A model generated the notes under the pieces. It was not told where the DNA came from and made no database searches. It saw only the letters and a program-made list of their open reading frames with translations. Positions 1-64,000 of a stretch of DNA of 64,000 bases are shown here, in pieces (within the stretch, counting starts at the first letter, position 1; the number at the start of each line of letters is the position of its first letter). The translations under genes and the position numbers were made by a program. The DNA is taken from positions 672,001 to 736,000 of the forward strand of contig OZ244561.1 in the NCBI GenBank assembly GCA_965217585.1, given 5' to 3'. The DNA comes from Candidatus Latescibacterota bacterium (GTDB taxonomy: Bacteria; Latescibacterota; UBA2968; UBA8231).

Positions 1-242
1 AGGAACTTGAAACCCTCGCCGAAGGGCTAGATATCGAGGTGCGCTACGACGATTTCGAGGGTAGGGGTGGGCTTTGCCGCTACGGCGGTAGGTCCTACTT
101 GATCGTCAATCACGAACTCGATACCGAAGCCCGAGTGCATTTGTTATGCCGTGCCCTTTCGCGGCTACCTCTCGATGCGGTCTTTATTCGTCCCCAAGTG
201 CGGGAGCGGATCGAAAAATATAGCTCGCACGCAGCCGCCTAA
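1..242 (+). CDS. Conserved hypothetical protein, 5'-truncated by the window edge (ImmA/IrrE-like appearance, no HExxH)
   Basis: Frame is open from the window start (ELETLAEGLDIEVRYDDFEGRGGLCR...RPQVRERIE). Resembles a small conserved hypothetical family, from recall. Confidence 0.6.
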   Translation, partial: ELETLAEGLDIEVRYDDFEGRGGLCRYGGRSYLIVNHELDTEARVHLLCRALSRLPLDAVFIRPQVRERIEKYSSHAAA

Positions 243-339
243 GCACCTACACTCCAGCCACTGATCGCGCCCAGCTCCGAGACGGGACCGCGAACTTTCC
301 CGACAAAATTTCACTGCCCGCAGAACGGACTGCCCTTCC

Positions 340-368
340 TTGACAGTCCTTATTTCATGGCCTATTTT
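340..368 (+). promoter_or_regulatory. Sigma70-type promoter for rpmI-rplT
   Basis: TTGACA (340-345), 17 bp spacer, TATTTT (363-368). Confidence 0.65.
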
Positions 369-405
369 TTGCTCTCTTGCCCAAAATCAAGACAGAGGGA
401 CCATC

Positions 406-603
406 ATGCCCAAAATCAAGACGCATAAATCCTCGGCCAAGCGCATTAAGCAGCGCGGATCGGGCCGCCTGAAGCGCCGCAATGCCTATGCCACTCACCT
501 TTTGGGCGGTCGCTCGACCAAGCGCAAACGGGCTTTGCGCAAAAACAACCCCGTCTCGTCCGCAGACCTAGCCAATGTTCGCCGGGCCCTGAACCTCAAG
601 TAA
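406..603 (+). CDS. rpmI: 50S ribosomal protein L35
   Basis: MPKIKTHKSSAKRIK...HLL...KRKRALR, 65 aa from ATG 406, SD-like AGAGGGA upstream, precedes L20. Confidence 0.97.
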   Translation: MPKIKTHKSSAKRIKQRGSGRLKRRNAYATHLLGGRSTKRKRALRKNNPVSSADLANVRRALNLK

Positions 604-626
604 GCGAGTTTAACGGAGAATAATCC

Positions 627-980
627 ATGCCACGGGTAAATCACGCCGTAGCCACCAAAAAGCGAAAGAAGAAGGTACTCAAACAATCCAAGGGTTATTG
701 GGGCGCGCGCAGCCGCCTCTTCCGCACCGCTCAAGAAGCCGTTGACCGCGCTCAAGCCTACGCCTACCGCGACCGGCGCCAGCGCAAGCGGGACTTCCGC
801 CGCCTCTGGATTGTCCGCATCAATGCCGCCGCCCGCCGCAACGGCATGTCTTATAGCCAGCTCGTCCATGGGCTGGACCAAGCCGGCGTTGCAATCAACC
901 GCAAGGTCTTGGCCGATCTAGCCGTGCGCGATCCGGCCGCCTTTACCGCGGTAGTCGAACAAGCCCGGCCCCACGTCTAA
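627..980 (+). CDS. rplT: 50S ribosomal protein L20
   Basis: MPRV...[12 protein letters not shown]...[26 protein letters not shown] signature. Confidence 0.99.
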
Positions 981-995
981 ATTTACACTCATCTG

Positions 996-1034
996 ACAAA
1001 AAGGGGTCGGCGACACACGCCGGGCCCTTTTTGT
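996..1034 (+). terminator. Intrinsic terminator (bidirectional-type hairpin) after rplT
   Basis: ACAAAAAGGGGTCGGCG-acaca-CGCCGGGCCCTTTTTGT. Confidence 0.75.
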
Positions 1035-1046
1035 TCTATTAGCTAT

Positions 1047-2057
1047 ATGTTAGAAGAAGTACGACAATTGGCGTCGGTGGCCGTAGAGGAAATCGAAGCC
1101 GCCCGAGACGGTAAGGCACTGGAGGCACTGCGAGTTCACCACCTCGGGCGCAAGAGCCGGCTGCGCCAGATCGCGCGGCAGATCGGCCACCTGCCCGCCG
1201 CCCAACGACCAGCACTAGGGGAGGCCACCGGTCGCGCCCAAAAGGCCATTCAGCAGGCTCTAGACGACAAGGCACTAGCCCTCCGACAGGTGGCCGAAAC
1301 GGATTCTGCTCTCGATGTAACGCTCCCGGGCCGACGGCCCCTCTTGGGCTGTGCCCACCCCCTGTCCCAGCTAACCGACGAATTGATCGGCATCTTCCAA
1401 GGCATGAGTTTCGACGTAGCCGACGGGCCGGAAGCCGAGGACGAGTACCACAACTTCGACGCCCTCAACACCCCGGCCGACCACCCCGCGCGCGACCTAC
1501 ACGACACCTTCTATCTAGAGGGAGGTGGACTCATGCGCACCCACACCTCCACGGTGCAGATCCGCGTCATGGAGCAAACGCCGCCGCCAGTGCGGATCAT
1601 CTCCTTGGGACGTTGCTACCGCAAGGAGACGGTCGATGCAACCCACCACTTCGCCTTCCACCAGATTGAGGGTCTGTATGTTGATCGCGGGGTCTCTTTC
1701 GCCGACTTGAAGGGCACTATTGAGGCCATGGGACGCCAGCTCATGGGCGCGGAGACCCAAGTGCGCTTTCGGCCTCACTTTTTTCCCTTTACCGAGCCAA
1801 GCGTGGAATACGATTTCACCTGCATCTGCAAGGGGCAACGCGCGAACTGCTCGATCTGCAAGGGAACGGGTTGGATCGAAATCGCCGGGGCCGGCATGGT
1901 CGATCCGGCCGTCTTTGCCGCGGTGGGCTACGACCCAGACGAATATACTGGCTTCGCCTTCGGCATGGGATTGGAGCGGATCGCCATGATCCGGCACGGC
2001 ATCGACGACGTGCGGCGCTTCCTCGACAATGACTTGCGTTTCACCCGGCAGTTCTGA
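1047..2057 (+). CDS. pheS: Phenylalanine--tRNA ligase alpha subunit
   Basis: HPARDLHDTFY, MRTHTS, FHQIEGL, FPFTEPS, GFAFGMGLERIAM motifs. Confidence 0.99.
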   Translation: MLEEVRQLASVAVEEIEAARDGKALEALRVHHLGRKSRLRQIARQIGHLPAAQRPALGEATGRAQKAIQQALDDKALALRQVAETDSALDVTLPGRRPLLGCAHPLSQLTDELIGIFQGMSFDVADGPEAEDEYHNFDALNTPADHPARDLHDTFYLEGGGLMRTHTSTVQIRVMEQTPPPVRIISLGRCYRKETVDATHHFAFHQIEGLYVDRGVSFADLKGTIEAMGRQLMGAETQVRFRPHFFPFTEPSVEYDFTCICKGQRANCSICKGTGWIEIAGAGMVDPAVFAAVGYDPDEYTGFAFGMGLERIAMIRHGIDDVRRFLDNDLRFTRQF

Positions 2058-2075
2058 GATTCTCGGCAACGCCTT

Positions 2076-4454
2076 ATGAAAATCACGTACAATTGGCTCA
2101 AGGAATACGTGGACTTCGCCTGGGATTGGCCCGAGCTAGCCGAGCGCCTGACCATGACGGGCTTGGCATTCGAGGGCATGGAGGATCTCGGCACGCGCTA
2201 CGAGGGCGTCGTCATCGGCCGTGTCAACTCCTGTTGCCCACATGAAAACGCCGATCGCTTGACTGTCTGCCAAGTCGATGTGGGGACCGGGGTCAACACC
2301 ATCGTCTGCGGAGCACCCAATGTCGCGTCCGGGCAAACCGTTGCCGTCGCCCTGCCCGGCACCGAGCTGCCCGGAGGCATGCTGATTAAAAAAGCCAAAA
2401 TTCGCGGCGTCGCATCCGAGGGCATGCTCTGTGCCGAAGACGAGCTCGGGCTGGGCGATAACCACGACGGCATTGTCGTGCTCGACGAGAACCTCCCGGT
2501 CGGCACCCCCTTTGCCGCAGCCACGGGGCTCGGCGACGTGGTCATCGACTTAGAGGTTACGCCCAACCGCCCGGACTGCCTGAGCCTCTTGGGCATTGCC
2601 CGCGAGGTCCACGCGCTCACCGGCAACCCCCTCCGTTTTCCCAACTTACAGGTGCCCGAAAGCGGACCGGCCACCGCGGCAGACGTGCAGATCAACATCG
2701 AAGCACCGGACGATTGCCCGCGCTACGTCGGCCGCGTCGTGCGCGGCGTCGAGGTTGGCCCCTCGCCCCAGTGGCTCCAGCGCCGACTCCAAGCCGTGGG
2801 TCAGCGCCCAATCAACAACATCGTCGATATCACCAACTACGTACTGCTGGAATTGGGGCATCCTCTGCACGCTTTCGATCTACACGCACTGGACCAGCGG
2901 CGCATCATCGTCCGCCGGGCGCGATCCGGCGAAACCTTGGATATCCTCGATGGCACCCAATGTACGCTCGATGAAGAGATGCTGGTCATCGCCGATGGGA
3001 CGCGGCCCCAAGCACTAGCCGGGGTCATGGGTGGGGCCCATTCCCAAGTATCGGCGGCCACCACTGACATTCTGCTCGAAAGCGCGTACTTCGCACCGTC
3101 GCGGGTGCGGCTAGCCCGGTCTCATCTAGGGCTTTTCACCGAGGCAGCCACGCGCTTTGAGCGCGGTGCCGATTGGGACGCCCCGGTGCGGGCGATTGAC
3201 CGCGCCGCTCGCCTAATCGCCGAGCTAGCCGGCGGCGCAGTCGCTCCAGATCCTTTGGACGTGTACCCCCGCCCCGGCCAACGTCGCCAAATCCCGCTCT
3301 GCGTTGATCGCACCAATCAGCTCTTGGCTACGGAGTTAGACTCTGCTGCTATCGTCCAGACTCTCGAGCGTCTCGGCTGCCGGGTCGAATCGGGCCGCCC
3401 CCTCGTGGTAACGGCCCCGAGCTTCCGCCCCGATCTAGTGCGCCCGGCCGACCTCCACGAGGAGGTCGGCCGCATCTACGGCTTCGACCGCATCGAGGGC
3501 CGCCAAGAGGCATCTGGGCCTTGGATCACTCAGCGCGACCCCGAGCCTACCTTTAGGCAGGTTGCTCGGCAACGGCTTTTGGGCCTGGGTTTGGACGAAG
3601 TCGTCAGCAATACGATCGTCGAATCCCGCTGGCTCGAGCTAGTCGGTGCCGCAGGCCAAGCCGCCCGCTTAGCCAACCCGCCGACCGAAACCCAAGACGC
3701 CTTGCGCACCACCTTGGTGCCGAGCCTCTTGGATGTTGCGTGTCGCAACTTCAACCAGCGGGCCGCGGGGGTGGCCATTTTCGAGCTGGGCAAGTGCTTT
3801 GTCGCCAGCGCGGAAAAGGGCACCAGGCCCGAGGAAAGCTGGCATCTCGCAGCCCTGTGGTCGGGCCGCGTCTCAGCGTCTCCCTATCAGGCCGACGCTC
3901 GCGAGGCCGACTTCTTCGACCTCAAGGGCTTGCTCGAAGCGCTAGTGGGCGAGGGGGACCTGCGCTTTACCCCCGCCGACCGCCCTGAATGCCGCTCGGG
4001 ACACGCGGCCTGCGTCTCCCTCGGTGGCCAGCCTCTCGGCTGGTTGGGCCAAGTTTCGGTCGGCTTGTGCGCAGCATTTGATTTAGAGCGTCAAGTACAT
4101 ATTTTTGAAATATCGTTCACCGCGCTAGTGCGCCATTGGCACGGTCGGGAGCGCTCGTTTTCCGCGCTCCCCAAATTTCCGCCGATCGAGCGCGACTTGG
4201 CCGTAGTCGTACGCGCGGACACTGCAACCGCCGAACTCATCGCCGCCATGAGAGATAGCGCGTCCCGCCTCGTCGAATCCATCGAGGTTTTTGACCTCTA
4301 TCAAGGGGATCAAATAGAAGCAGGCCACAAGAGCGTGGCTTTCACCATCCGTCTGCGCGACCGCGAGCAGACGTTGCAGGACGCTCAGGCCGACGCGGCG
4401 ATCTCCTCGATGCTCAAGAGCCTCGAAGCGCGGTTCGGCGCTCGTTTGCGCTAA
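2076..4454 (+). CDS. pheT: Phenylalanine--tRNA ligase beta subunit
   Basis: [32 protein letters not shown]-terminal FDX-ACB domain (RDLAVVV). Confidence 0.99.
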
Positions 4455-4488
4455 TCCCAACCTCAAAATCAGGAGTACAGCCGCCCCA

Positions 4489-4824
4489 ATGGATGTAAAC
4501 GAAAATTTTGAACGCCTTGAGCACCACATCAACCGCCTGACGGGAGTACTCGAATCGCTCCGCAAGGAAAACGACGAGTTGAATGGGCAGATCCAGAGCC
4601 TCAAAGAAAAAAATGACACCCTGCAGGTAGACATCCAGAGCCTCGAAGAAAAAATCAGCGTCGCCAGCAGTGAGAACGAACAGTTCAAAAAGGACAAAGA
4701 AGCGGTGAAAGGACGCATCGAACAGCTCCTCAGCCGCTTGGACCGCGCCGTCAGCAGCGAAAGCGAACAGCTCGAGCCGGTCGAAGCGGCCCACATAAAG
4801 GTCGAACAGGACAAAGACGTCTGA
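4489..4824 (+). CDS. Coiled-coil cell division protein, ZapB-like
   Basis: Heptad-rich 111 aa protein lying between pheT and zapA, the usual position for ZapB-like genes. Confidence 0.7.
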   Translation: MDVNENFERLEHHINRLTGVLESLRKENDELNGQIQSLKEKNDTLQVDIQSLEEKISVASSENEQFKKDKEAVKGRIEQLLSRLDRAVSSESEQLEPVEAAHIKVEQDKDV

Positions 4825-4838
4825 GAAAGGGGTCTAGT

Positions 4839-5153
4839 ATGTCGTCCCAAGTAGTGGTCAAAATATTCGACAAGCACTATACCCTAGGAGTCGACCAAGA
4901 TCACTCTGCCGAACACGTGCAAAAGCTCGCCGAGATGGTGGACGAGCGCATGCACGAGATCAAGCACGAGATCAAAGGCGGCTCCCCACTCCAAGTGGCC
5001 ATCTTGGCCAGTCTGAGCTTGGTGGAGGAACTCCTCTCCCTGCGGGAGGACTACGCTTCCGCCGAAGCCGATATCGCCCTGCGGACTTCTCAGCTCGCCA
5101 CCTCGCTTGGGCACCTTTTCGCCGAAGTAGAAGTTCCCCGTTCCGATAGCTGA
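4839..5153 (+). CDS. zapA: Cell division protein ZapA
   Basis: VVVKIFDKHYTL...LAEMVDERMHEI...VAILASLSLVEEL; pheT-zapA-rny synteny. Confidence 0.88.
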   Translation: MSSQVVVKIFDKHYTLGVDQDHSAEHVQKLAEMVDERMHEIKHEIKGGSPLQVAILASLSLVEELLSLREDYASAEADIALRTSQLATSLGHLFAEVEVPRSDS

Positions 5154-5233
5154 AAGCAGTATTCTGAGCCGGGTTCGCCCCGTGCTCTGGCCCGATGCCC
5201 GAAGGCGTCGAGACCGATGAGAAAGAGATACCT

Positions 5234-6808
5234 GTGTTTAATGGGTTTGACTATATAGTCCTAATCTGTTCTGCCTTCGCCTTTTTCGCCGGCGGCTGTC
5301 TCCTCGGCTGGCTAGGGAGCGAGCGGACGCGCAACAGCAGACTGAGCAGCACCCAAGCCACCGCCGATCAGATCGTCGCCCGCGCTCACCAAGAAGCCGA
5401 GGTTCTGAAAAAAAACGCCTTGCTCGAAGCGAGAGACGAATGGCACAGCGAGCGCGCCCCGTTGGAAAAGGAGCAAGAGACGCAGAGGCGCTCGCTGCGC
5501 GACCTCGCGGCCAAGCTGCTAGAGCGAGAACAGCAACTAGAGCGCAAAATAGACCTGCTCACGAGCAAGGAGCGCGAACAGCTCAAAAACGAGCAGGATC
5601 TCGACCACCGCGAGGCAGTCATAACTGCAGCCGAGACGCAAGCACAGGACCTCGTCCTCCAGCAGAGTCGGCGGCTGGAAGAGTTGGCCGGCATCAGCCA
5701 GCAAGAGGCCCGGCGCATACTCGTCGATCAGCTAGAGGAGGGCGCGCGCCAAGTCGCCGCTCGCAAAGTCCGCGAAATCAAGGACACCGCGATTGCCACA
5801 GCCAACCTAGAGGCCAAGGAAATTATCACCCGCGCCATCCAGCGCTTCGCCGGGGAGCTGACCGTCGAGAGCACGCTTTCGGTGCTGCCCATCCCCTTCG
5901 ACGACATGAAGGGGCGCATCATCGGTCGCGATGGTCGCAACATCCGCTCCTTTGAAATGATCACCGGCGTCGAAGTCATCGTCGATGATACCCCTGGCAT
6001 GGTCATGCTCTCGGGCTTTGATCCACTGCGCCGCGAGGTGGCCAAACATACCCTCGAAACGCTCATCCGCGACGGCCGCATCCACCCCGGACGCATCGAG
6101 GAAGTGTACGACAAAGCCCGCAGCACCGTCGAGGAGATGATCCGCGAGTCCGGCTCCAAAGCCGCCTTCGACCTCGGCATTCACGACTTGACTGAGCCGC
6201 TATTGGAAACTCTGGGCAAGCTCCGCTTCCGCACCAGCTACGGCCAAAACTTGCTGGTCCACAGCAAGGAAGTCGGGTTTTTGGCCGGCATGATGGCCGA
6301 GATACTCGACCTCGATATAGCGCTGGCCCGCCGCGCCGGTCTCTTGCACGACATAGGCAAGGCACAGGACTTCGAGTTGGGCAACGACCCAGCGCAAAGC
6401 AGCGCCGTCCTGGCCCGCAAGTGCGGCGAAAGTCCTGAAGTCGTGCAGATTATCGAAACCCACAGCAAGCACACGCCCTCGCGCTCGGCCATCGCCGTAC
6501 TAGTCGAAGCCGCCAACGAAATCTCCACCCACCGCCCAGGTGCCCGCAAAGAAAAAGTCGAGGAGTACATCCGCCGCTTGCACTACATCGAGGAGCTTGC
6601 GGCCGATTACGTGGGCGTGAAGCAAGCTTTTGCGCTGCAAAACGGCAAGGAGGTTCGGGTCTTAGTCGATAGCGGGGTGGTGGACGACACGTATGCCGAA
6701 CAACTCGCCGACGAAATCACCAGCAAGCTCGAGCAACAGCTCGAATACCCCGGGCAGTTGCGCGTCTGCATCATTCGCGAGATGCGCGCCGAGTCCTACG
6801 CGCGGTGA
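5234..6808 (+). CDS. rny: Ribonuclease Y (HD domain partly degenerate)
   Basis: N-terminal TM helix, coiled coil, KH domain (MKGRIIGRDGRNIR), RTSYGQN, LLHDIGK, YPGQ. Start uncertain (GTG 5234 or ATG 5195). Confidence 0.93.
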   Translation: MFNGFDYIVLICSAFAFFAGGCLLGWLGSERTRNSRLSSTQATADQIVARAHQEAEVLKKNALLEARDEWHSERAPLEKEQETQRRSLRDLAAKLLEREQQLERKIDLLTSKEREQLKNEQDLDHREAVITAAETQAQDLVLQQSRRLEELAGISQQEARRILVDQLEEGARQVAARKVREIKDTAIATANLEAKEIITRAIQRFAGELTVESTLSVLPIPFDDMKGRIIGRDGRNIRSFEMITGVEVIVDDTPGMVMLSGFDPLRREVAKHTLETLIRDGRIHPGRIEEVYDKARSTVEEMIRESGSKAAFDLGIHDLTEPLLETLGKLRFRTSYGQNLLVHSKEVGFLAGMMAEILDLDIALARRAGLLHDIGKAQDFELGNDPAQSSAVLARKCGESPEVVQIIETHSKHTPSRSAIAVLVEAANEISTHRPGARKEKVEEYIRRLHYIEELAADYVGVKQAFALQNGKEVRVLVDSGVVDDTYAEQLADEITSKLEQQLEYPGQLRVCIIREMRAESYAR

Positions 6809-7587
6809 ACATTCTTTTCGTCGCCGATATCTTTGCCCAGCCAGGTCGCCGGGTCGCCGCAGCCCTGATTCCCGAGTTAGTGCAAAAGCGCGAAGTCTCT
6901 CTGGTAATCGCCAACGGCGAAAATGCCGCCGGGGGGTTTGGCCTCACCGACCGCATCGCGGATAAGCTGCACAGCTATGGCACTGACATCATCACCAGCG
7001 GCAATCACATCTGGGATCGTCGCGAGTTCATCCCTTACCTAGACCAGTCAGACCGCGTCCTGCGCCCCTTCAACTATCCAAAAGACGCCCCCGGCACGGG
7101 TGCGGCCATCGTCACCGCACGCGGCGGCTCCCCAGTGGCCGTGCTCTGCCTCCAAGGGCGCACCGGTATGCCGACCATCGACTGCCCCTTCCGCACGGGC
7201 CGCGCCGAGGTCGAGCGCCTGCGTGCGGAGACACCCCTGATCTTTGTGGATTTCCACGCCGAAGCCACGGCCGAGAAAATGGCCATGGGCTTCCACCTCG
7301 ACGGGCTGGCCACCGCGGTCGTCGGCACCCACACCCATGTGCAAACCGCCGATGAGCGCATCCTGCCCAAAGGCACGGCGTACCTAACCGACGCCGGCAT
7401 GACCGGCACCCGCGAATCCGTGATTGGCGTGCGTCCCGAAATGGCCATCCAACGCTTCCTCACCCAAGTCCCCACCCGCTTCAAGCCCGCCGACGGCAAG
7501 GCGGTCCTCTGCGGCGTGCTCGTCGAGGCCGACGAAGCAAGCGGCCGGGCCACCCGGATCGAGCGGTTGCAGCTAGCTGAGCCTTGA
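6805..7587 (+). CDS. ymdB: YmdB/TIGR00282-family metallophosphoesterase
   Basis: ANGENAAGGFG, TSGNHIWD, DFHAEATAEK, GTHTHV, TDAGMTG; follows rny. Confidence 0.95.
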   Translation: MNILFVADIFAQPGRRVAAALIPELVQKREVSLVIANGENAAGGFGLTDRIADKLHSYGTDIITSGNHIWDRREFIPYLDQSDRVLRPFNYPKDAPGTGAAIVTARGGSPVAVLCLQGRTGMPTIDCPFRTGRAEVERLRAETPLIFVDFHAEATAEKMAMGFHLDGLATAVVGTHTHVQTADERILPKGTAYLTDAGMTGTRESVIGVRPEMAIQRFLTQVPTRFKPADGKAVLCGVLVEADEASGRATRIERLQLAEP

Positions 7588-7612
7588 CCTCGCCTCTTCA
7601 GCGGCCTATTCT
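7584..7612 (+). promoter_or_regulatory. Sigma70-type promoter for xseA-xseB-recN
   Basis: TTGACC (7584-7589), 17 bp spacer, TATTCT (7607-7612). Confidence 0.6.
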
Positions 7613-7616
7613 GGTG

Positions 7617-7641
7617 AATTAGGAATTGAGAATTCCTAATT
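7617..7641. promoter_or_regulatory. Perfect AT-rich inverted repeat, candidate operator
   Basis: AATTAGGAATT-gag-AATTCCTAATT at the predicted transcription start. Confidence 0.55.
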
Positions 7642-7669
7642 GATTCCTCGCTTCCCCAACCGGAGACCT

Positions 7670-8914
7670 ATGTCCTTTCGAGAGCCAGTCTTCTGGACCG
7701 ATGCCGAAGACGCAGCCCATCGGCCCTACTCGGTCTCCGAAATCACCAGCCAAGTCAAGGGCCTGCTCGAGGAGAACCTGCCCAAGTGCTGGGTCGAGGG
7801 TGAGATTTCTCAGTACAACCACCACAGCTCCGGCCACCGCTATTTCACGCTCAAAGACAACGCGAGCCAGCTAGGCGCAGTGATGTTCAAATGGAAGGCC
7901 AGCTCGCTCTCCTTCACCCCCCAACAGGGCATGCAGGTGTTGGTGTACGGATATATCTCCGTCTTCGAGCGAGGGGGGAAGTACCAACTCTACGCCGAGC
8001 AGATCAAACCCGCTGGTGTCGGCGAACTGGCCATCGCCTTCGAGCAGCTCAAAAACCGCCTAGCGGCTGAAGGGCTTTTCGCCGAAAACCGTAAACGGTC
8101 CCTGCCTCCCTATCCCCGCAAAATCGGCGTGGTGACCTCGCCGACCGGCGCGGCCATCCGCGACATCATCCAAGTCCTCGACCGCCGCGCCTCGGATATC
8201 GAGATCGTCCTCTGCCCCGCTCGGGTCCAAGGCGAGGGTGCCGCCGCTGAGATCGCCGAAGCCATCGCCAGCTTAAATCAGCTAGACGACATCGACGTGT
8301 TGATCATCGGCCGCGGCGGCGGCGCTCCAGAAGACCTCTGGCCCTTCAACGACGAATCCGTCGCCCGGGCCATCTACCAGTCGCCTCAGCCCGTCATCTC
8401 TGCCGTCGGCCACGAGATCGATTACACCATCGCCGACTACGTGGCCGACTGTCGCGCCCCGACTCCCTCGGCCGCGGCCGAAATGGTCGCCCGTGAACGC
8501 AGTGCTCTGCGCGAGCGAGTCGCCGAGCAACAAGGCCGCTTGCTAGCGGAAATGGAGCGCTACCTCAGCTCCTTAGAGGAGCGGTTGCGCCACTGCGGTC
8601 CAAGCCGTCTGCGCGCACGCCTCGACGACCGCTTGCAACAGCAAAACCTCTACCTCGACGAGCGGCGCCAAGCCCTCTCTACCGCTTTCGATTGGTTTTT
8701 GCACACTCGGGTCGAGACCCTAGCCAACGCCGCCACCCGCCTCGACGACCTCAGCCCGCTCACGAGCTTAGCACGCGGTTTTGCCCTAGTGGAACACGTC
8801 GCCAACAAACACCTCGTCCGCGACAGCAACGAGCTTCAGTCGGGCGACAAACTGCAACTGCGCTTTCGCCGCGGAGGCGCCATCTGCTGTGTGGAGGAGA
8901 AACTCGATGAGTGA
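7670..8914 (+). CDS. xseA: Exodeoxyribonuclease VII large subunit
   Basis: WVEGEIS, SGHRYFTLKD, VTSPTGAAIRD, GRGGG, SAVGHEID, APTPSAAAE. Confidence 0.97.
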   Translation: MSFREPVFWTDAEDAAHRPYSVSEITSQVKGLLEENLPKCWVEGEISQYNHHSSGHRYFTLKDNASQLGAVMFKWKASSLSFTPQQGMQVLVYGYISVFERGGKYQLYAEQIKPAGVGELAIAFEQLKNRLAAEGLFAENRKRSLPPYPRKIGVVTSPTGAAIRDIIQVLDRRASDIEIVLCPARVQGEGAAAEIAEAIASLNQLDDIDVLIIGRGGGAPEDLWPFNDESVARAIYQSPQPVISAVGHEIDYTIADYVADCRAPTPSAAAEMVARERSALRERVAEQQGRLLAEMERYLSSLEERLRHCGPSRLRARLDDRLQQQNLYLDERRQALSTAFDWFLHTRVETLANAATRLDDLSPLTSLARGFALVEHVANKHLVRDSNELQSGDKLQLRFRRGGAICCVEEKLDE

Positions 8915-9137
8915 ATCTTTTGAAGAATCCCTAGCCGTGCTCGAAGAGAGCGTCCAGCGGCTTGAAGCAGGCGACCTCAAGCTCGAAGAGGCCCTCGAAG
9001 TATTTGAAAAAGGCGTCGCCGCCTCGCGCGTCTGCGGCCAGTGGCTCGACCAGACCCGCGAGCGCGTCCAAGTTCTCACCACCGATGCCGAGGGCCAGTT
9101 CCGCCTCTCCTTTCTGGACGACGAAGACGACCAATAG
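8907..9137 (+). CDS. xseB: Exodeoxyribonuclease VII small subunit
   Basis: SFEESLAVLEESVQRLEAGDLKLEEALEVFEKGV; overlaps the end of xseA. Confidence 0.95.
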   Translation: MSESFEESLAVLEESVQRLEAGDLKLEEALEVFEKGVAASRVCGQWLDQTRERVQVLTTDAEGQFRLSFLDDEDDQ

Positions 9138-9158
9138 CCGCCCCTCGGCCTCGGCCCG

Positions 9159-10850
9159 ATGTTGACTCGCCTCTACATCAAGGACTTTGCCCTCATCGAA
9201 GAAGCGGTGATCGAATTTGGCCCCGGCCTCAACGTCATCACCGGCGAGACCGGGGCCGGCAAGTCCATTCTCATCGGTGCCCTCAACTCGATCCTCGGCG
9301 GCCCCGTCAACGCCGAGTTGGTGCGCAAAGGGGCTAGCTCGTGTTCGGTGGAGGGCTTTTTTGAACTCGACGACAAAAACCAAGCCGCGCGCTTGGCCGA
9401 TCTGGGCGTTTCCTTGGAGGACGGCCAACTCATCCTCCGCCGCGAGATCCGCGGCCAAGGTCGCTCGCGAGCCTTTGTCAACGGCCAAGGCCAGCCAATC
9501 AAGCAACTAAAGCAAATCGGCGCGATTTTGGTGGACCTGCACGGCCAACACGAACACCAGTCGCTGCTCGACCCCAAGCTCCACGCCAGCTTTCTCGACG
9601 CGTTTGCTGGCCTCGACGGCCAGCGCCGCCTCGTGGAACAGCACTGGCGCGCGTACCGCGATAGCGTGGCCTGCCTCGACCGACTGCGCGCAGAGCGCGA
9701 CGCGCTCGCAGCCGAAGACGAGTTGCGCGCCTTCCAGTTAGAAGAGATCCGCCGCCTCGCACCCCGACCAAGCGAAGAGCCCGAGATAGAACGCGAGTTG
9801 CAAGTCCTCGACAACGCCGAGACCCTATCCCAAGGCGGCCTCCAGCTCTACGACTTGCTCTATCAGCGCGAAGGTGCGGTTTGCGAGGCACTCGGCCAAG
9901 TTCGTCGCCAGCTCGACCGGCTCCGCGAAATCGACCCTGCGCTTGGCCCCCAAGCCGCGGCCTTAGAGGAATTGATCTACGAGGTCGAAGACCTAGCCGG
10001 CCAACTCCGCGACTACGCCCGCAGAATCGAGGTGCGCCCCGGGCGGGCCGACGAACTGCGCGAGCGCCGCGACGGCCTGCGCGCCCTAAAAAAGAAATAC
10101 GGCGGCACCCTCGACGCCGTCTTAGAACTCGCCCGCGAGCTTTCGGCGCGAGAAGACCGCGCTGACCGCCTCCGCGACGAGCTGGTCCGAGCGGCTGAGC
10201 ATCGCGATCAAGCACTCGCCGAGTTTGCCACCTGTTGTCTAGCCCTTTCTGCGGCTCGCCAGCAGGCCAGCGCCACCTTGTCTCGGTCGCTAGTCGCCGC
10301 CCTCGAGGAGTTGGGCATGGCCAAGGCCCAGTTCTACATCGAGCTAGCAACCACCGAGGACCCAGAGGGGACGGTTGAGCGCGACGGGCGTCGCTACGCG
10401 GCTGGCGAGCACGGCATGGAGCACATCGCCTTCCACATTTCCGCTAATACCGGCGAACCACCGCGCGCCCTAGCGCACATTGCCTCGGGCGGGGAAATTT
10501 CGCGCGTGATGCTGGCCGTCAAGGAAGCTGTCGCCGGGCGCGACCTCGTTTCGACCTTAGTCTTCGACGAAATCGACGCTGGTATCTCGGGGCGCATCGC
10601 CGCGGCTGTCGGCCGCAAGCTACAGGCCCTCTCCGCAGCACACCAAACCATCGTCATCACCCACCTGCCGCAGGTCGCCAGCCTCGCCGACCAGCACTTC
10701 TCGGTGCGCAAGCAGCAGGAGCAGCAGCGGACCACCACCGAGGTCGTGCTACTTGACGCAACGGCCCGCGCCGAAGAAATTGCCTATCTGTTGGCCGGCG
10801 AGACCATTTCGGATACGGCGCGCCAACACGCCCGCGAAATGCTGCAATAG
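9159..10850 (+). CDS. recN: DNA repair protein RecN
   Basis: TGETGAGKS Walker A, HGQHEHQ, ASGGEISR, FDEIDAG, ITHLPQVA. Confidence 0.98.
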   Translation: MLTRLYIKDFALIEEAVIEFGPGLNVITGETGAGKSILIGALNSILGGPVNAELVRKGASSCSVEGFFELDDKNQAARLADLGVSLEDGQLILRREIRGQGRSRAFVNGQGQPIKQLKQIGAILVDLHGQHEHQSLLDPKLHASFLDAFAGLDGQRRLVEQHWRAYRDSVACLDRLRAERDALAAEDELRAFQLEEIRRLAPRPSEEPEIERELQVLDNAETLSQGGLQLYDLLYQREGAVCEALGQVRRQLDRLREIDPALGPQAAALEELIYEVEDLAGQLRDYARRIEVRPGRADELRERRDGLRALKKKYGGTLDAVLELARELSAREDRADRLRDELVRAAEHRDQALAEFATCCLALSAARQQASATLSRSLVAALEELGMAKAQFYIELATTEDPEGTVERDGRRYAAGEHGMEHIAFHISANTGEPPRALAHIASGGEISRVMLAVKEAVAGRDLVSTLVFDEIDAGISGRIAAAVGRKLQALSAAHQTIVITHLPQVASLADQHFSVRKQQEQQRTTTEVVLLDATARAEEIAYLLAGETISDTARQHAREMLQ

Positions 10851-10857
10851 CCCGGCA

Positions 10858-11382
10858 ATGTTGGCCAATTTCCTCAGCGTCCTGCGGGTTCTACTCATCC
10901 CCTTCCTACTCCACTTCATCGCTCAAGGGTCGGCGGCCCAGCTCCAAGCCGTGCTCCTGCTGCTCATTGCCGGTGCCACGGACATCGGCGACGGCTGGGT
11001 GGCGCGGCGTTACAATCAAGTCTCCCGCCTCGGCAAGATACTCGACCCGCTGGCCGATAAAATTTTCCTCGCCTGCCTGCTCGGCGGGCTAGTCCTCTGG
11101 CGCGATTTGCCGCTGTGGCTCTTGGGGATGCTCTTTGCCCGCGACTTGGGAATCGTGCTGGTGGGGGGGTTGCTCTTGCGTTCACAGGGGCTGGTCATTG
11201 CCGCCAATCGCTGGGGCAAATACACAACCCTCAGCATGGTACTTACGGCCCTCAGCTATGTCCTCGAGGCCCCGGCCAGCTTGCGCACGGGGCTAGGCCT
11301 AGCGGCTGCGGCCTTGGTCGTCATCTCCAGCTTGAGCTATGCGCAACTCGCGCTCAGGCTCTCGAAACGAGATCAAGCTTGA
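10858..11382 (+). CDS. CDP-alcohol phosphatidyltransferase (PgsA-like)
   Basis: TDIGDGWVARRYNQVSRLGKILDPLADK family motif; hydrophobic. Confidence 0.92.
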   Translation: MLANFLSVLRVLLIPFLLHFIAQGSAAQLQAVLLLLIAGATDIGDGWVARRYNQVSRLGKILDPLADKIFLACLLGGLVLWRDLPLWLLGMLFARDLGIVLVGGLLLRSQGLVIAANRWGKYTTLSMVLTALSYVLEAPASLRTGLGLAAAALVVISSLSYAQLALRLSKRDQA

Positions 11383-11397
11383 ATTATGGGGCGTGGA

Positions 11398-11547
11398 TCA
11401 GTTGGGCTGGATCAAGCGATACCAGCGCAAATAGGCCTCGTCGAGGCGGCGGCGGTAAGCGTATATCCCGATCATTTCCACTACCTTGAGCCGCAAGGCC
11501 AACTTGTGCAGATCGACTTTGCCCTCCTGACGCTCTCCGCGCTTCAC
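11398..11547 (-). CDS. Putative 49-aa small protein translationally coupled to the upstream gene
   Basis: GTG start overlaps the TGA of the 1132-aa gene (GTGA); MKRGERQEGKVDLHKLALRLKVVEMIGIYAYRRRLDEAYLRWYRLIQPN. Confidence 0.45.
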   Translation of the reverse strand: MKRGERQEGKVDLHKLALRLKVVEMIGIYAYRRRLDEAYLRWYRLIQPN

Positions 11548-14500
11548 AGCCCGAACCCAAAGTAGTAGCGCCACTTGTCGATTAGGGGGTCGTCCTCGTC
11601 TCTGGAAACCCGCTCTCGATTGAGTGGATGCGCCACTTGGAAATAGGCGAACATGGGGATGCGATAAAAAGTAAAAAGCTGTAGCCGCAACTCGCCGCCC
11701 ACGTCGGTCAGGAATTTGTCGGTATTGGGCATAGACCGCCATCGCTCCTCCTTCCAGAAGTCAATGTCCTCAAAGCGCGAGAAGTTGCCCACCACCCCGG
11801 CTTCGGCGAATAGCTCGGCGTAGAGCTTGGAAAAGTTGAAGTTGATAAAGCGGCTGCTAATGCGCTTGAGAATCGGAAACCCGTAGCCGATGCGGGCGTA
11901 GAGCAACTTGGTGCCAGAGTCGGTGAAATAGGGATAGCCGCTGAGGAAGTTGCGCCCGCCGATATAATAGCGCAGGGGCCAATAAAAGCGGCCCTCAAAG
12001 AACCCGCCCCCCTCGATACGGCGAGGCTTGAGCCGGATGTTTTTGTACGCGCCAATTAGCTCGATGTTGAGCGAATTGTTGAACGGCAACCTGATCCGCT
12101 CGTTGTATGCAGCTATGTATTCGTTGACCCGCAGGCGGCGCTCGACGCCGACGAACCGGTCGCGGGGGACTCCATCGATGGGTGTTTGCTCGGTCAGCGA
12201 ATCGGCCACAGTCGGCATCAGATAGCGATAGACCAAGGCCATGGCACGGCCCGATGGGCTGATCAAGCGGTCAGCCGTGGGGTTGATCTTCCGGTAGCGC
12301 CAAGCCGTGCTCAACATGTGCGTGCGAAAAAAGCTGAGGTCGCCGTAGAATTTCAGCGGATCCTCGCTGTTAACCAACAGGGTGTCTTGGGCCAAAAGCG
12401 CCGGGTCTAAGATAGCCGACACGTCATACATGGTAGTGTCTGGGTCCAAATATTTCTGCTGCCCCAAATAGATCTGGTTCTGGCTGCGGAAGCGGGGCAA
12501 GGTCCAGCCCTCGGCGTAGTTGCGCCATATGTAGAGGGCGTTCAACTCGGTGCGCCGGGTCAGCGGCACATCGACGCCCACGGCGAGTTGCCCCAAGGCG
12601 GTCTTGAACAGATCTTCGCGACTGGTGGCCTGATAGACGTATTGCTGGGCGGCCGGGATGAGCAAGCTGGTGACCGAATCGACCGGGACCGGATAGATAT
12701 TGCCCACCTCGAGCGTATCAATCTGGATCTGGCTCTCCTTGAACAAGTTGTCGATCTCGCGCCGCCGGCCCGCTATGTAAAACGAGGGGTTGAAGGTCCG
12801 ATTGTTGCCCACCTGTGGCCGGAGCCGGCGCTCGTAGAAGAAGCCAACATCCGTATTGAGATCTGTGGCGTCGCGCATGTTCTTGCCAACGATGCCCCAA
12901 GCCGTCAGCTCCTGACCACCAAACATGTCCCCGGTGGTAAACTGCAAGCCACCGCTGGCTTGATTGAGGCCAAAGGTGTTGCCGACAAACGTGGGGCCAA
13001 CCTGTAGAATCGGGATGTAGCGCAAGACGTTGCGCCCCCTGTACGACGCGACCTGGTACTGGTCGGCGAGTTTGGGGCCGTCGAAGATGGAGCGATAGTC
13101 GCGCATCGCCACCGGCTCAAAGTGCGCATTGCGCTCGAATTCGCCCATCTCGAAGCGATAGAGACTATAGTCGTTGGAGTGGTAGCCACTGTACACTACG
13201 CTCTCGTCGGCGGCTACGGTCGGCACAAAGGCCCCGCCAATGACGTTGGTTAGCTGCTCGATTTGGCCGTTTTCCAAGCGATAGCGGTAGATGTTGAAAA
13301 TGCCGCTCTGGTCCGACGAAAACACAAAACCCGAGCCATCGGGCAGCCAGCACGGATCGCGCTCGTCGGCCGGCGAGGCAACGACCGCGCGGAACCCCGA
13401 CGAGTCGGGATGAGCGAAGGCAACGGTATCGGGAAAGACGTCGATGGTTTCCTCCTCGTCTTCTTCGTCCTCACTCTTCTTCTTGGCCTTCTCAAAGGTC
13501 TTTGGCCGCGGCGGGCTATCGGCGCGGATCATCGCAATGTCGCGGTCCTCGCCGCGGAACACGCTGAAGAGCAGCCACTCGCCGTCGGGTGAGAAGCGCG
13601 GCGCACTGTATTGGGTGGCGTCGTTGTTGTTCGTTAAATAGACCAAGTCCGTGCCGTCGCGATCTATGAGGCCGAGGTTGTTGGTCCCGTCCTCATTGTG
13701 CACGAAGGCGATGCGCTGGCCATCGGGGGAAAACGAGGGGTCTTTGGCGCGCAGCCTAGCGCTGATACGGCGCTCCTTGTCCGCGGCCAAATTGTAGATA
13801 TAGAGGTCGTTAAAACCGCCCTTGTTGCGGGTAAAGACGATCTCCTCCCCGTCGGGAGACCAGCCAATCCGCGTATCTATCCAGCCTTTGAGCTTGGTCT
13901 TTTTTTGCGTCTCGAAATCGTAGATCTTGAGGGTCGTGATCGCAAAGTCCTGCTTCTCGCTGGTGAGGTAGGCCAGTTTTTTGCCGTCCAGCGACAGCGC
14001 GGGATGGTATTCGAGCACCCCCTCGTTGACCTCATCCAACGACATGCCCTCAAAGAAGCCCTGCCCGCGGATTTCGGATTCGAGGCGACCGTAATTCTCG
14101 GCCAAGAAGGCGACCCAATCCGCGTAAAACTGGTCGGAGGAAATGCCCAACACCCGGCGAATAGCCGGGTCGAAGCTCATCGAGCCGACCTGATGCGTCA
14201 GCTCATCTACCTTCTCGGCACCGTACTGCTGATGGATGTACACCATCATCGCGTAGCCCTGATTGTACACGAACTCTCCGTAGAACTTGCCCGTGCGGTC
14301 CCAGACCGTCCCCATCTCCTCCCACGAGAGCAGATCGTCTTCTAGCACCGCCATCCGCAGCAACATGTCGCGGTGCGAATCCCAAGAGTCATAGCCGAAT
14401 TTGTGCGCCCCGTACTGGGCGATGCCCTCGGTCCAACCGCGCGGGGTGTTGAGATGGTACAGCGGAAACTGAAACGTAATGTCCGGATTGGAGTCGAAGC

Positions 14501-14942
14501 GCGAGACCGAGAGCAACGCGAACTGGAAGGGCCATTTCTTGCGCGCCTTGTTGAGCGTAATGATGTGCGTCAACTCGTGCGTGACCACGTTTTTGATCCA
14601 ATCGTGACTGCCGCGCAGCTCAAAGTCGAGGCTAGTGGCCCAAATGGCCATGGTATTACTGTAGTAGTTGGCCCAACCATTGCCTAGCTGATCGGAGTTG
14701 TCGAGGACGATGACGTGGATGGTGCGAAAATCGTCGTAGTAGTCGTAGGCCGCCGCGAGGGTGGGGAAGACCTCCTCGCAGGTTTCGGCCACTCGGCGCG
14801 CGGTGCCCTCGGCCCCAAGCGTGAAATGGACCCGGAAGTGATCCGTGACGATGGTTTGTATCTGGGCCTGGGCCGCTCCGGCGAGGAGCAGCGCGGCAAT
14901 GGCGGAAAAAGTCGCTCGGCGCAACGTGTATCCCTTTCGCAA
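11544..14942 (-). CDS. Secreted protein: zincin-like peptidase + PD40 (TolB-like) propeller + putative C-terminal outer-membrane barrel
   Basis: Signal peptide (AAQA), HELTH...TEGIAQY, repeated P.(F/W)SPDG, C-terminus YYFGFGL. Confidence 0.8.
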   Translation of the reverse strand: MRKGYTLRRATFSAIAALLLAGAAQAQIQTIVTDHFRVHFTLGAEGTARRVAETCEEVFPTLAAAYDYYDDFRTIHVIVLDNSDQLGNGWANYYSNTMAIWATSLDFELRGSHDWIKNVVTHELTHIITLNKARKKWPFQFALLSVSRFDSNPDITFQFPLYHLNTPRGWTEGIAQYGAHKFGYDSWDSHRDMLLRMAVLEDDLLSWEEMGTVWDRTGKFYGEFVYNQGYAMMVYIHQQYGAEKVDELTHQVGSMSFDPAIRRVLGISSDQFYADWVAFLAENYGRLESEIRGQGFFEGMSLDEVNEGVLEYHPALSLDGKKLAYLTSEKQDFAITTLKIYDFETQKKTKLKGWIDTRIGWSPDGEEIVFTRNKGGFNDLYIYNLAADKERRISARLRAKDPSFSPDGQRIAFVHNEDGTNNLGLIDRDGTDLVYLTNNNDATQYSAPRFSPDGEWLLFSVFRGEDRDIAMIRADSPPRPKTFEKAKKKSEDEEDEEETIDVFPDTVAFAHPDSSGFRAVVASPADERDPCWLPDGSGFVFSSDQSGIFNIYRYRLENGQIEQLTNVIGGAFVPTVAADESVVYSGYHSNDYSLYRFEMGEFERNAHFEPVAMRDYRSIFDGPKLADQYQVASYRGRNVLRYIPILQVGPTFVGNTFGLNQASGGLQFTTGDMFGGQELTAWGIVGKNMRDATDLNTDVGFFYERRLRPQVGNNRTFNPSFYIAGRRREIDNLFKESQIQIDTLEVGNIYPVPVDSVTSLLIPAAQQYVYQATSREDLFKTALGQLAVGVDVPLTRRTELNALYIWRNYAEGWTLPRFRSQNQIYLGQQKYLDPDTTMYDVSAILDPALLAQDTLLVNSEDPLKFYGDLSFFRTHMLSTAWRYRKINPTADRLISPSGRAMALVYRYLMPTVADSLTEQTPIDGVPRDRFVGVERRLRVNEYIAAYNERIRLPFNNSLNIELIGAYKNIRLKPRRIEGGGFFEGRFYWPLRYYIGGRNFLSGYPYFTDSGTKLLYARIGYGFPILKRISSRFINFNFSKLYAELFAEAGVVGNFSRFEDIDFWKEERWRSMPNTDKFLTDVGGELRLQLFTFYRIPMFAYFQVAHPLNRERVSRDEDDPLIDKWRYYFGFGL

Positions 14943-15073
14943 AAAGGCGACCAGCAGCCAATTGCCGGTCGCTCCATAAGTTGTGTAGGAAAATACTGGA
15001 GGTCGTGCTCCCCGTCAAACAGTATGGAGGCCGCTTTCACGCGGCTACGCCGTTGCTTATTATGTCTTGTGCC

Positions 15074-15745
15074 ATGCTCTACACCATCCATCGCACCGAC
15101 GACCTCGACCTTCCCGACGCCGATTGGCAGCGTCCCCAATGGCAGGCGGCCGAGACCCTAGCGATTACCCACTTTTCCTGGGAGGATTCCGGCCACCGTC
15201 CCCGCACTCAGGCGCGCGTGCTCTACGACGAGCGGGCACTATCCATTATCTTCCGCGTCGAGGATCGCTACGTCCGCGCTGTGGCCGAGCGCTTCCAAGA
15301 TTCGGTCTGCACCGATTCCTGCGTCGAATTCTTCGTTGCGCCCCTGCCCGACTCGCAAGCCTACTTCAATTTCGAGGTCAACTGCGGCGGCACCATGCTC
15401 CTGCACCGCTGCCCTTCAGCCGCAGAGCGCGCCCAAGGCCGAGTGCCCGAAAACGTCAGCGATGCTGACGGTGCCACCATCCGCATCGCCACAACCCTTC
15501 CCCAAATCGTCGAGCCAGAGCGCACCACCCCCACGATTTGGGCGGTCGAGTACCGCGTCCCCTTCGCCCTCTTTGCCCAGTACTTCGGTGCCCAGACTCC
15601 CGTGTCCGGCACCCAGTGGAAGGGCAACTTCTACAAGTGCGGCGACCGCACCTCCCATCCCCACTGGGGTACTTGGGCACCAGTAGATACGCCCAACCCC
15701 AGCTTTCACCAGCCAGACTTTTACCAGCCACTCGTATTTGCCTAG
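15074..15745 (+). CDS. Carbohydrate-binding family 9-like (DOMON-like) protein
   Basis: DSCVEFF, YFNFEVNCGG, WAVEYRVPF, WKGNFYKCGD...PHW...FH.P; no signal peptide; start uncertain. Confidence 0.8.
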   Translation: MLYTIHRTDDLDLPDADWQRPQWQAAETLAITHFSWEDSGHRPRTQARVLYDERALSIIFRVEDRYVRAVAERFQDSVCTDSCVEFFVAPLPDSQAYFNFEVNCGGTMLLHRCPSAAERAQGRVPENVSDADGATIRIATTLPQIVEPERTTPTIWAVEYRVPFALFAQYFGAQTPVSGTQWKGNFYKCGDRTSHPHWGTWAPVDTPNPSFHQPDFYQPLVFA

Positions 15746-15817
15746 CGCGGCCCCTTGTCCCACCTGAGCGCCAACATCGGCTCTGTACGTGGGTAGTGGT
15801 ATCGCTATCCTGAGTGC

Positions 15818-17641
15818 TCAGCCAAAAAGAGGGGAACTGTAGGAAGGCGAGCGGGCAAAGCGTTTCAGCCCAAGGTGCAAACGGGCCTGGGCCGCCGGTC
15901 CCAAATGCACCTGGAGATACTGATCCTCTACCTCGACGGACTGATCCTGGCCGTCTTCATTTTTAAGCTGGGCGCAAGTGAATTGATGCTCGCCAAAGGA
16001 GCCAGCTTGCAAGAGGACGGAGCGGCCTTCCACTGGGTCCGTATTCACCAGCGTCAGGCTAACCCCGTCGGCGCTGACCCGATCAACTAGGGCCGCGACG
16101 TACTCGGGCAGGCCGGGGCGACGGCGCTGCGGATCGAAATAGCGCACGTGGGCCTGGAGCATCCCGCCGTTGTAGATCGCCGCCGGCGTGCCTAAGGCCA
16201 TCTGGATCAGGGCTTCGGGTAGCACGGGATTGAGCCTCTGGAAGTGGTAGCACTCGCGCGTCTCAGGGTCGCTATCGTCGTTCTCCAAGCGAGTCAGACT
16301 GTGACAGATGCTGGAGTAGGTCGAGTCGATAACCTGATCGATGTAGCCGGGGTTTTTGCCCTCGATAAAAGCGAACCAAGCCGTCGGCGGGCAGATGCCA
16401 GCTTTGGCAGCGCCCCAGTCGGAGGGCAGACCGGCAAAAGCGGCGCGGTCGGGAAAGGCTGCGTCGAGGCGGGCCAAATCCCGCTCGCTTTGGCTCAAGT
16501 AATATAAATGAACGTACAAATAGGGGTCGGGCGGCCGGAAATCGAACCAGCCTTGGTCGCCGTGACGGGTCGGCACCTTGACGAGGCCGTCCTCCTCGCG
16601 CCGCTGTTCCCAGAGCATGTCGAGCTGCGAGCGGGCCAAGTCCAAATGGGAATCATCGCCGGTCATCAGCAGGGCGCAACTGCCGGCTACCAGGGCAGGC
16701 TCGACTATATTGCGCGCGCCGTGCGGCCAGCGCCAGCCGTAGTACCCGCCCCACCACTTGCCATCCATCAACTCGCCAATGGTTCCCTCGGGTCCAATAT
16801 TGTCGGGCATAATGCCGCCGTTGGCCTTGCATCGCTCTTCCCACGCCTGCAAATAATCGAGTACCCAAGTTTTGTACTGGTCGTCGCCGGTGTAGAGATA
16901 GGCGTTGGTGATCAGGCTGGCGATGTTCAAGTTGAGGGGCACATCGCCGCGGGTCATGCGCTGGTTGATCAAGTCGAGCACGCGGGCGAATACTTCGTCG
17001 TCCGTCCAATCGACCTTGAAGAGCGGATCGGAACTGTCGGCACCTGGAATATCCTCAAAGGGCGCTAGATAGTGGGCTAGGATGGGCCGGTGGTAATCCC
17101 AATCGACCTGGGTAGTGACAAAGCGCGGGCCCTTGCTGCCGTTGAGCGGCGAGCGGATCATTTTGCGCTGGGCGTCCCAATTGGGTGCCAGCGGGTCGGC
17201 ACCGGTGTACATGGCGGCGTAGCGCAGGGCGCGGGTGCGGTTGATGTGGTGCGCGGGATCGGACAGGGCTAGATAGTAGATGTAGGTATAGCTCTCGGAA
17301 TGGTGAAACCAGTCAAAGCCGGTGACAAACTCGCGCTCGACCGTGCCGTAGTTGGCGTACTGCCAAGTGATGGCGTCCCACTCTTTGCAGGCAATCTGGT
17401 GGATGTGCTCGCCGCCGCCTAGCAGGTAAAACAGGGGGAAGGAAAGGAAGGCCTCATAGCCATTGTCGGTGCCGTCCATGCTAGTCCACTCCGTGCGCTG
17501 GATCAGGGTGCCATCTGGACGGGTACTGTGCTCGACAAAGGGATGGGCAGCGCGGTCCATCAGGGCGATCAAGTCGCGTTGGCGCACGGCCCAATGGGGC
17601 GGGTTTTCGCGGGTCTTAGCTGCAATGGATACGCGGGCCAT
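15818..17641 (-). CDS. Conserved hypothetical protein (607 aa, Trp/Tyr/Asp-rich, probable enzyme)
   Basis: Long ORF, SD AGGAGG upstream, last gene of a minus-strand operon; function not recognised. Confidence 0.8.
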   Translation of the reverse strand: MARVSIAAKTRENPPHWAVRQRDLIALMDRAAHPFVEHSTRPDGTLIQRTEWTSMDGTDNGYEAFLSFPLFYLLGGGEHIHQIACKEWDAITWQYANYGTVEREFVTGFDWFHHSESYTYIYYLALSDPAHHINRTRALRYAAMYTGADPLAPNWDAQRKMIRSPLNGSKGPRFVTTQVDWDYHRPILAHYLAPFEDIPGADSSDPLFKVDWTDDEVFARVLDLINQRMTRGDVPLNLNIASLITNAYLYTGDDQYKTWVLDYLQAWEERCKANGGIMPDNIGPEGTIGELMDGKWWGGYYGWRWPHGARNIVEPALVAGSCALLMTGDDSHLDLARSQLDMLWEQRREEDGLVKVPTRHGDQGWFDFRPPDPYLYVHLYYLSQSERDLARLDAAFPDRAAFAGLPSDWGAAKAGICPPTAWFAFIEGKNPGYIDQVIDSTYSSICHSLTRLENDDSDPETRECYHFQRLNPVLPEALIQMALGTPAAIYNGGMLQAHVRYFDPQRRRPGLPEYVAALVDRVSADGVSLTLVNTDPVEGRSVLLQAGSFGEHQFTCAQLKNEDGQDQSVEVEDQYLQVHLGPAAQARLHLGLKRFARSPSYSSPLFG

Positions 17642-17684
17642 TTTAGGTTCCTCCTAGTGGTCAGTACTTCGCCCAAGAAGCGAA

Positions 17685-18473
17685 TTATTCAGGTCGCAAA
17701 TCCGTGTACCGCTCTCCCCGTGCCCCGCCTTCCCCGCGCACCAGAAACACCGGAATCGGATGTTGGTCCATGTCCACCCAAGCCGTGTCTGTGCTACAGT
17801 AGCGAATCGTATAACCAGCGCGCCGGCGGCCACTCTTATTGGCCCGGCTGCCGTGCAGAATGTAGGAGTCGTGAATGGATAGACTGCCGACTTTCATCTC
17901 CATCATCACGGCCTCGGCCTCCATTTCGGGGGCGACCAAGATCTTCTTTCTCAGCATCTCGGCCTCCCCTGAAGGCACGGTTTTCATCTCCCGGTACCCT
18001 CGGTGTGAACCGGGTATGATGCGCATGGCGGCGTTTTCGGCGTCCGCGTCGTCGAGCGCCAACCACACCGTAGCCACATCAGTGCCGCGTACGCTGGGCC
18101 AGTAGTTGTTGTCCTGGTGCCAGCCCACGCTGATTCCATCGCCCGGAGGCTTGATGAACATGCTCGAATAGACCAAGATCAGGTTGGGACCTAGGACGGC
18201 CTCCACTGCGTCGAGCAGGCGCGGATGGCGGCAGACCTCCAGCCAGAACACTTCCTTGGTATGCGGCTCCCCGTAGTATTGATCCCGGTCGAGAAAACCC
18301 GCACGCACGCCCACGTCCAGCGAATGCTGCATGGCGGCGACTTCGTCCGGCCCGAAAATATCGGAAAAAAAGCAATAGCCTTCTGTGGCAAAGCGCCCGG
18401 CGTCGGTATTCAGCACGATACGCCTCTTGCAATTTTGCGGACGAGCCCGCGAGTCTGCACAGGTGTCTCTCAA
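17685..18473 (-). CDS. Phytanoyl-CoA dioxygenase (PhyH) family Fe(II)/2OG oxygenase
   Basis: WHQD, WLALDDA, IPGSH, HGS..N.S..RR; start may be downstream (about 18416). Confidence 0.9.
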   Translation of the reverse strand: MRDTCADSRARPQNCKRRIVLNTDAGRFATEGYCFFSDIFGPDEVAAMQHSLDVGVRAGFLDRDQYYGEPHTKEVFWLEVCRHPRLLDAVEAVLGPNLILVYSSMFIKPPGDGISVGWHQDNNYWPSVRGTDVATVWLALDDADAENAAMRIIPGSHRGYREMKTVPSGEAEMLRKKILVAPEMEAEAVMMEMKVGSLSIHDSYILHGSRANKSGRRRAGYTIRYCSTDTAWVDMDQHPIPVFLVRGEGGARGERYTDLRPE

Positions 18474-19300
18474 ATCCCGTAAACCCGGGCGGCGTTCTCC
18501 CCCAGCACTTTGGCCCGATCACCCTCGTCCAGTTCCGCGGCAAAAGTGCGGATTATTTCCAAACTCTGCCGGTACGTGATATGGCGGCCGACCGGCGGCC
18601 AGTCCGAGCCCCACAGCAGGCGGTCGGCCCCCAAGCCCTTGAGTAAGCGGCTGAAAAATCCCAGCGCCTGGGGGCAGCGGAAATCCCAGGGAGTCGCAGC
18701 CGCCGCGTAGAAGCCCGACGCTTTGATCGACAAATTGGGATAGGCCGATGCCTGCAGCAGTCCCCCGTATGTCTCATCTTGGGCATTGGGGCCGCCGGGC
18801 AGCGCGGGCAGGCCTAGGTGATTGGCGACAAAGCGGATCTCCGGATATCTCTGTGCCAACTCCAGCAAGATCCCGTAATTGGACGGCCCAATTTGCAGAT
18901 TACAGACTAAGCCGGTGTCTTTGTACGCCTGCCAAAGCGCGGCGCAAGGTTCTTCCAACAGCCACTGCATTCTCTCATCAAGCTTGGGTGGGTAGTAACT
19001 GGTGCCCACGGCACCGAATTCCTCGCCCGCCCGCAAGACCCGCTCGGCGGCGTCTTGCTGGTGCATGGGCACATCCGTCAATACGGCCAGTCGATCGGGG
19101 TGCTCTCGCCCCCACTGGGCGCACTCCTGATTGTTGCCCGGCGAGTAATCGGCCACCACCGGCAGCACGACGGCTTTGTCGACATCGCATTCGTCCATGT
19201 GGTGGAGGAGCCGATCTACCCGCCCTAGATCTTCCCAAGGGGCCATAGGAGCAAAGTTGGTAAGCACGTGAACATGAGCGTCGATAGCGGGCATTGACAC
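18470..19300 (-). CDS. Amidohydrolase family protein (Amidohydro_2)
   Basis: IDAHVH, NHLG, K.SG, RLLWGSDWP. Confidence 0.9.
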   Translation of the reverse strand: MSMPAIDAHVHVLTNFAPMAPWEDLGRVDRLLHHMDECDVDKAVVLPVVADYSPGNNQECAQWGREHPDRLAVLTDVPMHQQDAAERVLRAGEEFGAVGTSYYPPKLDERMQWLLEEPCAALWQAYKDTGLVCNLQIGPSNYGILLELAQRYPEIRFVANHLGLPALPGGPNAQDETYGGLLQASAYPNLSIKASGFYAAAATPWDFRCPQALGFFSRLLKGLGADRLLWGSDWPPVGRHITYRQSLEIIRTFAAELDEGDRAKVLGENAARVYGI

Positions 19301-19516
19301 CTCCTTACTCGTTTGATCTATCTACAGGAACTATGTACGCAATAACGCACCGATTCACCAATTTCGCAACGGCAGCGACCGCGGCCCCACCGATTCCCTC
19401 AATGCCGACGGGCCACCTATCCCAACATTTCATCTTGTTGGCTCAATACCGCCTCCGTATTTTCAGAGGCGCTTTGCCGCAATAGACCTCCCTCCCAACG
19501 GAAAAAGGGGAAGATC

Positions 19517-20497
19517 ATGTCGAATGTATCTCTCGTCAGAGTGGGCGTTCTAACCTGCGCCCGGTACGTGCACATCACGGGTATATGGGGTCCGATCATT
19601 GACCCCACCTGCCAGCACCAATTCATGGGCTGCACGACGCGTATGACCGGTATGGTCATGACCCACGTTTGGGATGTAGATAAAGAAGGCGTCAAGGATT
19701 TCTGCGATACGTACAAAGGAGTCGAAGCGGTGGAGAACTATTGGGATATGGTCGGCAAGGTAGACGGCGTCATCCTCTCCGATTTTGATTCGACCCTACA
19801 TTTCAAAGAATTGGCCAGACCCTATTTGGAAGCCGGCGTCCCCATCTTCATCAATCGCCCTTTTGCCCTCAACCTCCAAGACGCGCAGGAAATAATCGAT
19901 CTATCCAAAAAGCACGACACCCCCATTATGTCGGGTTCTTCCTTCGGCTCAGCGCCGGAAATTGAGCATATCAAACGCGAGGTGGCGGCCATCGAACCAA
20001 TCAGGGGCTTTGCCGCGGCCAATTCCATGTCCGATTACGCTACCCACGGCATTCATGGCCTGTACATGATCTACGCATGTATCGGCGGCGGCATTAAAAG
20101 CGTGGCCTACCAGACGCCCGACTGGCATGTCCCCAATGGTCACCTCACCTTTGAATACGAACCCAGAGGAGCAGAGGGGAAGACCTTTTACGGATCGTTG
20201 CAGGAAATATCGGGGACATGGGGCTGGATCCGGGTGTTTGGAGAGCGCACCTTCGAGCAGTTCGTGCACAGTGGCATCCACTTCTGGGTTCCTCTGCTGC
20301 TGGAGATGCAGGAGATGTTTGAAACCCGAAAAATGCCCGAACCCCACGAGGCCATATACGAGAAGGTGCAGATGTTTCTGGCCGGCTTCAAATCGCACGT
20401 GGAGAGTGGCGGTGCCCCGGTGCGGCTGGACGAAATCGGCGACTGGACGGCTCCACTGCTCAATCCTGATCCGTACCCCAACGGGTTTTTCAAATAG
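19517..20497 (+). CDS. Gfo/Idh/MocA-like oxidoreductase (divergent)
   Basis: VDGVIL, LEAGVPIFINRPFA, HGIH; N-terminal Rossmann motif atypical. Confidence 0.7.
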   Translation: MSNVSLVRVGVLTCARYVHITGIWGPIIDPTCQHQFMGCTTRMTGMVMTHVWDVDKEGVKDFCDTYKGVEAVENYWDMVGKVDGVILSDFDSTLHFKELARPYLEAGVPIFINRPFALNLQDAQEIIDLSKKHDTPIMSGSSFGSAPEIEHIKREVAAIEPIRGFAAANSMSDYATHGIHGLYMIYACIGGGIKSVAYQTPDWHVPNGHLTFEYEPRGAEGKTFYGSLQEISGTWGWIRVFGERTFEQFVHSGIHFWVPLLLEMQEMFETRKMPEPHEAIYEKVQMFLAGFKSHVESGGAPVRLDEIGDWTAPLLNPDPYPNGFFK

Positions 20498-20666
20498 ACT
20501 GCAAGACGCTCGATTGTCGCGCACTAGAAAAATAAATTGTATGGCAACCGTCTTTTATGGGCGGACGCCCCGAGTAATTTAATACCTCGTGCCCCACCTT
20601 GGTCGAATGTAGAGGGGCGGAGCTTTGTAGGAAGCCGGCTGCCCTCTAGCGACGGAGGCTCTGTAC

Positions 20667-22600
20667 TTGGCACGGAGTAAATCGCCCTTCACCCTGCGGG
20701 TATTCTCGGCAGGCCTCCTTTTGTGCCTGCTGATCAGCGTCGCCACACCGTACACTAATATGTACCTACAGGGTTCGCTGATGGCCATCGATTTTGGTAC
20801 GGCCGCGGCTCTGTTTCTGCTCTTCCTACTTGTCTGTATCAACGCGGTTCTCCATCGTTGCGCCCCGGCCATGGTCTTCCGGCGGGGCGAACTGGCGGTG
20901 ATTTACGCCATGATGGCGACCGCCTGTGCCATTCCGACCATGGGCTTGATGGAATATCTATTGCCGGGCATGACCGCTCTGGAGTACTACGCCACGCCCG
21001 AAAATGATTGGCAAGCTTATATCCAGCCTCATGTAAAGCCGTGGATGGTGGTCGAAGATCCACTGGCGACCAAATTCTTCTACGAAGGACTGCCCCGGGG
21101 CATGGCCATTCCCTGGGAAGCGTGGATAGTACCGCTGTGCGCCTGGAGTCTTTTCATTGCGGCGCTCTATCTGACCATGATTTGTGCCGCGGTGATCATC
21201 CGGCGCCAGTGGATGGAGTACGAAAGACTGGTCTATCCCCTCGTCCAAGTACCGGCGGCCATGATCCAACAGGACGAGGGGTCTATCCCACCTTTTTTTA
21301 GGAATGGGTTGATGTGGGTCGGTTTTGGCTTGGCCCTAGTCGTGGGCAGCTTAAAAGGGCTACACCACTACTATCCGTCCGTGCCGGCAGTATCCATGTC
21401 GACCTCCTTGGGCATCCTGCGCAATACGGTGAACTTGCCCATTATGTTGAGCTTTAGCGCCGTGGGCATTTTCTTTTTTGTCAACCTGGATATCGCCTTG
21501 GGTCTGTGGGTTTTCACCCTGCTGGCCATGCTCGAAAAAGGGGTTTTCAGCGTAGTGGGACTCCATAGCACCGAGGTCGTCAGTGTGTACGGTACCCCGG
21601 AATCGCCGCTATTGGCCCACCAGGGAATCGGAGCGCTATTGGCCTATGTGGTCGTGGGACTGTGGCAGGCCCGGTCCCATTTTGCCACTGTTGGACGCCA
21701 AGCTTGGAAAGGGCATGAAGGGGACGAGGATGCCGGCGAGATCATGTCCTACCGGGCCGCCGTGCTAGGGCTGTCCGGTGGGATTACGGTCATGGTATTG
21801 TGGCTCTGGTCATCGGGTATCCCCCTGTTGCCACTCTTGGTATTTCTGGCCGTCGCCCTGCTCTATTCTTCGGCTTGTCCCGCATAGTGGCCGAGGGCGG
21901 CGTTGCCGCCGCCCGTAGCCCCATGATCGCCTCGACCTTTGCGGTCTCGGGACTAGGCACATCTATAGTGGGAGCCGAAGGCTTGGTGGCCCTTGCCTAC
22001 ACTTATATATGGCACGGCGATGTGCGCACTTTTGTCATGGCCTCGTGCGCCAACGGCTTGAAGATAGTCGAAGGGATCACCAATCTCCGACCCTTGTTCT
22101 GGGCCCTAGCTCTGGCCATTTTAGTGACCTTGGCCGGATCGATCGCGACCATTCTCTACTTGGCCTACGCCTATGGGGGGATCAATCTGCATGGCTGGTT
22201 TTTCGGTGCTGGGCCCCAAGCACCCTTTAATTATATCGCCCACAAATTTCAGAACGCCCCGTCTGTGCAGGTGGACGGCTGGTTGTTCAAAGCCATTGGC
22301 GCGACCCTAATGGGCGGGTTACTCTGGTTGCGGCACCACTTTTTGTGGTGGCCTTTCCATCCGTTGGGCTTTGCTATTTGTACGGTATCCTTTATCGTCG
22401 GGCGGCTCTGGTTCAGCGTATTCCTAGCTTGGTTGTTCAAAATGGCCGTGCTCAAGTACGGAGGATCGCGGCTGCACCGCATGATGCGACCCTTCTTTAT
22501 GGGCCTAATCTTGGGACAGTTCTCCAACGCCGGGTTCTGGCTCATGGTCGACGGATTTACAGGTACTACCGGCAACGGGATAGGCGTGCTGTTCTGGTGA
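20667..22600 (+). pseudogene. Frameshifted multi-TM membrane protein (DUF6785/DUF6784-like), paralog of 48629..50623
   Basis: ORFs 20667..21887 and 21800..22600 match the N- and C-terminal parts of the intact paralog. One base is missing near 21864 (ctg ctc ta ttc ttc ggc ttg tcc cgc). Confidence 0.8.
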
Positions 22601-22783
22601 AAAACCCACTTCGCGCCAAGACGATAACGATGGCGCGTTTGGCCGGGCTATTCATAGGGTGCTCCTTAAATTTTGTCGCGGAAAATTTAAGGAGTTGCTG
22701 CACAGAGCGTTACAGCTATACTTTAGACACCGCCGCACACAATACCACACTGACCCATCCTTATCAAAACGCCCGAGGAGACC

Positions 22784-23887
22784 ATGACTACGTATCGCGC
22801 CGCCGTTATTGGCCTGGGCCGCATGGGCAGCACGTTCGACGATGAAATGAGCGAAGGAGGATCCATTTTTCTGCCCTATTGCCACGCCCCCTCGTACCGC
22901 GCTTCGCCCCATACGGAACTGGTGGCCGGAGTCGATCTGCACGGCGAACAACGCGCCATTTTCGGCGACCGCTGGGGCCTAGATCGAGACCATCTCTACA
23001 GCGACTACCGGCAAATGCTGGAACGAGAAAACCTCGACTTGGTCAGCGTCTGCACCACAGCCCGTATTCGCTCGCAGATCGTCCAGGATTGCGCCCGCGC
23101 TGGCGTCAAGGCCGTATGGGCCGAAAAGCCCATCGCCCTGACCTTGGCTGAAGCCGATGCCATGGTCGAGGCCTGCCGCCAACACGGGACGGCCCTAGCC
23201 ATCAACTGCGCTCGCCGCTGGAACCCCTTCTTCAGCCAAGCCCGCGGTCTCATTGACGAAGGCGCACTGGGGAAAATCCTCCAAGTCACCGGCTACGCCC
23301 AGTGCGGCCTGTCGCACAATGGTAGCCACCTCATCGACATTGTGCGCTATATGGTCGGGGGTCAGGTCGAGTGGGTTTTTGGCGAAATGGAATCGGACGC
23401 CGCGGCCCAAGGCGAAACTGACCCGCAGGGCAACGGCTACCTCAGCTTTGACAATGGTGTACGCGCCTTTATCCGCGCTACTCCCACCGGGGTTGCGTCC
23501 TGGGAAATCGACGTCATTGGCACCGAGGGCCGCATCCGCTCTTTAGCCAATTGCACCCAAATGGAGTACATCCGCACGGCTCCAGGCGGCAACCGGGGAC
23601 GCGGAGTGCCCGCATACGTACCCTTTCCCTATCCGACGCACATACAAGGCATGGGGCTGACCATTGTAGAGGATCTGATCCAAGCCATTGAGACGGGATC
23701 GGATCCGCGCTGCTCGGGCGACGATGGTCGGGCCGCCCTCGAAGTGGCCATTGCCCTGCGCCAATCGCACCGCGACGGTTTTGTCCGCGTGGACCTGCCT
23801 CTAGAAGACCGCTCGTTGGGCATTCTCTCTTCGGAGATTTCCCAGGACCACACCCCGGCACGGGTGCGGCGGTTGCAGGCTTCTTGA
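22784..23887 (+). CDS. Gfo/Idh/MocA family oxidoreductase
   Basis: VIGLGRMG, LDLVSVCT, AEKPIA, GSHLID. Confidence 0.92.
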   Translation: MTTYRAAVIGLGRMGSTFDDEMSEGGSIFLPYCHAPSYRASPHTELVAGVDLHGEQRAIFGDRWGLDRDHLYSDYRQMLERENLDLVSVCTTARIRSQIVQDCARAGVKAVWAEKPIALTLAEADAMVEACRQHGTALAINCARRWNPFFSQARGLIDEGALGKILQVTGYAQCGLSHNGSHLIDIVRYMVGGQVEWVFGEMESDAAAQGETDPQGNGYLSFDNGVRAFIRATPTGVASWEIDVIGTEGRIRSLANCTQMEYIRTAPGGNRGRGVPAYVPFPYPTHIQGMGLTIVEDLIQAIETGSDPRCSGDDGRAALEVAIALRQSHRDGFVRVDLPLEDRSLGILSSEISQDHTPARVRRLQAS

Positions 23888-23983
23888 ATGTAAACCGGTA
23901 CCGGTCCTAGGAAGACAGTACTTTCGAATGGTCTATGGATGGTTGTCGATTATATGGCCGAAGAGGAGTGACCAATATCACCA

Positions 23984-25555
23984 ATGCGTGAACGAAATCC
24001 TGTACTACTCAGGCATTGCGGTACTATTGGGCTCGCTGTTTCACTCTGCTGTATCCTGTGTTACTCTGGAGGATCACAGGGACAGAACCTGAGCACAGAT
24101 GCCTACCAAAAGAGCGAATATCATTATGACCAAGGCCAGCGCTACGCCAAACAGGGTGACTATAAAAGTGCCGAGCAAGAATATAAAAAAGCGCTTACAA
24201 TAAATAAAAACAACGTACGCGCTTACGACGGCCTTGGCTTTGCTTATGCCCTGCAAGCCAGATATCCAGAGGCATTAGCTGAACTTGAAGAGGCGATTCG
24301 AATTGATCCGAGCTATACACCTTCGCTATACAAGTTAGGCAAAGTATTCTTCATAATCAAAGAATATGACAAGGCTAAAGACGCCTACATCAAAACCATT
24401 GAGGTCGATCCCAAGTACGCTCTTGCACATCATGGCCTCGGCGTTATTTATGCCCAAACTCAGGATAGAGATAAAGCAGCAGAGAGTTTCGCTATAGCTG
24501 TCAGGCTCAATCCCAATTATGGGCCTTCTCGCTACCGCCTTGGGGTGATATACCTGGAAAAACAAGACTATTTCAAAGCTATCGAAGAATTGCGGTTGGC
24601 GGCAAAGCTCATCCCCAGGGAACCGACTGTCCATTACACACTCGGGAATGCTTATATGACCATTGGCAGACTTCCCGAAGCGGTAGACGCTTTCAAAATA
24701 ACATTACAACTCGATCCACAACGCGCCGAGGCACACGATAAGTTGGGACTGGTTTACACCGAGCAATCCCGCGCCCTTTTAGGAGCGGTATTCATGGATC
24801 AGGATGGACTGGACAAGGCGATGGCGGAGCATCGTCAGGCGGTGGAACTGGTTCCAGAGAATGGCTGGTTTCAGTACAGGCTCGGTATGGCTTATGAACG
24901 ACAGCGAAGGTACGACGATGCAGCGGAGCAATACAGGAAAACCCTTGAGATAGATCCAGATATAGCGCAGGCATCCTACCGCCTTGGAATGATATACTCG
25001 AGAAACAAAAGATACGATGAAGCCGCCCATGCGTACGAACAAGCGATCCGTCTCGAGCCTGATAATTCAGATTTCCACTACGGTTTGGGTGCAGTATATG
25101 ACAAGATCGGCAAACGCCGAGAAGCGATTGAAAAATACCAGAAAGCGATCGAACTAGATGACTATAACTCAGAAGCACATTTCAGCCTAGCCAATGCCTA
25201 TCTGCAACAGGGCAGCCGCGAAGAGGGGAAGAAGGAAATGGAGATATTCAGAAGGCAGCGTGAGGGCAATATAACGGATCTTGAACAAAACGTCGCCCTC
25301 GTTCCCAACAATCCGGAATCTCACTACAAATTAGCGTTGCTGTATGCCAAACAGGACAGGCATATAAGAGCGATCAATCGGTTCAAGTTCGCTATTGGTC
25401 TCGATCCCTATAATCCTGAGTATCATCGCCACCTCATAGATTCTTATACTAAAATGGGTAGACGTCAAGAGGCGAAACGGGAATTAGAGATATTCCAAAG
25501 TCTGACAGATAAAGCCAAAAAATCGGCTACTAGGACAGCCCCTGAAGCGGACTAA
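23984..25555 (+). CDS. Tetratricopeptide repeat protein, probably exported
   Basis: About 12 TPR repeats (A.Y.LG..Y...); hydrophobic N-terminus. Confidence 0.92.
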   Translation: MRERNPVLLRHCGTIGLAVSLCCILCYSGGSQGQNLSTDAYQKSEYHYDQGQRYAKQGDYKSAEQEYKKALTINKNNVRAYDGLGFAYALQARYPEALAELEEAIRIDPSYTPSLYKLGKVFFIIKEYDKAKDAYIKTIEVDPKYALAHHGLGVIYAQTQDRDKAAESFAIAVRLNPNYGPSRYRLGVIYLEKQDYFKAIEELRLAAKLIPREPTVHYTLGNAYMTIGRLPEAVDAFKITLQLDPQRAEAHDKLGLVYTEQSRALLGAVFMDQDGLDKAMAEHRQAVELVPENGWFQYRLGMAYERQRRYDDAAEQYRKTLEIDPDIAQASYRLGMIYSRNKRYDEAAHAYEQAIRLEPDNSDFHYGLGAVYDKIGKRREAIEKYQKAIELDDYNSEAHFSLANAYLQQGSREEGKKEMEIFRRQREGNITDLEQNVALVPNNPESHYKLALLYAKQDRHIRAINRFKFAIGLDPYNPEYHRHLIDSYTKMGRRQEAKRELEIFQSLTDKAKKSATRTAPEAD

Positions 25556-25564
25556 AAAATCAAA

Positions 25565-27364
25565 ATGGGCATCCAGAAGTTTCCACCTAGGCGCAACCTT
25601 TTTTATCTGTCAATCCTCGTTTTTACAGGATTATTGTCCGCCGGGTGTCAAAGCGATGGTCCTGTGGACAAAGATTTTTTGGGGAGTGATCGAGGTCAAG
25701 TAGCGCCTGACAAAGGGGTAGATTCTCAAGAGATCAAACCTGCCACAGGTCTCCCAGTAGACGGACGTGTTCAATTCGTGGATGTAGCAGTAGATTTAGG
25801 AGTGGTTCTAAAGAACGTCTCTGGCGACAGTGAACAGAGCTATGTGATAGATACAATGATGGGTGGATCGGCGTTGCTCAATTATGACAACGATGGCGAT
25901 TTAGATTTGTACGTTTTGAATGGTTCGAGAGTGGTTGGGTTTCCAGTTGGAGAGCATCCTCGAAATGCTTTTTACAGAAACGACGGAGACAAGTATGCGG
26001 ATGTGACCGAAGAATCAGGGCTGGGGGACACGGGTTGGGGGATGGGTTGCGCCGCTGGAGATTACGACAACGACGGCGATCCAGATATCTATGTGACCAA
26101 TTACGGAAAAAACGTCCTGTACAGCAACCAGGGAGATGGAACTTTTACAGATGTAACAGAAATTGCAAAGGTGGGAGACGAAAGATTCGGCACAGGATGT
26201 GCGTTTTTTGATTACGACGCCGATGGCGACTTGGACCTGTACATTGCAAACTACGTTGATTTTAAACACTTCATTGAGACTACTCCAGAGAAGTCTTACA
26301 CGTGGAAAGGCCTTAAAGTCCACTTCGGACCGCGCGGAATGAAGGGGGAGGCGGATATACTGTACCGCAATGAAGGGGATGGTACCTTCTCGGATGTGAC
26401 CCAAGAAGCAAACGTCGTAGATCACCAGAAACTCTACGGTCTCGGCGTGATTGGTGGGGATTACGACAACGATGGCGATCCGGACATCTATGTGGCCAAC
26501 GATACGGGTCCCAACTTCCTCTATCAAAATAACGGCGATGGGACTTTTACCGAAGTCGGCTGGATGGTAGGTGTCGCCTATGGTGCAGGCGGCGAGTTGC
26601 AGGGGTGCATGGGCATTGCTTTTGGGGATTACGATAATGATGGATACCACGACATACTGGTGACCAACTTCTGGGAACAGACTAATACCCTTTATCACAA
26701 CGATGGGGGTCAATTTTTTTCGGATCTCAGCTTCGACGCCGGAGTAGGTTTGGCAAGCTTTGAATTCCTAGCCTGGGGCACAGGGTTCTTCGACTACGAC
26801 AACGATGGAGACAAAGACCTTTTTGTTTCTAACGGGCACCTCTTCCCGCAGCTAGACAGAGTAAATTTAGGCGTCAGCTATGCCCAAACTAATCAACTCT
26901 TTGAGAATTTGGGGGACGGCACATTCACCGATGTATCCGAAATTTCTGGACAGGGATTGCGCATCAAAAAGGTTAGTAGAGGCGTTTCCTTCGGAGACTA
27001 CGACAACGATGGGGACTTGGACATATTCGTCCTGAATCTAAACGATATGCCCACTTTTCTGCGCAATGATGGCGGCAACAACAACAACTGGTTGATGATA
27101 AAGACCATAGGAGTAAAAAGCAACAGAGATGGCATAGGAACTAGGGTAAAGCTCAAGTGTGGGGGAGAGACCCAGATCAATGAGGTCAGGAGCGGTTCCA
27201 GTTATCTTTCGCAGAACGATTTCAGGCTCCACTTCGGCCTAGGGAAAAGCGATACTGTAGACCTGTTAGAGGTGAATTGGCCGAGCGGCCTAGTTGAAAG
27301 ATTCGAAGATTTGGCTGCCAACCAGTTCGTCGTCATTAAGGAGGGGAAGGGGATAATTCGGTAG
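25565..27364 (+). CDS. CRTAC1/ASPIC-UnbV family FG-GAP repeat lipoprotein
   Basis: Lipobox LSAGC; many DYDNDGDxD repeats; C-terminal SNRDGIG...SGSSYLSQ...HFGLG. Confidence 0.92.
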   Translation: MGIQKFPPRRNLFYLSILVFTGLLSAGCQSDGPVDKDFLGSDRGQVAPDKGVDSQEIKPATGLPVDGRVQFVDVAVDLGVVLKNVSGDSEQSYVIDTMMGGSALLNYDNDGDLDLYVLNGSRVVGFPVGEHPRNAFYRNDGDKYADVTEESGLGDTGWGMGCAAGDYDNDGDPDIYVTNYGKNVLYSNQGDGTFTDVTEIAKVGDERFGTGCAFFDYDADGDLDLYIANYVDFKHFIETTPEKSYTWKGLKVHFGPRGMKGEADILYRNEGDGTFSDVTQEANVVDHQKLYGLGVIGGDYDNDGDPDIYVANDTGPNFLYQNNGDGTFTEVGWMVGVAYGAGGELQGCMGIAFGDYDNDGYHDILVTNFWEQTNTLYHNDGGQFFSDLSFDAGVGLASFEFLAWGTGFFDYDNDGDKDLFVSNGHLFPQLDRVNLGVSYAQTNQLFENLGDGTFTDVSEISGQGLRIKKVSRGVSFGDYDNDGDLDIFVLNLNDMPTFLRNDGGNNNNWLMIKTIGVKSNRDGIGTRVKLKCGGETQINEVRSGSSYLSQNDFRLHFGLGKSDTVDLLEVNWPSGLVERFEDLAANQFVVIKEGKGIIR

Positions 27365-27366
27365 GG

Positions 27367-29649
27367 ATGATGCAGATGGCCACGATTCATAGATGGTTGA
27401 TAGCCGCCGTGATCGCGGGGGGGTGGATTCTGGAGCTAGCGTCTTGCTCCGAGCCCTCTGGCCCAGAGCAGGCAGCCAGCACCCGACGCATGGCCGAACG
27501 CCTCGAAGAAATCGCCCGCAATGCAGACCCTTCGCTGCATATCTATGTGAACGCGGAAAGGGTGGAGTACTTTCGCGCCCGGGTAAAGCACCTGCGCGAA
27601 ACAACCGCTGCCAACGACCCCCAAGGCAAAGACCAGCTCCTCAAAACCCGGTTTACTCTAGCCAATGAACTGCTGCGGGCTGGTCAATTCGAAGAAGCCG
27701 TGAAGAGTTTTCGGCAACTGCAGGCCGAAACGGTTGGCAAGCCCCAGATCCAGCATATACTCCAGGTTTTACTGGGACTTTCCTATCTCCGCCTAGGAGA
27801 ACAGGAAAATTGTGTCGTCCACCACAACATCGAATCCTGCTTGCTGCCGATCCGCGGTGCTGGGGTACACCAGATTAAGCGTGGATCGCGCGCTGCCATC
27901 GAGGAGTTTCTGGGGGTTCTACAGCGAAATCCCGGTGATCTGTCGGCCCGCTGGTTGCTCAACATCGCCTATATGACGCTCGGCGAGTACCCCGACAAAG
28001 TGCCACAGGACTACCTGATAGCAGCCGAGGTTTTCGCAGCCGACTACGATATCAAGCGCTTCCGCGATGTCGCTCCTCGGCTAGGTCTGGATGTGGTGGG
28101 ACTTTCGGGCGGAGCCATCATGGAAGATTTCGACGGGGACGGCTACCTTGATATAGTGGCTTCTTCTTGGGGGCTACGCGACCAGATCCGCTATTTCCAC
28201 AACAGGGGAGACGGGACCTTTGCGGATAACACTCAAGAAGCGGGGTTGGTGGGTATTGTGGGCGGATTGAACACGCGCTTGACAGACTACGATAACAATG
28301 GCTACGCCGATATCCTAATCCTGCGCGGTGCCTGGCTCGGCCCGATTGGGCGCTATCCCAACTCGCTGTTGCGCAACCAAGGCGATGGAACATTCATCGA
28401 CGCTACCGAAGAGGCCGGTCTGCTCACCTTGCACCCGACCCAGACCGCGACCTGGGGAGATTTTGACAACGATGGTTGGGTGGATCTGTTCGTGGGCAAC
28501 GAATCGATTGGCACGGAAATACACCCGTGCGAACTGTTCCGCAACAAAAGAGATGGCACCTTTTCCGATGTGGCCAGGGAAGTGGGAGTCGCCGTGGTGG
28601 GTTATGTAAAAGGGGTGGCGTGGGGAGACTACAACAACGATGGACGACTGGATCTGTACATTGCGCGTATCGCGCAAAAAGAGGCCAATCTGCTCTACCG
28701 CAACGAAGGGAAAGATGCCTCCGATCACTGGCACTTTGTGGACGTATCGGCAGAAGCAGGGGTGCCCGGGCCCAGCCACAGCTTCCCGACCTGGTTTTGG
28801 GACTACGACAACGATGGCTGGCAGGATATTTTTGTCGCCGGGTTTAAGGCCCAGGTCGGGGATGTAGCGGCCGATTATCTGGGGCTGCCGCACGACGGCG
28901 AACATCCTCGCTTGTACCGGAATAAGGGCGACGGCACCTTTGCCGACGTCACTCGGGAAGTCCAACTCGACAAGCCCCTGCTCGCCATGGGCTGCAATTT
29001 CGGCGATTTGGACAACGATGGCTATCTGGATGGTTATATCGGGACCGGTGACCCGGGGCTGGCCTCGCTGATGCCCAATCGCATGTTTCGCAATGCGGCG
29101 GGCCAATTCTTCCAGGATGTCACCACATCCGGCGGGTTCGGGCATTTGCAAAAGGGCCACGGCGTAGCTTTTGGCGACATTGATCACGATGGCGATCAAG
29201 ATGTCTTTGCCGTTATGGGCGGGGCTTTTACCGGGGATGTAGCCCCCAATGTCCTCTTTGAGAACCCAGGCCATGGCAACCACTGGATTAAGCTCAGACT
29301 GGAAGGAGTCCGCTCCAATCGCGCTGCCATCGGGGCGCGAATAAAGGTAAGTTTGAATACGAAGAATGGTGGCCAAGATGTGTATGCCACGGTGACGAGC
29401 GGGAGTAGTTTCGGTGCCTCCAGCCTGCGACAGGAGATCGGCCTAGGACAGGCCACTTCGATCCGCGCTATTGAGATAGTCTGGCCGGCCGGCGCGGATG
29501 TGCAGGTGTTCCAGAATGTCGAGATGGATCAATTCCTGCACATCCGCGAAGGGGATCCGATGCCCCTTGTCCTCGAATTCGATTCCCTTGATCTTGCCTC
29601 TGAGAATAGAGCAGCGGTACGGGATCACGCTCACCACGAACAAAACTAG
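27367..29649 (+). CDS. TPR + CRTAC1/ASPIC-UnbV family protein
   Basis: Possible lipobox LASC, TPR-like helices with GEQENC...SC, D(F/Y)DNDG repeats, QKGHGVAFGD, SNRAAIGA...SGSSFG. Confidence 0.9.
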   Translation: MMQMATIHRWLIAAVIAGGWILELASCSEPSGPEQAASTRRMAERLEEIARNADPSLHIYVNAERVEYFRARVKHLRETTAANDPQGKDQLLKTRFTLANELLRAGQFEEAVKSFRQLQAETVGKPQIQHILQVLLGLSYLRLGEQENCVVHHNIESCLLPIRGAGVHQIKRGSRAAIEEFLGVLQRNPGDLSARWLLNIAYMTLGEYPDKVPQDYLIAAEVFAADYDIKRFRDVAPRLGLDVVGLSGGAIMEDFDGDGYLDIVASSWGLRDQIRYFHNRGDGTFADNTQEAGLVGIVGGLNTRLTDYDNNGYADILILRGAWLGPIGRYPNSLLRNQGDGTFIDATEEAGLLTLHPTQTATWGDFDNDGWVDLFVGNESIGTEIHPCELFRNKRDGTFSDVAREVGVAVVGYVKGVAWGDYNNDGRLDLYIARIAQKEANLLYRNEGKDASDHWHFVDVSAEAGVPGPSHSFPTWFWDYDNDGWQDIFVAGFKAQVGDVAADYLGLPHDGEHPRLYRNKGDGTFADVTREVQLDKPLLAMGCNFGDLDNDGYLDGYIGTGDPGLASLMPNRMFRNAAGQFFQDVTTSGGFGHLQKGHGVAFGDIDHDGDQDVFAVMGGAFTGDVAPNVLFENPGHGNHWIKLRLEGVRSNRAAIGARIKVSLNTKNGGQDVYATVTSGSSFGASSLRQEIGLGQATSIRAIEIVWPAGADVQVFQNVEMDQFLHIREGDPMPLVLEFDSLDLASENRAAVRDHAHHEQN

Positions 29650-29688
29650 TGCAACACGGTAGCCCAGCCGTACTCAACCAGTTTTTAG

Positions 29689-29702
29689 GTTTTTCTGCTT
29701 AG
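29689..29702 (+). repeat. Left copy of the 14-bp direct repeat GTTTTTCTGCTTAG (putative target-site duplication)
   Basis: Identical to 31042..31055. Confidence 0.85.
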
Positions 29703-29775
29703 TGGCTAGCCCTAGGGTTATCTTGGACACCCGATCCGCCCTATATTCAGGGTTAGGTTGAAAGGAGTGTCCGGT

Positions 29776-30105
29776 ATGAAAAAGAGCCATCGCACGGCAG
29801 ACCGGGGTCGTTTTTCGGCCCAGCGCAAAAGTGAAGCGGTCCTTCGCCTGTTAGGCGGTGCAGAGCTGGAGTTATTATCGCGTGAATACAAAGTGACGGC
29901 CGCTAAACTGAGCCAATGGCGCGATGCTTTCTTGGCGGCCGGCCAAGCGGGTCTGCGGTCAAGCGGTTCGGAGGTGCCCTCAGCCCAACTCGAAAAGTTG
30001 CAGGCCAAAGTGGGCGAGTTGACCATGGCCAACGATTTGCTTGAGCACAAAATTGAGCACTTGGAACGCGGCCGGTCTTTACCAGCGCGGCGGTCGAAGC
30101 CATGA
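29776..30105 (+). CDS. IS OrfA (HTH + coiled coil)
   Basis: RFSAQRKSEAVLRLL...LSQWRDAFL...LQAKVGELTM; SD AAAGGAG. Confidence 0.88.
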   Translation: MKKSHRTADRGRFSAQRKSEAVLRLLGGAELELLSREYKVTAAKLSQWRDAFLAAGQAGLRSSGSEVPSAQLEKLQAKVGELTMANDLLEHKIEHLERGRSLPARRSKP

Positions 30106-31004
30106 GTGAGGCCTGCTCGATCGCCACCCGCAAGCGCTATGGGCTCCAGCGGGTCTGTCGGATTTGGCGCGTACCCCGTTCGACGCTCTACGCCCAGCGC
30201 CGAGCGGCCGCGGCCATCGGCGCGACCGGCAAAAGAGGGCCGATGGGTCCGTGCTCGGATCCGGTTTTGGTCGATCATATCCGCCACGTGTTGGCCGCCT
30301 CGCCTTTTCATGGCGAAGGCTATCGCAAGGTGTGGGCTAGGCTGCGCTTGCAGGGGCTGCGTACGTCCAAAGAGCGGGTACGGCGGCTGATGCGCGAACA
30401 CGGTTTGCAGGCCCCGCAGCGGAGGGGGTATCCTCCCGGTCTGCCCGTCCACGACGGGACGATTATCACCGATCAGCCGGACGTAATGTGGGGCACAGAC
30501 GCGACGACAACGAGGACTCACAAGCAAGGCCCAGCCCATGTCTTTGTCTGTGTCGATCACTGCACCTTTGAATGCATCGGGATTCATGCCTCGGCGCACG
30601 GCCATCGGTTGGAAGCCTTGGAACCGATTCGGCAAGGCATCCGCCAACACATGGGCGGCTATGCCGCGCAGCGGGCGGCGGGGCTGGCCGTGCGGCACGA
30701 TCATGGCTCGATCTACGTATCGGATGACTTCCAAAACGAATTGAATTTTCTGGGCATCGAATCGTCGCCCTCCTTCGTGCGACAGCCCCAAGGCAACGGA
30801 TGCGTCGAGCGCTTTATTGGCCTACTCAAGGAGAACCTCTTGGGGGTGCATACCTTTTCCACCATTGAAGCGCTTCGGTTGGCCCTACTTGCATTCAAAA
30901 AGTGCTACAATCAGCAGTGGATCCTGCAACGCCACGGCTATAAAACCCCCGCCCAAGTACGACAGGAAAAACGTCCTACCCAGTACGCGGTGGCGGCTGG
31001 ATGA
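30102..31004 (+). CDS. IS OrfB DDE transposase (rve integrase core)
   Basis: GYRKVWARL, WGTD, RHDHGSIY, PQGNGCVERF, GYKTPAQ; ATGA overlap with orfA. Confidence 0.93.
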   Translation: MSEACSIATRKRYGLQRVCRIWRVPRSTLYAQRRAAAAIGATGKRGPMGPCSDPVLVDHIRHVLAASPFHGEGYRKVWARLRLQGLRTSKERVRRLMREHGLQAPQRRGYPPGLPVHDGTIITDQPDVMWGTDATTTRTHKQGPAHVFVCVDHCTFECIGIHASAHGHRLEALEPIRQGIRQHMGGYAAQRAAGLAVRHDHGSIYVSDDFQNELNFLGIESSPSFVRQPQGNGCVERFIGLLKENLLGVHTFSTIEALRLALLAFKKCYNQQWILQRHGYKTPAQVRQEKRPTQYAVAAG

Positions 31005-31041
31005 AACCCAAATCCGTGTCCAAATACTCTAAGGCTTTACA

Positions 31042-31055
31042 GTTTTTCTGCTTAG
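31042..31055 (+). repeat. Right copy of the 14-bp direct repeat GTTTTTCTGCTTAG
   Basis: Identical to 29689..29702. Confidence 0.85.
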
Positions 31056-31240
31056 TTTGACGAGTCTCTCTCTTTTTTAATGATGTGCTTGGTTTGATCA
31101 TCTACAGGCTTGGGATGTCCTTCTTCAGCGGCGGGAAAGGATTGTCTCTAGGACCTGCAGACCAATTTAGAGAAATTAACTGGTCGTTCTCCGATTTGGA
31201 GGGAGGCCTTGAACGAAATTCTCTATAGAATCTAAATGAT

Positions 31241-34200
31241 ATGGGATTGAAAATGAAGAATTTTACCAGAATTCGGCTAGCTCTTTGTTTTTTTAGTTCT
31301 GGCGCTACCACGCTAGCACTTGAAATTGTTTGGTCCAAGGAATTATCCTATATATTGGGTAATACGTATTATGCAGTAGCTACGGTAGTTGCCGCGTTTA
31401 TGACGGGGCTTGCAATCGGCAGCGCCCTGGCTGGTCGGTACGGAAGCAAGGTAAAATATCCAATAAAAGCATATGCCTTAATGGAGTTCGCCATAGCAAT
31501 ATGTGGCATTTGTTCAATCTGGGTCCTGCGATCCACTCCACCTTTGTTTGACGCACTATATTCTTGGATAGGTACCTCCCAACTCATCTTCTTAAGTGTG
31601 CGTTTTTTGCTCGTTTTTCTCTTAATGCTAATTCCCGTGACACTTATGGGCATGACGCTACCTGTTGTTGTTGGAGCTTCTAGCCGAGGCAAGAAATATT
31701 TCGACTTTGATGCCGGACTATTCTATGGTCTTAATACCTTAGGTGCTGTAGTGGGAACTTTGATTGCTGGATTCTTCTTGATGCAAGCCTTTGGTTTGGC
31801 AAAGGCTTGTACAATTATAGGAGTGACAGATTTTATTATCGGAATCTACGTAGTGTATTTACATATGAAATCATTAGATCTTGCCGCAGAATCCAAAATT
31901 TATGCCGCTCCCAATCGTCAGTCTTCCAAGCAAAAAGGGGTTACCCAAACACAAAAGATTATCAGTATTGTTTTCTTGATTTCTGGTTTTTTTGCACTGG
32001 TTTATGAAATAAGTTGGTTTCGCTTATTGGTATCTGTTCTGGGTCCTTCGGTTCATTCTTTTTCAATGATGTTAGCCGTATTTTTGATAGGTATTGGCCT
32101 TGGTAGCACCACTGGTACCTGGATAACAGGTAAAATCAGTCTTAAAAACGTTTTAATCGCCATGGCGGGTCTCGAAATATTTATAGGCCTAGGCACTTTA
32201 CTTACGATTCCCTTTTACGATCTGCTTCCAGAATTTTATGTCCGACTGTTTGTAGAATTAGCTGATTCAAAACCAAATCTAGTATATATACTCGCTCAAA
32301 GTCTAATAACTGCTATTGTTGTTTTGCCTGGAACCTTTATTATGGGTTTAATATTTCCAATTACTATAAAAGCGTATCAGGCATCTTCAAAAGACCGTGA
32401 GATCCCGGAGGCTACAATTGGCAAACTGTACCTATTCAATACGTTGGGTGCTATTACCGGGAGCTTAATTACAGGTTTCTATCTAGTTCCAATACTTGGT
32501 TTTTATAACGCGATCTTGTTGGCTAGTTTTGGAAGTGTTCTACTTGGTTGCATTTTAGTGGCGGCAGGTGTTAAATCGAGTCGTCCCTATTTTAAGATCC
32601 AATGGATTACTGGAAGTCTGGCGATTAGTTTGAGTATTATACTCGCTGTTCCAGAACCCGATGCTCGGGAACTAAACTCTGGACTCTGGTATAAAATGTC
32701 TAGCAAAAAAAGAACACATTATATTTTGCATGAGCGGGATAAAGAAAAAGAAAAGGAGTTACAGCCCATCTATTATAAAGATGGTATAAACACCGCAGTT
32801 TCTATATTGCCCGATATTTCGGGTTATATTGCGCTGATGGTCTCAAATAAGCCGGTGGCAAGTTCGGGATTGCAGGATCAAATTCACCTTTACCTTATAG
32901 GTCATCTGCCTGCATTATTTACAAAAAACTTAAAAGATGTTGCAATTATTGGATTGGGAGCAGGCGTATCAGCAGGAGCGGCCCTCAAGCATCCCTCGGT
33001 TGAATCCGTTGATATCATTGAAATTGAACAAGGTGTCGTTGAAGCATCTGAATATTTTTTTAATATTAACAACAACCCTCTTAAAGATCCTAGGACTAAT
33101 CTGATTATTGAGGACGGGCGCATCCATCTTACATATACCGACAAAAAATACGACCTTATCAGCACAGATCCTATTAGCCCCATTTCCGCCGGTGCCGCTA
33201 ACCTATATACGGCAGATTATTTCGCAATAGTTTCGAAGCGTCTGAAGCCTCAGGGAACTTTTTCCCAATGGATTCCAATGTCAGACATGAGCGAAAAAAG
33301 CTTTAAGAGTATTTTAGCTGCTATAAGTAAAAATTTTGCCTATACTTTAGTTTTTTTGGATGAGTTTGATGCCATTATCATCTCTTCTCACCAGCGATTC
33401 GACATCTCTTGGAAGGACTTTGCTCAGCGTTTTAACGAGCCTGCTGTGCATGAGGATTTCAAATCCTTTAAGATTGATTCTCCATTTGCTTTGCTAGCTT
33501 TTCTTTACGGTGGGCCGGATTCGGTTAAAGATTATGTAAGAAATGCAGAGGTTATAAATAGCGATGATAATGTTTGGCTTGAACGCCAGATGCCTGTTGA
33601 TCTATATACAAACAGAGGTCATTCAGTGTCCAATGATTTAATATCTAACTGGGCAAATAGCCGCTTCAATACATTGATTGATTTAATGCCAGATTTGCCT
33701 GTGTCTGACGTGGTGCAAACTTTCGTAGGAAACTCTGATCTCAATTATTATCGCCCACTTTATATCAGGAGTTGGATGAAAAACTGGTATTTTCCAACCT
33801 ATAAGGCATTAATGGTTTATTTTAACCAGAGGCACGATCAGCAAATGCTGGAAAATATGAAAAAATGGCAAATGGAATTGTTAAATACTCTACGAGAACT
33901 AAGAGCGGAGCAGCGCAAGCTCAATTTAGAACTGACAGGCAAAGAAACAACCTATGGTTTAGCGAAATTATATACTCTTGCTGGAGAAAAGGCGGAGAAA
34001 GAGGGGCATTGCGAACGGGCCGAAAAATTTTACAAAAAAAGTATAGATATTCCGAGAGCACCGACTCATTACCGAACTGTCTTGCAGCTAGCAAGGTTAC
34101 TTAAAAAACAGGGCCGGTTTGACGATGCGTTAGGCTATCTGGAAACATTGAAGAACTACTATCCAGCTAAGTCTGCCGCCTATGCTGAAATCATTAAAAT

Positions 34201-34312
34201 ATATCAAGCGTCGGGAGATTCAGCCGCCGCTAATAAAACGCTTAAGACCGGATTGTTTTTTGTACCTAAGGCTAAAGCTAAAGAACTAGCGCTGCTTGGC
34301 GGAAATAATTAA
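31241..34312 (+). CDS. Fused multi-TM / spermidine-synthase-like SAM-binding protein with C-terminal TPR
   Basis: SGATTLALEIVW and SGFFALVYEISW internal repeats, NTLGA twice, IIGLGAGVS, IEIE, EDGR, DLISTDP; about 40% GC by eye. Confidence 0.9.
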   Translation: MGLKMKNFTRIRLALCFFSSGATTLALEIVWSKELSYILGNTYYAVATVVAAFMTGLAIGSALAGRYGSKVKYPIKAYALMEFAIAICGICSIWVLRSTPPLFDALYSWIGTSQLIFLSVRFLLVFLLMLIPVTLMGMTLPVVVGASSRGKKYFDFDAGLFYGLNTLGAVVGTLIAGFFLMQAFGLAKACTIIGVTDFIIGIYVVYLHMKSLDLAAESKIYAAPNRQSSKQKGVTQTQKIISIVFLISGFFALVYEISWFRLLVSVLGPSVHSFSMMLAVFLIGIGLGSTTGTWITGKISLKNVLIAMAGLEIFIGLGTLLTIPFYDLLPEFYVRLFVELADSKPNLVYILAQSLITAIVVLPGTFIMGLIFPITIKAYQASSKDREIPEATIGKLYLFNTLGAITGSLITGFYLVPILGFYNAILLASFGSVLLGCILVAAGVKSSRPYFKIQWITGSLAISLSIILAVPEPDARELNSGLWYKMSSKKRTHYILHERDKEKEKELQPIYYKDGINTAVSILPDISGYIALMVSNKPVASSGLQDQIHLYLIGHLPALFTKNLKDVAIIGLGAGVSAGAALKHPSVESVDIIEIEQGVVEASEYFFNINNNPLKDPRTNLIIEDGRIHLTYTDKKYDLISTDPISPISAGAANLYTADYFAIVSKRLKPQGTFSQWIPMSDMSEKSFKSILAAISKNFAYTLVFLDEFDAIIISSHQRFDISWKDFAQRFNEPAVHEDFKSFKIDSPFALLAFLYGGPDSVKDYVRNAEVINSDDNVWLERQMPVDLYTNRGHSVSNDLISNWANSRFNTLIDLMPDLPVSDVVQTFVGNSDLNYYRPLYIRSWMKNWYFPTYKALMVYFNQRHDQQMLENMKKWQMELLNTLRELRAEQRKLNLELTGKETTYGLAKLYTLAGEKAEKEGHCERAEKFYKKSIDIPRAPTHYRTVLQLARLLKKQGRFDDALGYLETLKNYYPAKSAAYAEIIKIYQASGDSAAANKTLKTGLFFVPKAKAKELALLGGNN

Positions 34313-34344
34313 CGGGAGTTTTTTTGCTATCATAATAATTTTTC

Positions 34345-34375
34345 TTGACCCCCCAAGGCTCATATATTAATAATT
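34345..34375 (+). promoter_or_regulatory. Putative promoter, homologous to the promoter at 36508
   Basis: TTGACCccccAAGGCTCATATATTAATAAT versus TTGCTCctcacAAGACTCATATATATAAT. Confidence 0.55.
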
Positions 34376-34401
34376 AAGGAATAAGGCAAAGTTTAGTTTT
34401 T

Positions 34402-34432
34402 GGGGCGAAATTATATAGTTTCGCCCCTTTTT
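34402..34432 (+). terminator. Terminator-like hairpin in the leader of the 656-aa gene (copy 1)
   Basis: GGGGCGAAA-ttatatag-TTTCGCCCC-TTTTT; homologous to 37626..37662. Confidence 0.7.
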
Positions 34433-34455
34433 AACCCGACCCGGAAAAAACAGAC

Positions 34456-36426
34456 ATGCTTTTATCCCAATCGACAGGTTATTTTGTCCTTGCGTTGCTG
34501 GGCTTGGCCCTGTTTTCGACGAAGGCTTCCGGCGTCATTATCTACCGAGTCGGCACCCCGTTTGCCGCAGCGGAGAAGGACAGCCTCCAGGACCTGGGGA
34601 TCGACTTTAGAGAAATCAGCTGGTCGTTTTCGGCGCTGGAGGAAGGCCTCGAAGTAGACTCTTTAAGCGCCGGCTCCCTGCAACCCAATTTCTTCGATGA
34701 GGACGAGAATATCGCCCGGACCGCCCTGCTCAGAGGTGGTCGGATAAGCATAAATATCACGGGGCAGGAAAATACCCTATTAGCACAGGTGCTCCTGGAT
34801 GGAGATCCGAGTACGGCTTATGTGTGGCCGGAGGCCACTGGAGTCGCAACGAGGAGCGCCAGGGTAACCCTTGATCTGGGCGGAAAATTCCTCGTCAAGA
34901 AGGTGGGTTTCCGCCCCTTGGCGGAAAATCCGGGACGCTTTATAGAGAACTTCGGGGTTGGTATCGGCAATGAGCTCAAGAACACCTCTTGCGGGCAATG
35001 TATTGCGAGTCTCCCATTGGCAAATATTCAAAAACTGGGCGGCATAGCCTCGGGGCCGAGGATAAACGAGAACACAGATCCTGAGGTCACGGCGCTCCTC
35101 AATCCGCCGGATGGGGTGGAGATCCGCTTTCTCCAACTACATATTGACCGCGTAACCCCCAAGGCGATAGAGCTAGCCGCATTCGAGGTCTTTGGCGGCG
35201 GTTTCGTCAACCAAGCCTCCTATCTATCCGACATCATCGAGCTGGACGACCTCGCCAGTTGGGGCCCCATCTCCTGGTCGGGACGGCAGGATCCCAACGC
35301 CCGGATCGATATCCGCACCCGAACGGGTGCCGACCTGCAGCCGGATATCTTCTGGGAAGCCCGCCCCGAACACCAAGACAGCGTAAAGTACCTCCAAGGC
35401 GGGGGCACCCTCACAGCGAAGGACTACAAAACCCGCTACAACCGGCTCCCCGATGTGTTCAAGCCGGTAGAGCAACGCAACCGGGTCAGTCCCGATACGG
35501 AAAACTGGAGCTTCTGGTCGAGCCCCTACGATTTTGGCAAACCCGGTGCCGATGTGGTCTCTCCCAGTTCGCGCCAATTCATTCAACTCAGCGCCGATTT
35601 TACCTCCACTACCGAGGATGGGGGCAAAATCGACTATATCGAATTCAAAGCCTCCGTGCCACCGGCCGTGCGCGGGATCGTGGGTGAGATCTTCCCGCCC
35701 GAGACCCAGATCGGCGAGGTGACCCAGTTCACCTATTTCATCAAGCCGACCATTCGGGCGGGCGATCAGGGCTTTGACAGCGTGGAGATTGCCACCCCGT
35801 CGGGGTTTACCTCGGTGGATTCGCTGCGCATAGAGGGGGTTGATCAGGCCGATTTCACCTGGACGCCCCAGCCGGACGGACTGGGCTTTGAAGTGCAGTT
35901 GCCGCGCAAGCTAGGGCCAACCGACAGCGGGGCAGTTCTGGAGGTGGTATTCAAGGCCCCGGTGTTGAGAGAAGTGGGCACCTTTTTTGACGGTCGGGTG
36001 TTCGACAGTGCGAAACCGCACGAGGTGCGGCAGCAGATAGAGCCGGGCAATGCCGCTGATGAGGCCGAGAGCGAGCTGCTTTCGGTGAGAACGTCCGTGG
36101 GTCGATCCTTGTTGTTCGCGCCCCGGGTTTTTCCCCGCATCTTTACCCCCAACGGCGATGCCATCAACGAGGTATTGAATATCTCCTACACTCTCTTGCG
36201 GGTCACGGCACCCGTGCCGGTCTCGGTAGCGATCTACGATCTTTCCGGTGCCCTGATAAAGCAGGTGTACGCGGGGGATGACTCCGTTGGCGAGTACGCC
36301 CGAACCTGGGACGGCACCGATGGTTCCAACCGTCGGGTGGTGCCGGGGATCTATCTATATCGCCTAGCCGTGGATCTGCACGCAGAGACGGAAATCAGCA
36401 GCGGTATTATCTCTGTGGTCTATTAG
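34456..36426 (+). CDS. Secreted modular protein with F5/8-C-like domain and FlgD/T9SS-type-B-like C-terminal domain (paralog A)
   Basis: Signal peptide; LLDGDPST...LDLG; WSFWS..Y...SP; GEIFP; FTPNGDAINE...IYDLSG...WDGTD...PGIYLY...VVY*. Confidence 0.85.
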   Translation: MLLSQSTGYFVLALLGLALFSTKASGVIIYRVGTPFAAAEKDSLQDLGIDFREISWSFSALEEGLEVDSLSAGSLQPNFFDEDENIARTALLRGGRISINITGQENTLLAQVLLDGDPSTAYVWPEATGVATRSARVTLDLGGKFLVKKVGFRPLAENPGRFIENFGVGIGNELKNTSCGQCIASLPLANIQKLGGIASGPRINENTDPEVTALLNPPDGVEIRFLQLHIDRVTPKAIELAAFEVFGGGFVNQASYLSDIIELDDLASWGPISWSGRQDPNARIDIRTRTGADLQPDIFWEARPEHQDSVKYLQGGGTLTAKDYKTRYNRLPDVFKPVEQRNRVSPDTENWSFWSSPYDFGKPGADVVSPSSRQFIQLSADFTSTTEDGGKIDYIEFKASVPPAVRGIVGEIFPPETQIGEVTQFTYFIKPTIRAGDQGFDSVEIATPSGFTSVDSLRIEGVDQADFTWTPQPDGLGFEVQLPRKLGPTDSGAVLEVVFKAPVLREVGTFFDGRVFDSAKPHEVRQQIEPGNAADEAESELLSVRTSVGRSLLFAPRVFPRIFTPNGDAINEVLNISYTLLRVTAPVPVSVAIYDLSGALIKQVYAGDDSVGEYARTWDGTDGSNRRVVPGIYLYRLAVDLHAETEISSGIISVVY

Positions 36427-36464
36427 GAGGTAGAATTGCTAAACTCAGTGCAAACAAATAAATA

Positions 36465-36484
36465 GGCCACTTAAGGTGGTTTTT
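36465..36484 (+). terminator. Weak intrinsic terminator after paralog A
   Basis: GGCCAC-ttaag-GTGGTT followed by a T-run. Confidence 0.45.
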
Positions 36485-36507
36485 AAAAACTTAGTTTAAT
36501 TTTTTTG

Positions 36508-36552
36508 TTGCTCCTCACAAGACTCATATATATAATAAGGCTTATATATATG
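36508..36552 (+). promoter_or_regulatory. Strong sigma70-type promoter with overlapping inverted repeat
   Basis: TTGCTC (36508-13), 17 bp, TATAAT (36531-36); AT-rich UP-like region upstream; CATATATATAA-taaggc-TTATATATATG (36525-36552). Confidence 0.75.
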
Positions 36553-36663
36553 GTTTGTACTTTTGCTACCTCCCCGAACATCTGAAAGGAGGTGAGGTTT
36601 AGGAGGAGTAAAAAGTAGCGCTTGCCAAAGTTCCGCACTCATTCAACGGAGGATTTTATTAAG

Positions 36664-37593
36664 ATGAAGAAAACCATGACTTTAGTATTTTTGGTGCTAG
36701 GCTTTGTGCTCTTCACCTTCTCAGTAAGCTCGGCTCACCTGCGGCCAGATGTGAATTTTGCTGCGGTACAGGTGCCCATTGGGGTCGCCGGTATCCAAGA
36801 CTATGTACCAGACGGCGATCTCAGCGAGTGGGAAAACATCCCCTCGATCTTCTGGGTGACCCACGATGATCTGGTAGAAACCGTCAGAAACATCGGAGAT
36901 CCGGATGCCTCTAATCTTGCCGTGAGAGTTATTGTCGGGTGGCACCCGGACACGGACCAGATCATCATGATGGAGGACAGGTTCGACGACGCCTTTTTTG
37001 GCACCCATGATGGTTACCAAGAGACGATCGAGTTTGTCATCGATACCGATCACAGTGCAGATCCTCAGTTCTTCAACGTGCAAGATATCGGTCTCGATCC
37101 GGACAGGTACTCTGGTGCTCTGACGCAGAATTACCGCTACCAGCTATGGAATGAGCCACCAGCGGATTTGTGGCTTTGGGGTGGAGCGCCGTGGGCTGGC
37201 GTGCCTCCCTATGCTGGACTCGGCTGGAGTTTTGACGGCGACCTGAATGGTGGGTCGGGCAACCTGAGCATGGAGATGTACATGACCGCGTTCGATGATT
37301 TGCCCAATCCGAGCACCGGTCCCGACAGTCCGGAAGTGCTCTTCCACGATTTAGTGGAGGGCGAAATCATCGGCCTAGGCTTTGCCCTTCAGGACGCAGA
37401 TGATCCGGAATCGAGCCGTTACAACGGCTATTGGACGAACGGCGGCGACACCGAACTCTACATCAAGGCGACCTCATTGGTCGACTACACGCTGCTTGGC
37501 TGGAATGCCGGTCTATGGGTAGAAGGAGATGACACGGCCTCATCAGTTGAGTCCGATTCTTGGGGCCGCATAAAGTCGACCTTTACCCACTAA
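36664..37593 (+). CDS. Secreted acidic DOMON/CBM9-like protein with C-terminal 'VESDSWGRIK' motif
   Basis: Signal peptide (VSSA), DGDLSEW, IEFVIDTDHS, GEIIGLGFALQDAD; ends TASSVESDSWGRIKSTFTH; SD GGAGGA before ATG 36664. Confidence 0.8.
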   Translation: MKKTMTLVFLVLGFVLFTFSVSSAHLRPDVNFAAVQVPIGVAGIQDYVPDGDLSEWENIPSIFWVTHDDLVETVRNIGDPDASNLAVRVIVGWHPDTDQIIMMEDRFDDAFFGTHDGYQETIEFVIDTDHSADPQFFNVQDIGLDPDRYSGALTQNYRYQLWNEPPADLWLWGGAPWAGVPPYAGLGWSFDGDLNGGSGNLSMEMYMTAFDDLPNPSTGPDSPEVLFHDLVEGEIIGLGFALQDADDPESSRYNGYWTNGGDTELYIKATSLVDYTLLGWNAGLWVEGDDTASSVESDSWGRIKSTFTH

Positions 37594-37625
37594 GGATTAA
37601 TGTTTGGGAGGGTAAAGCTTAGTTT

Positions 37626-37662
37626 GGGGGGCGAAATTATAGTAGTTTCGCCCCCCTTTTTT
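37626..37662 (+). terminator. Intrinsic terminator between the DOMON-like gene and paralog A' (copy 2)
   Basis: GGGGGGCGAAA-ttatagtag-TTTCGCCCCCC-TTTTTT. Confidence 0.8.
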
Positions 37663-37688
37663 AATAACCTAGACCGACAAGAACAGGT

Positions 37689-39650
37689 ATGCTTTTACCC
37701 CAATCGACAGGTTATTTTGTCCTTGCGTTGTTGGGCTTATCCCTGTTTTCGACGGAGGCTTCCGGCGTGATTATCTACCGAGTTGGAAGCCCATTTACCG
37801 CAGCGGAAAAAGACAGTCTCCAGGACCTGGGAATCGACTTTAGAGAACTCGACTGGTCGTTTTCCGAGCTGGAGGAAAGCCTCGAATTGGACTCTTTAAG
37901 CATCGGTTCCCTTCAACCCAATTTCTTCGATGAGGACGAGGACATCGCCCAGACCGCCTTGAGCAGAGGTGGAGAGGTGCACATAACCGTATTCGCGCAT
38001 GAAAACAGCTTGGTCGGGCAGGTGCTCTTGGATGGGGATCCGAGCACGGCTTATGTGTGGGAAGAGGCCGTTGGAGTCAGTTCGCGCCAAGCTAGGGTAA
38101 CCCTCAATCTGGGCGGAAAATTCCTCGTCAAGAAGGTGGGTTTCCGCCCCTTGGCGGAAAATCCGGGACGCTTTTTAGAGAGTTTCAGTGTTGGTGTCAC
38201 CAATGTGCCATTCGAAACTTTCCGCATTCCGACTCTCCCCGCAGTTAATGTTCAAAAACCGGGCGGCACCGCCCCAGGGCCGAGAATAAACGGGAACACA
38301 GATCCTGAGGTCCTCGTCCTCCTCAATCCGCCGGATGGGGTGGAGATCCGTTTTCTCCAGCTAGATATTGACCGCGTAACCCCCAAGGCGATAGAGCTAG
38401 CCGCATTCGAGGTCTTTGGCGGCGGTTTCGTCAACCAAGCCTCCTATCTATCCGACATCATCGAGCTGGACGACCTCGCCAGTTGGGGCCCCATCTCCTG
38501 GTCGGGACGGCAGGATCCCAACGCCCGGATCGATATCCGCACCCGAACGGGTGCCGACCTGCAGCCGGATATCTTCTGGGAAGCCCGCCCCGAACACCAA
38601 GACAGCGTAAAGTACCTCCAAGGTGGAGGCACCCTCACAGCGAAGGACTACAAAACCCGCTACAACCGGCTCCCCGATGTGTTCAAGCCGGTAGAGCAAC
38701 GCAACCGGGTCAGTCCCGATACGGAAAACTGGAGCTTCTGGTCGAGCCCCTACGATTTTGGCAAACCCGGTGCCGATGTGGTCTCTCCCAGTTCGCGCCA
38801 ATTCATTCAACTCAGCGCCGATTTTACCTCCACTACCGAGGATGGGGGCAAAATCGACTATATCGAATTCAAAGCCTCCGTGCCACCGGCCGTGCGCGGG
38901 ATCGTGGGTGAGATCTTCCCGCCCGAGACCCAGATCGGCGAGGTGACCCAGTTCACCTATTTCATCAAGCCGACCATTCGGGCGGGCGATCAGGGCTTTG
39001 ACAGCGTGGAGATTGCCACCCCGTCGGGGTTTACCTCGGTGGATTCGCTGCGCATAGAGGGGGTTGATCAGGCCGATTTCACCTGGACGCCCCAGCCGGA
39101 CGGACTGGGCTTTGAAGTGCAGTTGCCGCGCAAGCTAGGGCCGACTGACAGCGGGGCGGTCTTGGAAGTGGTATTCAAGGCCTCGGTGTTGAGAGCAGTG
39201 GGCACCTTCTTTGACGGCCGGGTGTTCGACAGCACGAAACCGCACGAAGTGCGACAGCAGATAGAGCCGGGCAATGCCGCTGATGAGACCGAGAGCGAGC
39301 TGCTTTCGGTGAGAACGTCCGTGGGTCGATCCTTGTTGTTCGCGCCCCGGGTTTTTCCCCGCACCTTTACCCCCAACGGCGATGCCATCAACGAGGTATT
39401 GAATATCTCCTACACTCTCTTGCGGGTCACGGCACCCGTGCCGGTCTCGGTAGCGATCTACGATCTTTCCGGTGCTCTGATAAAGCAGGTGTATGCCGGC
39501 GACGATCCTATCGGCGAGTACACCCGCTCTTGGGATGGCACCGATGGTTCCAACCGTCGGGTGGTGCCGGGGATCTATCTATACCGCCTAGCGGTAGATC
39601 TGCACACAGAGACGGAAGTCAGCAGCGGTATTATCTCTGTGGTCTATTAG
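37689..39650 (+). CDS. Secreted modular FlgD/T9SS-B-like CTD protein (paralog A')
   Basis: Same architecture as 34456..36426; near-identical C-terminal two thirds. Confidence 0.85.
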   Translation: MLLPQSTGYFVLALLGLSLFSTEASGVIIYRVGSPFTAAEKDSLQDLGIDFRELDWSFSELEESLELDSLSIGSLQPNFFDEDEDIAQTALSRGGEVHITVFAHENSLVGQVLLDGDPSTAYVWEEAVGVSSRQARVTLNLGGKFLVKKVGFRPLAENPGRFLESFSVGVTNVPFETFRIPTLPAVNVQKPGGTAPGPRINGNTDPEVLVLLNPPDGVEIRFLQLDIDRVTPKAIELAAFEVFGGGFVNQASYLSDIIELDDLASWGPISWSGRQDPNARIDIRTRTGADLQPDIFWEARPEHQDSVKYLQGGGTLTAKDYKTRYNRLPDVFKPVEQRNRVSPDTENWSFWSSPYDFGKPGADVVSPSSRQFIQLSADFTSTTEDGGKIDYIEFKASVPPAVRGIVGEIFPPETQIGEVTQFTYFIKPTIRAGDQGFDSVEIATPSGFTSVDSLRIEGVDQADFTWTPQPDGLGFEVQLPRKLGPTDSGAVLEVVFKASVLRAVGTFFDGRVFDSTKPHEVRQQIEPGNAADETESELLSVRTSVGRSLLFAPRVFPRTFTPNGDAINEVLNISYTLLRVTAPVPVSVAIYDLSGALIKQVYAGDDPIGEYTRSWDGTDGSNRRVVPGIYLYRLAVDLHTETEVSSGIISVVY

Positions 39651-39678
39651 TCTTAGTTAATGAAGCGGGTAGCGATCT

Positions 39679-42318
39679 ATGACCTCATTAAAACGAAATG
39701 GCAAACCAAAGAGAACGATCCTAGCTTGTCTTTTATTTCCCATGATCTGGGGAGGATTATTTGTCGACTCGGTTGCTTGGGGACAGCGGGTGGACCAAGG
39801 GGGGTACGCCATAGAGGACGGGAGCAAGGTGGTCATCGATTCAAAAGACCAATGGGATCTCTGGCAGTCTGTTCACAAGACGATCCAGATCAGCGAAGAG
39901 GGGGAAGTGCGGCCTGCCTTCATCCGCAAGGGGATAAACGCTATCGCAAATGCCGCTGAGTTTGGAGGCGGTATCCGAGCCGCGGGTTCTAATCTTGCGG
40001 CCGCGGATGCCCTTTTGGACGGCGATATGAACACCTTCTGGGAACCGGATCTTTCAGATCTTCCAGAGAACTGGTGGGTACAAATTGATCTGGGACGGGG
40101 GGTATCTGCTAACAAGATTGTCCTCAAGTTTGTCGGGGAGGAGTTGGGGGATCCATTCCTCCACTTCGCGGTCACCACGTCTCAGGGGAAAGAATCCCTT
40201 GGCGCGCTCCAGTTTAGGAGGGTTTTCAGAACCGATCGACCGGGCCTTAATCAAAGAGTCTTCGAAGTCGATTTAACCAGCCTGCCGCCGACGAAATATC
40301 CAAATGTTGTCGGAGACTATACCGGGGACATGATCAGATATGTAGGAGTGGGCGTTACAGATAGCAATTACGGCAAGGCCCAAAAGGTCTCGGAGGCCGA
40401 GTATCTGAATCTTGTGCCCGAAGAGCAGGGAGATATAGAGTACTTCCGCCGAGAAGTATCGGGAAGGCTAAGGGTGCTGGAAGGGAAGGAGGATTGGGAT
40501 GCCCTCGAGGAGAGCCAAAAAGGGCCTTTAGTCTATTACCGCCGAGAGCGTCCAAGGCTTGCAGAGGTAGAAGTTTGGTCAATCGGCGACAATATCGGCG
40601 TGACCGTACTCGATCGTGGGGGCAAAGTGACGAGCTCCGAAAGCAATGGAGTTGAATTTGTCTTGGTGGATGGGGATATCTACAGTACTGAAGCCGCGCC
40701 GTTCTGGCCCATCAGAGGAGGGTATAATCCCGATAGGTTGCTACCGACAGAGTCACCAAAACAAGAGCGCGATGCAGTTGTAGATCTTGGAGGCACCTTT
40801 TTCGTGGACAACATCCGCTTGTTTTTTCCGGTTCACCCTGGCCCCCCAAGAGCCTACAGGATTCGGCTGTCAGACGGTTCTAGGCATGCCGACGGGACCT
40901 TGGTCTGGAAAGAAGTTGGAGCGGAGCCTAATGTCGTGGGTGGACAACTGTATCACGACCACAAATTCCCTCTCACTATAGCCAAATTTTTTGCCTATAC
41001 CTACAGGCTCTTTGTGGGGCAGGGCCGCAAAGGGTTTGCCGAGGTACAGCTTTTTGGAGAAGGCTTCATGCCGGAGTCCACGATCATATCCAACTTTGGC
41101 GGCACCGCCCCTTTTATAGAGCTGGGGAGGACTTCGCAGAATCTGGCTACAATAGAATGGGATGCGGATACACCGCCAGGTACGGATGTTATTCTTCAGA
41201 CCAAGACGGGTGATACGGTCGAAAATATAACCCACTACTACAAGAAGAACGGGGACGAATATCCCGGCACAGAAGAGGAAGCCAAGGAAGAGTACGAAAC
41301 TCAAAAGAAATTCTTCGGGGACGCATCGGTAGGGGCCATTGTCACTGAAACTATCCCGGGAAGCGATTGGAGCGGTTGGAGTGAGCGCTATTTTAAGCCG
41401 GGCGATGCGATAAAATCGCCCAGTCCCAGAAGATTCGTGTCGGTCAAAGCGACGTTTCTGACGGACAATCCTATGGTATCGGCGACCTTGCGTTCGGTGA
41501 CGCTCAATTTCGTAAACCCCGTGGCCCGCAGCGTAGTTGGCGAGATTCTGCCTCACCGTTTGAAAGAGATAGGCTCCAGTCAGGAACTGACCTATTTCAT
41601 CCGTCCGACCTTTGAGACCGTCAGTAAGGGCTTCGATGATATCCTCATAGAGGCCCCTGCCGGCGTCAAAATGAAATTCAAGCAACTCAATGTGGACCTA
41701 GCGGGGAGCTCGACTGAAAGTTATACAGCCCAGAGCGAAGGCTTTCAGATCATTTCCGAAGAGTCCGATTCGCTCTGGGTGCGTCTGCCCACTGTTATTA
41801 AAACCACTAGTGGGACGACACAAGTCGGGGTCCAATTTGATGCGACCATATTCGGCTTTACTACCTTCTTCAATGGTTCCATAGCCCATTCTTCCTTTGA
41901 AGATTCCTGGCAAAGAGTAGATGATGGCAATGCAAATGGGATTCTGGGAGACAGCGAAAAGACCGTTGTTCTAGCCCTTGAAGGCAAAGAGGTACTGGGG
42001 GCTATCGCGCTCGACCGCGAGGTTTTCACGCCCAATGCCGATGGCATCAACGATGAGCTGTCGGTGCGCTTTCCGCTCACGCGCGTGTCCAAAGCAACCC
42101 CGGTCCAGGTGCAAATATACGATCTCAGTGGCCGCCTCGTGCACGAATTGATCAATGAGCCACTCTCTGCTGGACTCCATACGGTGCCTTGGACAGGCCT
42201 CGATACCTTTGGAGAGCTAGTGCCCCCTGGCGTATATCTTCTGAGAATCGCTATTGATACCGATTCGGATTCGGTGAAAAATACTTCGGTTAATCACTTG
42301 GTACATGTCGTCTATTGA
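39679..42318 (+). CDS. Secreted modular protein, two F5/8-C-like domains + FlgD/T9SS-B-like CTD
   Basis: LLDGDMNTFW...WVQIDLG; second LVDGD...VDLGG; WSGWS...SPSPRRF; GEILP; FTPNADGINDEL...IYDLSG...PGVY...VVY*. Confidence 0.85.
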   Translation: MTSLKRNGKPKRTILACLLFPMIWGGLFVDSVAWGQRVDQGGYAIEDGSKVVIDSKDQWDLWQSVHKTIQISEEGEVRPAFIRKGINAIANAAEFGGGIRAAGSNLAAADALLDGDMNTFWEPDLSDLPENWWVQIDLGRGVSANKIVLKFVGEELGDPFLHFAVTTSQGKESLGALQFRRVFRTDRPGLNQRVFEVDLTSLPPTKYPNVVGDYTGDMIRYVGVGVTDSNYGKAQKVSEAEYLNLVPEEQGDIEYFRREVSGRLRVLEGKEDWDALEESQKGPLVYYRRERPRLAEVEVWSIGDNIGVTVLDRGGKVTSSESNGVEFVLVDGDIYSTEAAPFWPIRGGYNPDRLLPTESPKQERDAVVDLGGTFFVDNIRLFFPVHPGPPRAYRIRLSDGSRHADGTLVWKEVGAEPNVVGGQLYHDHKFPLTIAKFFAYTYRLFVGQGRKGFAEVQLFGEGFMPESTIISNFGGTAPFIELGRTSQNLATIEWDADTPPGTDVILQTKTGDTVENITHYYKKNGDEYPGTEEEAKEEYETQKKFFGDASVGAIVTETIPGSDWSGWSERYFKPGDAIKSPSPRRFVSVKATFLTDNPMVSATLRSVTLNFVNPVARSVVGEILPHRLKEIGSSQELTYFIRPTFETVSKGFDDILIEAPAGVKMKFKQLNVDLAGSSTESYTAQSEGFQIISEESDSLWVRLPTVIKTTSGTTQVGVQFDATIFGFTTFFNGSIAHSSFEDSWQRVDDGNANGILGDSEKTVVLALEGKEVLGAIALDREVFTPNADGINDELSVRFPLTRVSKATPVQVQIYDLSGRLVHELINEPLSAGLHTVPWTGLDTFGELVPPGVYLLRIAIDTDSDSVKNTSVNHLVHVVY

Positions 42319-42345
42319 AGTCAATCCGGGGAAGGGATAGATAGG

Positions 42346-44058
42346 TTGAGGTTGAGTAGACCACATTTTTTCAGACCATCGTGGGTGTGGCTCCTTTTCT
42401 TTGCATCAACAGGACAGGCTCACGGAGAGGTCGTCATCGTAGGGGGTGGTCCGGGTACATCTGCGTGGGACGGACAATATTCTGAGATATCCGTCATCGA
42501 TTTTGAAACTAATCCCGGTCAGATCCAGCCCATTCAAAATGAACCCGAGGATAATATTGCCTTAAAAATACTCGAAAGAGGAGGTAAGGTAACATCGCCC
42601 AATGCGAGAATAGTGCTCGAATTATCCGACGCTGAGTCAATTAAACTCTTAAATCATATGGTCAGCGGTGATAGGACCAAGGCCTTTGAAGTTAAGGGGA
42701 TCGTTGCTATAGGAGTCATAATTGATATAGACCTAGGCCAGCGTTTTGCGGTCAACAGACTCAGGTTTTTTCCGAGGGAAGGTTTCGAAGGCTTTTTTCT
42801 GAAGGGCTACGAAATATCTTTAAACGATGGTAGTGAGGAGCAGAGGACCTTGGCGGGAAGGCCCGATTTCAGGCTCTTTAAAACAGTAGAGCGCAACACC
42901 AAATCAATAGTCGAAGAGAATATACCACTGCAATTTGTCCGTTTTATAAAGTTAAAACAGCTTGTTAGAGGAGAGTGGGAGATCGACGAGATGCAAATCT
43001 TCGGCGAAGGATTTGCCTCTGAAGCTTCGTACACATCAAAGGTATTCGATCAACAACAGCCTGCCGTCTTTGGGGGGATAATATGGTCCGGGGGGCATAT
43101 AGGCGAACCGACCAAAGCAGGTGTCACCCTATCTACAAGGAGCGGCACCAGTCCAGATCCCAGTGACTCTTTAGCCTGGAGCACCTGGTCGCCTCCCTAC
43201 CCTCCGGGAGTTCTCACTGATATCTCATCACCGGCACCCCGTCAATTTTTTCAGTTTCGCTTCCTCTTTACAAGCGACGATTTTTTTTCTGCGGCCACGG
43301 TTGACTCGCTCGCATTTGAGGTTTCTCCTGCACTGACTGATTCGGTGAAGGGCGAGATCCAGCCGCAAAATGCCTTTATCGGGCAAGCTACTACATTCAC
43401 CTATACCCTGAGGTCGTTTAATAGCAGAGGCTTCGACCGCCTCCAGATAAAGACCCTAGCACCGGTAGATGTGGTACGATCAGTGGCAATAGATGGAACC
43501 GATATCCCCATCGACTTTGTCAATGTCGAAGACGGGGTCCAGATCAGCTTCCCCAAGATTATGGGAAACAGCACCCTTAAAGTGGTCTTCGACAGCATAG
43601 CCCTGCAGTACAACACCGTCTTCAGCGGCAAGGTCTCCGATAGCTCCAGATCCGACAATCTGCCCCAATTGGTTGTAGCGGGGGACACAGATACCCTGAC
43701 CGCAGGAGGAGACCTTTCCGTCACGATCCTCGTGGGCAAAAACCTGCTCCACGCGCTGGACGTGGCTCCTGCCATTACACCGAATGGAGACGGAGTAAAT
43801 GATGAACTCCTCATAACCTATGATATCGTCAACCTGACGCATGCAGCTCCGGTTTCGGTAAGGGCATATGATCTTGCTGGCAGACTTGTAAAGGAGATTT
43901 ATTATGGTTTGGATTCCAGTGGGAGATACCAGAAGGCCTGGGATGGAACCGACAATGGTAGACAAAAGATGGGACCTGGAATCTATCTGGTGCACCTAGA
44001 GATAGAGGCAGATTCGGGGACAGAAGGCAAAACGGCAATCGTATCTTTAGCCTATTGA
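42346..44058 (+). CDS. Secreted modular protein with FlgD/T9SS-B-like CTD
   Basis: Signal peptide (AHG); IDLGQRF; WSTWS..Y...SPAPRQFFQ; GEIQP; ITPNGDGVNDEL...YDLAG...WDGTD...PGIY...LAY*. Confidence 0.85.
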   Translation: MRLSRPHFFRPSWVWLLFFASTGQAHGEVVIVGGGPGTSAWDGQYSEISVIDFETNPGQIQPIQNEPEDNIALKILERGGKVTSPNARIVLELSDAESIKLLNHMVSGDRTKAFEVKGIVAIGVIIDIDLGQRFAVNRLRFFPREGFEGFFLKGYEISLNDGSEEQRTLAGRPDFRLFKTVERNTKSIVEENIPLQFVRFIKLKQLVRGEWEIDEMQIFGEGFASEASYTSKVFDQQQPAVFGGIIWSGGHIGEPTKAGVTLSTRSGTSPDPSDSLAWSTWSPPYPPGVLTDISSPAPRQFFQFRFLFTSDDFFSAATVDSLAFEVSPALTDSVKGEIQPQNAFIGQATTFTYTLRSFNSRGFDRLQIKTLAPVDVVRSVAIDGTDIPIDFVNVEDGVQISFPKIMGNSTLKVVFDSIALQYNTVFSGKVSDSSRSDNLPQLVVAGDTDTLTAGGDLSVTILVGKNLLHALDVAPAITPNGDGVNDELLITYDIVNLTHAAPVSVRAYDLAGRLVKEIYYGLDSSGRYQKAWDGTDNGRQKMGPGIYLVHLEIEADSGTEGKTAIVSLAY

Positions 44059-44097
44059 TCCATTGCGATTTCAACTAAAAAATAAGGTGGGATTCTC

Positions 44098-46812
44098 ATG
44101 GTGGGTCATACTCTCAGATCTAAAGTGCTTAATATAGTTTCAACAGCCATGGTTTGCTCTGTAGGTTCACTGGTGCTGATTTTCAACACTCACTCTGTGG
44201 CTCAAGATACTGCTTCGACGCGAATAAAAGGGATACGTCGAGGTGGTGAGCTTACCTTTGAACCAACCGGACCTGGTGTCATGTTTGGTGCCTTGGACCC
44301 GGCGGTCAAAAAATGGTACGTGCCGCAGGAACTCTACTCGGAGTATCAGTGGAAGCAGTGGGAGTACACCAACTACGCCCGGAATCGCTACCGGCGCTAT
44401 GTGAATACTGCCAACGAAGGAGATTATTTCTACGATCTCTACGGTTCCTATATCACCCGGGGTTGGTTGATCTACGACTGGACCCAGACCCAACCCCAGC
44501 AGGGGGGCAGCAACCTGTTCAAAGACTCGAAGTTCGCGAGCTTTTTCAGCAACCTAATCATAGCCTCCGATCAAAAGGGACAGCACTTTCTGGCAGTAAC
44601 CATAGGCAATCAGATCAGGTCAACCCTGACGCCGATGACCTTCTCTAAACCGGCGTTTGACGGGATTCAGGTGGATTATCAGTCCGACAAATACGAGGTG
44701 ACCACCATCCTTTCACGGATCAGTTCCCCCGGAGGTGCTGGTGTACGCAACCCCGCCATTAATGAGAGGACCACCCTGACGACCTTGATGGGGGGGAGAA
44801 CGACAGCGCAGGTGGGAGATCTTGTCAAAGTCGGAGCCAACTATGTAAGCGCCCACAACTCCTTTCAACTCCTCGATGCCTTTGAGGGGAGTCCGCGAAG
44901 CGGTTCGATTACCTCGAGTCAAAATGTCGAGAACATAACACAACTTTTCGTCCGTCTTTCGGACGATTCACCCGAGGACAACGAAGGTGGCACCACCCTC
45001 TTTGCATGGGATCTGATCATAGAAGCCGATGTTGTAGAAATCGACCCTGTTACGGGAGAGCCGACCACCCGGAGAGAAAAGGTACGGGCAAGCGAAGTAG
45101 GACTTACACCTTCTCCCCAGGGTGGCTTTCAACGCCGGGGATTCTGGGAAGCCAGCGGTTCCGAGCAGATAGACCTAGAATTCGATCTTACGGACTCGAG
45201 ATACACAGGCCCTGATCCAACAGAAATAAGACAGGTAACGTTCGAGTTGGTGGTGGCAAACGACTACAGGATTGAGGTGTCTTCAAACCGTCAGACAAAC
45301 AGGCAAGGCAGCAAGGTCTTCCTGCTGGCAGCCCGAGCCTTAGACAACGTCAAGGATGGCTCGAATTTAAGGGTCCTCGAAATCCCTTACGGCCTACCGA
45401 CAGCCACCGAAATATACGGGGGAACTCTTGAGGTAGAAAATTTTCTGGGATTTGATTTTTACGGAGAATTCGACCGGAGCACCAGTTACAGAAAGTATCC
45501 CAACACGGCGCAAACAAAACACTTATCAGGCTCTGATGAAGGCGATGGCTGGATAATGACCTTATCGAAGAGGACCGATCCATGGTTCTTCTTCAGCGAA
45601 GCCTACAGAATGGACCACGATTACAATACAAGCGCAATTCTGGCCAAGGGAGAGGTTCTTATAGACTACGAAGACAGGACTCAATTTTACTACGAATTTG
45701 TTGACGACAACGACGATCAGGATAGAAGACCCGATTGGTCGAGGGTATTCGAAGACACGGATGTGGAGGTGTTCCCCGGCCTAGACGAGAACTATGATTT
45801 TATATCTGATTTTAATCAAAATGACAGCAGAGACCGACCCAATCTAGTGCCCGACTACGAAGAGCCATTTTTAAGGTATAACACAGACCGACCCGAGTAT
45901 CTGTTCGGTGTCGACATGAACAACAATGTGTGGGTAGATCGATTCGAAAACGACGATGAACCAGACCTTCCCTATAATAGAGATCACAGAGGGTACAATG
46001 TTTATTTAGGTGCCGATATCGTTCCGGGGATAAGGGCCACATTCGGCCACAACAATGAGAAACTCCTTGCAGGTGCCAGGAACAACACCACCAGCTATTT
46101 TCTGTTGACTCTGAACAAGGACTACCCAGGTCTGGGCAAGCTGAAGATCTTCGAGAATCTGAAGCTAGCAAAGGACGATATAGAAAACGATCTACGCCAG
46201 TGGGACGAAGTGGAAAGAAGGAACGTTCCGACCATCGATCCACTGGCCGCCCAAGATACATGGATAAGTTCGGCTTATGCAAGTTTTGACTATACAAAGG
46301 TCAGGGACCTGAACATTATTAGCAAAATAAAATACGATCGGTGGCATCAACGGAAAAATCAGCCGGATTTGAGGGAGAATTTTACTTTTTTCGGCTTGAT
46401 CAATAAGGTAGACTACAGATTTAAGATTGGGACTTTTGATATCCGGCCGAAGATTAAAAACGAACTGAGGATAGAAACACCAGTACTTAAGACATCTCCC
46501 AAACGCCAAGAAGATACCATACTTATGATTCTGCTGGCACGATGGCCCTTGCTCAACCTTTCCTCGATTGAAGCGGGAGTGGAGTATACTATCTTCCAGC
46601 AGCTCAGAGATTCGGATAAAGCCGTTCGGGAAGGGCTCGACGACGACTTTACTGAAATCGTGGGAGCAGCGCAATTCTCCAACACTTCAAACTACCTGGG
46701 ATACAGCCTGACAACCCAGATGGGCTTCAGACTGAGTAGAAGGAACCTTGATGGAGAAGATGCCGAAATGGGCCGAGTAGCCTTTGCCACGGTTTATGCC
46801 GGTTTCGAATAA
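44098..46812 (+). CDS. Hypothetical exported protein, probable outer-membrane beta-barrel with acidic Ca-binding-like loops
   Basis: Signal peptide (SVA-Q); amphipathic beta-strand pattern; C-terminus AFATVYAGFE; DDNDDQD, DENYDFISD, DMNNNVWVD motifs. Confidence 0.7.
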   Translation: MVGHTLRSKVLNIVSTAMVCSVGSLVLIFNTHSVAQDTASTRIKGIRRGGELTFEPTGPGVMFGALDPAVKKWYVPQELYSEYQWKQWEYTNYARNRYRRYVNTANEGDYFYDLYGSYITRGWLIYDWTQTQPQQGGSNLFKDSKFASFFSNLIIASDQKGQHFLAVTIGNQIRSTLTPMTFSKPAFDGIQVDYQSDKYEVTTILSRISSPGGAGVRNPAINERTTLTTLMGGRTTAQVGDLVKVGANYVSAHNSFQLLDAFEGSPRSGSITSSQNVENITQLFVRLSDDSPEDNEGGTTLFAWDLIIEADVVEIDPVTGEPTTRREKVRASEVGLTPSPQGGFQRRGFWEASGSEQIDLEFDLTDSRYTGPDPTEIRQVTFELVVANDYRIEVSSNRQTNRQGSKVFLLAARALDNVKDGSNLRVLEIPYGLPTATEIYGGTLEVENFLGFDFYGEFDRSTSYRKYPNTAQTKHLSGSDEGDGWIMTLSKRTDPWFFFSEAYRMDHDYNTSAILAKGEVLIDYEDRTQFYYEFVDDNDDQDRRPDWSRVFEDTDVEVFPGLDENYDFISDFNQNDSRDRPNLVPDYEEPFLRYNTDRPEYLFGVDMNNNVWVDRFENDDEPDLPYNRDHRGYNVYLGADIVPGIRATFGHNNEKLLAGARNNTTSYFLLTLNKDYPGLGKLKIFENLKLAKDDIENDLRQWDEVERRNVPTIDPLAAQDTWISSAYASFDYTKVRDLNIISKIKYDRWHQRKNQPDLRENFTFFGLINKVDYRFKIGTFDIRPKIKNELRIETPVLKTSPKRQEDTILMILLARWPLLNLSSIEAGVEYTIFQQLRDSDKAVREGLDDDFTEIVGAAQFSNTSNYLGYSLTTQMGFRLSRRNLDGEDAEMGRVAFATVYAGFE

Positions 46813-46864
46813 TCTAAAGATGACCTATTTCTTGCCCGCTTTTGGGTGCAGAGCGAGTTTGCGT

Positions 46865-48538
46865 ATGGACGCTAAAGTTTGGGGCTTCTCAATCGCACTT
46901 TTGGCTATATGCATGAGTTGCGCAGAGGAGACTGATGCTCCAGAAGTCACTCAGGATGATCTGGTAGTCGCCGAGGTGGGAGACAAGGCGATAACCGTCA
47001 AGCAATTGCGAGAATTCAGCGATAACCTTCCCAAACGTCACCAGAGCATAAAAACAGGGCTGGAGAGAGAAAGGGATCACCTGCAGACAATGATCGATAT
47101 GGAGTTTCTGCTAATGGAGGCCCTAAACGAGCGTATTGCCCAAAGCCCTGATTTTCTCAGAAAAATGGAAACAATAAAAAAAAGAAAGCTTGTCGGTGTA
47201 TTTCAACAAAGAAATATAAAGGTAAAAATAAAAGAAAATGAGATACAAGAATACGTGGAAAGGGAGGAACTCTCTAGGGCACTCAGGCTAGGGGATATAT
47301 TAGTCGATAGCAAGGATAAAGCAGAGGCTGTGTTCGCGGAACTCAAAGGAGGGGAAAGTTTTGCGCAGGTTGCTGAGAAATGGTCCATGAATAAAGATAC
47401 TTCAACTAGGGGTGGCGATATGGGCCAATATCTCATCAAAGATCAAATGATCCCAATTCTCCAGGATACGTTATTCTCTCTTGCGGTGGGCGAGGTATCA
47501 GCACCCATAAAAATTGGCAACCGCTATTCGATTTTTAAAGTCATCGCTGAAAAGATCATCAATCTCAACCCACAACAGCGGACGAAGATCGAACAGGATT
47601 TCGGAATAATTAAACTTGGTCTTGAAAGGGCGGCTTTGGTAGAACAGCTCAAGAATAGGTACCGTCTTGAAGTGGACCGAGGAGGGTTGAAAGCTTTTGT
47701 TGAAAGTTTGCGTCAAGGCGCATTATTTGCTGCGGAGGATGAACACAACATCGTCATCTATAGATACGACAAGGGACAAATAACCGCAGGAGATCTTGTC
47801 GACGTGGCTGGTGATCTTAAGGGTGATGTCCTTGCCAGTCTTACAGATGGCAAACGAGTACTCTCTTTTGCAGAGAAATATGCCATTCCCGCCATAATGA
47901 TAATGGAAGCCGCTCTGGATGCCGGCATAGATAAGGAAGAAGAGATAACAACATGGCTCAAAGATCAGAGGAGACAGCTTTTACTAGCAGAACTTAGGAG
48001 CAAAGCGTTGGAGGGCAAAATTAACCTGTCTACGGAGGCCCTTCAGCAGCACTACGACAGCCATCCGAAAAAGTACCTGCATCCTGAGCAACTAGATATA
48101 CAGGAAATACTGGTAGAGACAGAGCCAGAGGCACAGCGCCTTATCGAGAAGATTCAAGAGGGGGTCCCGATGGGCGAACTCGCACGGAAGTATACTCTCC
48201 GGTCCGTACAGGACCAGGGTGATGAAGAAGGCAGATTCCATTTTCACGAACACGAAAGTCCGCATTTTGGCGGTTTAGTAGAGGCCGCGTTTGAGGCTCA
48301 GATAGGGGAACTAAAAGGCCCTGTTGAGGTGAAGGACGGTTATTCTATATTCAAGGTACTATCTAGGGAACGAAAGAGGGAGACCTTTGCGGAGGCCAAA
48401 TGGCGGGTCAGAAGAGAGGTTAAAAAGATTAAATCCCGGGCGGTATTTAATCGATATGTAGAAGGCCTGCGGAATAAATACGAATCACATGTAAGCATTC
48501 GGGAAGATCATCTCAAAACTGCTTTCGAGATGAGGTAG
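46865..48538 (+). CDS. SurA/PrsA-like lipoprotein with two parvulin PPIase domains
   Basis: Lipobox CMSC; VAEVG; GESFAQVAEKWS..K...RGGDMG; second domain IQEILV...ELARKYT...GPVEVKDGYSIFKV. Confidence 0.88.
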   Translation: MDAKVWGFSIALLAICMSCAEETDAPEVTQDDLVVAEVGDKAITVKQLREFSDNLPKRHQSIKTGLERERDHLQTMIDMEFLLMEALNERIAQSPDFLRKMETIKKRKLVGVFQQRNIKVKIKENEIQEYVEREELSRALRLGDILVDSKDKAEAVFAELKGGESFAQVAEKWSMNKDTSTRGGDMGQYLIKDQMIPILQDTLFSLAVGEVSAPIKIGNRYSIFKVIAEKIINLNPQQRTKIEQDFGIIKLGLERAALVEQLKNRYRLEVDRGGLKAFVESLRQGALFAAEDEHNIVIYRYDKGQITAGDLVDVAGDLKGDVLASLTDGKRVLSFAEKYAIPAIMIMEAALDAGIDKEEEITTWLKDQRRQLLLAELRSKALEGKINLSTEALQQHYDSHPKKYLHPEQLDIQEILVETEPEAQRLIEKIQEGVPMGELARKYTLRSVQDQGDEEGRFHFHEHESPHFGGLVEAAFEAQIGELKGPVEVKDGYSIFKVLSRERKRETFAEAKWRVRREVKKIKSRAVFNRYVEGLRNKYESHVSIREDHLKTAFEMR

Positions 48539-48628
48539 AGGCGCGTGCTGTATGTCCCGTGTAACCGGCGGTATCCGACTAGTTGCCGCGCTAGGTCTTG
48601 ACGCGGATTGAGGTCGGCAAGAAACGGG

Positions 48629-50623
48629 ATGGAATTGAAAAATCAAGTCCCAACGGAATACCAAGATTATATAAAAAGCCAGCAGCCATCCGGTCAGGAT
48701 CTTGAAGGCATTCCCGCACGGGGAATACTGATCGGGGCGGTGCTGGCTTTTCTGCTCAATTTCCTAGATGCCTATGCCACGACCATCATCCGTGGCTCGT
48801 ACCTGACCTTAAACTTCAGCACTCCGGCCGCGCTGTTTTTTTTGTTTTTTGTGGTCCTGGCCAGCGGTCTGGTCAACCTCCTCCGCCGACCTCTGGCTCT
48901 GAATCGATCCGAGCTGATCACGATCTACATTATGCTGGTAGTGGCCTGCTGTATCCCGGGCATGGGCTTCACGCAATTCATAATTCCCTGTCTTTTGGGT
49001 TCCACTTACTATGCCACGCCCGAGAACAACTGGGATTTCCTCTACAACCAGTACATCCCCGACTGGATGATCCCCCGGGGCGAAAACGTGGCGCGTTTCT
49101 TCTACGAAGGTCTGCCCGAGGGTGCGGCCATCCCCTGGGGCGCTTGGGTAGTACCGCTGAGTTTCTGGTACGGGTTTTTTCTGGTGCTCAGCTTCGCCAT
49201 GATCTGCACCATGGTCATCCTACGTCAGCAGTGGATGGACCGGGAAAAGCTAGTCTATCCACTGGTCCAAGTGCCCATGGAGATGATCGGTCGAGAAAAG
49301 GGAGGAATGATTGGTCGGTCGTTTTTCACCAACAAAGCCATGTGGATCGGCTTTGCCGTATCATCCATTCTGCTCAGTATCAACGGCCTGCACTCCTACT
49401 TTCCGACCTTTCCGCATACCACCAAGACCTTCGTATTGCCCTTATTCCGCGATACGGTCAGCCTGAATTTCTGGTTTAGTCCGCCTTGGACAGGCTTTTT
49501 CTACTTCGTCAACCTCGATATCACGGCCTCAATCTGGATATTCTACATTCTCACCACTGTCCAGCGGGGCATTTTCAATATCGTCGGCTTGCAGAGCACG
49601 GAGCGGATCGATTTCTACTCTATCGAACCTTTTCTGGCCCATCAGGGCATGGGCTCCATGATCGTCTTTGTGCTAGTGGGGTTGTGGGTGGGACGCGGCC
49701 ATTTACAAAATGTATACCGCAAAGCCTTCCATGGCGACGAAGAGGTCGACGACAGCGGCGAGATGCTATCCTACCGGCAGGCCCTTTTCGGCCTGCTAGC
49801 GGCGCTTGCCCTAGTGGTGGTCTGTCTATGCATGATGGGACTAACTTTTCCCACGGCACTTTTATTCATCTTTGGTGCGATGATGCTGTTTATAGGGCTA
49901 ACTCGGGTAGTGGCCGAAGGGGGCATCCCGGCCATGCGGCCCCCTATCATGACTTCGAGCTTTGTCATTTCGGGGGCCGGTGCCTCGGCCTTGGGTGCCT
50001 CGGGTCTGGTAGCCCTGGGCTTTTCCTACGGCTGGCACTCCGAAGTGCGCTCCTTTGTCATGGCGTCTGTAGCCAACGGACTGAAGATGGGTGAGATCAT
50101 CACCGGTTCCAAGCGCCGGCTATTCTGGGCCGTGGTCATTGCCATTGTGGTCAGTCTGGCCGGCTCGTCGTATATGACCCTAGTGCTGGCCTACAAATAC
50201 GGGGGCATCAATCTCAATCCGCTCTTTTTTGTGGGGCAGGCCCCCACCTTCGGTCCTCGGGATATGGCCCCGCGCATCGCCGCAGAGCTGCCCGGCCCAA
50301 GACTGGACGCTTGGCTGTTCATGGGCATTGGTGGGGGGGTGATGGCCCTGCTGATGTGGGCGCGGCACCAGTTCGTCTGGTGGCCGCTCAATCCCCTCGG
50401 CTATACCATCAGCGCCAACTGGAAGACGGGACATATCTTTGGCAGCGCCTTTCTCGCGTGGCTGCTCAAACTGTTAATTCTGCGCTACGGTGGTTCCAAG
50501 CTGTACCGGGGTTTGCGGCCATTTTTTCTCGGCCTGATCTTGGGCGAGATCGTGACGGCGGGCGGATGGCTGGTGCTGGATTATATAACCGGACACATGG
50601 GGAGCTTTCTCACGCAAATCTAA
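48629..50623 (+). CDS. Multi-TM inner-membrane protein (DUF6785/DUF6784-like, putative transporter)
   Basis: About 15 hydrophobic segments; YYATPEN.W, FFYEGLP.G.AIPW.AW, QW...E.LVYPLVQVP, RVVAEGG, WWPLNPLG, PFFLGLILG. DUF name is from recall. Confidence 0.82.
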   Translation: MELKNQVPTEYQDYIKSQQPSGQDLEGIPARGILIGAVLAFLLNFLDAYATTIIRGSYLTLNFSTPAALFFLFFVVLASGLVNLLRRPLALNRSELITIYIMLVVACCIPGMGFTQFIIPCLLGSTYYATPENNWDFLYNQYIPDWMIPRGENVARFFYEGLPEGAAIPWGAWVVPLSFWYGFFLVLSFAMICTMVILRQQWMDREKLVYPLVQVPMEMIGREKGGMIGRSFFTNKAMWIGFAVSSILLSINGLHSYFPTFPHTTKTFVLPLFRDTVSLNFWFSPPWTGFFYFVNLDITASIWIFYILTTVQRGIFNIVGLQSTERIDFYSIEPFLAHQGMGSMIVFVLVGLWVGRGHLQNVYRKAFHGDEEVDDSGEMLSYRQALFGLLAALALVVVCLCMMGLTFPTALLFIFGAMMLFIGLTRVVAEGGIPAMRPPIMTSSFVISGAGASALGASGLVALGFSYGWHSEVRSFVMASVANGLKMGEIITGSKRRLFWAVVIAIVVSLAGSSYMTLVLAYKYGGINLNPLFFVGQAPTFGPRDMAPRIAAELPGPRLDAWLFMGIGGGVMALLMWARHQFVWWPLNPLGYTISANWKTGHIFGSAFLAWLLKLLILRYGGSKLYRGLRPFFLGLILGEIVTAGGWLVLDYITGHMGSFLTQI

Positions 50624-50683
50624 AACCCTCCTCTGCTCGGCATGGTAGCGCAGAAGCGCCAGCCCCTCAAAGCCCTTTGGGTC

Positions 50684-51964
50684 CTATTGACCGCGCAGAT
50701 ATTCGTCTGGTTTGGCCGCATTGGACGGCCAGTACCCGTCCCGTGATTGATGCCATTGCGCGCCGCACAGGCCGCTTATCACGCTCCATTCGGACGGACT
50801 GGGATCCGGGTCTGGGTGAAAGAGAAATCGCTGGGCACCGGCGGCCTCCGAGGCTTTGAGAATGCCGGCTAAGTCGCGGGCTGGCATGGCGTCTCCGGCG
50901 TGCGGGGAGCGGCCGGTGGACACCCAGAAGATAGTTTTATCGACATCTTTGATGGCCTCTAGCGCCCGCCGCGTTTCGCTGTACACGACTTCGGCGAAGA
51001 ACTCGTCGGGGAAACCCATCTCCATGTCCAGCAGCGACTCGACATTGGGCAGGCGCAGGCCGAACAGCGATTCGACCAGCAGGAAGCAGTCGGCTTCAGT
51101 CAGAGAGGGGTTCCACTCGGCGAATTTTTGCACCCAGCGGGCAATCGTGCCGTACATGCCGTCGAAGCCGCGATGCCAGTAGTAGTGCTTGGGGAAAATA
51201 TAGTCGAAGTATGGCGGCATCTGCTGATAATCCTGGCCGGTCAGGGAAGAAAAAGTGGTGATGCGCGGAATGCCACCCAGTTCGACATAGCGGTTCACTG
51301 CGTCCAAGTCGGCGCGGGCCCGCTCCCAGGAACGCCGCGACTTTTCCCCCCGAGCCCGCAGCCAGTACAGGGCGTCTTCGTTGATATCGAAGAGATTCAG
51401 GCCCGCCAGAGTACCACCCGGGGCCCAATAGCGCACGAGATCCGGGGTGAGGTTGTGGAAACGCTGGCTCATATGGGCAATGCCGCGCTCCAGCCGGTCG
51501 ATGGCAAAGCCCAAGTTGGCGAACTCGCTACGCTCGCCGTCGCGCAATTCAAAGAGTTCGCCGCCGTGGTGCCAAGCTAGTTCGTAGTGGTTCTCGCCGG
51601 GTCCGTCGATGATCACTCCGTTGACCTGGGGATAGCGGTTTATCAAGCTCTGCACGTGGGCGGTGGTACCGCTGTCGAATACCATGATATGCCAACCGCG
51701 CCCAGCGGCATCATCCAGCATAGCGCTTAGTCCCCGCTCCTTTTCCAGATTGCGGGGCTGCTCCTCGGGTGCTTCCAGCCCCAAGTCGGCGTAGGCTTTA
51801 GGATCTTGTGGAAAAGCGGGAATTCGGCTGCCGTCGTCCTCCGTAAAAAACATGCGCCCTACCACAATGCCGCGCACTCCGCCCGCTTCCCAAGCGTCGA
51901 AGATATGCTTGTAGTTGGCCATGTAGCGTTCGAGCGGATTGAAAACGAAAATCCAGCATTGCAT
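50684..51964 (-). CDS. Hypothetical protein (426 aa)
   Basis: Long ORF with strong SD AAGGAGGT; function not recognised. Confidence 0.75.
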   Translation of the reverse strand: MQCWIFVFNPLERYMANYKHIFDAWEAGGVRGIVVGRMFFTEDDGSRIPAFPQDPKAYADLGLEAPEEQPRNLEKERGLSAMLDDAAGRGWHIMVFDSGTTAHVQSLINRYPQVNGVIIDGPGENHYELAWHHGGELFELRDGERSEFANLGFAIDRLERGIAHMSQRFHNLTPDLVRYWAPGGTLAGLNLFDINEDALYWLRARGEKSRRSWERARADLDAVNRYVELGGIPRITTFSSLTGQDYQQMPPYFDYIFPKHYYWHRGFDGMYGTIARWVQKFAEWNPSLTEADCFLLVESLFGLRLPNVESLLDMEMGFPDEFFAEVVYSETRRALEAIKDVDKTIFWVSTGRSPHAGDAMPARDLAGILKASEAAGAQRFLFHPDPDPSPSEWSVISGLCGAQWHQSRDGYWPSNAAKPDEYLRGQ

Positions 51965-52006
51965 CGTCTAACCTCCTTAGGTTGATGGCCTTTCAACTCG
52001 ACCTTC

Positions 52007-52819
52007 TCATCTCTGTTTGTAAAGCCGCGACCCCTTGTCTTCTCTCCGGTACTGCGGCGGCGTAATAACCGCCTGCTGCTCCTTTGTCAACTCGGCGTAG
52101 AAATCCGGCGGTGTATAGGTCCCCATCAGCGATTCGGCTTGGACGCCGTGGTTGTAGCGCAAAATCACCGAGCGCCGCTGGTGTTTGGCCGTCCACGGCA
52201 GGGCCCCGTGCATCAGCGTCTCGACGAACAGTATCGCGTCGCCAGCTTTGGCTGGGATCTGCGCGATGCGATCCTGGTGCGCCTCGTACAGCCGGATCTC
52301 GTCCGGGCAGGGATAGTTGGCCTTATGGCTGCCGGGCAGACAGGCGAAACCCCCATCCTCCGGCCCCACATCCGCCAACTGTACGGCGATATTGGTCATC
52401 CCGCAAAACATCCGGCCATTGCGGTAGAGGAAACCCCGCGAGCGGTCGAGCGGCTCACCGCCCTCGTGGAACCAGAAGCCTTCGGCCCCCTCGTCCATGG
52501 TGATGATCCCCAGGCCCTCCAAGCGAAAACCCGGTCCCAGCAATTCTTCCAGATAAGGCTTGAACCTCGCATGGGCGATCGTCGCCCGGAACGGATCGCA
52601 ATGCGGTTTGTCCCACGTCAGCATCCCGCCCAAATCGCCGCGTCCCTGCGCGCCCTTGAGCGTCTCCGATTCGTGGGCCAAGTCATTGGCGCGGATACCG
52701 ATTTGGTCGGCGTGGTGGTCAATCGCCGCATTGGCCGCCGCCACTTCCTGCGGCGAGAGCGCGCCTTCAATCACCAAATAGCCGTGTACTTCGAAGAGAT
52801 ACTTTTCCACTTCGTTCAT
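52007..52819 (-). CDS. PhyH-family Fe(II)/2OG enzyme with HxG instead of HxD
   Basis: FEVHGYLVI, WFHEGG, GGFACLPGSHK, KAGDAILF, HGALPW...RR. Confidence 0.85.
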   Translation of the reverse strand: MNEVEKYLFEVHGYLVIEGALSPQEVAAANAAIDHHADQIGIRANDLAHESETLKGAQGRGDLGGMLTWDKPHCDPFRATIAHARFKPYLEELLGPGFRLEGLGIITMDEGAEGFWFHEGGEPLDRSRGFLYRNGRMFCGMTNIAVQLADVGPEDGGFACLPGSHKANYPCPDEIRLYEAHQDRIAQIPAKAGDAILFVETLMHGALPWTAKHQRRSVILRYNHGVQAESLMGTYTPPDFYAELTKEQQAVITPPQYRREDKGSRLYKQR

Positions 52820-52907
52820 TGTCGACCTGCTTTTCCTTGTGCCTTATGGAATATTAACACACACAAGGTCCGTCCGTCAGCCCTCACGGCACCAATACTC
52901 CAGGCAG

Positions 52908-53417
52908 TTAAGCGGGCAGCACCTCGCGCAAGACCCGCAGGTAATTCCCGCCACATATCTTGCTCGCGTCCTCCGCGCTGAATCCCGCATCCAGCAAGCC
53001 CTCTACCACCCAAGGCAATACCGCACTGTTGAAGTGGGTACCGATCCCCACGCCGTCCACACCCATCACATCAGCGGCGTAGCGAACCCGCACCAAGGTC
53101 TGCTCCAACTGTTCTGGCGCGACCGCCCCATAGGGCGCGTCCCCCGGCGGCCGGATAATCGGCGGCGGGATCCCCAACACGCCTCCGCGCTCGGCCAACG
53201 CCCGCATAACCTCGTCGGGTGCCGCCCTGAGATCGCCGACCAATGCCCGCGGATTCGAGTGCTTCGGCAAACTTGGGAAAGTCACCGCGACAACCACTCG
53301 CGTCTTTTTTGCCCAGGTCAATATCGTCGATCACGAAACGGGGATGGGTCAGGTTTAACTCCAGCTATCGCATACTAAATGCGGCCAAATGCGGCCGGAG
53401 GGCAATCTCATGGTCAT
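52908..53417 (-). pseudogene. Membrane dipeptidase (peptidase M19) remnant with internal deletions
   Basis: Pieces in different frames: MTMRLPSG...LVCDS; ...GCRGDFPKFAE; HSNPRAL...DEVMRALAERGGVLGI...VGIGTHF...GGNYLRV. Confidence 0.75.
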
Positions 53418-53418
53418 C

Positions 53419-54195
53419 TTATTCACCGAGCGCTTGGTCGAAATCCCGGCGGCAAGCGGCCAAAACCTGCGCTAGGGCAAAATCGCCGCCATAAGCCAGC
53501 ATCTGCGCCCCTTGTGCGCGGTATTTGGCCAGCAACTCAGGCGTGCCAGCGGGTATCCCCCAGGCTTTGCCGTGTTTTTTCGCCGCCGCCGCGACTTTGG
53601 CGACAGCCTGATCGAGATCGACATCCCCCCCGGCCACACCGAGCCGCAACCCCAAGTCTGCCGGGCCGACGAAGAGCCCGTCCACCCCCTCGACCGCGGC
53701 GATCTCCTCGACATTGGCCAGCGCTTGCGGGGTTTCGATCTGCAAGACGACGAAGGTCTCGCGATTGGCGTCGTCGATATAGGTACTGCCCTCATGCCAT
53801 ACGTCGAGACCGAAATCACCGTCCAAACCCGCCCCGTCCAAACCGCGATTGCCCAGGGGTGGGTACTTCACCGCCGCGACGATTTGGCGCGCCAGAGCCG
53901 CATCGGCAACCAGCGGCATCATCAGACCGGTCGCGCCGTCCTCGAGATAGCGATAGAGGCGGGTGCGCTCAAGCGTCGGGGGCCGCAACATGCAATCGAT
54001 ATCGCAGGCGCGACATAAAGCCAACAGGCCCTGGACCTCGCGCTGATCCATCGCCCGGTGTTCCAAGTCGAGCCAGATGCCGTCATAGCCGTTGTGGGCG
54101 GCATAGCGCACGAAGAACGGCAGATAATGCCCTAGGCCACAAATGCGGGCACACCGCCCCGTGCGCATTTTTTCCAAGACTTTGCTCTTTCTCAT
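53419..54195 (-). CDS. HpcH/HpaI aldolase family protein
   Basis: DGIWLDLEH, KYPPLGNRG, QIET...NVEEIAAVEGVDGLFVGPADL. Confidence 0.93.
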   Translation of the reverse strand: MRKSKVLEKMRTGRCARICGLGHYLPFFVRYAAHNGYDGIWLDLEHRAMDQREVQGLLALCRACDIDCMLRPPTLERTRLYRYLEDGATGLMMPLVADAALARQIVAAVKYPPLGNRGLDGAGLDGDFGLDVWHEGSTYIDDANRETFVVLQIETPQALANVEEIAAVEGVDGLFVGPADLGLRLGVAGGDVDLDQAVAKVAAAAKKHGKAWGIPAGTPELLAKYRAQGAQMLAYGGDFALAQVLAACRRDFDQALGE

Positions 54196-54238
54196 ATTCC
54201 CCGCTTTGATGGAGAGTTGCGTTGCTACATATAGTATA

Positions 54239-55471
54239 CTACCGCAAATACGCCTGCTCCACCTTCGCAAACGCCTCCGCAATATCCGCTACCTCCTGCT
54301 CGGCAAAATTCTCGTGGATCGACATGATAAAGTGGCTTTCAACCGCATCAACGGCGTTGGGACAGGTAAACTGTGCATTGCGGTCTCCTCCATACGCCGG
54401 CAATCCCCACGGATAGTCGCTGCCGGGAAAGACCTGCCGCTCCTTAAACCAGATCGCCTCGGAAGGGATATAGCGATACGTAGCTGTCACCGGAATCCCC
54501 TCTGCAGCTACTGCCCGGGCAAAGCCGTCTTTGTCCACCCGGAGCTTGTCGGCATCTACGTGGAAGCGCATAAACCAGTACACCCCCTCCGACTCGGCCA
54601 CCTGCCATCCCAGCCGCACCGCCTTGCGCTCGGCAATGGCCTCGGCGATCTGCGCTGCTACCCGACGTCGCTTGGCGATCATCGCATCGAGCTTCTTTAG
54701 CTGCACCCGCCCAATAGCGGCCGACAGGTCGTTGCCGTTGAGATTAAGTCCGGCGCGCAGGTTGGAGGCCGCATCCGTATTAAAAGGCTTGCCCCGGTCG
54801 GCAAAGCGCTTGGCCTCCCAGCAGAGTTCTTCGTCGCGGGTAAAAACCACCCCGCCCTGCGGACCCGTCGCGTGGTGTTTGCCGCTCATGGTCGAAAAAG
54901 CCGCCACCGTGCCCAACGATCCCGCTAGCTGCCCTTTGTAGCACGCTCCATGAGCTTGGGCACAATCCTCGATGATCGGGATGCCGCGCTCCTCGGCTAG
55001 CGCCAAAATTGGCGTCATATCCGCGGGTTCGCCGGCGATATGGGCCACGACAATGGCGCGGGTGTGAGGCGTTAGCACCGCCTCAATCTGCTCAGCACCG
55101 GCGTTGAACGACCCCGGCGCGGCATCGGCAACCACTGGCACTTGGCACAACAGCGCCGCGGGCATCGCCCCACCCGGATCCGTAATCGGCGGGATCACTA
55201 CCTCGCCAGCCGCTTCTAGCTTTAGGGCTCCCAATGCCGCGTAGAGCGCCGCAGTACCCGAATTGACCAAATCGGCGTAGCCACCACCCATGAATGCGGC
55301 AAACTCCCGCTCATAGGCCAATTCCTCTGGCCCACTATAGCCGATCGCAGCGCCGCTCTCCATCGCCGCAGAGAACAGCCGCAGCGCGGCCTGGCGCTCT
55401 TCAGCCCCAAAGAGATGCCGTTGGGGAAATGGCGTCTCGCGGACTTTTGGTCCCCCGTCTATTGCCAACAT
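54239..55471 (-). CDS. DegT/DnrJ/EryC1/StrS family PLP aminotransferase
   Basis: LAIDGG, NSGTAAL, IEDCAQAHGA, FSTMSGKH; start taken at ATG 55471. Confidence 0.93.
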   Translation of the reverse strand: MLAIDGGPKVRETPFPQRHLFGAEERQAALRLFSAAMESGAAIGYSGPEELAYEREFAAFMGGGYADLVNSGTAALYAALGALKLEAAGEVVIPPITDPGGAMPAALLCQVPVVADAAPGSFNAGAEQIEAVLTPHTRAIVVAHIAGEPADMTPILALAEERGIPIIEDCAQAHGACYKGQLAGSLGTVAAFSTMSGKHHATGPQGGVVFTRDEELCWEAKRFADRGKPFNTDAASNLRAGLNLNGNDLSAAIGRVQLKKLDAMIAKRRRVAAQIAEAIAERKAVRLGWQVAESEGVYWFMRFHVDADKLRVDKDGFARAVAAEGIPVTATYRYIPSEAIWFKERQVFPGSDYPWGLPAYGGDRNAQFTCPNAVDAVESHFIMSIHENFAEQEVADIAEAFAKVEQAYLR

Positions 55472-55582
55472 TATAATAAACTTCCTCCCTCGACAGTGTG
55501 TCACTGGCGCTAGCCAGAACCATACAAGTAATTTAGCAAGATCGCACCACTCGCCGCCCATAACTAGCATACTGCTACTAAT

Positions 55583-56842
55583 TTGCACAAAAGACACGAC
55601 CCCTACACCAGCCTGCGCGTCCCGCTCTTCCGGCGTTACCTCATCGCCACCGCACTGGTGCGGATGGGTACGGCCGCCCAAGGTTTGGCCATCGGTTGGG
55701 AGATGTACGACCGCACCGGCCAAGCGCTCTCGCTCGGCATGGTCGGCCTCGTCCAAGCCATCCCCATGCTGCTCTTGACTCTGCCTGCCGGGTATCTAGC
55801 CGACGTCTTCGACCGCCGCAAGCTGATGATGCTTAGCTTGGCTGGCGCGACGCTCGCTTCGCTGGCCTTGGCCGCCTTTAGCTGGTACCAGATGCCGGTC
55901 CATTGGATGTACTTGCTGCTCTTTTTGGACTCGTCCTTCCTCCGCTTAGGTTGGCCCGCCCAAAGAGCGATCGCACCCTTGTTGGTGCCGGATGTGCTCT
56001 TTGAAAACGCTGCCAAGTGGTCAACCAGCCTGATGCAGATCACCGGCATCGCCGGACCAGCCATCGGCGGCTTTGTCATCGCCTTCAACCTCCAAGCCGC
56101 CTATCTCCTCAGCGCCGTTTCTTCTGCGGCCTTCATTCTCTTCCTCAGTACCATGGTCTTGCCGCCCGCCCCGCGCATCCAAGGGGGCAATATGTTCGCT
56201 CAGATCGCCGTCGGGCTGCGCTTCGTCCGCGACCAACCGCTCCTACTCGGCGCGATCTCGCTCGATCTCTTCGCCGTCCTCCTAGGCGGCGCGGTGTACC
56301 TTTTGCCCATCTTCGCCCGCGAGATCATCGACCTCAGCTCCGTCGGCCTCGCACCCGAAGCTGCGCTCGGCTGGCTGCGCGCGGCCCCGGCCATCGGCGC
56401 CAGCATCACCGCCTTGGCCATCGCCCATTTGCCGCCGATTCGCCGCGCTGGTAAGACCCTGCTGTGGTGCGTGGCCGGTTTTGGTGCGGCGACCATTCTC
56501 TTTGGCCTCTCGCAAAACTTCTGGTTCTCGCTGCTGATGCTGGCGCTAACCGGTGCCTTCGACAACGTCAGCATGGTCATCCGCCGCGTCATCTCGCAGA
56601 TGGGCACGCCCAACCAGATGCGGGGCCGAGTCCAAGCCGTCTCCGCCATCTTCGTCGGTTCTTCCAACGAGATCGGCGGCTTTGAGTCCGGGCTGGTAGC
56701 CCAGCTCTTCAACCCGGTCTTCTCCGTCGTCAGCGGTGGCATCGGCACGTTGCTGGTCGTCGCCGCTTGGACGGGCCTTTTTCCCTCGCTGAGAAACTTG
56801 GGCAGCCTCTCGTCCCTGACGGCCCAGCACTCGGCCAAATGA
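55583..56842 (+). CDS. MFS transporter (DHA3/EntS-like)
   Basis: GYLADVFDRRK, GPAIGG, LDLFAVLLGGA, RGRV...SNEIGGFESG. Confidence 0.92.
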   Translation: MHKRHDPYTSLRVPLFRRYLIATALVRMGTAAQGLAIGWEMYDRTGQALSLGMVGLVQAIPMLLLTLPAGYLADVFDRRKLMMLSLAGATLASLALAAFSWYQMPVHWMYLLLFLDSSFLRLGWPAQRAIAPLLVPDVLFENAAKWSTSLMQITGIAGPAIGGFVIAFNLQAAYLLSAVSSAAFILFLSTMVLPPAPRIQGGNMFAQIAVGLRFVRDQPLLLGAISLDLFAVLLGGAVYLLPIFAREIIDLSSVGLAPEAALGWLRAAPAIGASITALAIAHLPPIRRAGKTLLWCVAGFGAATILFGLSQNFWFSLLMLALTGAFDNVSMVIRRVISQMGTPNQMRGRVQAVSAIFVGSSNEIGGFESGLVAQLFNPVFSVVSGGIGTLLVVAAWTGLFPSLRNLGSLSSLTAQHSAK

Positions 56843-56930
56843 GAGACCGGTGCTTTCTAGTTTGACCGCTTCACGCGTCCTTCCAAATTTGTTATAGTTG
56901 TAGGTATTGTCACCTAATGGAAGGGGCCTC

Positions 56931-59498
56931 ATGAAATTCGTACGCACCATTGTCGTCATCTTCGTTGTACAACTAGCCCAGGATGCCCATGGGCAGATTA
57001 CGGTTTCAGGTACCGTGGTTTCGGATGAAACCGGTGATGCCTTACCAGGCGGAACGGTTGTCATTGAGGGCACATTCATCGGGGCGGTGACGGACCAGGA
57101 TGGGGCCTATTCGATTGACCTTCGGTCTCTGGAGGACATTCTGGTTTTTTCCTTTGTGGGATTCCGGACAAAGCGACTGACGATAAGTCCGGGCGTCACC
57201 ACTCTTGATGTTCGTTTGGAACCGAGCGTCGTCGGACTCGAGGGGATCAGCGTCGTTGCCGAGAAACCCCGGATCTTCGCGAGCAATGTCGTCGCCGAGC
57301 CGATGCTGCTGCAGCAGTCGAACATCACCAGCGTGACGTCGGTGGTCGACAACCTGCCCGGGGTATCCATCCAAGAGGGCGATGCGTACGGCTTCGACGA
57401 CTGGTCGAGCAACGTCGCCGTGCGCGGCTTCCAAGTGACCATCAGCGAGGCGCAGATCGGCACGACCATCGATGGGTTCCCGAACGGTACATCCGACTAC
57501 TTCAGCGGCGCCAAGGCGAACCGGTTCATCGACCCGATGAACCTCGGAGGCGTCGAGGTGTCCCAGGGGACGGCTGACATCGCCTCCCGGTCGGTCGAGG
57601 CGCTGGGCGGCACCTTCAACTACCTGACGGACGATCCGGCGGCCGAGCGGACCTACACTGCGTCGACCACCATCGGCGAGAACGACGGCAAGCGGTTCTA
57701 CATGCGCCTCGACACCGGGCCGCTGTTCGGCAGTGAGACCCGCGCGTGGATCGCCGCGGTCCGACAGGAGGCGACCGACTGGGTGCAGGGTTCGGCGCGG
57801 AACGAACGGGAGCACGTGGCCGCCAAGCTGGTCTCGTCGCACGGGGGCCTCGATCTCACCAGCCATATCTCGTACGACAGCATCCATGAGGACACCTACC
57901 AGCGGCTCTACAGCGAGGGCGACTTCCTGGCCAACCCGCGTTGGGACCGCCTGGTCGGCGACTGGCCTGGCGTCCCATACCTGAACCAGTTCTACCGGCC
58001 CGGCTGGCAGACCCGGCGGAACAACGCGTTCGCCTACCTGAAGGCGGACTGGTCGTTCAACGACGTCACCTCGCTGAGCGGCGGAATCTATTTCCATCGC
58101 AACCGGGGCCGCGGCGATTGGCTGCCCCCCTACATCGTCGACGTCACCGACGGCGGCGGCCCGGAATCGGAGCTGATGGGCCGGACACCGGTGCAGGGCG
58201 GCGCACAGCTCGGGCTGATCCGCTTCGTGAACCGGGACGGTGTCGCAGTCGGACCGACGCCCGAGTGCACGTCGTCCTACATCTTCAACTACTATGGATC
58301 GGGCGGCCCGGAGGTCGACCCTGCGTGTCACCCGGATGCTACTGCGGTGCAGTCGTACCGCCACAGCCACTACGGGAAGGACCGCGTCGGCGTGACGCTC
58401 GACGAGGAGTGGTTCACCACCGTCGGCGCCGCCGGCAGCACGCTGCGCGCCGGCATCTGGTACGAGAACTCGCGGCGGGACCTGGGCCGGGACTGGCATC
58501 AGATGCTGGATCCGACGCTCAGCTTCAAATGGAACGAGCAGGCCTACTGGCACCAGTACGAGTGGGATTTCCCGCAGCGCGTGTTCAAGTGGTACGTCGA
58601 GGAGACGCTCTACGCCGCCCCGTTCACTCTGAGCGGCGGCGTCAAGCAGTTCCTGGTCAGGGTGTCGCGCAAGGACTTGTTTGGCGTCGACCCGGACCTC
58701 GTGGCCGATTCCGATTCGAAACTGCTCGTCTCCGGCGGCGTCACGTACGAGACGCCGGTCGAGGGCCTGCACCTTTTCGGCGGATATGTCGAAAATTTCA
58801 GGGCGATCAGCAGCACACTCCTCGAGGTGCCAGGACGGAGCCTCGAGGAGCTCGAACCGGAAACCGCCTCAAACATCGATGTGGGGCTACAGTATACCGG
58901 GGACTGGGTTGCGCTCGGTGCCACTGGATACGTCGTCGATTTTCAGAACCGGATTTTCTACCTCGGCCCGCAAACGACGGCCGGTCCCAACTACCTCATC
59001 CCGGGCGGTGGTGCCTATTTCAACGCCGGCGGCATCCACACGAACGGCTTCGAGTTCTCAGCAACGGTGCGGATGCCGCAGCAGATATCCTTCTACACGG
59101 CCTACACATTCAACAACTCGGAGTACATCGGGAGCGGTGATCCCCTCGTCGACGCAAGCCAGAATATCGTTGCGGAGACTGACGTCACTGGCGTACCGGA
59201 CAAGCTGTGGGTCGTCTCGCTTGATCGGACCGGGCCTCTCCGCACGGGACTGACGGCCAAGTACACATCGCCGCGGCGTGTCAGCCTGACGGCCGACTGG
59301 CACACAGACGCCTATTGGATGGTGGACGCGTATGTCAGTTTCTCAGGCGAGGCGCTGGGTCCCTTGCTCCGGTCGACGGAGTTCTCGATCGTGGCGAACA
59401 ATCTGCTCGACAAGGCCTATCTGTCCGCCATCACCGAGAACGCGGCCTGGCTCGGCGCGCCGCGGACGGTTTCAATGACCGCGACTGTTTCGTTCTAA
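56931..59498 (+). CDS. TonB-dependent receptor with N-terminal CarboxypepD_reg-like domain
   Basis: VSGTV...GDALPG..V...TD.DG.YSI...LVFSFVGF; plug LPGV...VRGF; PET; NNLLDK.Y; GAPRT....VSF*. Confidence 0.92.
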   Translation: MKFVRTIVVIFVVQLAQDAHGQITVSGTVVSDETGDALPGGTVVIEGTFIGAVTDQDGAYSIDLRSLEDILVFSFVGFRTKRLTISPGVTTLDVRLEPSVVGLEGISVVAEKPRIFASNVVAEPMLLQQSNITSVTSVVDNLPGVSIQEGDAYGFDDWSSNVAVRGFQVTISEAQIGTTIDGFPNGTSDYFSGAKANRFIDPMNLGGVEVSQGTADIASRSVEALGGTFNYLTDDPAAERTYTASTTIGENDGKRFYMRLDTGPLFGSETRAWIAAVRQEATDWVQGSARNEREHVAAKLVSSHGGLDLTSHISYDSIHEDTYQRLYSEGDFLANPRWDRLVGDWPGVPYLNQFYRPGWQTRRNNAFAYLKADWSFNDVTSLSGGIYFHRNRGRGDWLPPYIVDVTDGGGPESELMGRTPVQGGAQLGLIRFVNRDGVAVGPTPECTSSYIFNYYGSGGPEVDPACHPDATAVQSYRHSHYGKDRVGVTLDEEWFTTVGAAGSTLRAGIWYENSRRDLGRDWHQMLDPTLSFKWNEQAYWHQYEWDFPQRVFKWYVEETLYAAPFTLSGGVKQFLVRVSRKDLFGVDPDLVADSDSKLLVSGGVTYETPVEGLHLFGGYVENFRAISSTLLEVPGRSLEELEPETASNIDVGLQYTGDWVALGATGYVVDFQNRIFYLGPQTTAGPNYLIPGGGAYFNAGGIHTNGFEFSATVRMPQQISFYTAYTFNNSEYIGSGDPLVDASQNIVAETDVTGVPDKLWVVSLDRTGPLRTGLTAKYTSPRRVSLTADWHTDAYWMVDAYVSFSGEALGPLLRSTEFSIVANNLLDKAYLSAITENAAWLGAPRTVSMTATVSF

Positions 59499-59630
59499 GC
59501 GGAGCACGAAGGGGCAAAAATCTAGGTGGCGTGCAGACCCAGCGTCTGCTCTACCTCAAGTAGGTCCCGCCCGTCGTTATAGGTTGGAGCCGAAGCCCCG
59601 CGAGGATGCGAGAACCCGGTCCCAAATGAC

Positions 59631-59659
59631 TTGCGCCCCGTGGCCCAAGCAAATAGTAT
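59631..59659 (+). promoter_or_regulatory. Putative sigma70 promoter
   Basis: TTGCGC, 17 bp spacer, TAGTAT upstream of the epimerase gene. Confidence 0.45.
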
Positions 59660-59701
59660 AGACCGCGACCCAGCAGACGCAGCCAAGCATAGGGAAGAGA
59701 C

Positions 59702-60436
59702 ATGAAGAAGAAACTTTTCATCACCGGCGCCGCCGGCAAAGTCGGGTCTGGCCTGCGCCGTCACCTCAAAGACCGCTACGACTTCCGCCTGCTCTTCCAC
59801 CGCAACATCCCCCCGGTCGAACCAAACGAAGAAATCGTAGTCTCCGACCTCGCCAACTTCGAAAACATGGTCGAGGCCTGCGAAGGCATCGACACCATCG
59901 TCCACCTCGGCATCGCTATCGTCCAGCGGGGCTATCCGCGCACGCGTTACAACCAGATGATCATGGAGACCAATATCCAGGGCACCTACAACATCTTTGA
60001 GGCCGCCCGCATCAACAAGGTCCCGGTCGTCGTCTTTGCCAGCACCAACCACGTAACGGGTTTCTACGAGCAAGAAGGCATCTACACCACCCCCGACATG
60101 CCGATCCGCCCCGACAGCATGTACGGCGTCAGCAAGGCCTTCGGCGAAGCGCTCGGCCGCTTCTACTACGACGAGTACGGCATCTCCTCCTATTGCCTCC
60201 GCATCGCCAACTACCCGGACACCGAGGAAATCAACAGCACCTATCCCCCCGGTGAAAACCGCTGGCTCAGCGCCCGCGATGTCTCCGAGCTGACCGCCTG
60301 CTGCATCGAGGCCCCCCGGCCCCAATTCGGCATCTTGTACGCAGTCTCGCAGGGCGCGGACAAAAAGTGGGACCTGGCCAACGCCAAAGAACTCGTCGGC
60401 TGGGAGCCCCAAGACCGCGGCGCGCCCTCGCCGTGA
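59702..60436 (+). CDS. NAD-dependent epimerase/dehydratase (uronate dehydrogenase-like SDR)
   Basis: ITGAAGKVG, FASTNHVTG, PDSMYGVSK, LRI, WLSARD. Confidence 0.9.
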   Translation: MKKKLFITGAAGKVGSGLRRHLKDRYDFRLLFHRNIPPVEPNEEIVVSDLANFENMVEACEGIDTIVHLGIAIVQRGYPRTRYNQMIMETNIQGTYNIFEAARINKVPVVVFASTNHVTGFYEQEGIYTTPDMPIRPDSMYGVSKAFGEALGRFYYDEYGISSYCLRIANYPDTEEINSTYPPGENRWLSARDVSELTACCIEAPRPQFGILYAVSQGADKKWDLANAKELVGWEPQDRGAPSP

Positions 60437-61083
60437 CCAACGTGGCCGACTTGGGCGGCGGCTACGCAGAGTCCGCACCCGACCCCGGCCCCACCATAGC
60501 AGCCCTCCTCCAAGCCGCCCGCCCCGGCAGCCCGTCTTCCCGCCTCGTGGTCTTGGGCGGGCCGCCCGGCGTCGGCAAAACTGCCGTCGCCCAAGCTCTT
60601 CTCGCGCTCTACCCAAATACCTTCCTCCTCGACAAAGACCAAACGGCCGCTGGTTTTATCCTCGAAGCGGCCGCGCTGCGGGGTGACGCGCCCGATGCGG
60701 CCTACGGCACTCCGCACTACTGGCAAAAGCTCCGTCCCCTCGAATATGCCAGCTCCCTCGCCGCAGCTTGCGCTAACCTCGTCGGCACCCGCCAAGTCCT
60801 CCTCGTCGGCGGCTTTGGCCCCGAGCTAGGCGTGGACGCCCTCTGGGAAGGGCTAGCCGCAAACATCGCCCCAGCCACCCTCTGCGTCCTCCACCTCGAT
60901 CCGCCACCCCTGGACATTTGGTGCGCCCGCATGGCCAGCCGCGGCTCTCGCGCCGACGCTCCCTACTTTGCCAATCTCACGCGGGCCCTCGGCAGTCTTC
61001 CCGTCTGGGCCGGGGCCGTCCGCATCCCGACCGACGGCCCCCTGCACTCAGTCGTCCAACACACCCTCAACGCCCTCGGCTGA
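60433..61083 (+). CDS. P-loop kinase-like protein (AAA_33-like)
   Basis: GGPPGVGKT, LLDKD; GTG overlaps the upstream stop. Confidence 0.8.
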   Translation: MTNVADLGGGYAESAPDPGPTIAALLQAARPGSPSSRLVVLGGPPGVGKTAVAQALLALYPNTFLLDKDQTAAGFILEAAALRGDAPDAAYGTPHYWQKLRPLEYASSLAAACANLVGTRQVLLVGGFGPELGVDALWEGLAANIAPATLCVLHLDPPPLDIWCARMASRGSRADAPYFANLTRALGSLPVWAGAVRIPTDGPLHSVVQHTLNALG

Positions 61084-61148
61084 AGGCGCGGGGCCGTGTG
61101 CGCCACGGTTGACTTTTCTCGGTTTTGCCCTTTATTTCTTAGGATGTT

Positions 61149-61652
61149 ATGTTAATCGTTCACAGTGCCTTAGGCTACTGCGTTCTCCTTGTCATAGCCT
61201 ATCTCAGCGGCCGCCGCACCCGCTCCATTCCCTGGAAAACCATCGGCGTGGCCACGGTGCTCCAGCTCTTGCTAGCCGCCATCCTGCTGCAACCAGCCAT
61301 TCGCTCGCTGGTGTTTGGTCTCGCCAGCGACTTGACGACCCTGCTCAAAAAAACCGCGCTTACCGCCAATAAGTCTCTGTTGTTTAGCGGCATGAGCGCG
61401 GAGTCGTTCGCCCGCGAGCACGGGCCGGTGGTCGCTCTCGAAATCGCGGCGATCCTCATCTTTGTGGCCTCGCTTTCGCGCGTGCTCTACCACTACCGGC
61501 TCCTGCCTTGGGTCATCGCCCGGCTCAGCCGGTTCATGCAGAAGTCAATGGGCATCAGCTCCGCCGAGAGCGTCGGCACGACCAAAGCCCCGCTCCTGGC
61601 TATACCCGTGAAACTCAGTGGCACTTTGGGCGTTATATATTATTTAGACTGA
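61149..61652 (+). pseudogene. Truncated CNT/NupC-family nucleoside transporter
   Basis: N-terminal CNT-like motifs (AYLS...IPWKTI...LQ; IF...L..VLYH..LL.WVI...MQK.MG.S.AES); ends after about 150 of the usual 400 or so residues. Confidence 0.75.
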
Positions 61653-61664
61653 AGCGGAAAGCAC

Positions 61665-61913
61665 ATGACTACCAAAAAGACGACATATCGCGCCCGGTTT
61701 GACGGTCACCGACGGCTCGCCGCCGCGGTCATCATCCAAGCCGTCAAAGACGTCCAGACCACAGATTGCAATCAGGAGCGACAGACGGCTATCGACTTCC
61801 TCAAAGGGGACATGTGGCCCTTTTCCGACGTGCTCGACCTGCCTTTAGACGGTCGCGCCCTCTGCGAGTACCTACGCACTATGGAGAGGACTTCCGCCGA
61901 ATCCCTCAGCTGA
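61665..61913 (+). CDS. Small hypothetical protein resembling a phage/mobile-element family
   Basis: RRLAAAVIIQAVKD...FL....F...LD...DG..L...L pattern, from recall. Confidence 0.55.
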   Translation: MTTKKTTYRARFDGHRRLAAAVIIQAVKDVQTTDCNQERQTAIDFLKGDMWPFSDVLDLPLDGRALCEYLRTMERTSAESLS

Positions 61914-61967
61914 CCTGCGGCAGAAGCGGTATCCCCCGTGGCGCATCTAACCCGGAGACGATCCCTC

Positions 61968-62780
61968 ATGGAACTTTCGCCCGCGCAGATCAGCTTCTTC
62001 AAGACCTTCGGCTACCTCTACTTCCCGCGGCTTTTTGCCCCCGACGAGATCGCTTGGATCACCGAGGAGTTTGAGCTCTCCATCCAAGCCTGTGGCAACG
62101 GTGCCCAACACGACGGCACCAAGCGCACCATGTTCGGCGGCCCCATCGAGCACCGCGAGCGACTTTGCACCCTCGTAGACGACGAGCGCATCGTCGGGAT
62201 CTGCAACGGCGTCCTCGGCGCGAACTTCAACTATGCCAGCGGTGACGGCAACTACTACAGCGGCGATACCGGCTGGCACCCCGATGGCAGTTGGGGCCAG
62301 CTTTTCTCGGTCAAAATCGCTTTCTATCTAGACGACCTGACCCGCGACACGGGCTGTATGCGGGTGCTCCCCGGCAGCCACCACCCCAACCACTTCGTCC
62401 GCGCCGAGGGCATTGATCTCAACCGGTCCATGGAGCTGTTCGGTGTCGAGCCGCGCGATGTTCCCGGCAACCTCGCGCTCGAGACGACCCCCGGCGACCT
62501 CGTCATCTTCAACCACGACCTCTATCACGCCTCCTTCGGCGGCGACCAGCGGCGGCGCATGTTTACCATGAACCTCACCCGCCCCTGCACCAACGATGCG
62601 GACCGGGCCACCCTCAAAGACTATCTCCGTCGGCACTCGCCCGGCGGCTACCAAGTTGTCACCGGCGGCGGCATGTTCTATCCCACCATGCTCGATACCG
62701 CCGGCCCGGAGCGCGTGGTTCACCTGCGCCAATGCGCCGAAGTCCACGACGAGCTCTTCCCAGAACTGGCACGGCATTGA
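61968..62780 (+). CDS. PhyH-family Fe(II)/2OG dioxygenase
   Basis: FFKTFGYL, WHPD, YLDDL, VLPGSH, PGDLVIFN..L.H.S..G..RR; start 61968 or 61938. Confidence 0.9.
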   Translation: MELSPAQISFFKTFGYLYFPRLFAPDEIAWITEEFELSIQACGNGAQHDGTKRTMFGGPIEHRERLCTLVDDERIVGICNGVLGANFNYASGDGNYYSGDTGWHPDGSWGQLFSVKIAFYLDDLTRDTGCMRVLPGSHHPNHFVRAEGIDLNRSMELFGVEPRDVPGNLALETTPGDLVIFNHDLYHASFGGDQRRRMFTMNLTRPCTNDADRATLKDYLRRHSPGGYQVVTGGGMFYPTMLDTAGPERVVHLRQCAEVHDELFPELARH

Positions 62781-62811
62781 CGACCAGCCCACCTGTGCAG
62801 ATATTTTTTAC

Positions 62812-62887
<76 letters not shown>

Positions 62888-62893
62888 TCTTTG

Positions 62894-62930
62894 CCAAGGG
62901 GTTGCGGACGCCGAATCCGCAACCCCTTGG
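62894..62930 (+). terminator. Perfect 15-bp hairpin 3' of the tRNA
   Basis: CCAAGGGGTTGCGGA-cgccgaa-TCCGCAACCCCTTGG; no U-tract. Confidence 0.6.
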
Positions 62931-62968
62931 GCTGTGAATTCGCGCCTTCCCATCGCCCTGCCCCATCC

Positions 62969-62997
62969 TTGACATCTCGCAGTTCAGAACATAAAAT
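62969..62997 (+). promoter_or_regulatory. Sigma70 promoter for the TPR gene and efp
   Basis: TTGACA, 17 bp spacer, TAAAAT. Confidence 0.75.
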
Positions 62998-63041
62998 AGC
63001 CTCTCGTTTCAGCCGCCTGAACACCTCCCATCCCTATCGCC

Positions 63042-63863
63042 ATGGCCAACTCCATAGCCAAACTGGAAAAAGCATTCCGACGCGATCCGGATTCCCCGCG
63101 CTTTGCTCGCCTCGCCGATCTCTATCTCAAGCGCGGGCGCATTGAGCGCGCCCTCGAGCTTTGCCAAAAGGGCTGTGCGAGTTTTCCCGATTACGCCACC
63201 GGCTTTATCGTCCTCAGCAAGTGCTATGAGAAACGGGGGGCCATGGAAGAAGCGCGCGAGGCCATGGGGCAAGCCCTGCGGCTCGACCCGGAAAACCCCA
63301 GCGGCTACAAACGACTCGCCCACCTCTTTGAACAGCTTGGCGTCACGCCGCTGGTCTTGCAGAGTCTGCGCCAAGCCGCGTACCTCGACCCTTTCGACGC
63401 CTCCCTAGCAGAGCAAATTGACCGCTTCACTAGCCAAACCCGCCAAAGTGAGCCCGATGAGCCCGAACCCAAAGAGTTCGTCGCCAGCGCGGCCCCGAAG
63501 GCTCTCGGCACCGAAGCCACTCAGCCCCAAGCTCTGTCGCCGAACCGGCCGCCAGAAGACCGCGACGACCTGTACGGCGACGCCAACGACAGCGAATTGC
63601 TCCGCCTCTTGCAGGAAATCGAAGAGGAGAAAGCCGCCAAACCGGTGCCCGCACCCGAAGAGCCACCCACCCCGGCTGCCAACGAGCCTAGCACACCGAA
63701 AAGCAAGCGCATCGCCACTATGACGCTGGCTGAGATCTACACTACTCAGGGCTTGACCCAGAAGGCGATCGAAACGTATCGCGAGCTCCTCGAACAGGAG
63801 CCAACCAACACCATCATCCGCAGCAAGCTGGCTGCGCTAGAAAAAAGCAGCAGCAAGCACTAA
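63042..63863 (+). CDS. Tetratricopeptide repeat protein with Pro/Glu-rich linker
   Basis: [14 protein letters not shown]; C-terminal [12 protein letters not shown]...AIETYRELL. Confidence 0.88.
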
Positions 63864-63873
63864 TGGGAGCGAT

Positions 63874-64000
63874 ATGGCAGACACCACGGATTTTAGAAAC
63901 GGTTTTACCATGTCCCTCGACGGCGAGATATTCTCCATCGTCGAGTTTCAGCACGTCAAACCAGGCAAGGGCAGCGCCTTCGTACGCACCAAGCTCAAAA
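63874..64000 (+). CDS. efp: Elongation factor P (3'-truncated by the window edge)
   Basis: [10 protein letters not shown]...[21 protein letters not shown]. Confidence 0.97.

Follow-up and report, generated by a model that had tools for sequence, protein, structure and literature searches.

A multi-copy Latescibacterota gene cassette that combines CTD-bearing secreted proteins with a candidate outer-membrane barrel and probably makes a cell-surface complex

We find that a locus from Candidatus Latescibacterota is a copy of a cassette which occurs many times across the phylum and probably makes a previously undescribed cell-surface complex; our literature search found no published description of the cassette. 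Its core consists of six gene families: three types of secreted protein with a C-terminal domain (CTD), named A4, A1/A2 and A3, together with B904, D323 and a PPIase. In the best reading, reached by analogy, the cassette would be a variant of the arrangement of type-B CTD proteins and cognate outer-membrane partners, in which a B904 barrel holds the CTD proteins on the surface and displays their jelly-roll domains. We adopt this reading tentatively, at somewhat less than an even chance.

The window (the whole stretch of 64,000 nucleotides that was analysed) is ~92% identical at the DNA level to a Candidatus Latescibacterota chromosome, in agreement with an earlier note on this DNA that had placed it in an FCB lineage outside the Bacteroidota. 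ORF calls gave eight co-oriented ORFs at 34456-50623, all on the + strand, as that note had described; its locus start at 34330 falls in an intergenic leader, and the first ORF begins at 34456. The genes are:

A1: 34456-36426, + strand, 656 aa, secreted protein of the A1/A2 subfamily
D323: 36622-37593, + strand, 323 aa counted from the first TTG, secreted CBM9/DOMON-like candidate
A2: 37689-39650, + strand, 653 aa, recent duplicate of A1
A3: 39679-42318, + strand, 879 aa, A3 subfamily, extended at the N-terminus by an F5/8-type-C domain
A4: 42346-44058, + strand, 570 aa, subfamily directly upstream of B904
B904: 44098-46812, + strand, 904 aa, secreted, unnamed family, candidate large outer-membrane beta-barrel
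PPIase: 46784-48538, + strand, 584 aa, PrsA/SurA-type lipoprotein, two parvulin PPIase domains
TM protein: 48608-50623, + strand, 671 aa, polytopic inner-membrane protein with DUF6785 and DUF6784

We evaluated the recurrence of this gene set through B904, relatives of which were confirmed by tblastn at 560 loci in species-representative genomes. The best 80 of these 560 loci, nearly all from Latescibacterota MAGs, represent 44 assemblies, 18 of which contain at least two loci, with a maximum of 6 per chromosome; at a level of ≥60% identity the B904 proteins fall into 17 paralogue groups, at least five of which are represented in a single genome. An A-type CTD gene lies directly upstream of B904 on the same strand at 66 of the 67 loci with enough flank, 61 of these 66 genes are best labelled A4, and the median gap between A4 and B904 is 18 nt. 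Among the best 80 loci, 55 have full flanks, and these contain A4 (55), A3 (53), A1/2 (49), D323-like (48), PPIase (47) and DUF6785 (31) genes; all three A subfamilies are present at 48 loci, and all three occur together with PPIase and D323 at 39. Recurrent co-location, the check that the earlier note had named, is strongly borne out both by the adjacency and by the shared presence of the three CTD subfamilies. The families also co-diversify, as judged by the correlation of their pairwise distances with those of B904 (A3 0.98, A1 0.975, A4 0.968, D323 0.961 and PPIase 0.956), DUF6785 having the lowest value of the members (r 0.72), and the cassette proteins are conserved at 25-95% identity across hundreds of records. 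Other recurrent neighbours are FG-GAP/ASPIC genes (23/80 loci), FGE-sulfatase genes (11 loci), the parts of a sugar-type transporter (solute-binding protein, permease and ATPase), enolase-superfamily enzymes and oxidoreductases.

As judged by their sequences, A1-A4 are paralogous secreted proteins with a single module order: a discoidin/CBM-like jelly-roll, a WSxWS module, a GEIxP Ig-like module and a ~95-aa CTD ending in Tyr. The motifs reported earlier (T(R/K)(T/S)G, WSxWS, SPxRxF, GEIxP, FTPNxD and the terminal Tyr) can all be seen in the alignment of the A proteins. An F5/8-C-like domain had been proposed for all four, and Pfam matches one in A3 only, where residues 108-171 match F5_F8_type_C and F5_F8_type_C_2; in an hhalign profile comparison this domain resembles the N-domain of the A4 family (E 2e-5, probability 77%), and the A4 profile weakly matches a CBM6 structure (E 0.0023). 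A1 is 89.6% identical to A2, with direct DNA repeats pairing 34432-34731 with 37665-37964 and 35002-35301 with 38226-38525; its identity is 29.8% to A4 over 598 aa and 25% to A3 over 612 aa, A3 having ~300 additional N-terminal residues. The tree resolves three clades, A4, A1/A2 and A3, of which the A3 clade has 65 tips (support 1.0) and the A4 clade 74, with 69 of the latter located directly upstream of a B904 gene. Conservation of A4 is even along its length (0.40-0.47), without a hypervariable binding domain, which tells against the best reading.

The claim that these CTDs are akin to type-B CTDs is upheld at the level of the type-B CTD/FlgD-Ig superfamily. The four window CTDs score 31.6-35.1 bits with CHU_C (A1, 33.0) and 31.1-35.5 bits with FlgD_ig (A1, 33.1), in both cases against a cut-off of 27, and A1 is also matched by the CTD HMM. 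At E<=1e-3, CHU_C matches 33 of 33 CTDs, FlgD_ig 32 and TIGR04131 31, and structural counterparts are the FlgD Ig domain 3osv (E 2.9e-8) and, with E 0.17, the PorU CTD. Three observations on the CTD count against the best reading: (i) the window CTDs remain under the NCBIfam TIGR04131 cut-off of 35 bits, with 19.2-23.7 bits in the direct scan of the four proteins and 19-27 bits overall; (ii) the CTDs are hardly cassette-specific, with 39.4% identity within cassettes versus 38.1% between cassettes, unlike cognate type-B/shuttle pairs; and (iii) the C-terminal Tyr is near-invariant (205/211 A proteins), in contrast to type-A CTDs, for which an extended C-terminus is possible according to the cited passage of PMC11285876. 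Between subfamilies, the CTD retains 38-39% identity versus 23% for the adjoining Ig module.

B904 is a candidate outer-membrane barrel, a role suggested by its sequence pattern, an EF-hand-like loop and weak SlpA-barrel matches. Apart from its signal peptide it contains no hydrophobic helix, and its mature part of 868 residues contains zero Cys. Residues 633-904 hold at least 13 amphipathic strands, in which short gap-free turns alternate with longer indel-bearing loops in a meander pattern, together with a weakly detectable hairpin repeat (E 0.03). The loop, DMNNNVWVDRFE at residues 606-617, is kept in 102 of 103 family members and lies within an acidic Ca-loop insert (about residues 525-630) that is conserved. 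B904 has no Pfam, NCBIfam or PDB match, and profile searches of B904 returned no PorP/SprF or other barrel family above threshold, no Plug or TonB-dependent-receptor match, and nothing that links it to the usher, TpsB/BamA or secretin families. In the family, SlpA_C alone recurs as a Pfam signal; it weakly matches 8 of 51 members (best E 2e-7) at residues 414-520, always under the gathering score and over ~90 residues; the closest named Atlas cluster, a DUF6029 barrel at 0.89, is a lead only. Against the best reading stand the lack of similarity to PorP/SprF and other barrel families and two further points: a terminal aromatic residue occurs in just 1 of 103 family members, and PorP/SprF proteins are far smaller than B904. 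The TonB-dependent receptor of the window, in contrast to B904, ends in ...TVSF.

The remaining members differ in how closely they belong to the set. D323, with a predicted mature N-terminus at His and a DxDHSGG motif, has an orthologue of 309 aa. The distinct C-terminal motif noticed earlier is real: the tail TAVExxSWGRIKxxF gives 57 matches in the window and the 80 loci, all in this family. A DOMON-like fold for this protein is weakly supported, since CBM9_1 matches 3 of 19 family members (best E 4.3e-5) and a CBM9 xylanase module in the PDB aligns with E 0.041, but the window protein itself has no Pfam match. The proposed two-parvulin lipoprotein is confirmed by two Rotamase domains and SurA_N_3 in Pfam, by structural matches to PrsA (4wo7, E 1e-10), PEB4 and SurA, and by the lipobox Cys that 32 of 51 homologues carry; its co-diversification with B904 is what a dedicated chaperone would show. 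The protein described as having roughly 15 TM segments is polytopic, with at least 13 hydrophobic segments and matches to DUF6785 (E 1e-125) and DUF6784 (5e-29), but it is only loosely in the set; no PDB relative was found for it. Another DUF6785 gene lies elsewhere in the window, between two GFO/IDH/MocA oxidoreductase genes.

The closest known type is the T9SS type-B CTD protein with a PorP/SprF-like partner, exemplified by SprB-SprF and Fjoh_3952-Fjoh_3951 of Flavobacterium johnsoniae and PG1035-PorP-PorE of Porphyromonas gingivalis. Shared features are an Ig-like CTD of ~95-100 aa with an FTPNGDGxND-type start and CHU_C/TIGR04131 matches, an outer-membrane-type gene that immediately follows the CTD gene, and several pairs per genome. 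In the cited passages, type-B CTD proteins remain on the surface, bound to PorP-like barrels of the outer membrane (PMC9143113), and in Flavobacterium a type-B substrate gene is commonly followed directly by a porP/sprF-like gene (PMC12618676), the position that B904 occupies. Unlike in these pairs, the partner in the cassette belongs to an unrelated family of ~900-aa proteins that carry an acidic, EF-hand-like insert, and each copy adds three CTD subfamilies, a CBM9-like protein and a lipoprotein PPIase. Neither B904 nor 27 representative neighbours match PorP/SprF, PorE or other T9SS families, so the locus does not correspond to a described T9SS cargo cluster; a scan of 38 window proteins likewise returned 0 T9SS core families, as the earlier note had stated. 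The phylum also differs, and the cited passage of PMC11285876 does not name Latescibacterota among the FCB phyla that may have a T9SS; both this and the result of the window scan count against the best reading.

The grouping is not due to chance, because the gene set recurs across genomes: its order and content are found in 44 assemblies and 17 paralogue groups, and chance neighbours or spurious ORFs, which have a negligible probability, are refuted by recurrence, adjacency and co-diversification with B904. A rather unlikely alternative is an autonomous assembly or secretion system that needs no T9SS, in which B904 would be an usher-like or two-partner-like outer-membrane translocon or platform that exports three subunit types and polymerises or anchors them, the lipoprotein PPIase would serve as their dedicated chaperone in the periplasm, and the signal for recognition or strand donation would be the C-terminal strand with its invariant Tyr. 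Chaperone-usher operons, which occur as several paralogous copies per genome, likewise combine an outer-membrane protein of ~850-900 aa, a periplasmic chaperone and several related subunits that share a conserved aromatic motif at the C-terminus. The strict A4-B904 adjacency, the co-diversifying chaperone, the fixed trio of subunit subfamilies per cassette, the several paralogous cassettes per genome, the detachable strand-like tail of D323, the absence of T9SS genes from the window and the resemblance of the terminal Tyr to outer-membrane beta-signals such as that of the TonB-dependent receptor all agree with such a system. However, B904 resembles no usher, TpsB/BamA or secretin family, no PapD-like homology is present, the chaperone is a parvulin lipoprotein, the subunits are multidomain proteins of 570-880 aa, and the CTD has its homologues among T9SS CTDs.

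It is unlikely that the cassette is a PUL-like apparatus for nutrient capture and uptake, a Latescibacterota analogue of Sus-like systems with B904 as outer-membrane channel, A proteins and D323 as surface glycan-binding proteins and DUF6785/6784 as inner-membrane importer. The carbohydrate-binding-type jelly rolls (F5/8C, the CBM6 match, and CBM9_1 in relatives), the multiplicity of cassettes, neighbours such as FG-GAP/ASPIC, sugar-type transporter parts, FGE-sulfatase, enolase-superfamily enzymes and oxidoreductases, and DUF6785, including the second gene between GFO/IDH/MocA genes, would fit this role. Bacteroidota Sus loci (SusC/SusD with surface glycan-binding proteins) are likewise multi-copy and pair genes for a large outer-membrane protein and a secreted protein, as B904 adjoins the ~570-aa A4, with further CBM-like surface proteins and at times a polytopic inner-membrane protein. 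Unlike Sus loci, the cassette core has no glycoside hydrolase, lyase or other CAZyme and no regulator; B904 lacks a Plug or TonB-dependent-receptor match and the A4 family a SusD-like match; and the proteins, with a lipobox in 4/75 A4 and 4/104 B904 sequences, are not lipoproteins and are far more conserved than Sus paralogues. The lack of a hypervariable region in A4 and the coupling of DUF6785, the loosest of any member, also speak against this role. Very unlikely is a purely structural envelope module, with B904 as an abundant SlpA-like protein and the A proteins as a Ca2+-stabilised coat that captures no substrate. The even conservation of A4, the weak SlpA_C matches and the large, secreted B904 with its EF-hand-like loop and acidic insert recall SlpA of Deinococcus radiodurans, whose 30-stranded barrel carries Asp metal-site insertions inside the pore according to the cited passage of PMC9388160. 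SLH, coiled-coil and peptidoglycan-binding domains are nevertheless absent from B904, its genomic context is different, all SlpA_C matches stay under the gathering score, and many divergent paralogous cassettes per genome would be unusual for a coat.

Based on these observations, we consider the earlier interpretation as a whole partly supported, and return to surface display by B904 as the best reading. Sec would export all cassette proteins, the periplasmic lipoprotein PPIase would chaperone them, and B904 would form a large Ca2+-binding barrel inserted in the outer membrane. The three types of CTD protein would then reach the surface and stay there by docking their CTDs on B904, and the displayed jelly-roll domains may bind a polymeric, probably glycan, ligand, a role in glycan capture to which their CBM-like character points.

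Window ORF calls place eight open reading frames on the + strand at 34456–50623 with short gaps between them, in keeping with the earlier note, which had claimed eight co-oriented genes here. All eight locus proteins start with a signal-peptide-like or membrane segment:

A1, + strand: paralogous secreted protein, 656 aa
D323 (36622–37593), + strand: CBM9/DOMON-like candidate, 323 aa counted from the first TTG
A2, + strand: paralogous secreted protein, 653 aa
A3, + strand: paralogous secreted protein, 879 aa
A4, + strand: paralogous secreted protein, 570 aa
B904, + strand: secreted protein of an unnamed family, 904 aa
PPIase, + strand: two-parvulin lipoprotein, 584 aa
TM (48608–50623), + strand: polytopic DUF6785 + DUF6784 membrane protein, 671 aa

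A1 and A2 are 89.6% identical and are the products of a recent duplication that included the leader. The other paralogues are more distant: A1 is 29.8% identical to A4 over 598 aa and 25% identical to A3 over 612 aa, and A3 carries ~300 additional N-terminal residues. A locus on another Candidatus Latescibacterota chromosome (L001) is colinear with window 34088–50623 at a DNA identity of 92%. We set aside a defence-system reading, as nuclease, ATPase and similar domains are absent from the locus in Pfam and NCBIfam scans.

Recurrent co-location across genomes had been set beforehand as a check on the proposed system, and it was found. We confirmed 560 B904 loci in species-representative genomes and analyzed the best 80 of these, labelling their ORFs by comparison with the window's proteins. 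The best 80 of 560 loci come from 44 assemblies, at least 18 of which have at least two loci, with at least six on one chromosome; these per-assembly counts are lower bounds because only 80 of the 560 loci were kept. The locus records are nearly all Latescibacterota MAGs, members of the FCB group, and some are labelled Gemmatimonadota or Handelsmanbacteria. Where the flank reaches at least 2.5 kb (67 loci), the gene next upstream of B904 is a co-oriented A-type gene in 66, and A4 is the best label for 61 of them; the upstream gene and B904 are separated by a median 18 nt (IQR 4–38, n=81). Among the 55 loci with full flanks, A4 is present in 55, A3 in 53 and A1/A2 in 49, with all three subfamilies in 48. 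D323-like proteins are found in 48/55 (counting a divergent cluster that shares the tail), PPIase in 47/55, DUF6785 in 31/55 and a fused MFS/spermidine-synthase/TPR gene in 9/55. All three A types, PPIase and D323 occur together in 39 of the 55, and together with TM in 21.

The members of this cassette also appear to share a history. In a tree of 209 A proteins, A4 forms a clade of 74 tips (support 1.0), 69 of which are encoded directly upstream of B904, and A3 forms a clade of 65 tips (support 1.0). Pairwise distances correlate with those of B904 at 0.968 for A4, 0.98 for A3, 0.975 for A1, 0.961 for D323 and 0.956 for PPIase, and at only 0.721 for TM, all values being inflated by relatedness. 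Even so, since paralogous cassettes are among those compared, the correlations show the six families (A4, A1/A2 and A3 types, B904, D323 and PPIase) duplicating and diverging together, TM to a lesser degree. At ≥60% identity the 104 B904 genes form 17 groups, at least five of which occur in a single genome, so B904 paralogy is old and retained. Two B904 genes are found in 24 of the best 80 of 560 loci; tandem paralogues with a lower-scoring second copy are seen in L043–L047, L050–L055, L058, L064, L072, L074, L075 and L077, and may form a hetero-oligomeric outer-membrane unit.

The motifs previously ascribed to the A proteins, including the terminal Tyr, are visible in an alignment of A1–A4. 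The last ~95 aa of each of the four form a C-terminal domain (CTD). In Pfam, the CTDs of A1–A4 pass both CHU_C (PF13585; 31.6–35.1 bits, cut-off 27) and FlgD_ig (31.1–35.5 bits, cut-off 27), and among A4-clade CTDs 33/33 match CHU_C at E ≤ 1e-3 and 32/33 match FlgD_ig. The NCBIfam type-B model TIGR04131 (cut-off 35 bits) is missed by the whole A1–A4 proteins (19.2–23.7 bits) and by the isolated A4 CTD (26.9 bits); 31/33 A4-clade CTDs match it at E ≤ 1e-3 (best 5.8e-10). A profile of the A4 family matches the FlgD Ig domain 3osv strongly (E 2.9e-8) and a CBM6 structure weakly (E 0.0023). Among 211 A proteins of at least 450 aa, the terminal Tyr is present in 205, and the motif [FILVT][TSN]PN[GNAS]D occurs 91–98 residues before the C-terminus in 196. 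The F5/8-C-like domain that had been assigned to all four proteins stands in part: A3 alone has an F5/8-type-C Pfam match, and its domain profile aligns to the N-domain of the A4 family (hhalign E 2e-5, probability 77%), whereas A1, A2 and A4 give no Pfam match to F5/8-type-C.

CTD identity between subfamilies is 38–39%, compared with 23% for the neighbouring Ig-like module. Our CTD HMM gave 231 matches in the window and the best 80 of 560 loci, a sample skewed to B904 neighbourhoods, and with one marginal exception these are in A-type proteins only. A homologue search with the CTD region returned 31 matches among 396 candidates, mostly A4 orthologues, and is uninformative on the use of the CTD by other cargo. 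CTD identity within a cassette (39.4%) exceeds that between cassettes (38.1%), a difference reached in 0 of 500 shuffles; we considered cassette-specific CTD co-adaptation but, because the effect is tiny, make no use of it as support.

B904 has no match in Pfam, NCBIfam or PDB sequences, and no Pfam match even at E ≤ 10. Its only hydrophobic helix-like stretch, residues 10–31, fits a Sec signal peptide without an inner-membrane helix, a cleavage-type motif can be read as SVAQ|D, and Cys is absent from the 868 mature residues. Residues 633–904 can be read as at least 13 amphipathic strands of 11–14 residues each, joined in turn by a short turn free of gaps and a longer loop bearing the family's indels, a pattern resembling a transmembrane beta-meander. 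Strands of this kind seem on inspection by eye to start from about residue 150, which would suggest a barrel of roughly 30 strands. Self-comparison detects a weak hairpin repeat (728–775 with 771–818, E 0.03), and the acidic region also contains a repeat. Conservation peaks in an acidic insert, residues 525–630, where a canonical EF-hand-type loop, DMNNNVWVDRFE, occupies positions 606–617 with D606, N610 and D614 invariant; such a loop is present in 102/103 family members vs 0/322 unlabelled neighbour ORFs.

The only recurrent Pfam signal among B904 relatives is SlpA_C, the Deinococcus SlpA barrel, matched by 7 of 17 divergent members and 8 of 51 aligned relatives; the best match (E 2e-7, 30.2 bits, under the cut-off of 35) corresponds to B904 414–520. 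SlpA forms a barrel of 30 strands whose pore contains Asp metal-site insertions (PMC9388160). The family C-terminus reads FxTxYAGL followed by one or two polar residues, and the C-terminal residue is aromatic in 1 of 103 members, compared with ...TVSF in the window's TonB-dependent receptor. Internal or non-canonical beta-signals exist in other barrels, and the missing terminal aromatic therefore lowers the barrel claim without excluding it. B904 matches neither Plug nor TonB_dep_Rec, an hhalign comparison with the window's TonB-dependent receptor is negative (E 0.22), and none of 51 relatives matches PorP_SprF. On this sequence evidence we regard B904 as a candidate outer-membrane beta-barrel and its contact with the CTD as putative.

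Two other approaches were set aside. Crude counting of amphipathic strands left B904 indistinct from soluble beta proteins and from the window's TonB-dependent receptor, and mean-field DCA on 247–316 family sequences (Meff 60–150) was dominated by gap artefacts, with antiparallel ladders no better than parallel ones. Two B904 homologues in the ESM Atlas give a 0.89 lead, and a lead only, to DUF6029, for which the one role discussed is that of a possible polysaccharide-export barrel (PMC9603273). B904 has 1137 relatives at E ≤ 1e-3 in a word-index search and 986 at the same threshold when all 1.84 billion representatives at 50% clustering are scanned with HMMER; all source names seen read "hypothetical protein".

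D323 itself has no profile match, CBM9/DOMON families included. Among its relatives 3/19 match CBM9_1 (best E 4.3e-5), the family profile matches the xylanase CBM9 module 7nwn weakly (E 0.041), and hhalign against the window's CBM9_2 protein is negative (probability 0.1%). The different C-terminal motif noticed earlier on this DOMON-like protein was confirmed as a family tail, TAVExxSWGRIKxxF, with 57 matches in the window and the best 80 of 560 loci, all within the D323 family. A DxDHSGG motif is conserved, and His directly follows the predicted signal-peptide cut in 18/19 aligned members; this predicted N-terminal His recalls metal (copper) sites of the N-terminal-His type. A variable linker precedes the short C-terminal SWGRIK tail, which is a possible docking strand.

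The description of PPIase as a two-parvulin lipoprotein was borne out by Rotamase matches in two stretches (76.4 bits; Rotamase_2, 76.3 bits; Pfam) and a lipobox Cys conserved in 32/51 homologues. PPIase also has a SurA_N_3-like region (E 0.0014), and its nearest solved relatives are PrsA (4wo7, E 1e-10), HP0175, PEB4 and SurA. TM scores 420.4 bits for DUF6785 and 100.9 bits for DUF6784, both over the gathering score of Pfam entries that have no function attached; its homologue search yields unnamed DUF6785/6784 proteins only, and a search of PDB sequences finds no solved relative. For the proposed roughly 15 TM segments, the sequence of TM shows at least 13 hydrophobic segments.

The cassette lies in a region, window 24000–50600, over which GC drops from ~0.60 to 0.39–0.57. 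Genes around the cassette include:

17685–18473: PhyH-family dioxygenase
23984–25555: TPR gene
25565–29649: two FG-GAP/ASPIC-UnbV genes
30102–31004: IS3-family transposase
31241–34312: fused MFS/spermidine-synthase/TPR gene, very AT-rich
52007–52819: PhyH-family dioxygenase
61938–62780: PhyH-family dioxygenase

FG-GAP/ASPIC genes are near the cassette in 23, and TPR genes in 27, of the best 80 of 560 loci, and PhyH-family dioxygenases recur in related loci too. Strong terminator-like hairpins with T runs, at 34402–34427 and 37626–37656, lie ~30 nt upstream of the A1 and A2 start codons as part of the duplicated leader (a direct repeat); the pattern recurs in the orthologous L001 only and is unmatched in Rfam, the scan of which returned tRNA only. 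The DUF6785 gene adjoins the fused MFS/spermidine-synthase/TPR gene in 7 of 8 loci with both (L002, L004, L006, L009, L018, L022 and L023; window copies at 48608–50623 and 31241–34312), which points to a distinct membrane module of two genes, often beside the cassette. A second DUF6785/DUF6784 gene, at 20667–22600 between two GFO/IDH/MocA oxidoreductase genes, consists of two overlapping ORFs in different frames: 20667–21887 covers DUF6785 profile positions 1–393, and 21800–22600 covers 390–498 plus DUF6784. This split gene is a frameshift, a pseudogene or a sequencing error. In L001 (16532–17564) the TM gene is followed by an orthologue of the window oxidoreductase at 19501–20505, and colinearity with the window picks up again at 50678, past 50623–50678; a rearrangement separates L001 from the window, with end points beside both DUF6785 copies.

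The closest known arrangement is that of the Bacteroidota, in which the outer-membrane barrels bound by type-B CTD proteins are PorP-like (PMC9143113), and F. johnsoniae has 12 type-B substrates that are often linked to cognate porP/sprF-like genes, commonly directly downstream (PMC12618676). The cassette follows the same genetic logic, a CTD gene and then an outer-membrane-type gene, with several pairs per genome. However, the B904 partner is unrelated and much larger, so that the position is conserved (66/67) but the family is not, and the cassette further includes a fixed set of three CTD proteins, a CBM9-like protein and a foldase of its own. Neither PorP/SprF nor T9SS core genes are found among 27 representatives of recurrent neighbours, and the earlier statement that the window has no canonical T9SS core gene agrees with a scan of 38 window proteins. 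Several further FCB phyla may possess a T9SS, and Latescibacterota is absent from the phyla named in the available text of these sources (PMC11285876, PMC11205867). Type-A CTDs tolerate C-terminal extension (PMC11285876), whereas the invariant terminal Tyr suggests that the cassette CTD does not. No usher or PapD-like chaperone is matched by the eight locus proteins in Pfam or NCBIfam. In the literature library searched, Latescibacter* is co-mentioned neither with T9SS or type IX secretion nor with FlgD, and DUF6785 and DUF6784 are unmentioned; in the available text of a single-cell genome paper on Latescibacteria there is no mention of a locus of this kind (PMC4454575).

The most likely reading, which we hold tentatively, is a surface-display complex with B904 as its anchor. 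That B904 is instead the base of an autonomous secretion or assembly system seems doubtful. An uptake apparatus resembling a polysaccharide utilization locus (PUL) would account for the CBM-like domains and the catabolic or transport genes nearby, yet we consider it unlikely: there are no CAZymes, B904 lacks TonB-receptor features, conservation is even along the length of A4 and the link to DUF6785 is loose. The cassette differs from SusC/SusD-like PULs in that A4 has neither a SusD match nor a lipobox, and B904 matches no TonB-dependent receptor. A structural envelope module is the least probable of the four.

A bolder version, to which we give little credence as a whole, is that the cassette is a self-contained, undescribed, T9SS-independent system for outer-membrane display or secretion in Latescibacterota. 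B904 would then be a giant barrel that binds Ca2+ and represents a new family, serving three fixed subunit types as translocon and also as anchor; these subunits would be recognized via their CTD with the free C-terminal Tyr strand as the signal. The lipoprotein PPIase would act as a private chaperone and the CBM9-like protein, with its His1 and SWGRIK tail, as a fourth subunit that docks by a strand, and from the T9SS only the Ig-like CTD fold would have been borrowed or inherited.

The cassette would carry the principle of a type-B CTD plus a cognate outer-membrane partner outside the Bacteroidota, with a completely different partner. B904 defines a large unnamed protein family, and the fixed three-subunit set, the dedicated foldase, the invariant Tyr at the C-terminus and the EF-hand-like loop can each be put to a direct test. 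The repeated six-gene unit offers a concrete entry to cell-surface building and polymer contact in an uncultured, widespread FCB phylum.
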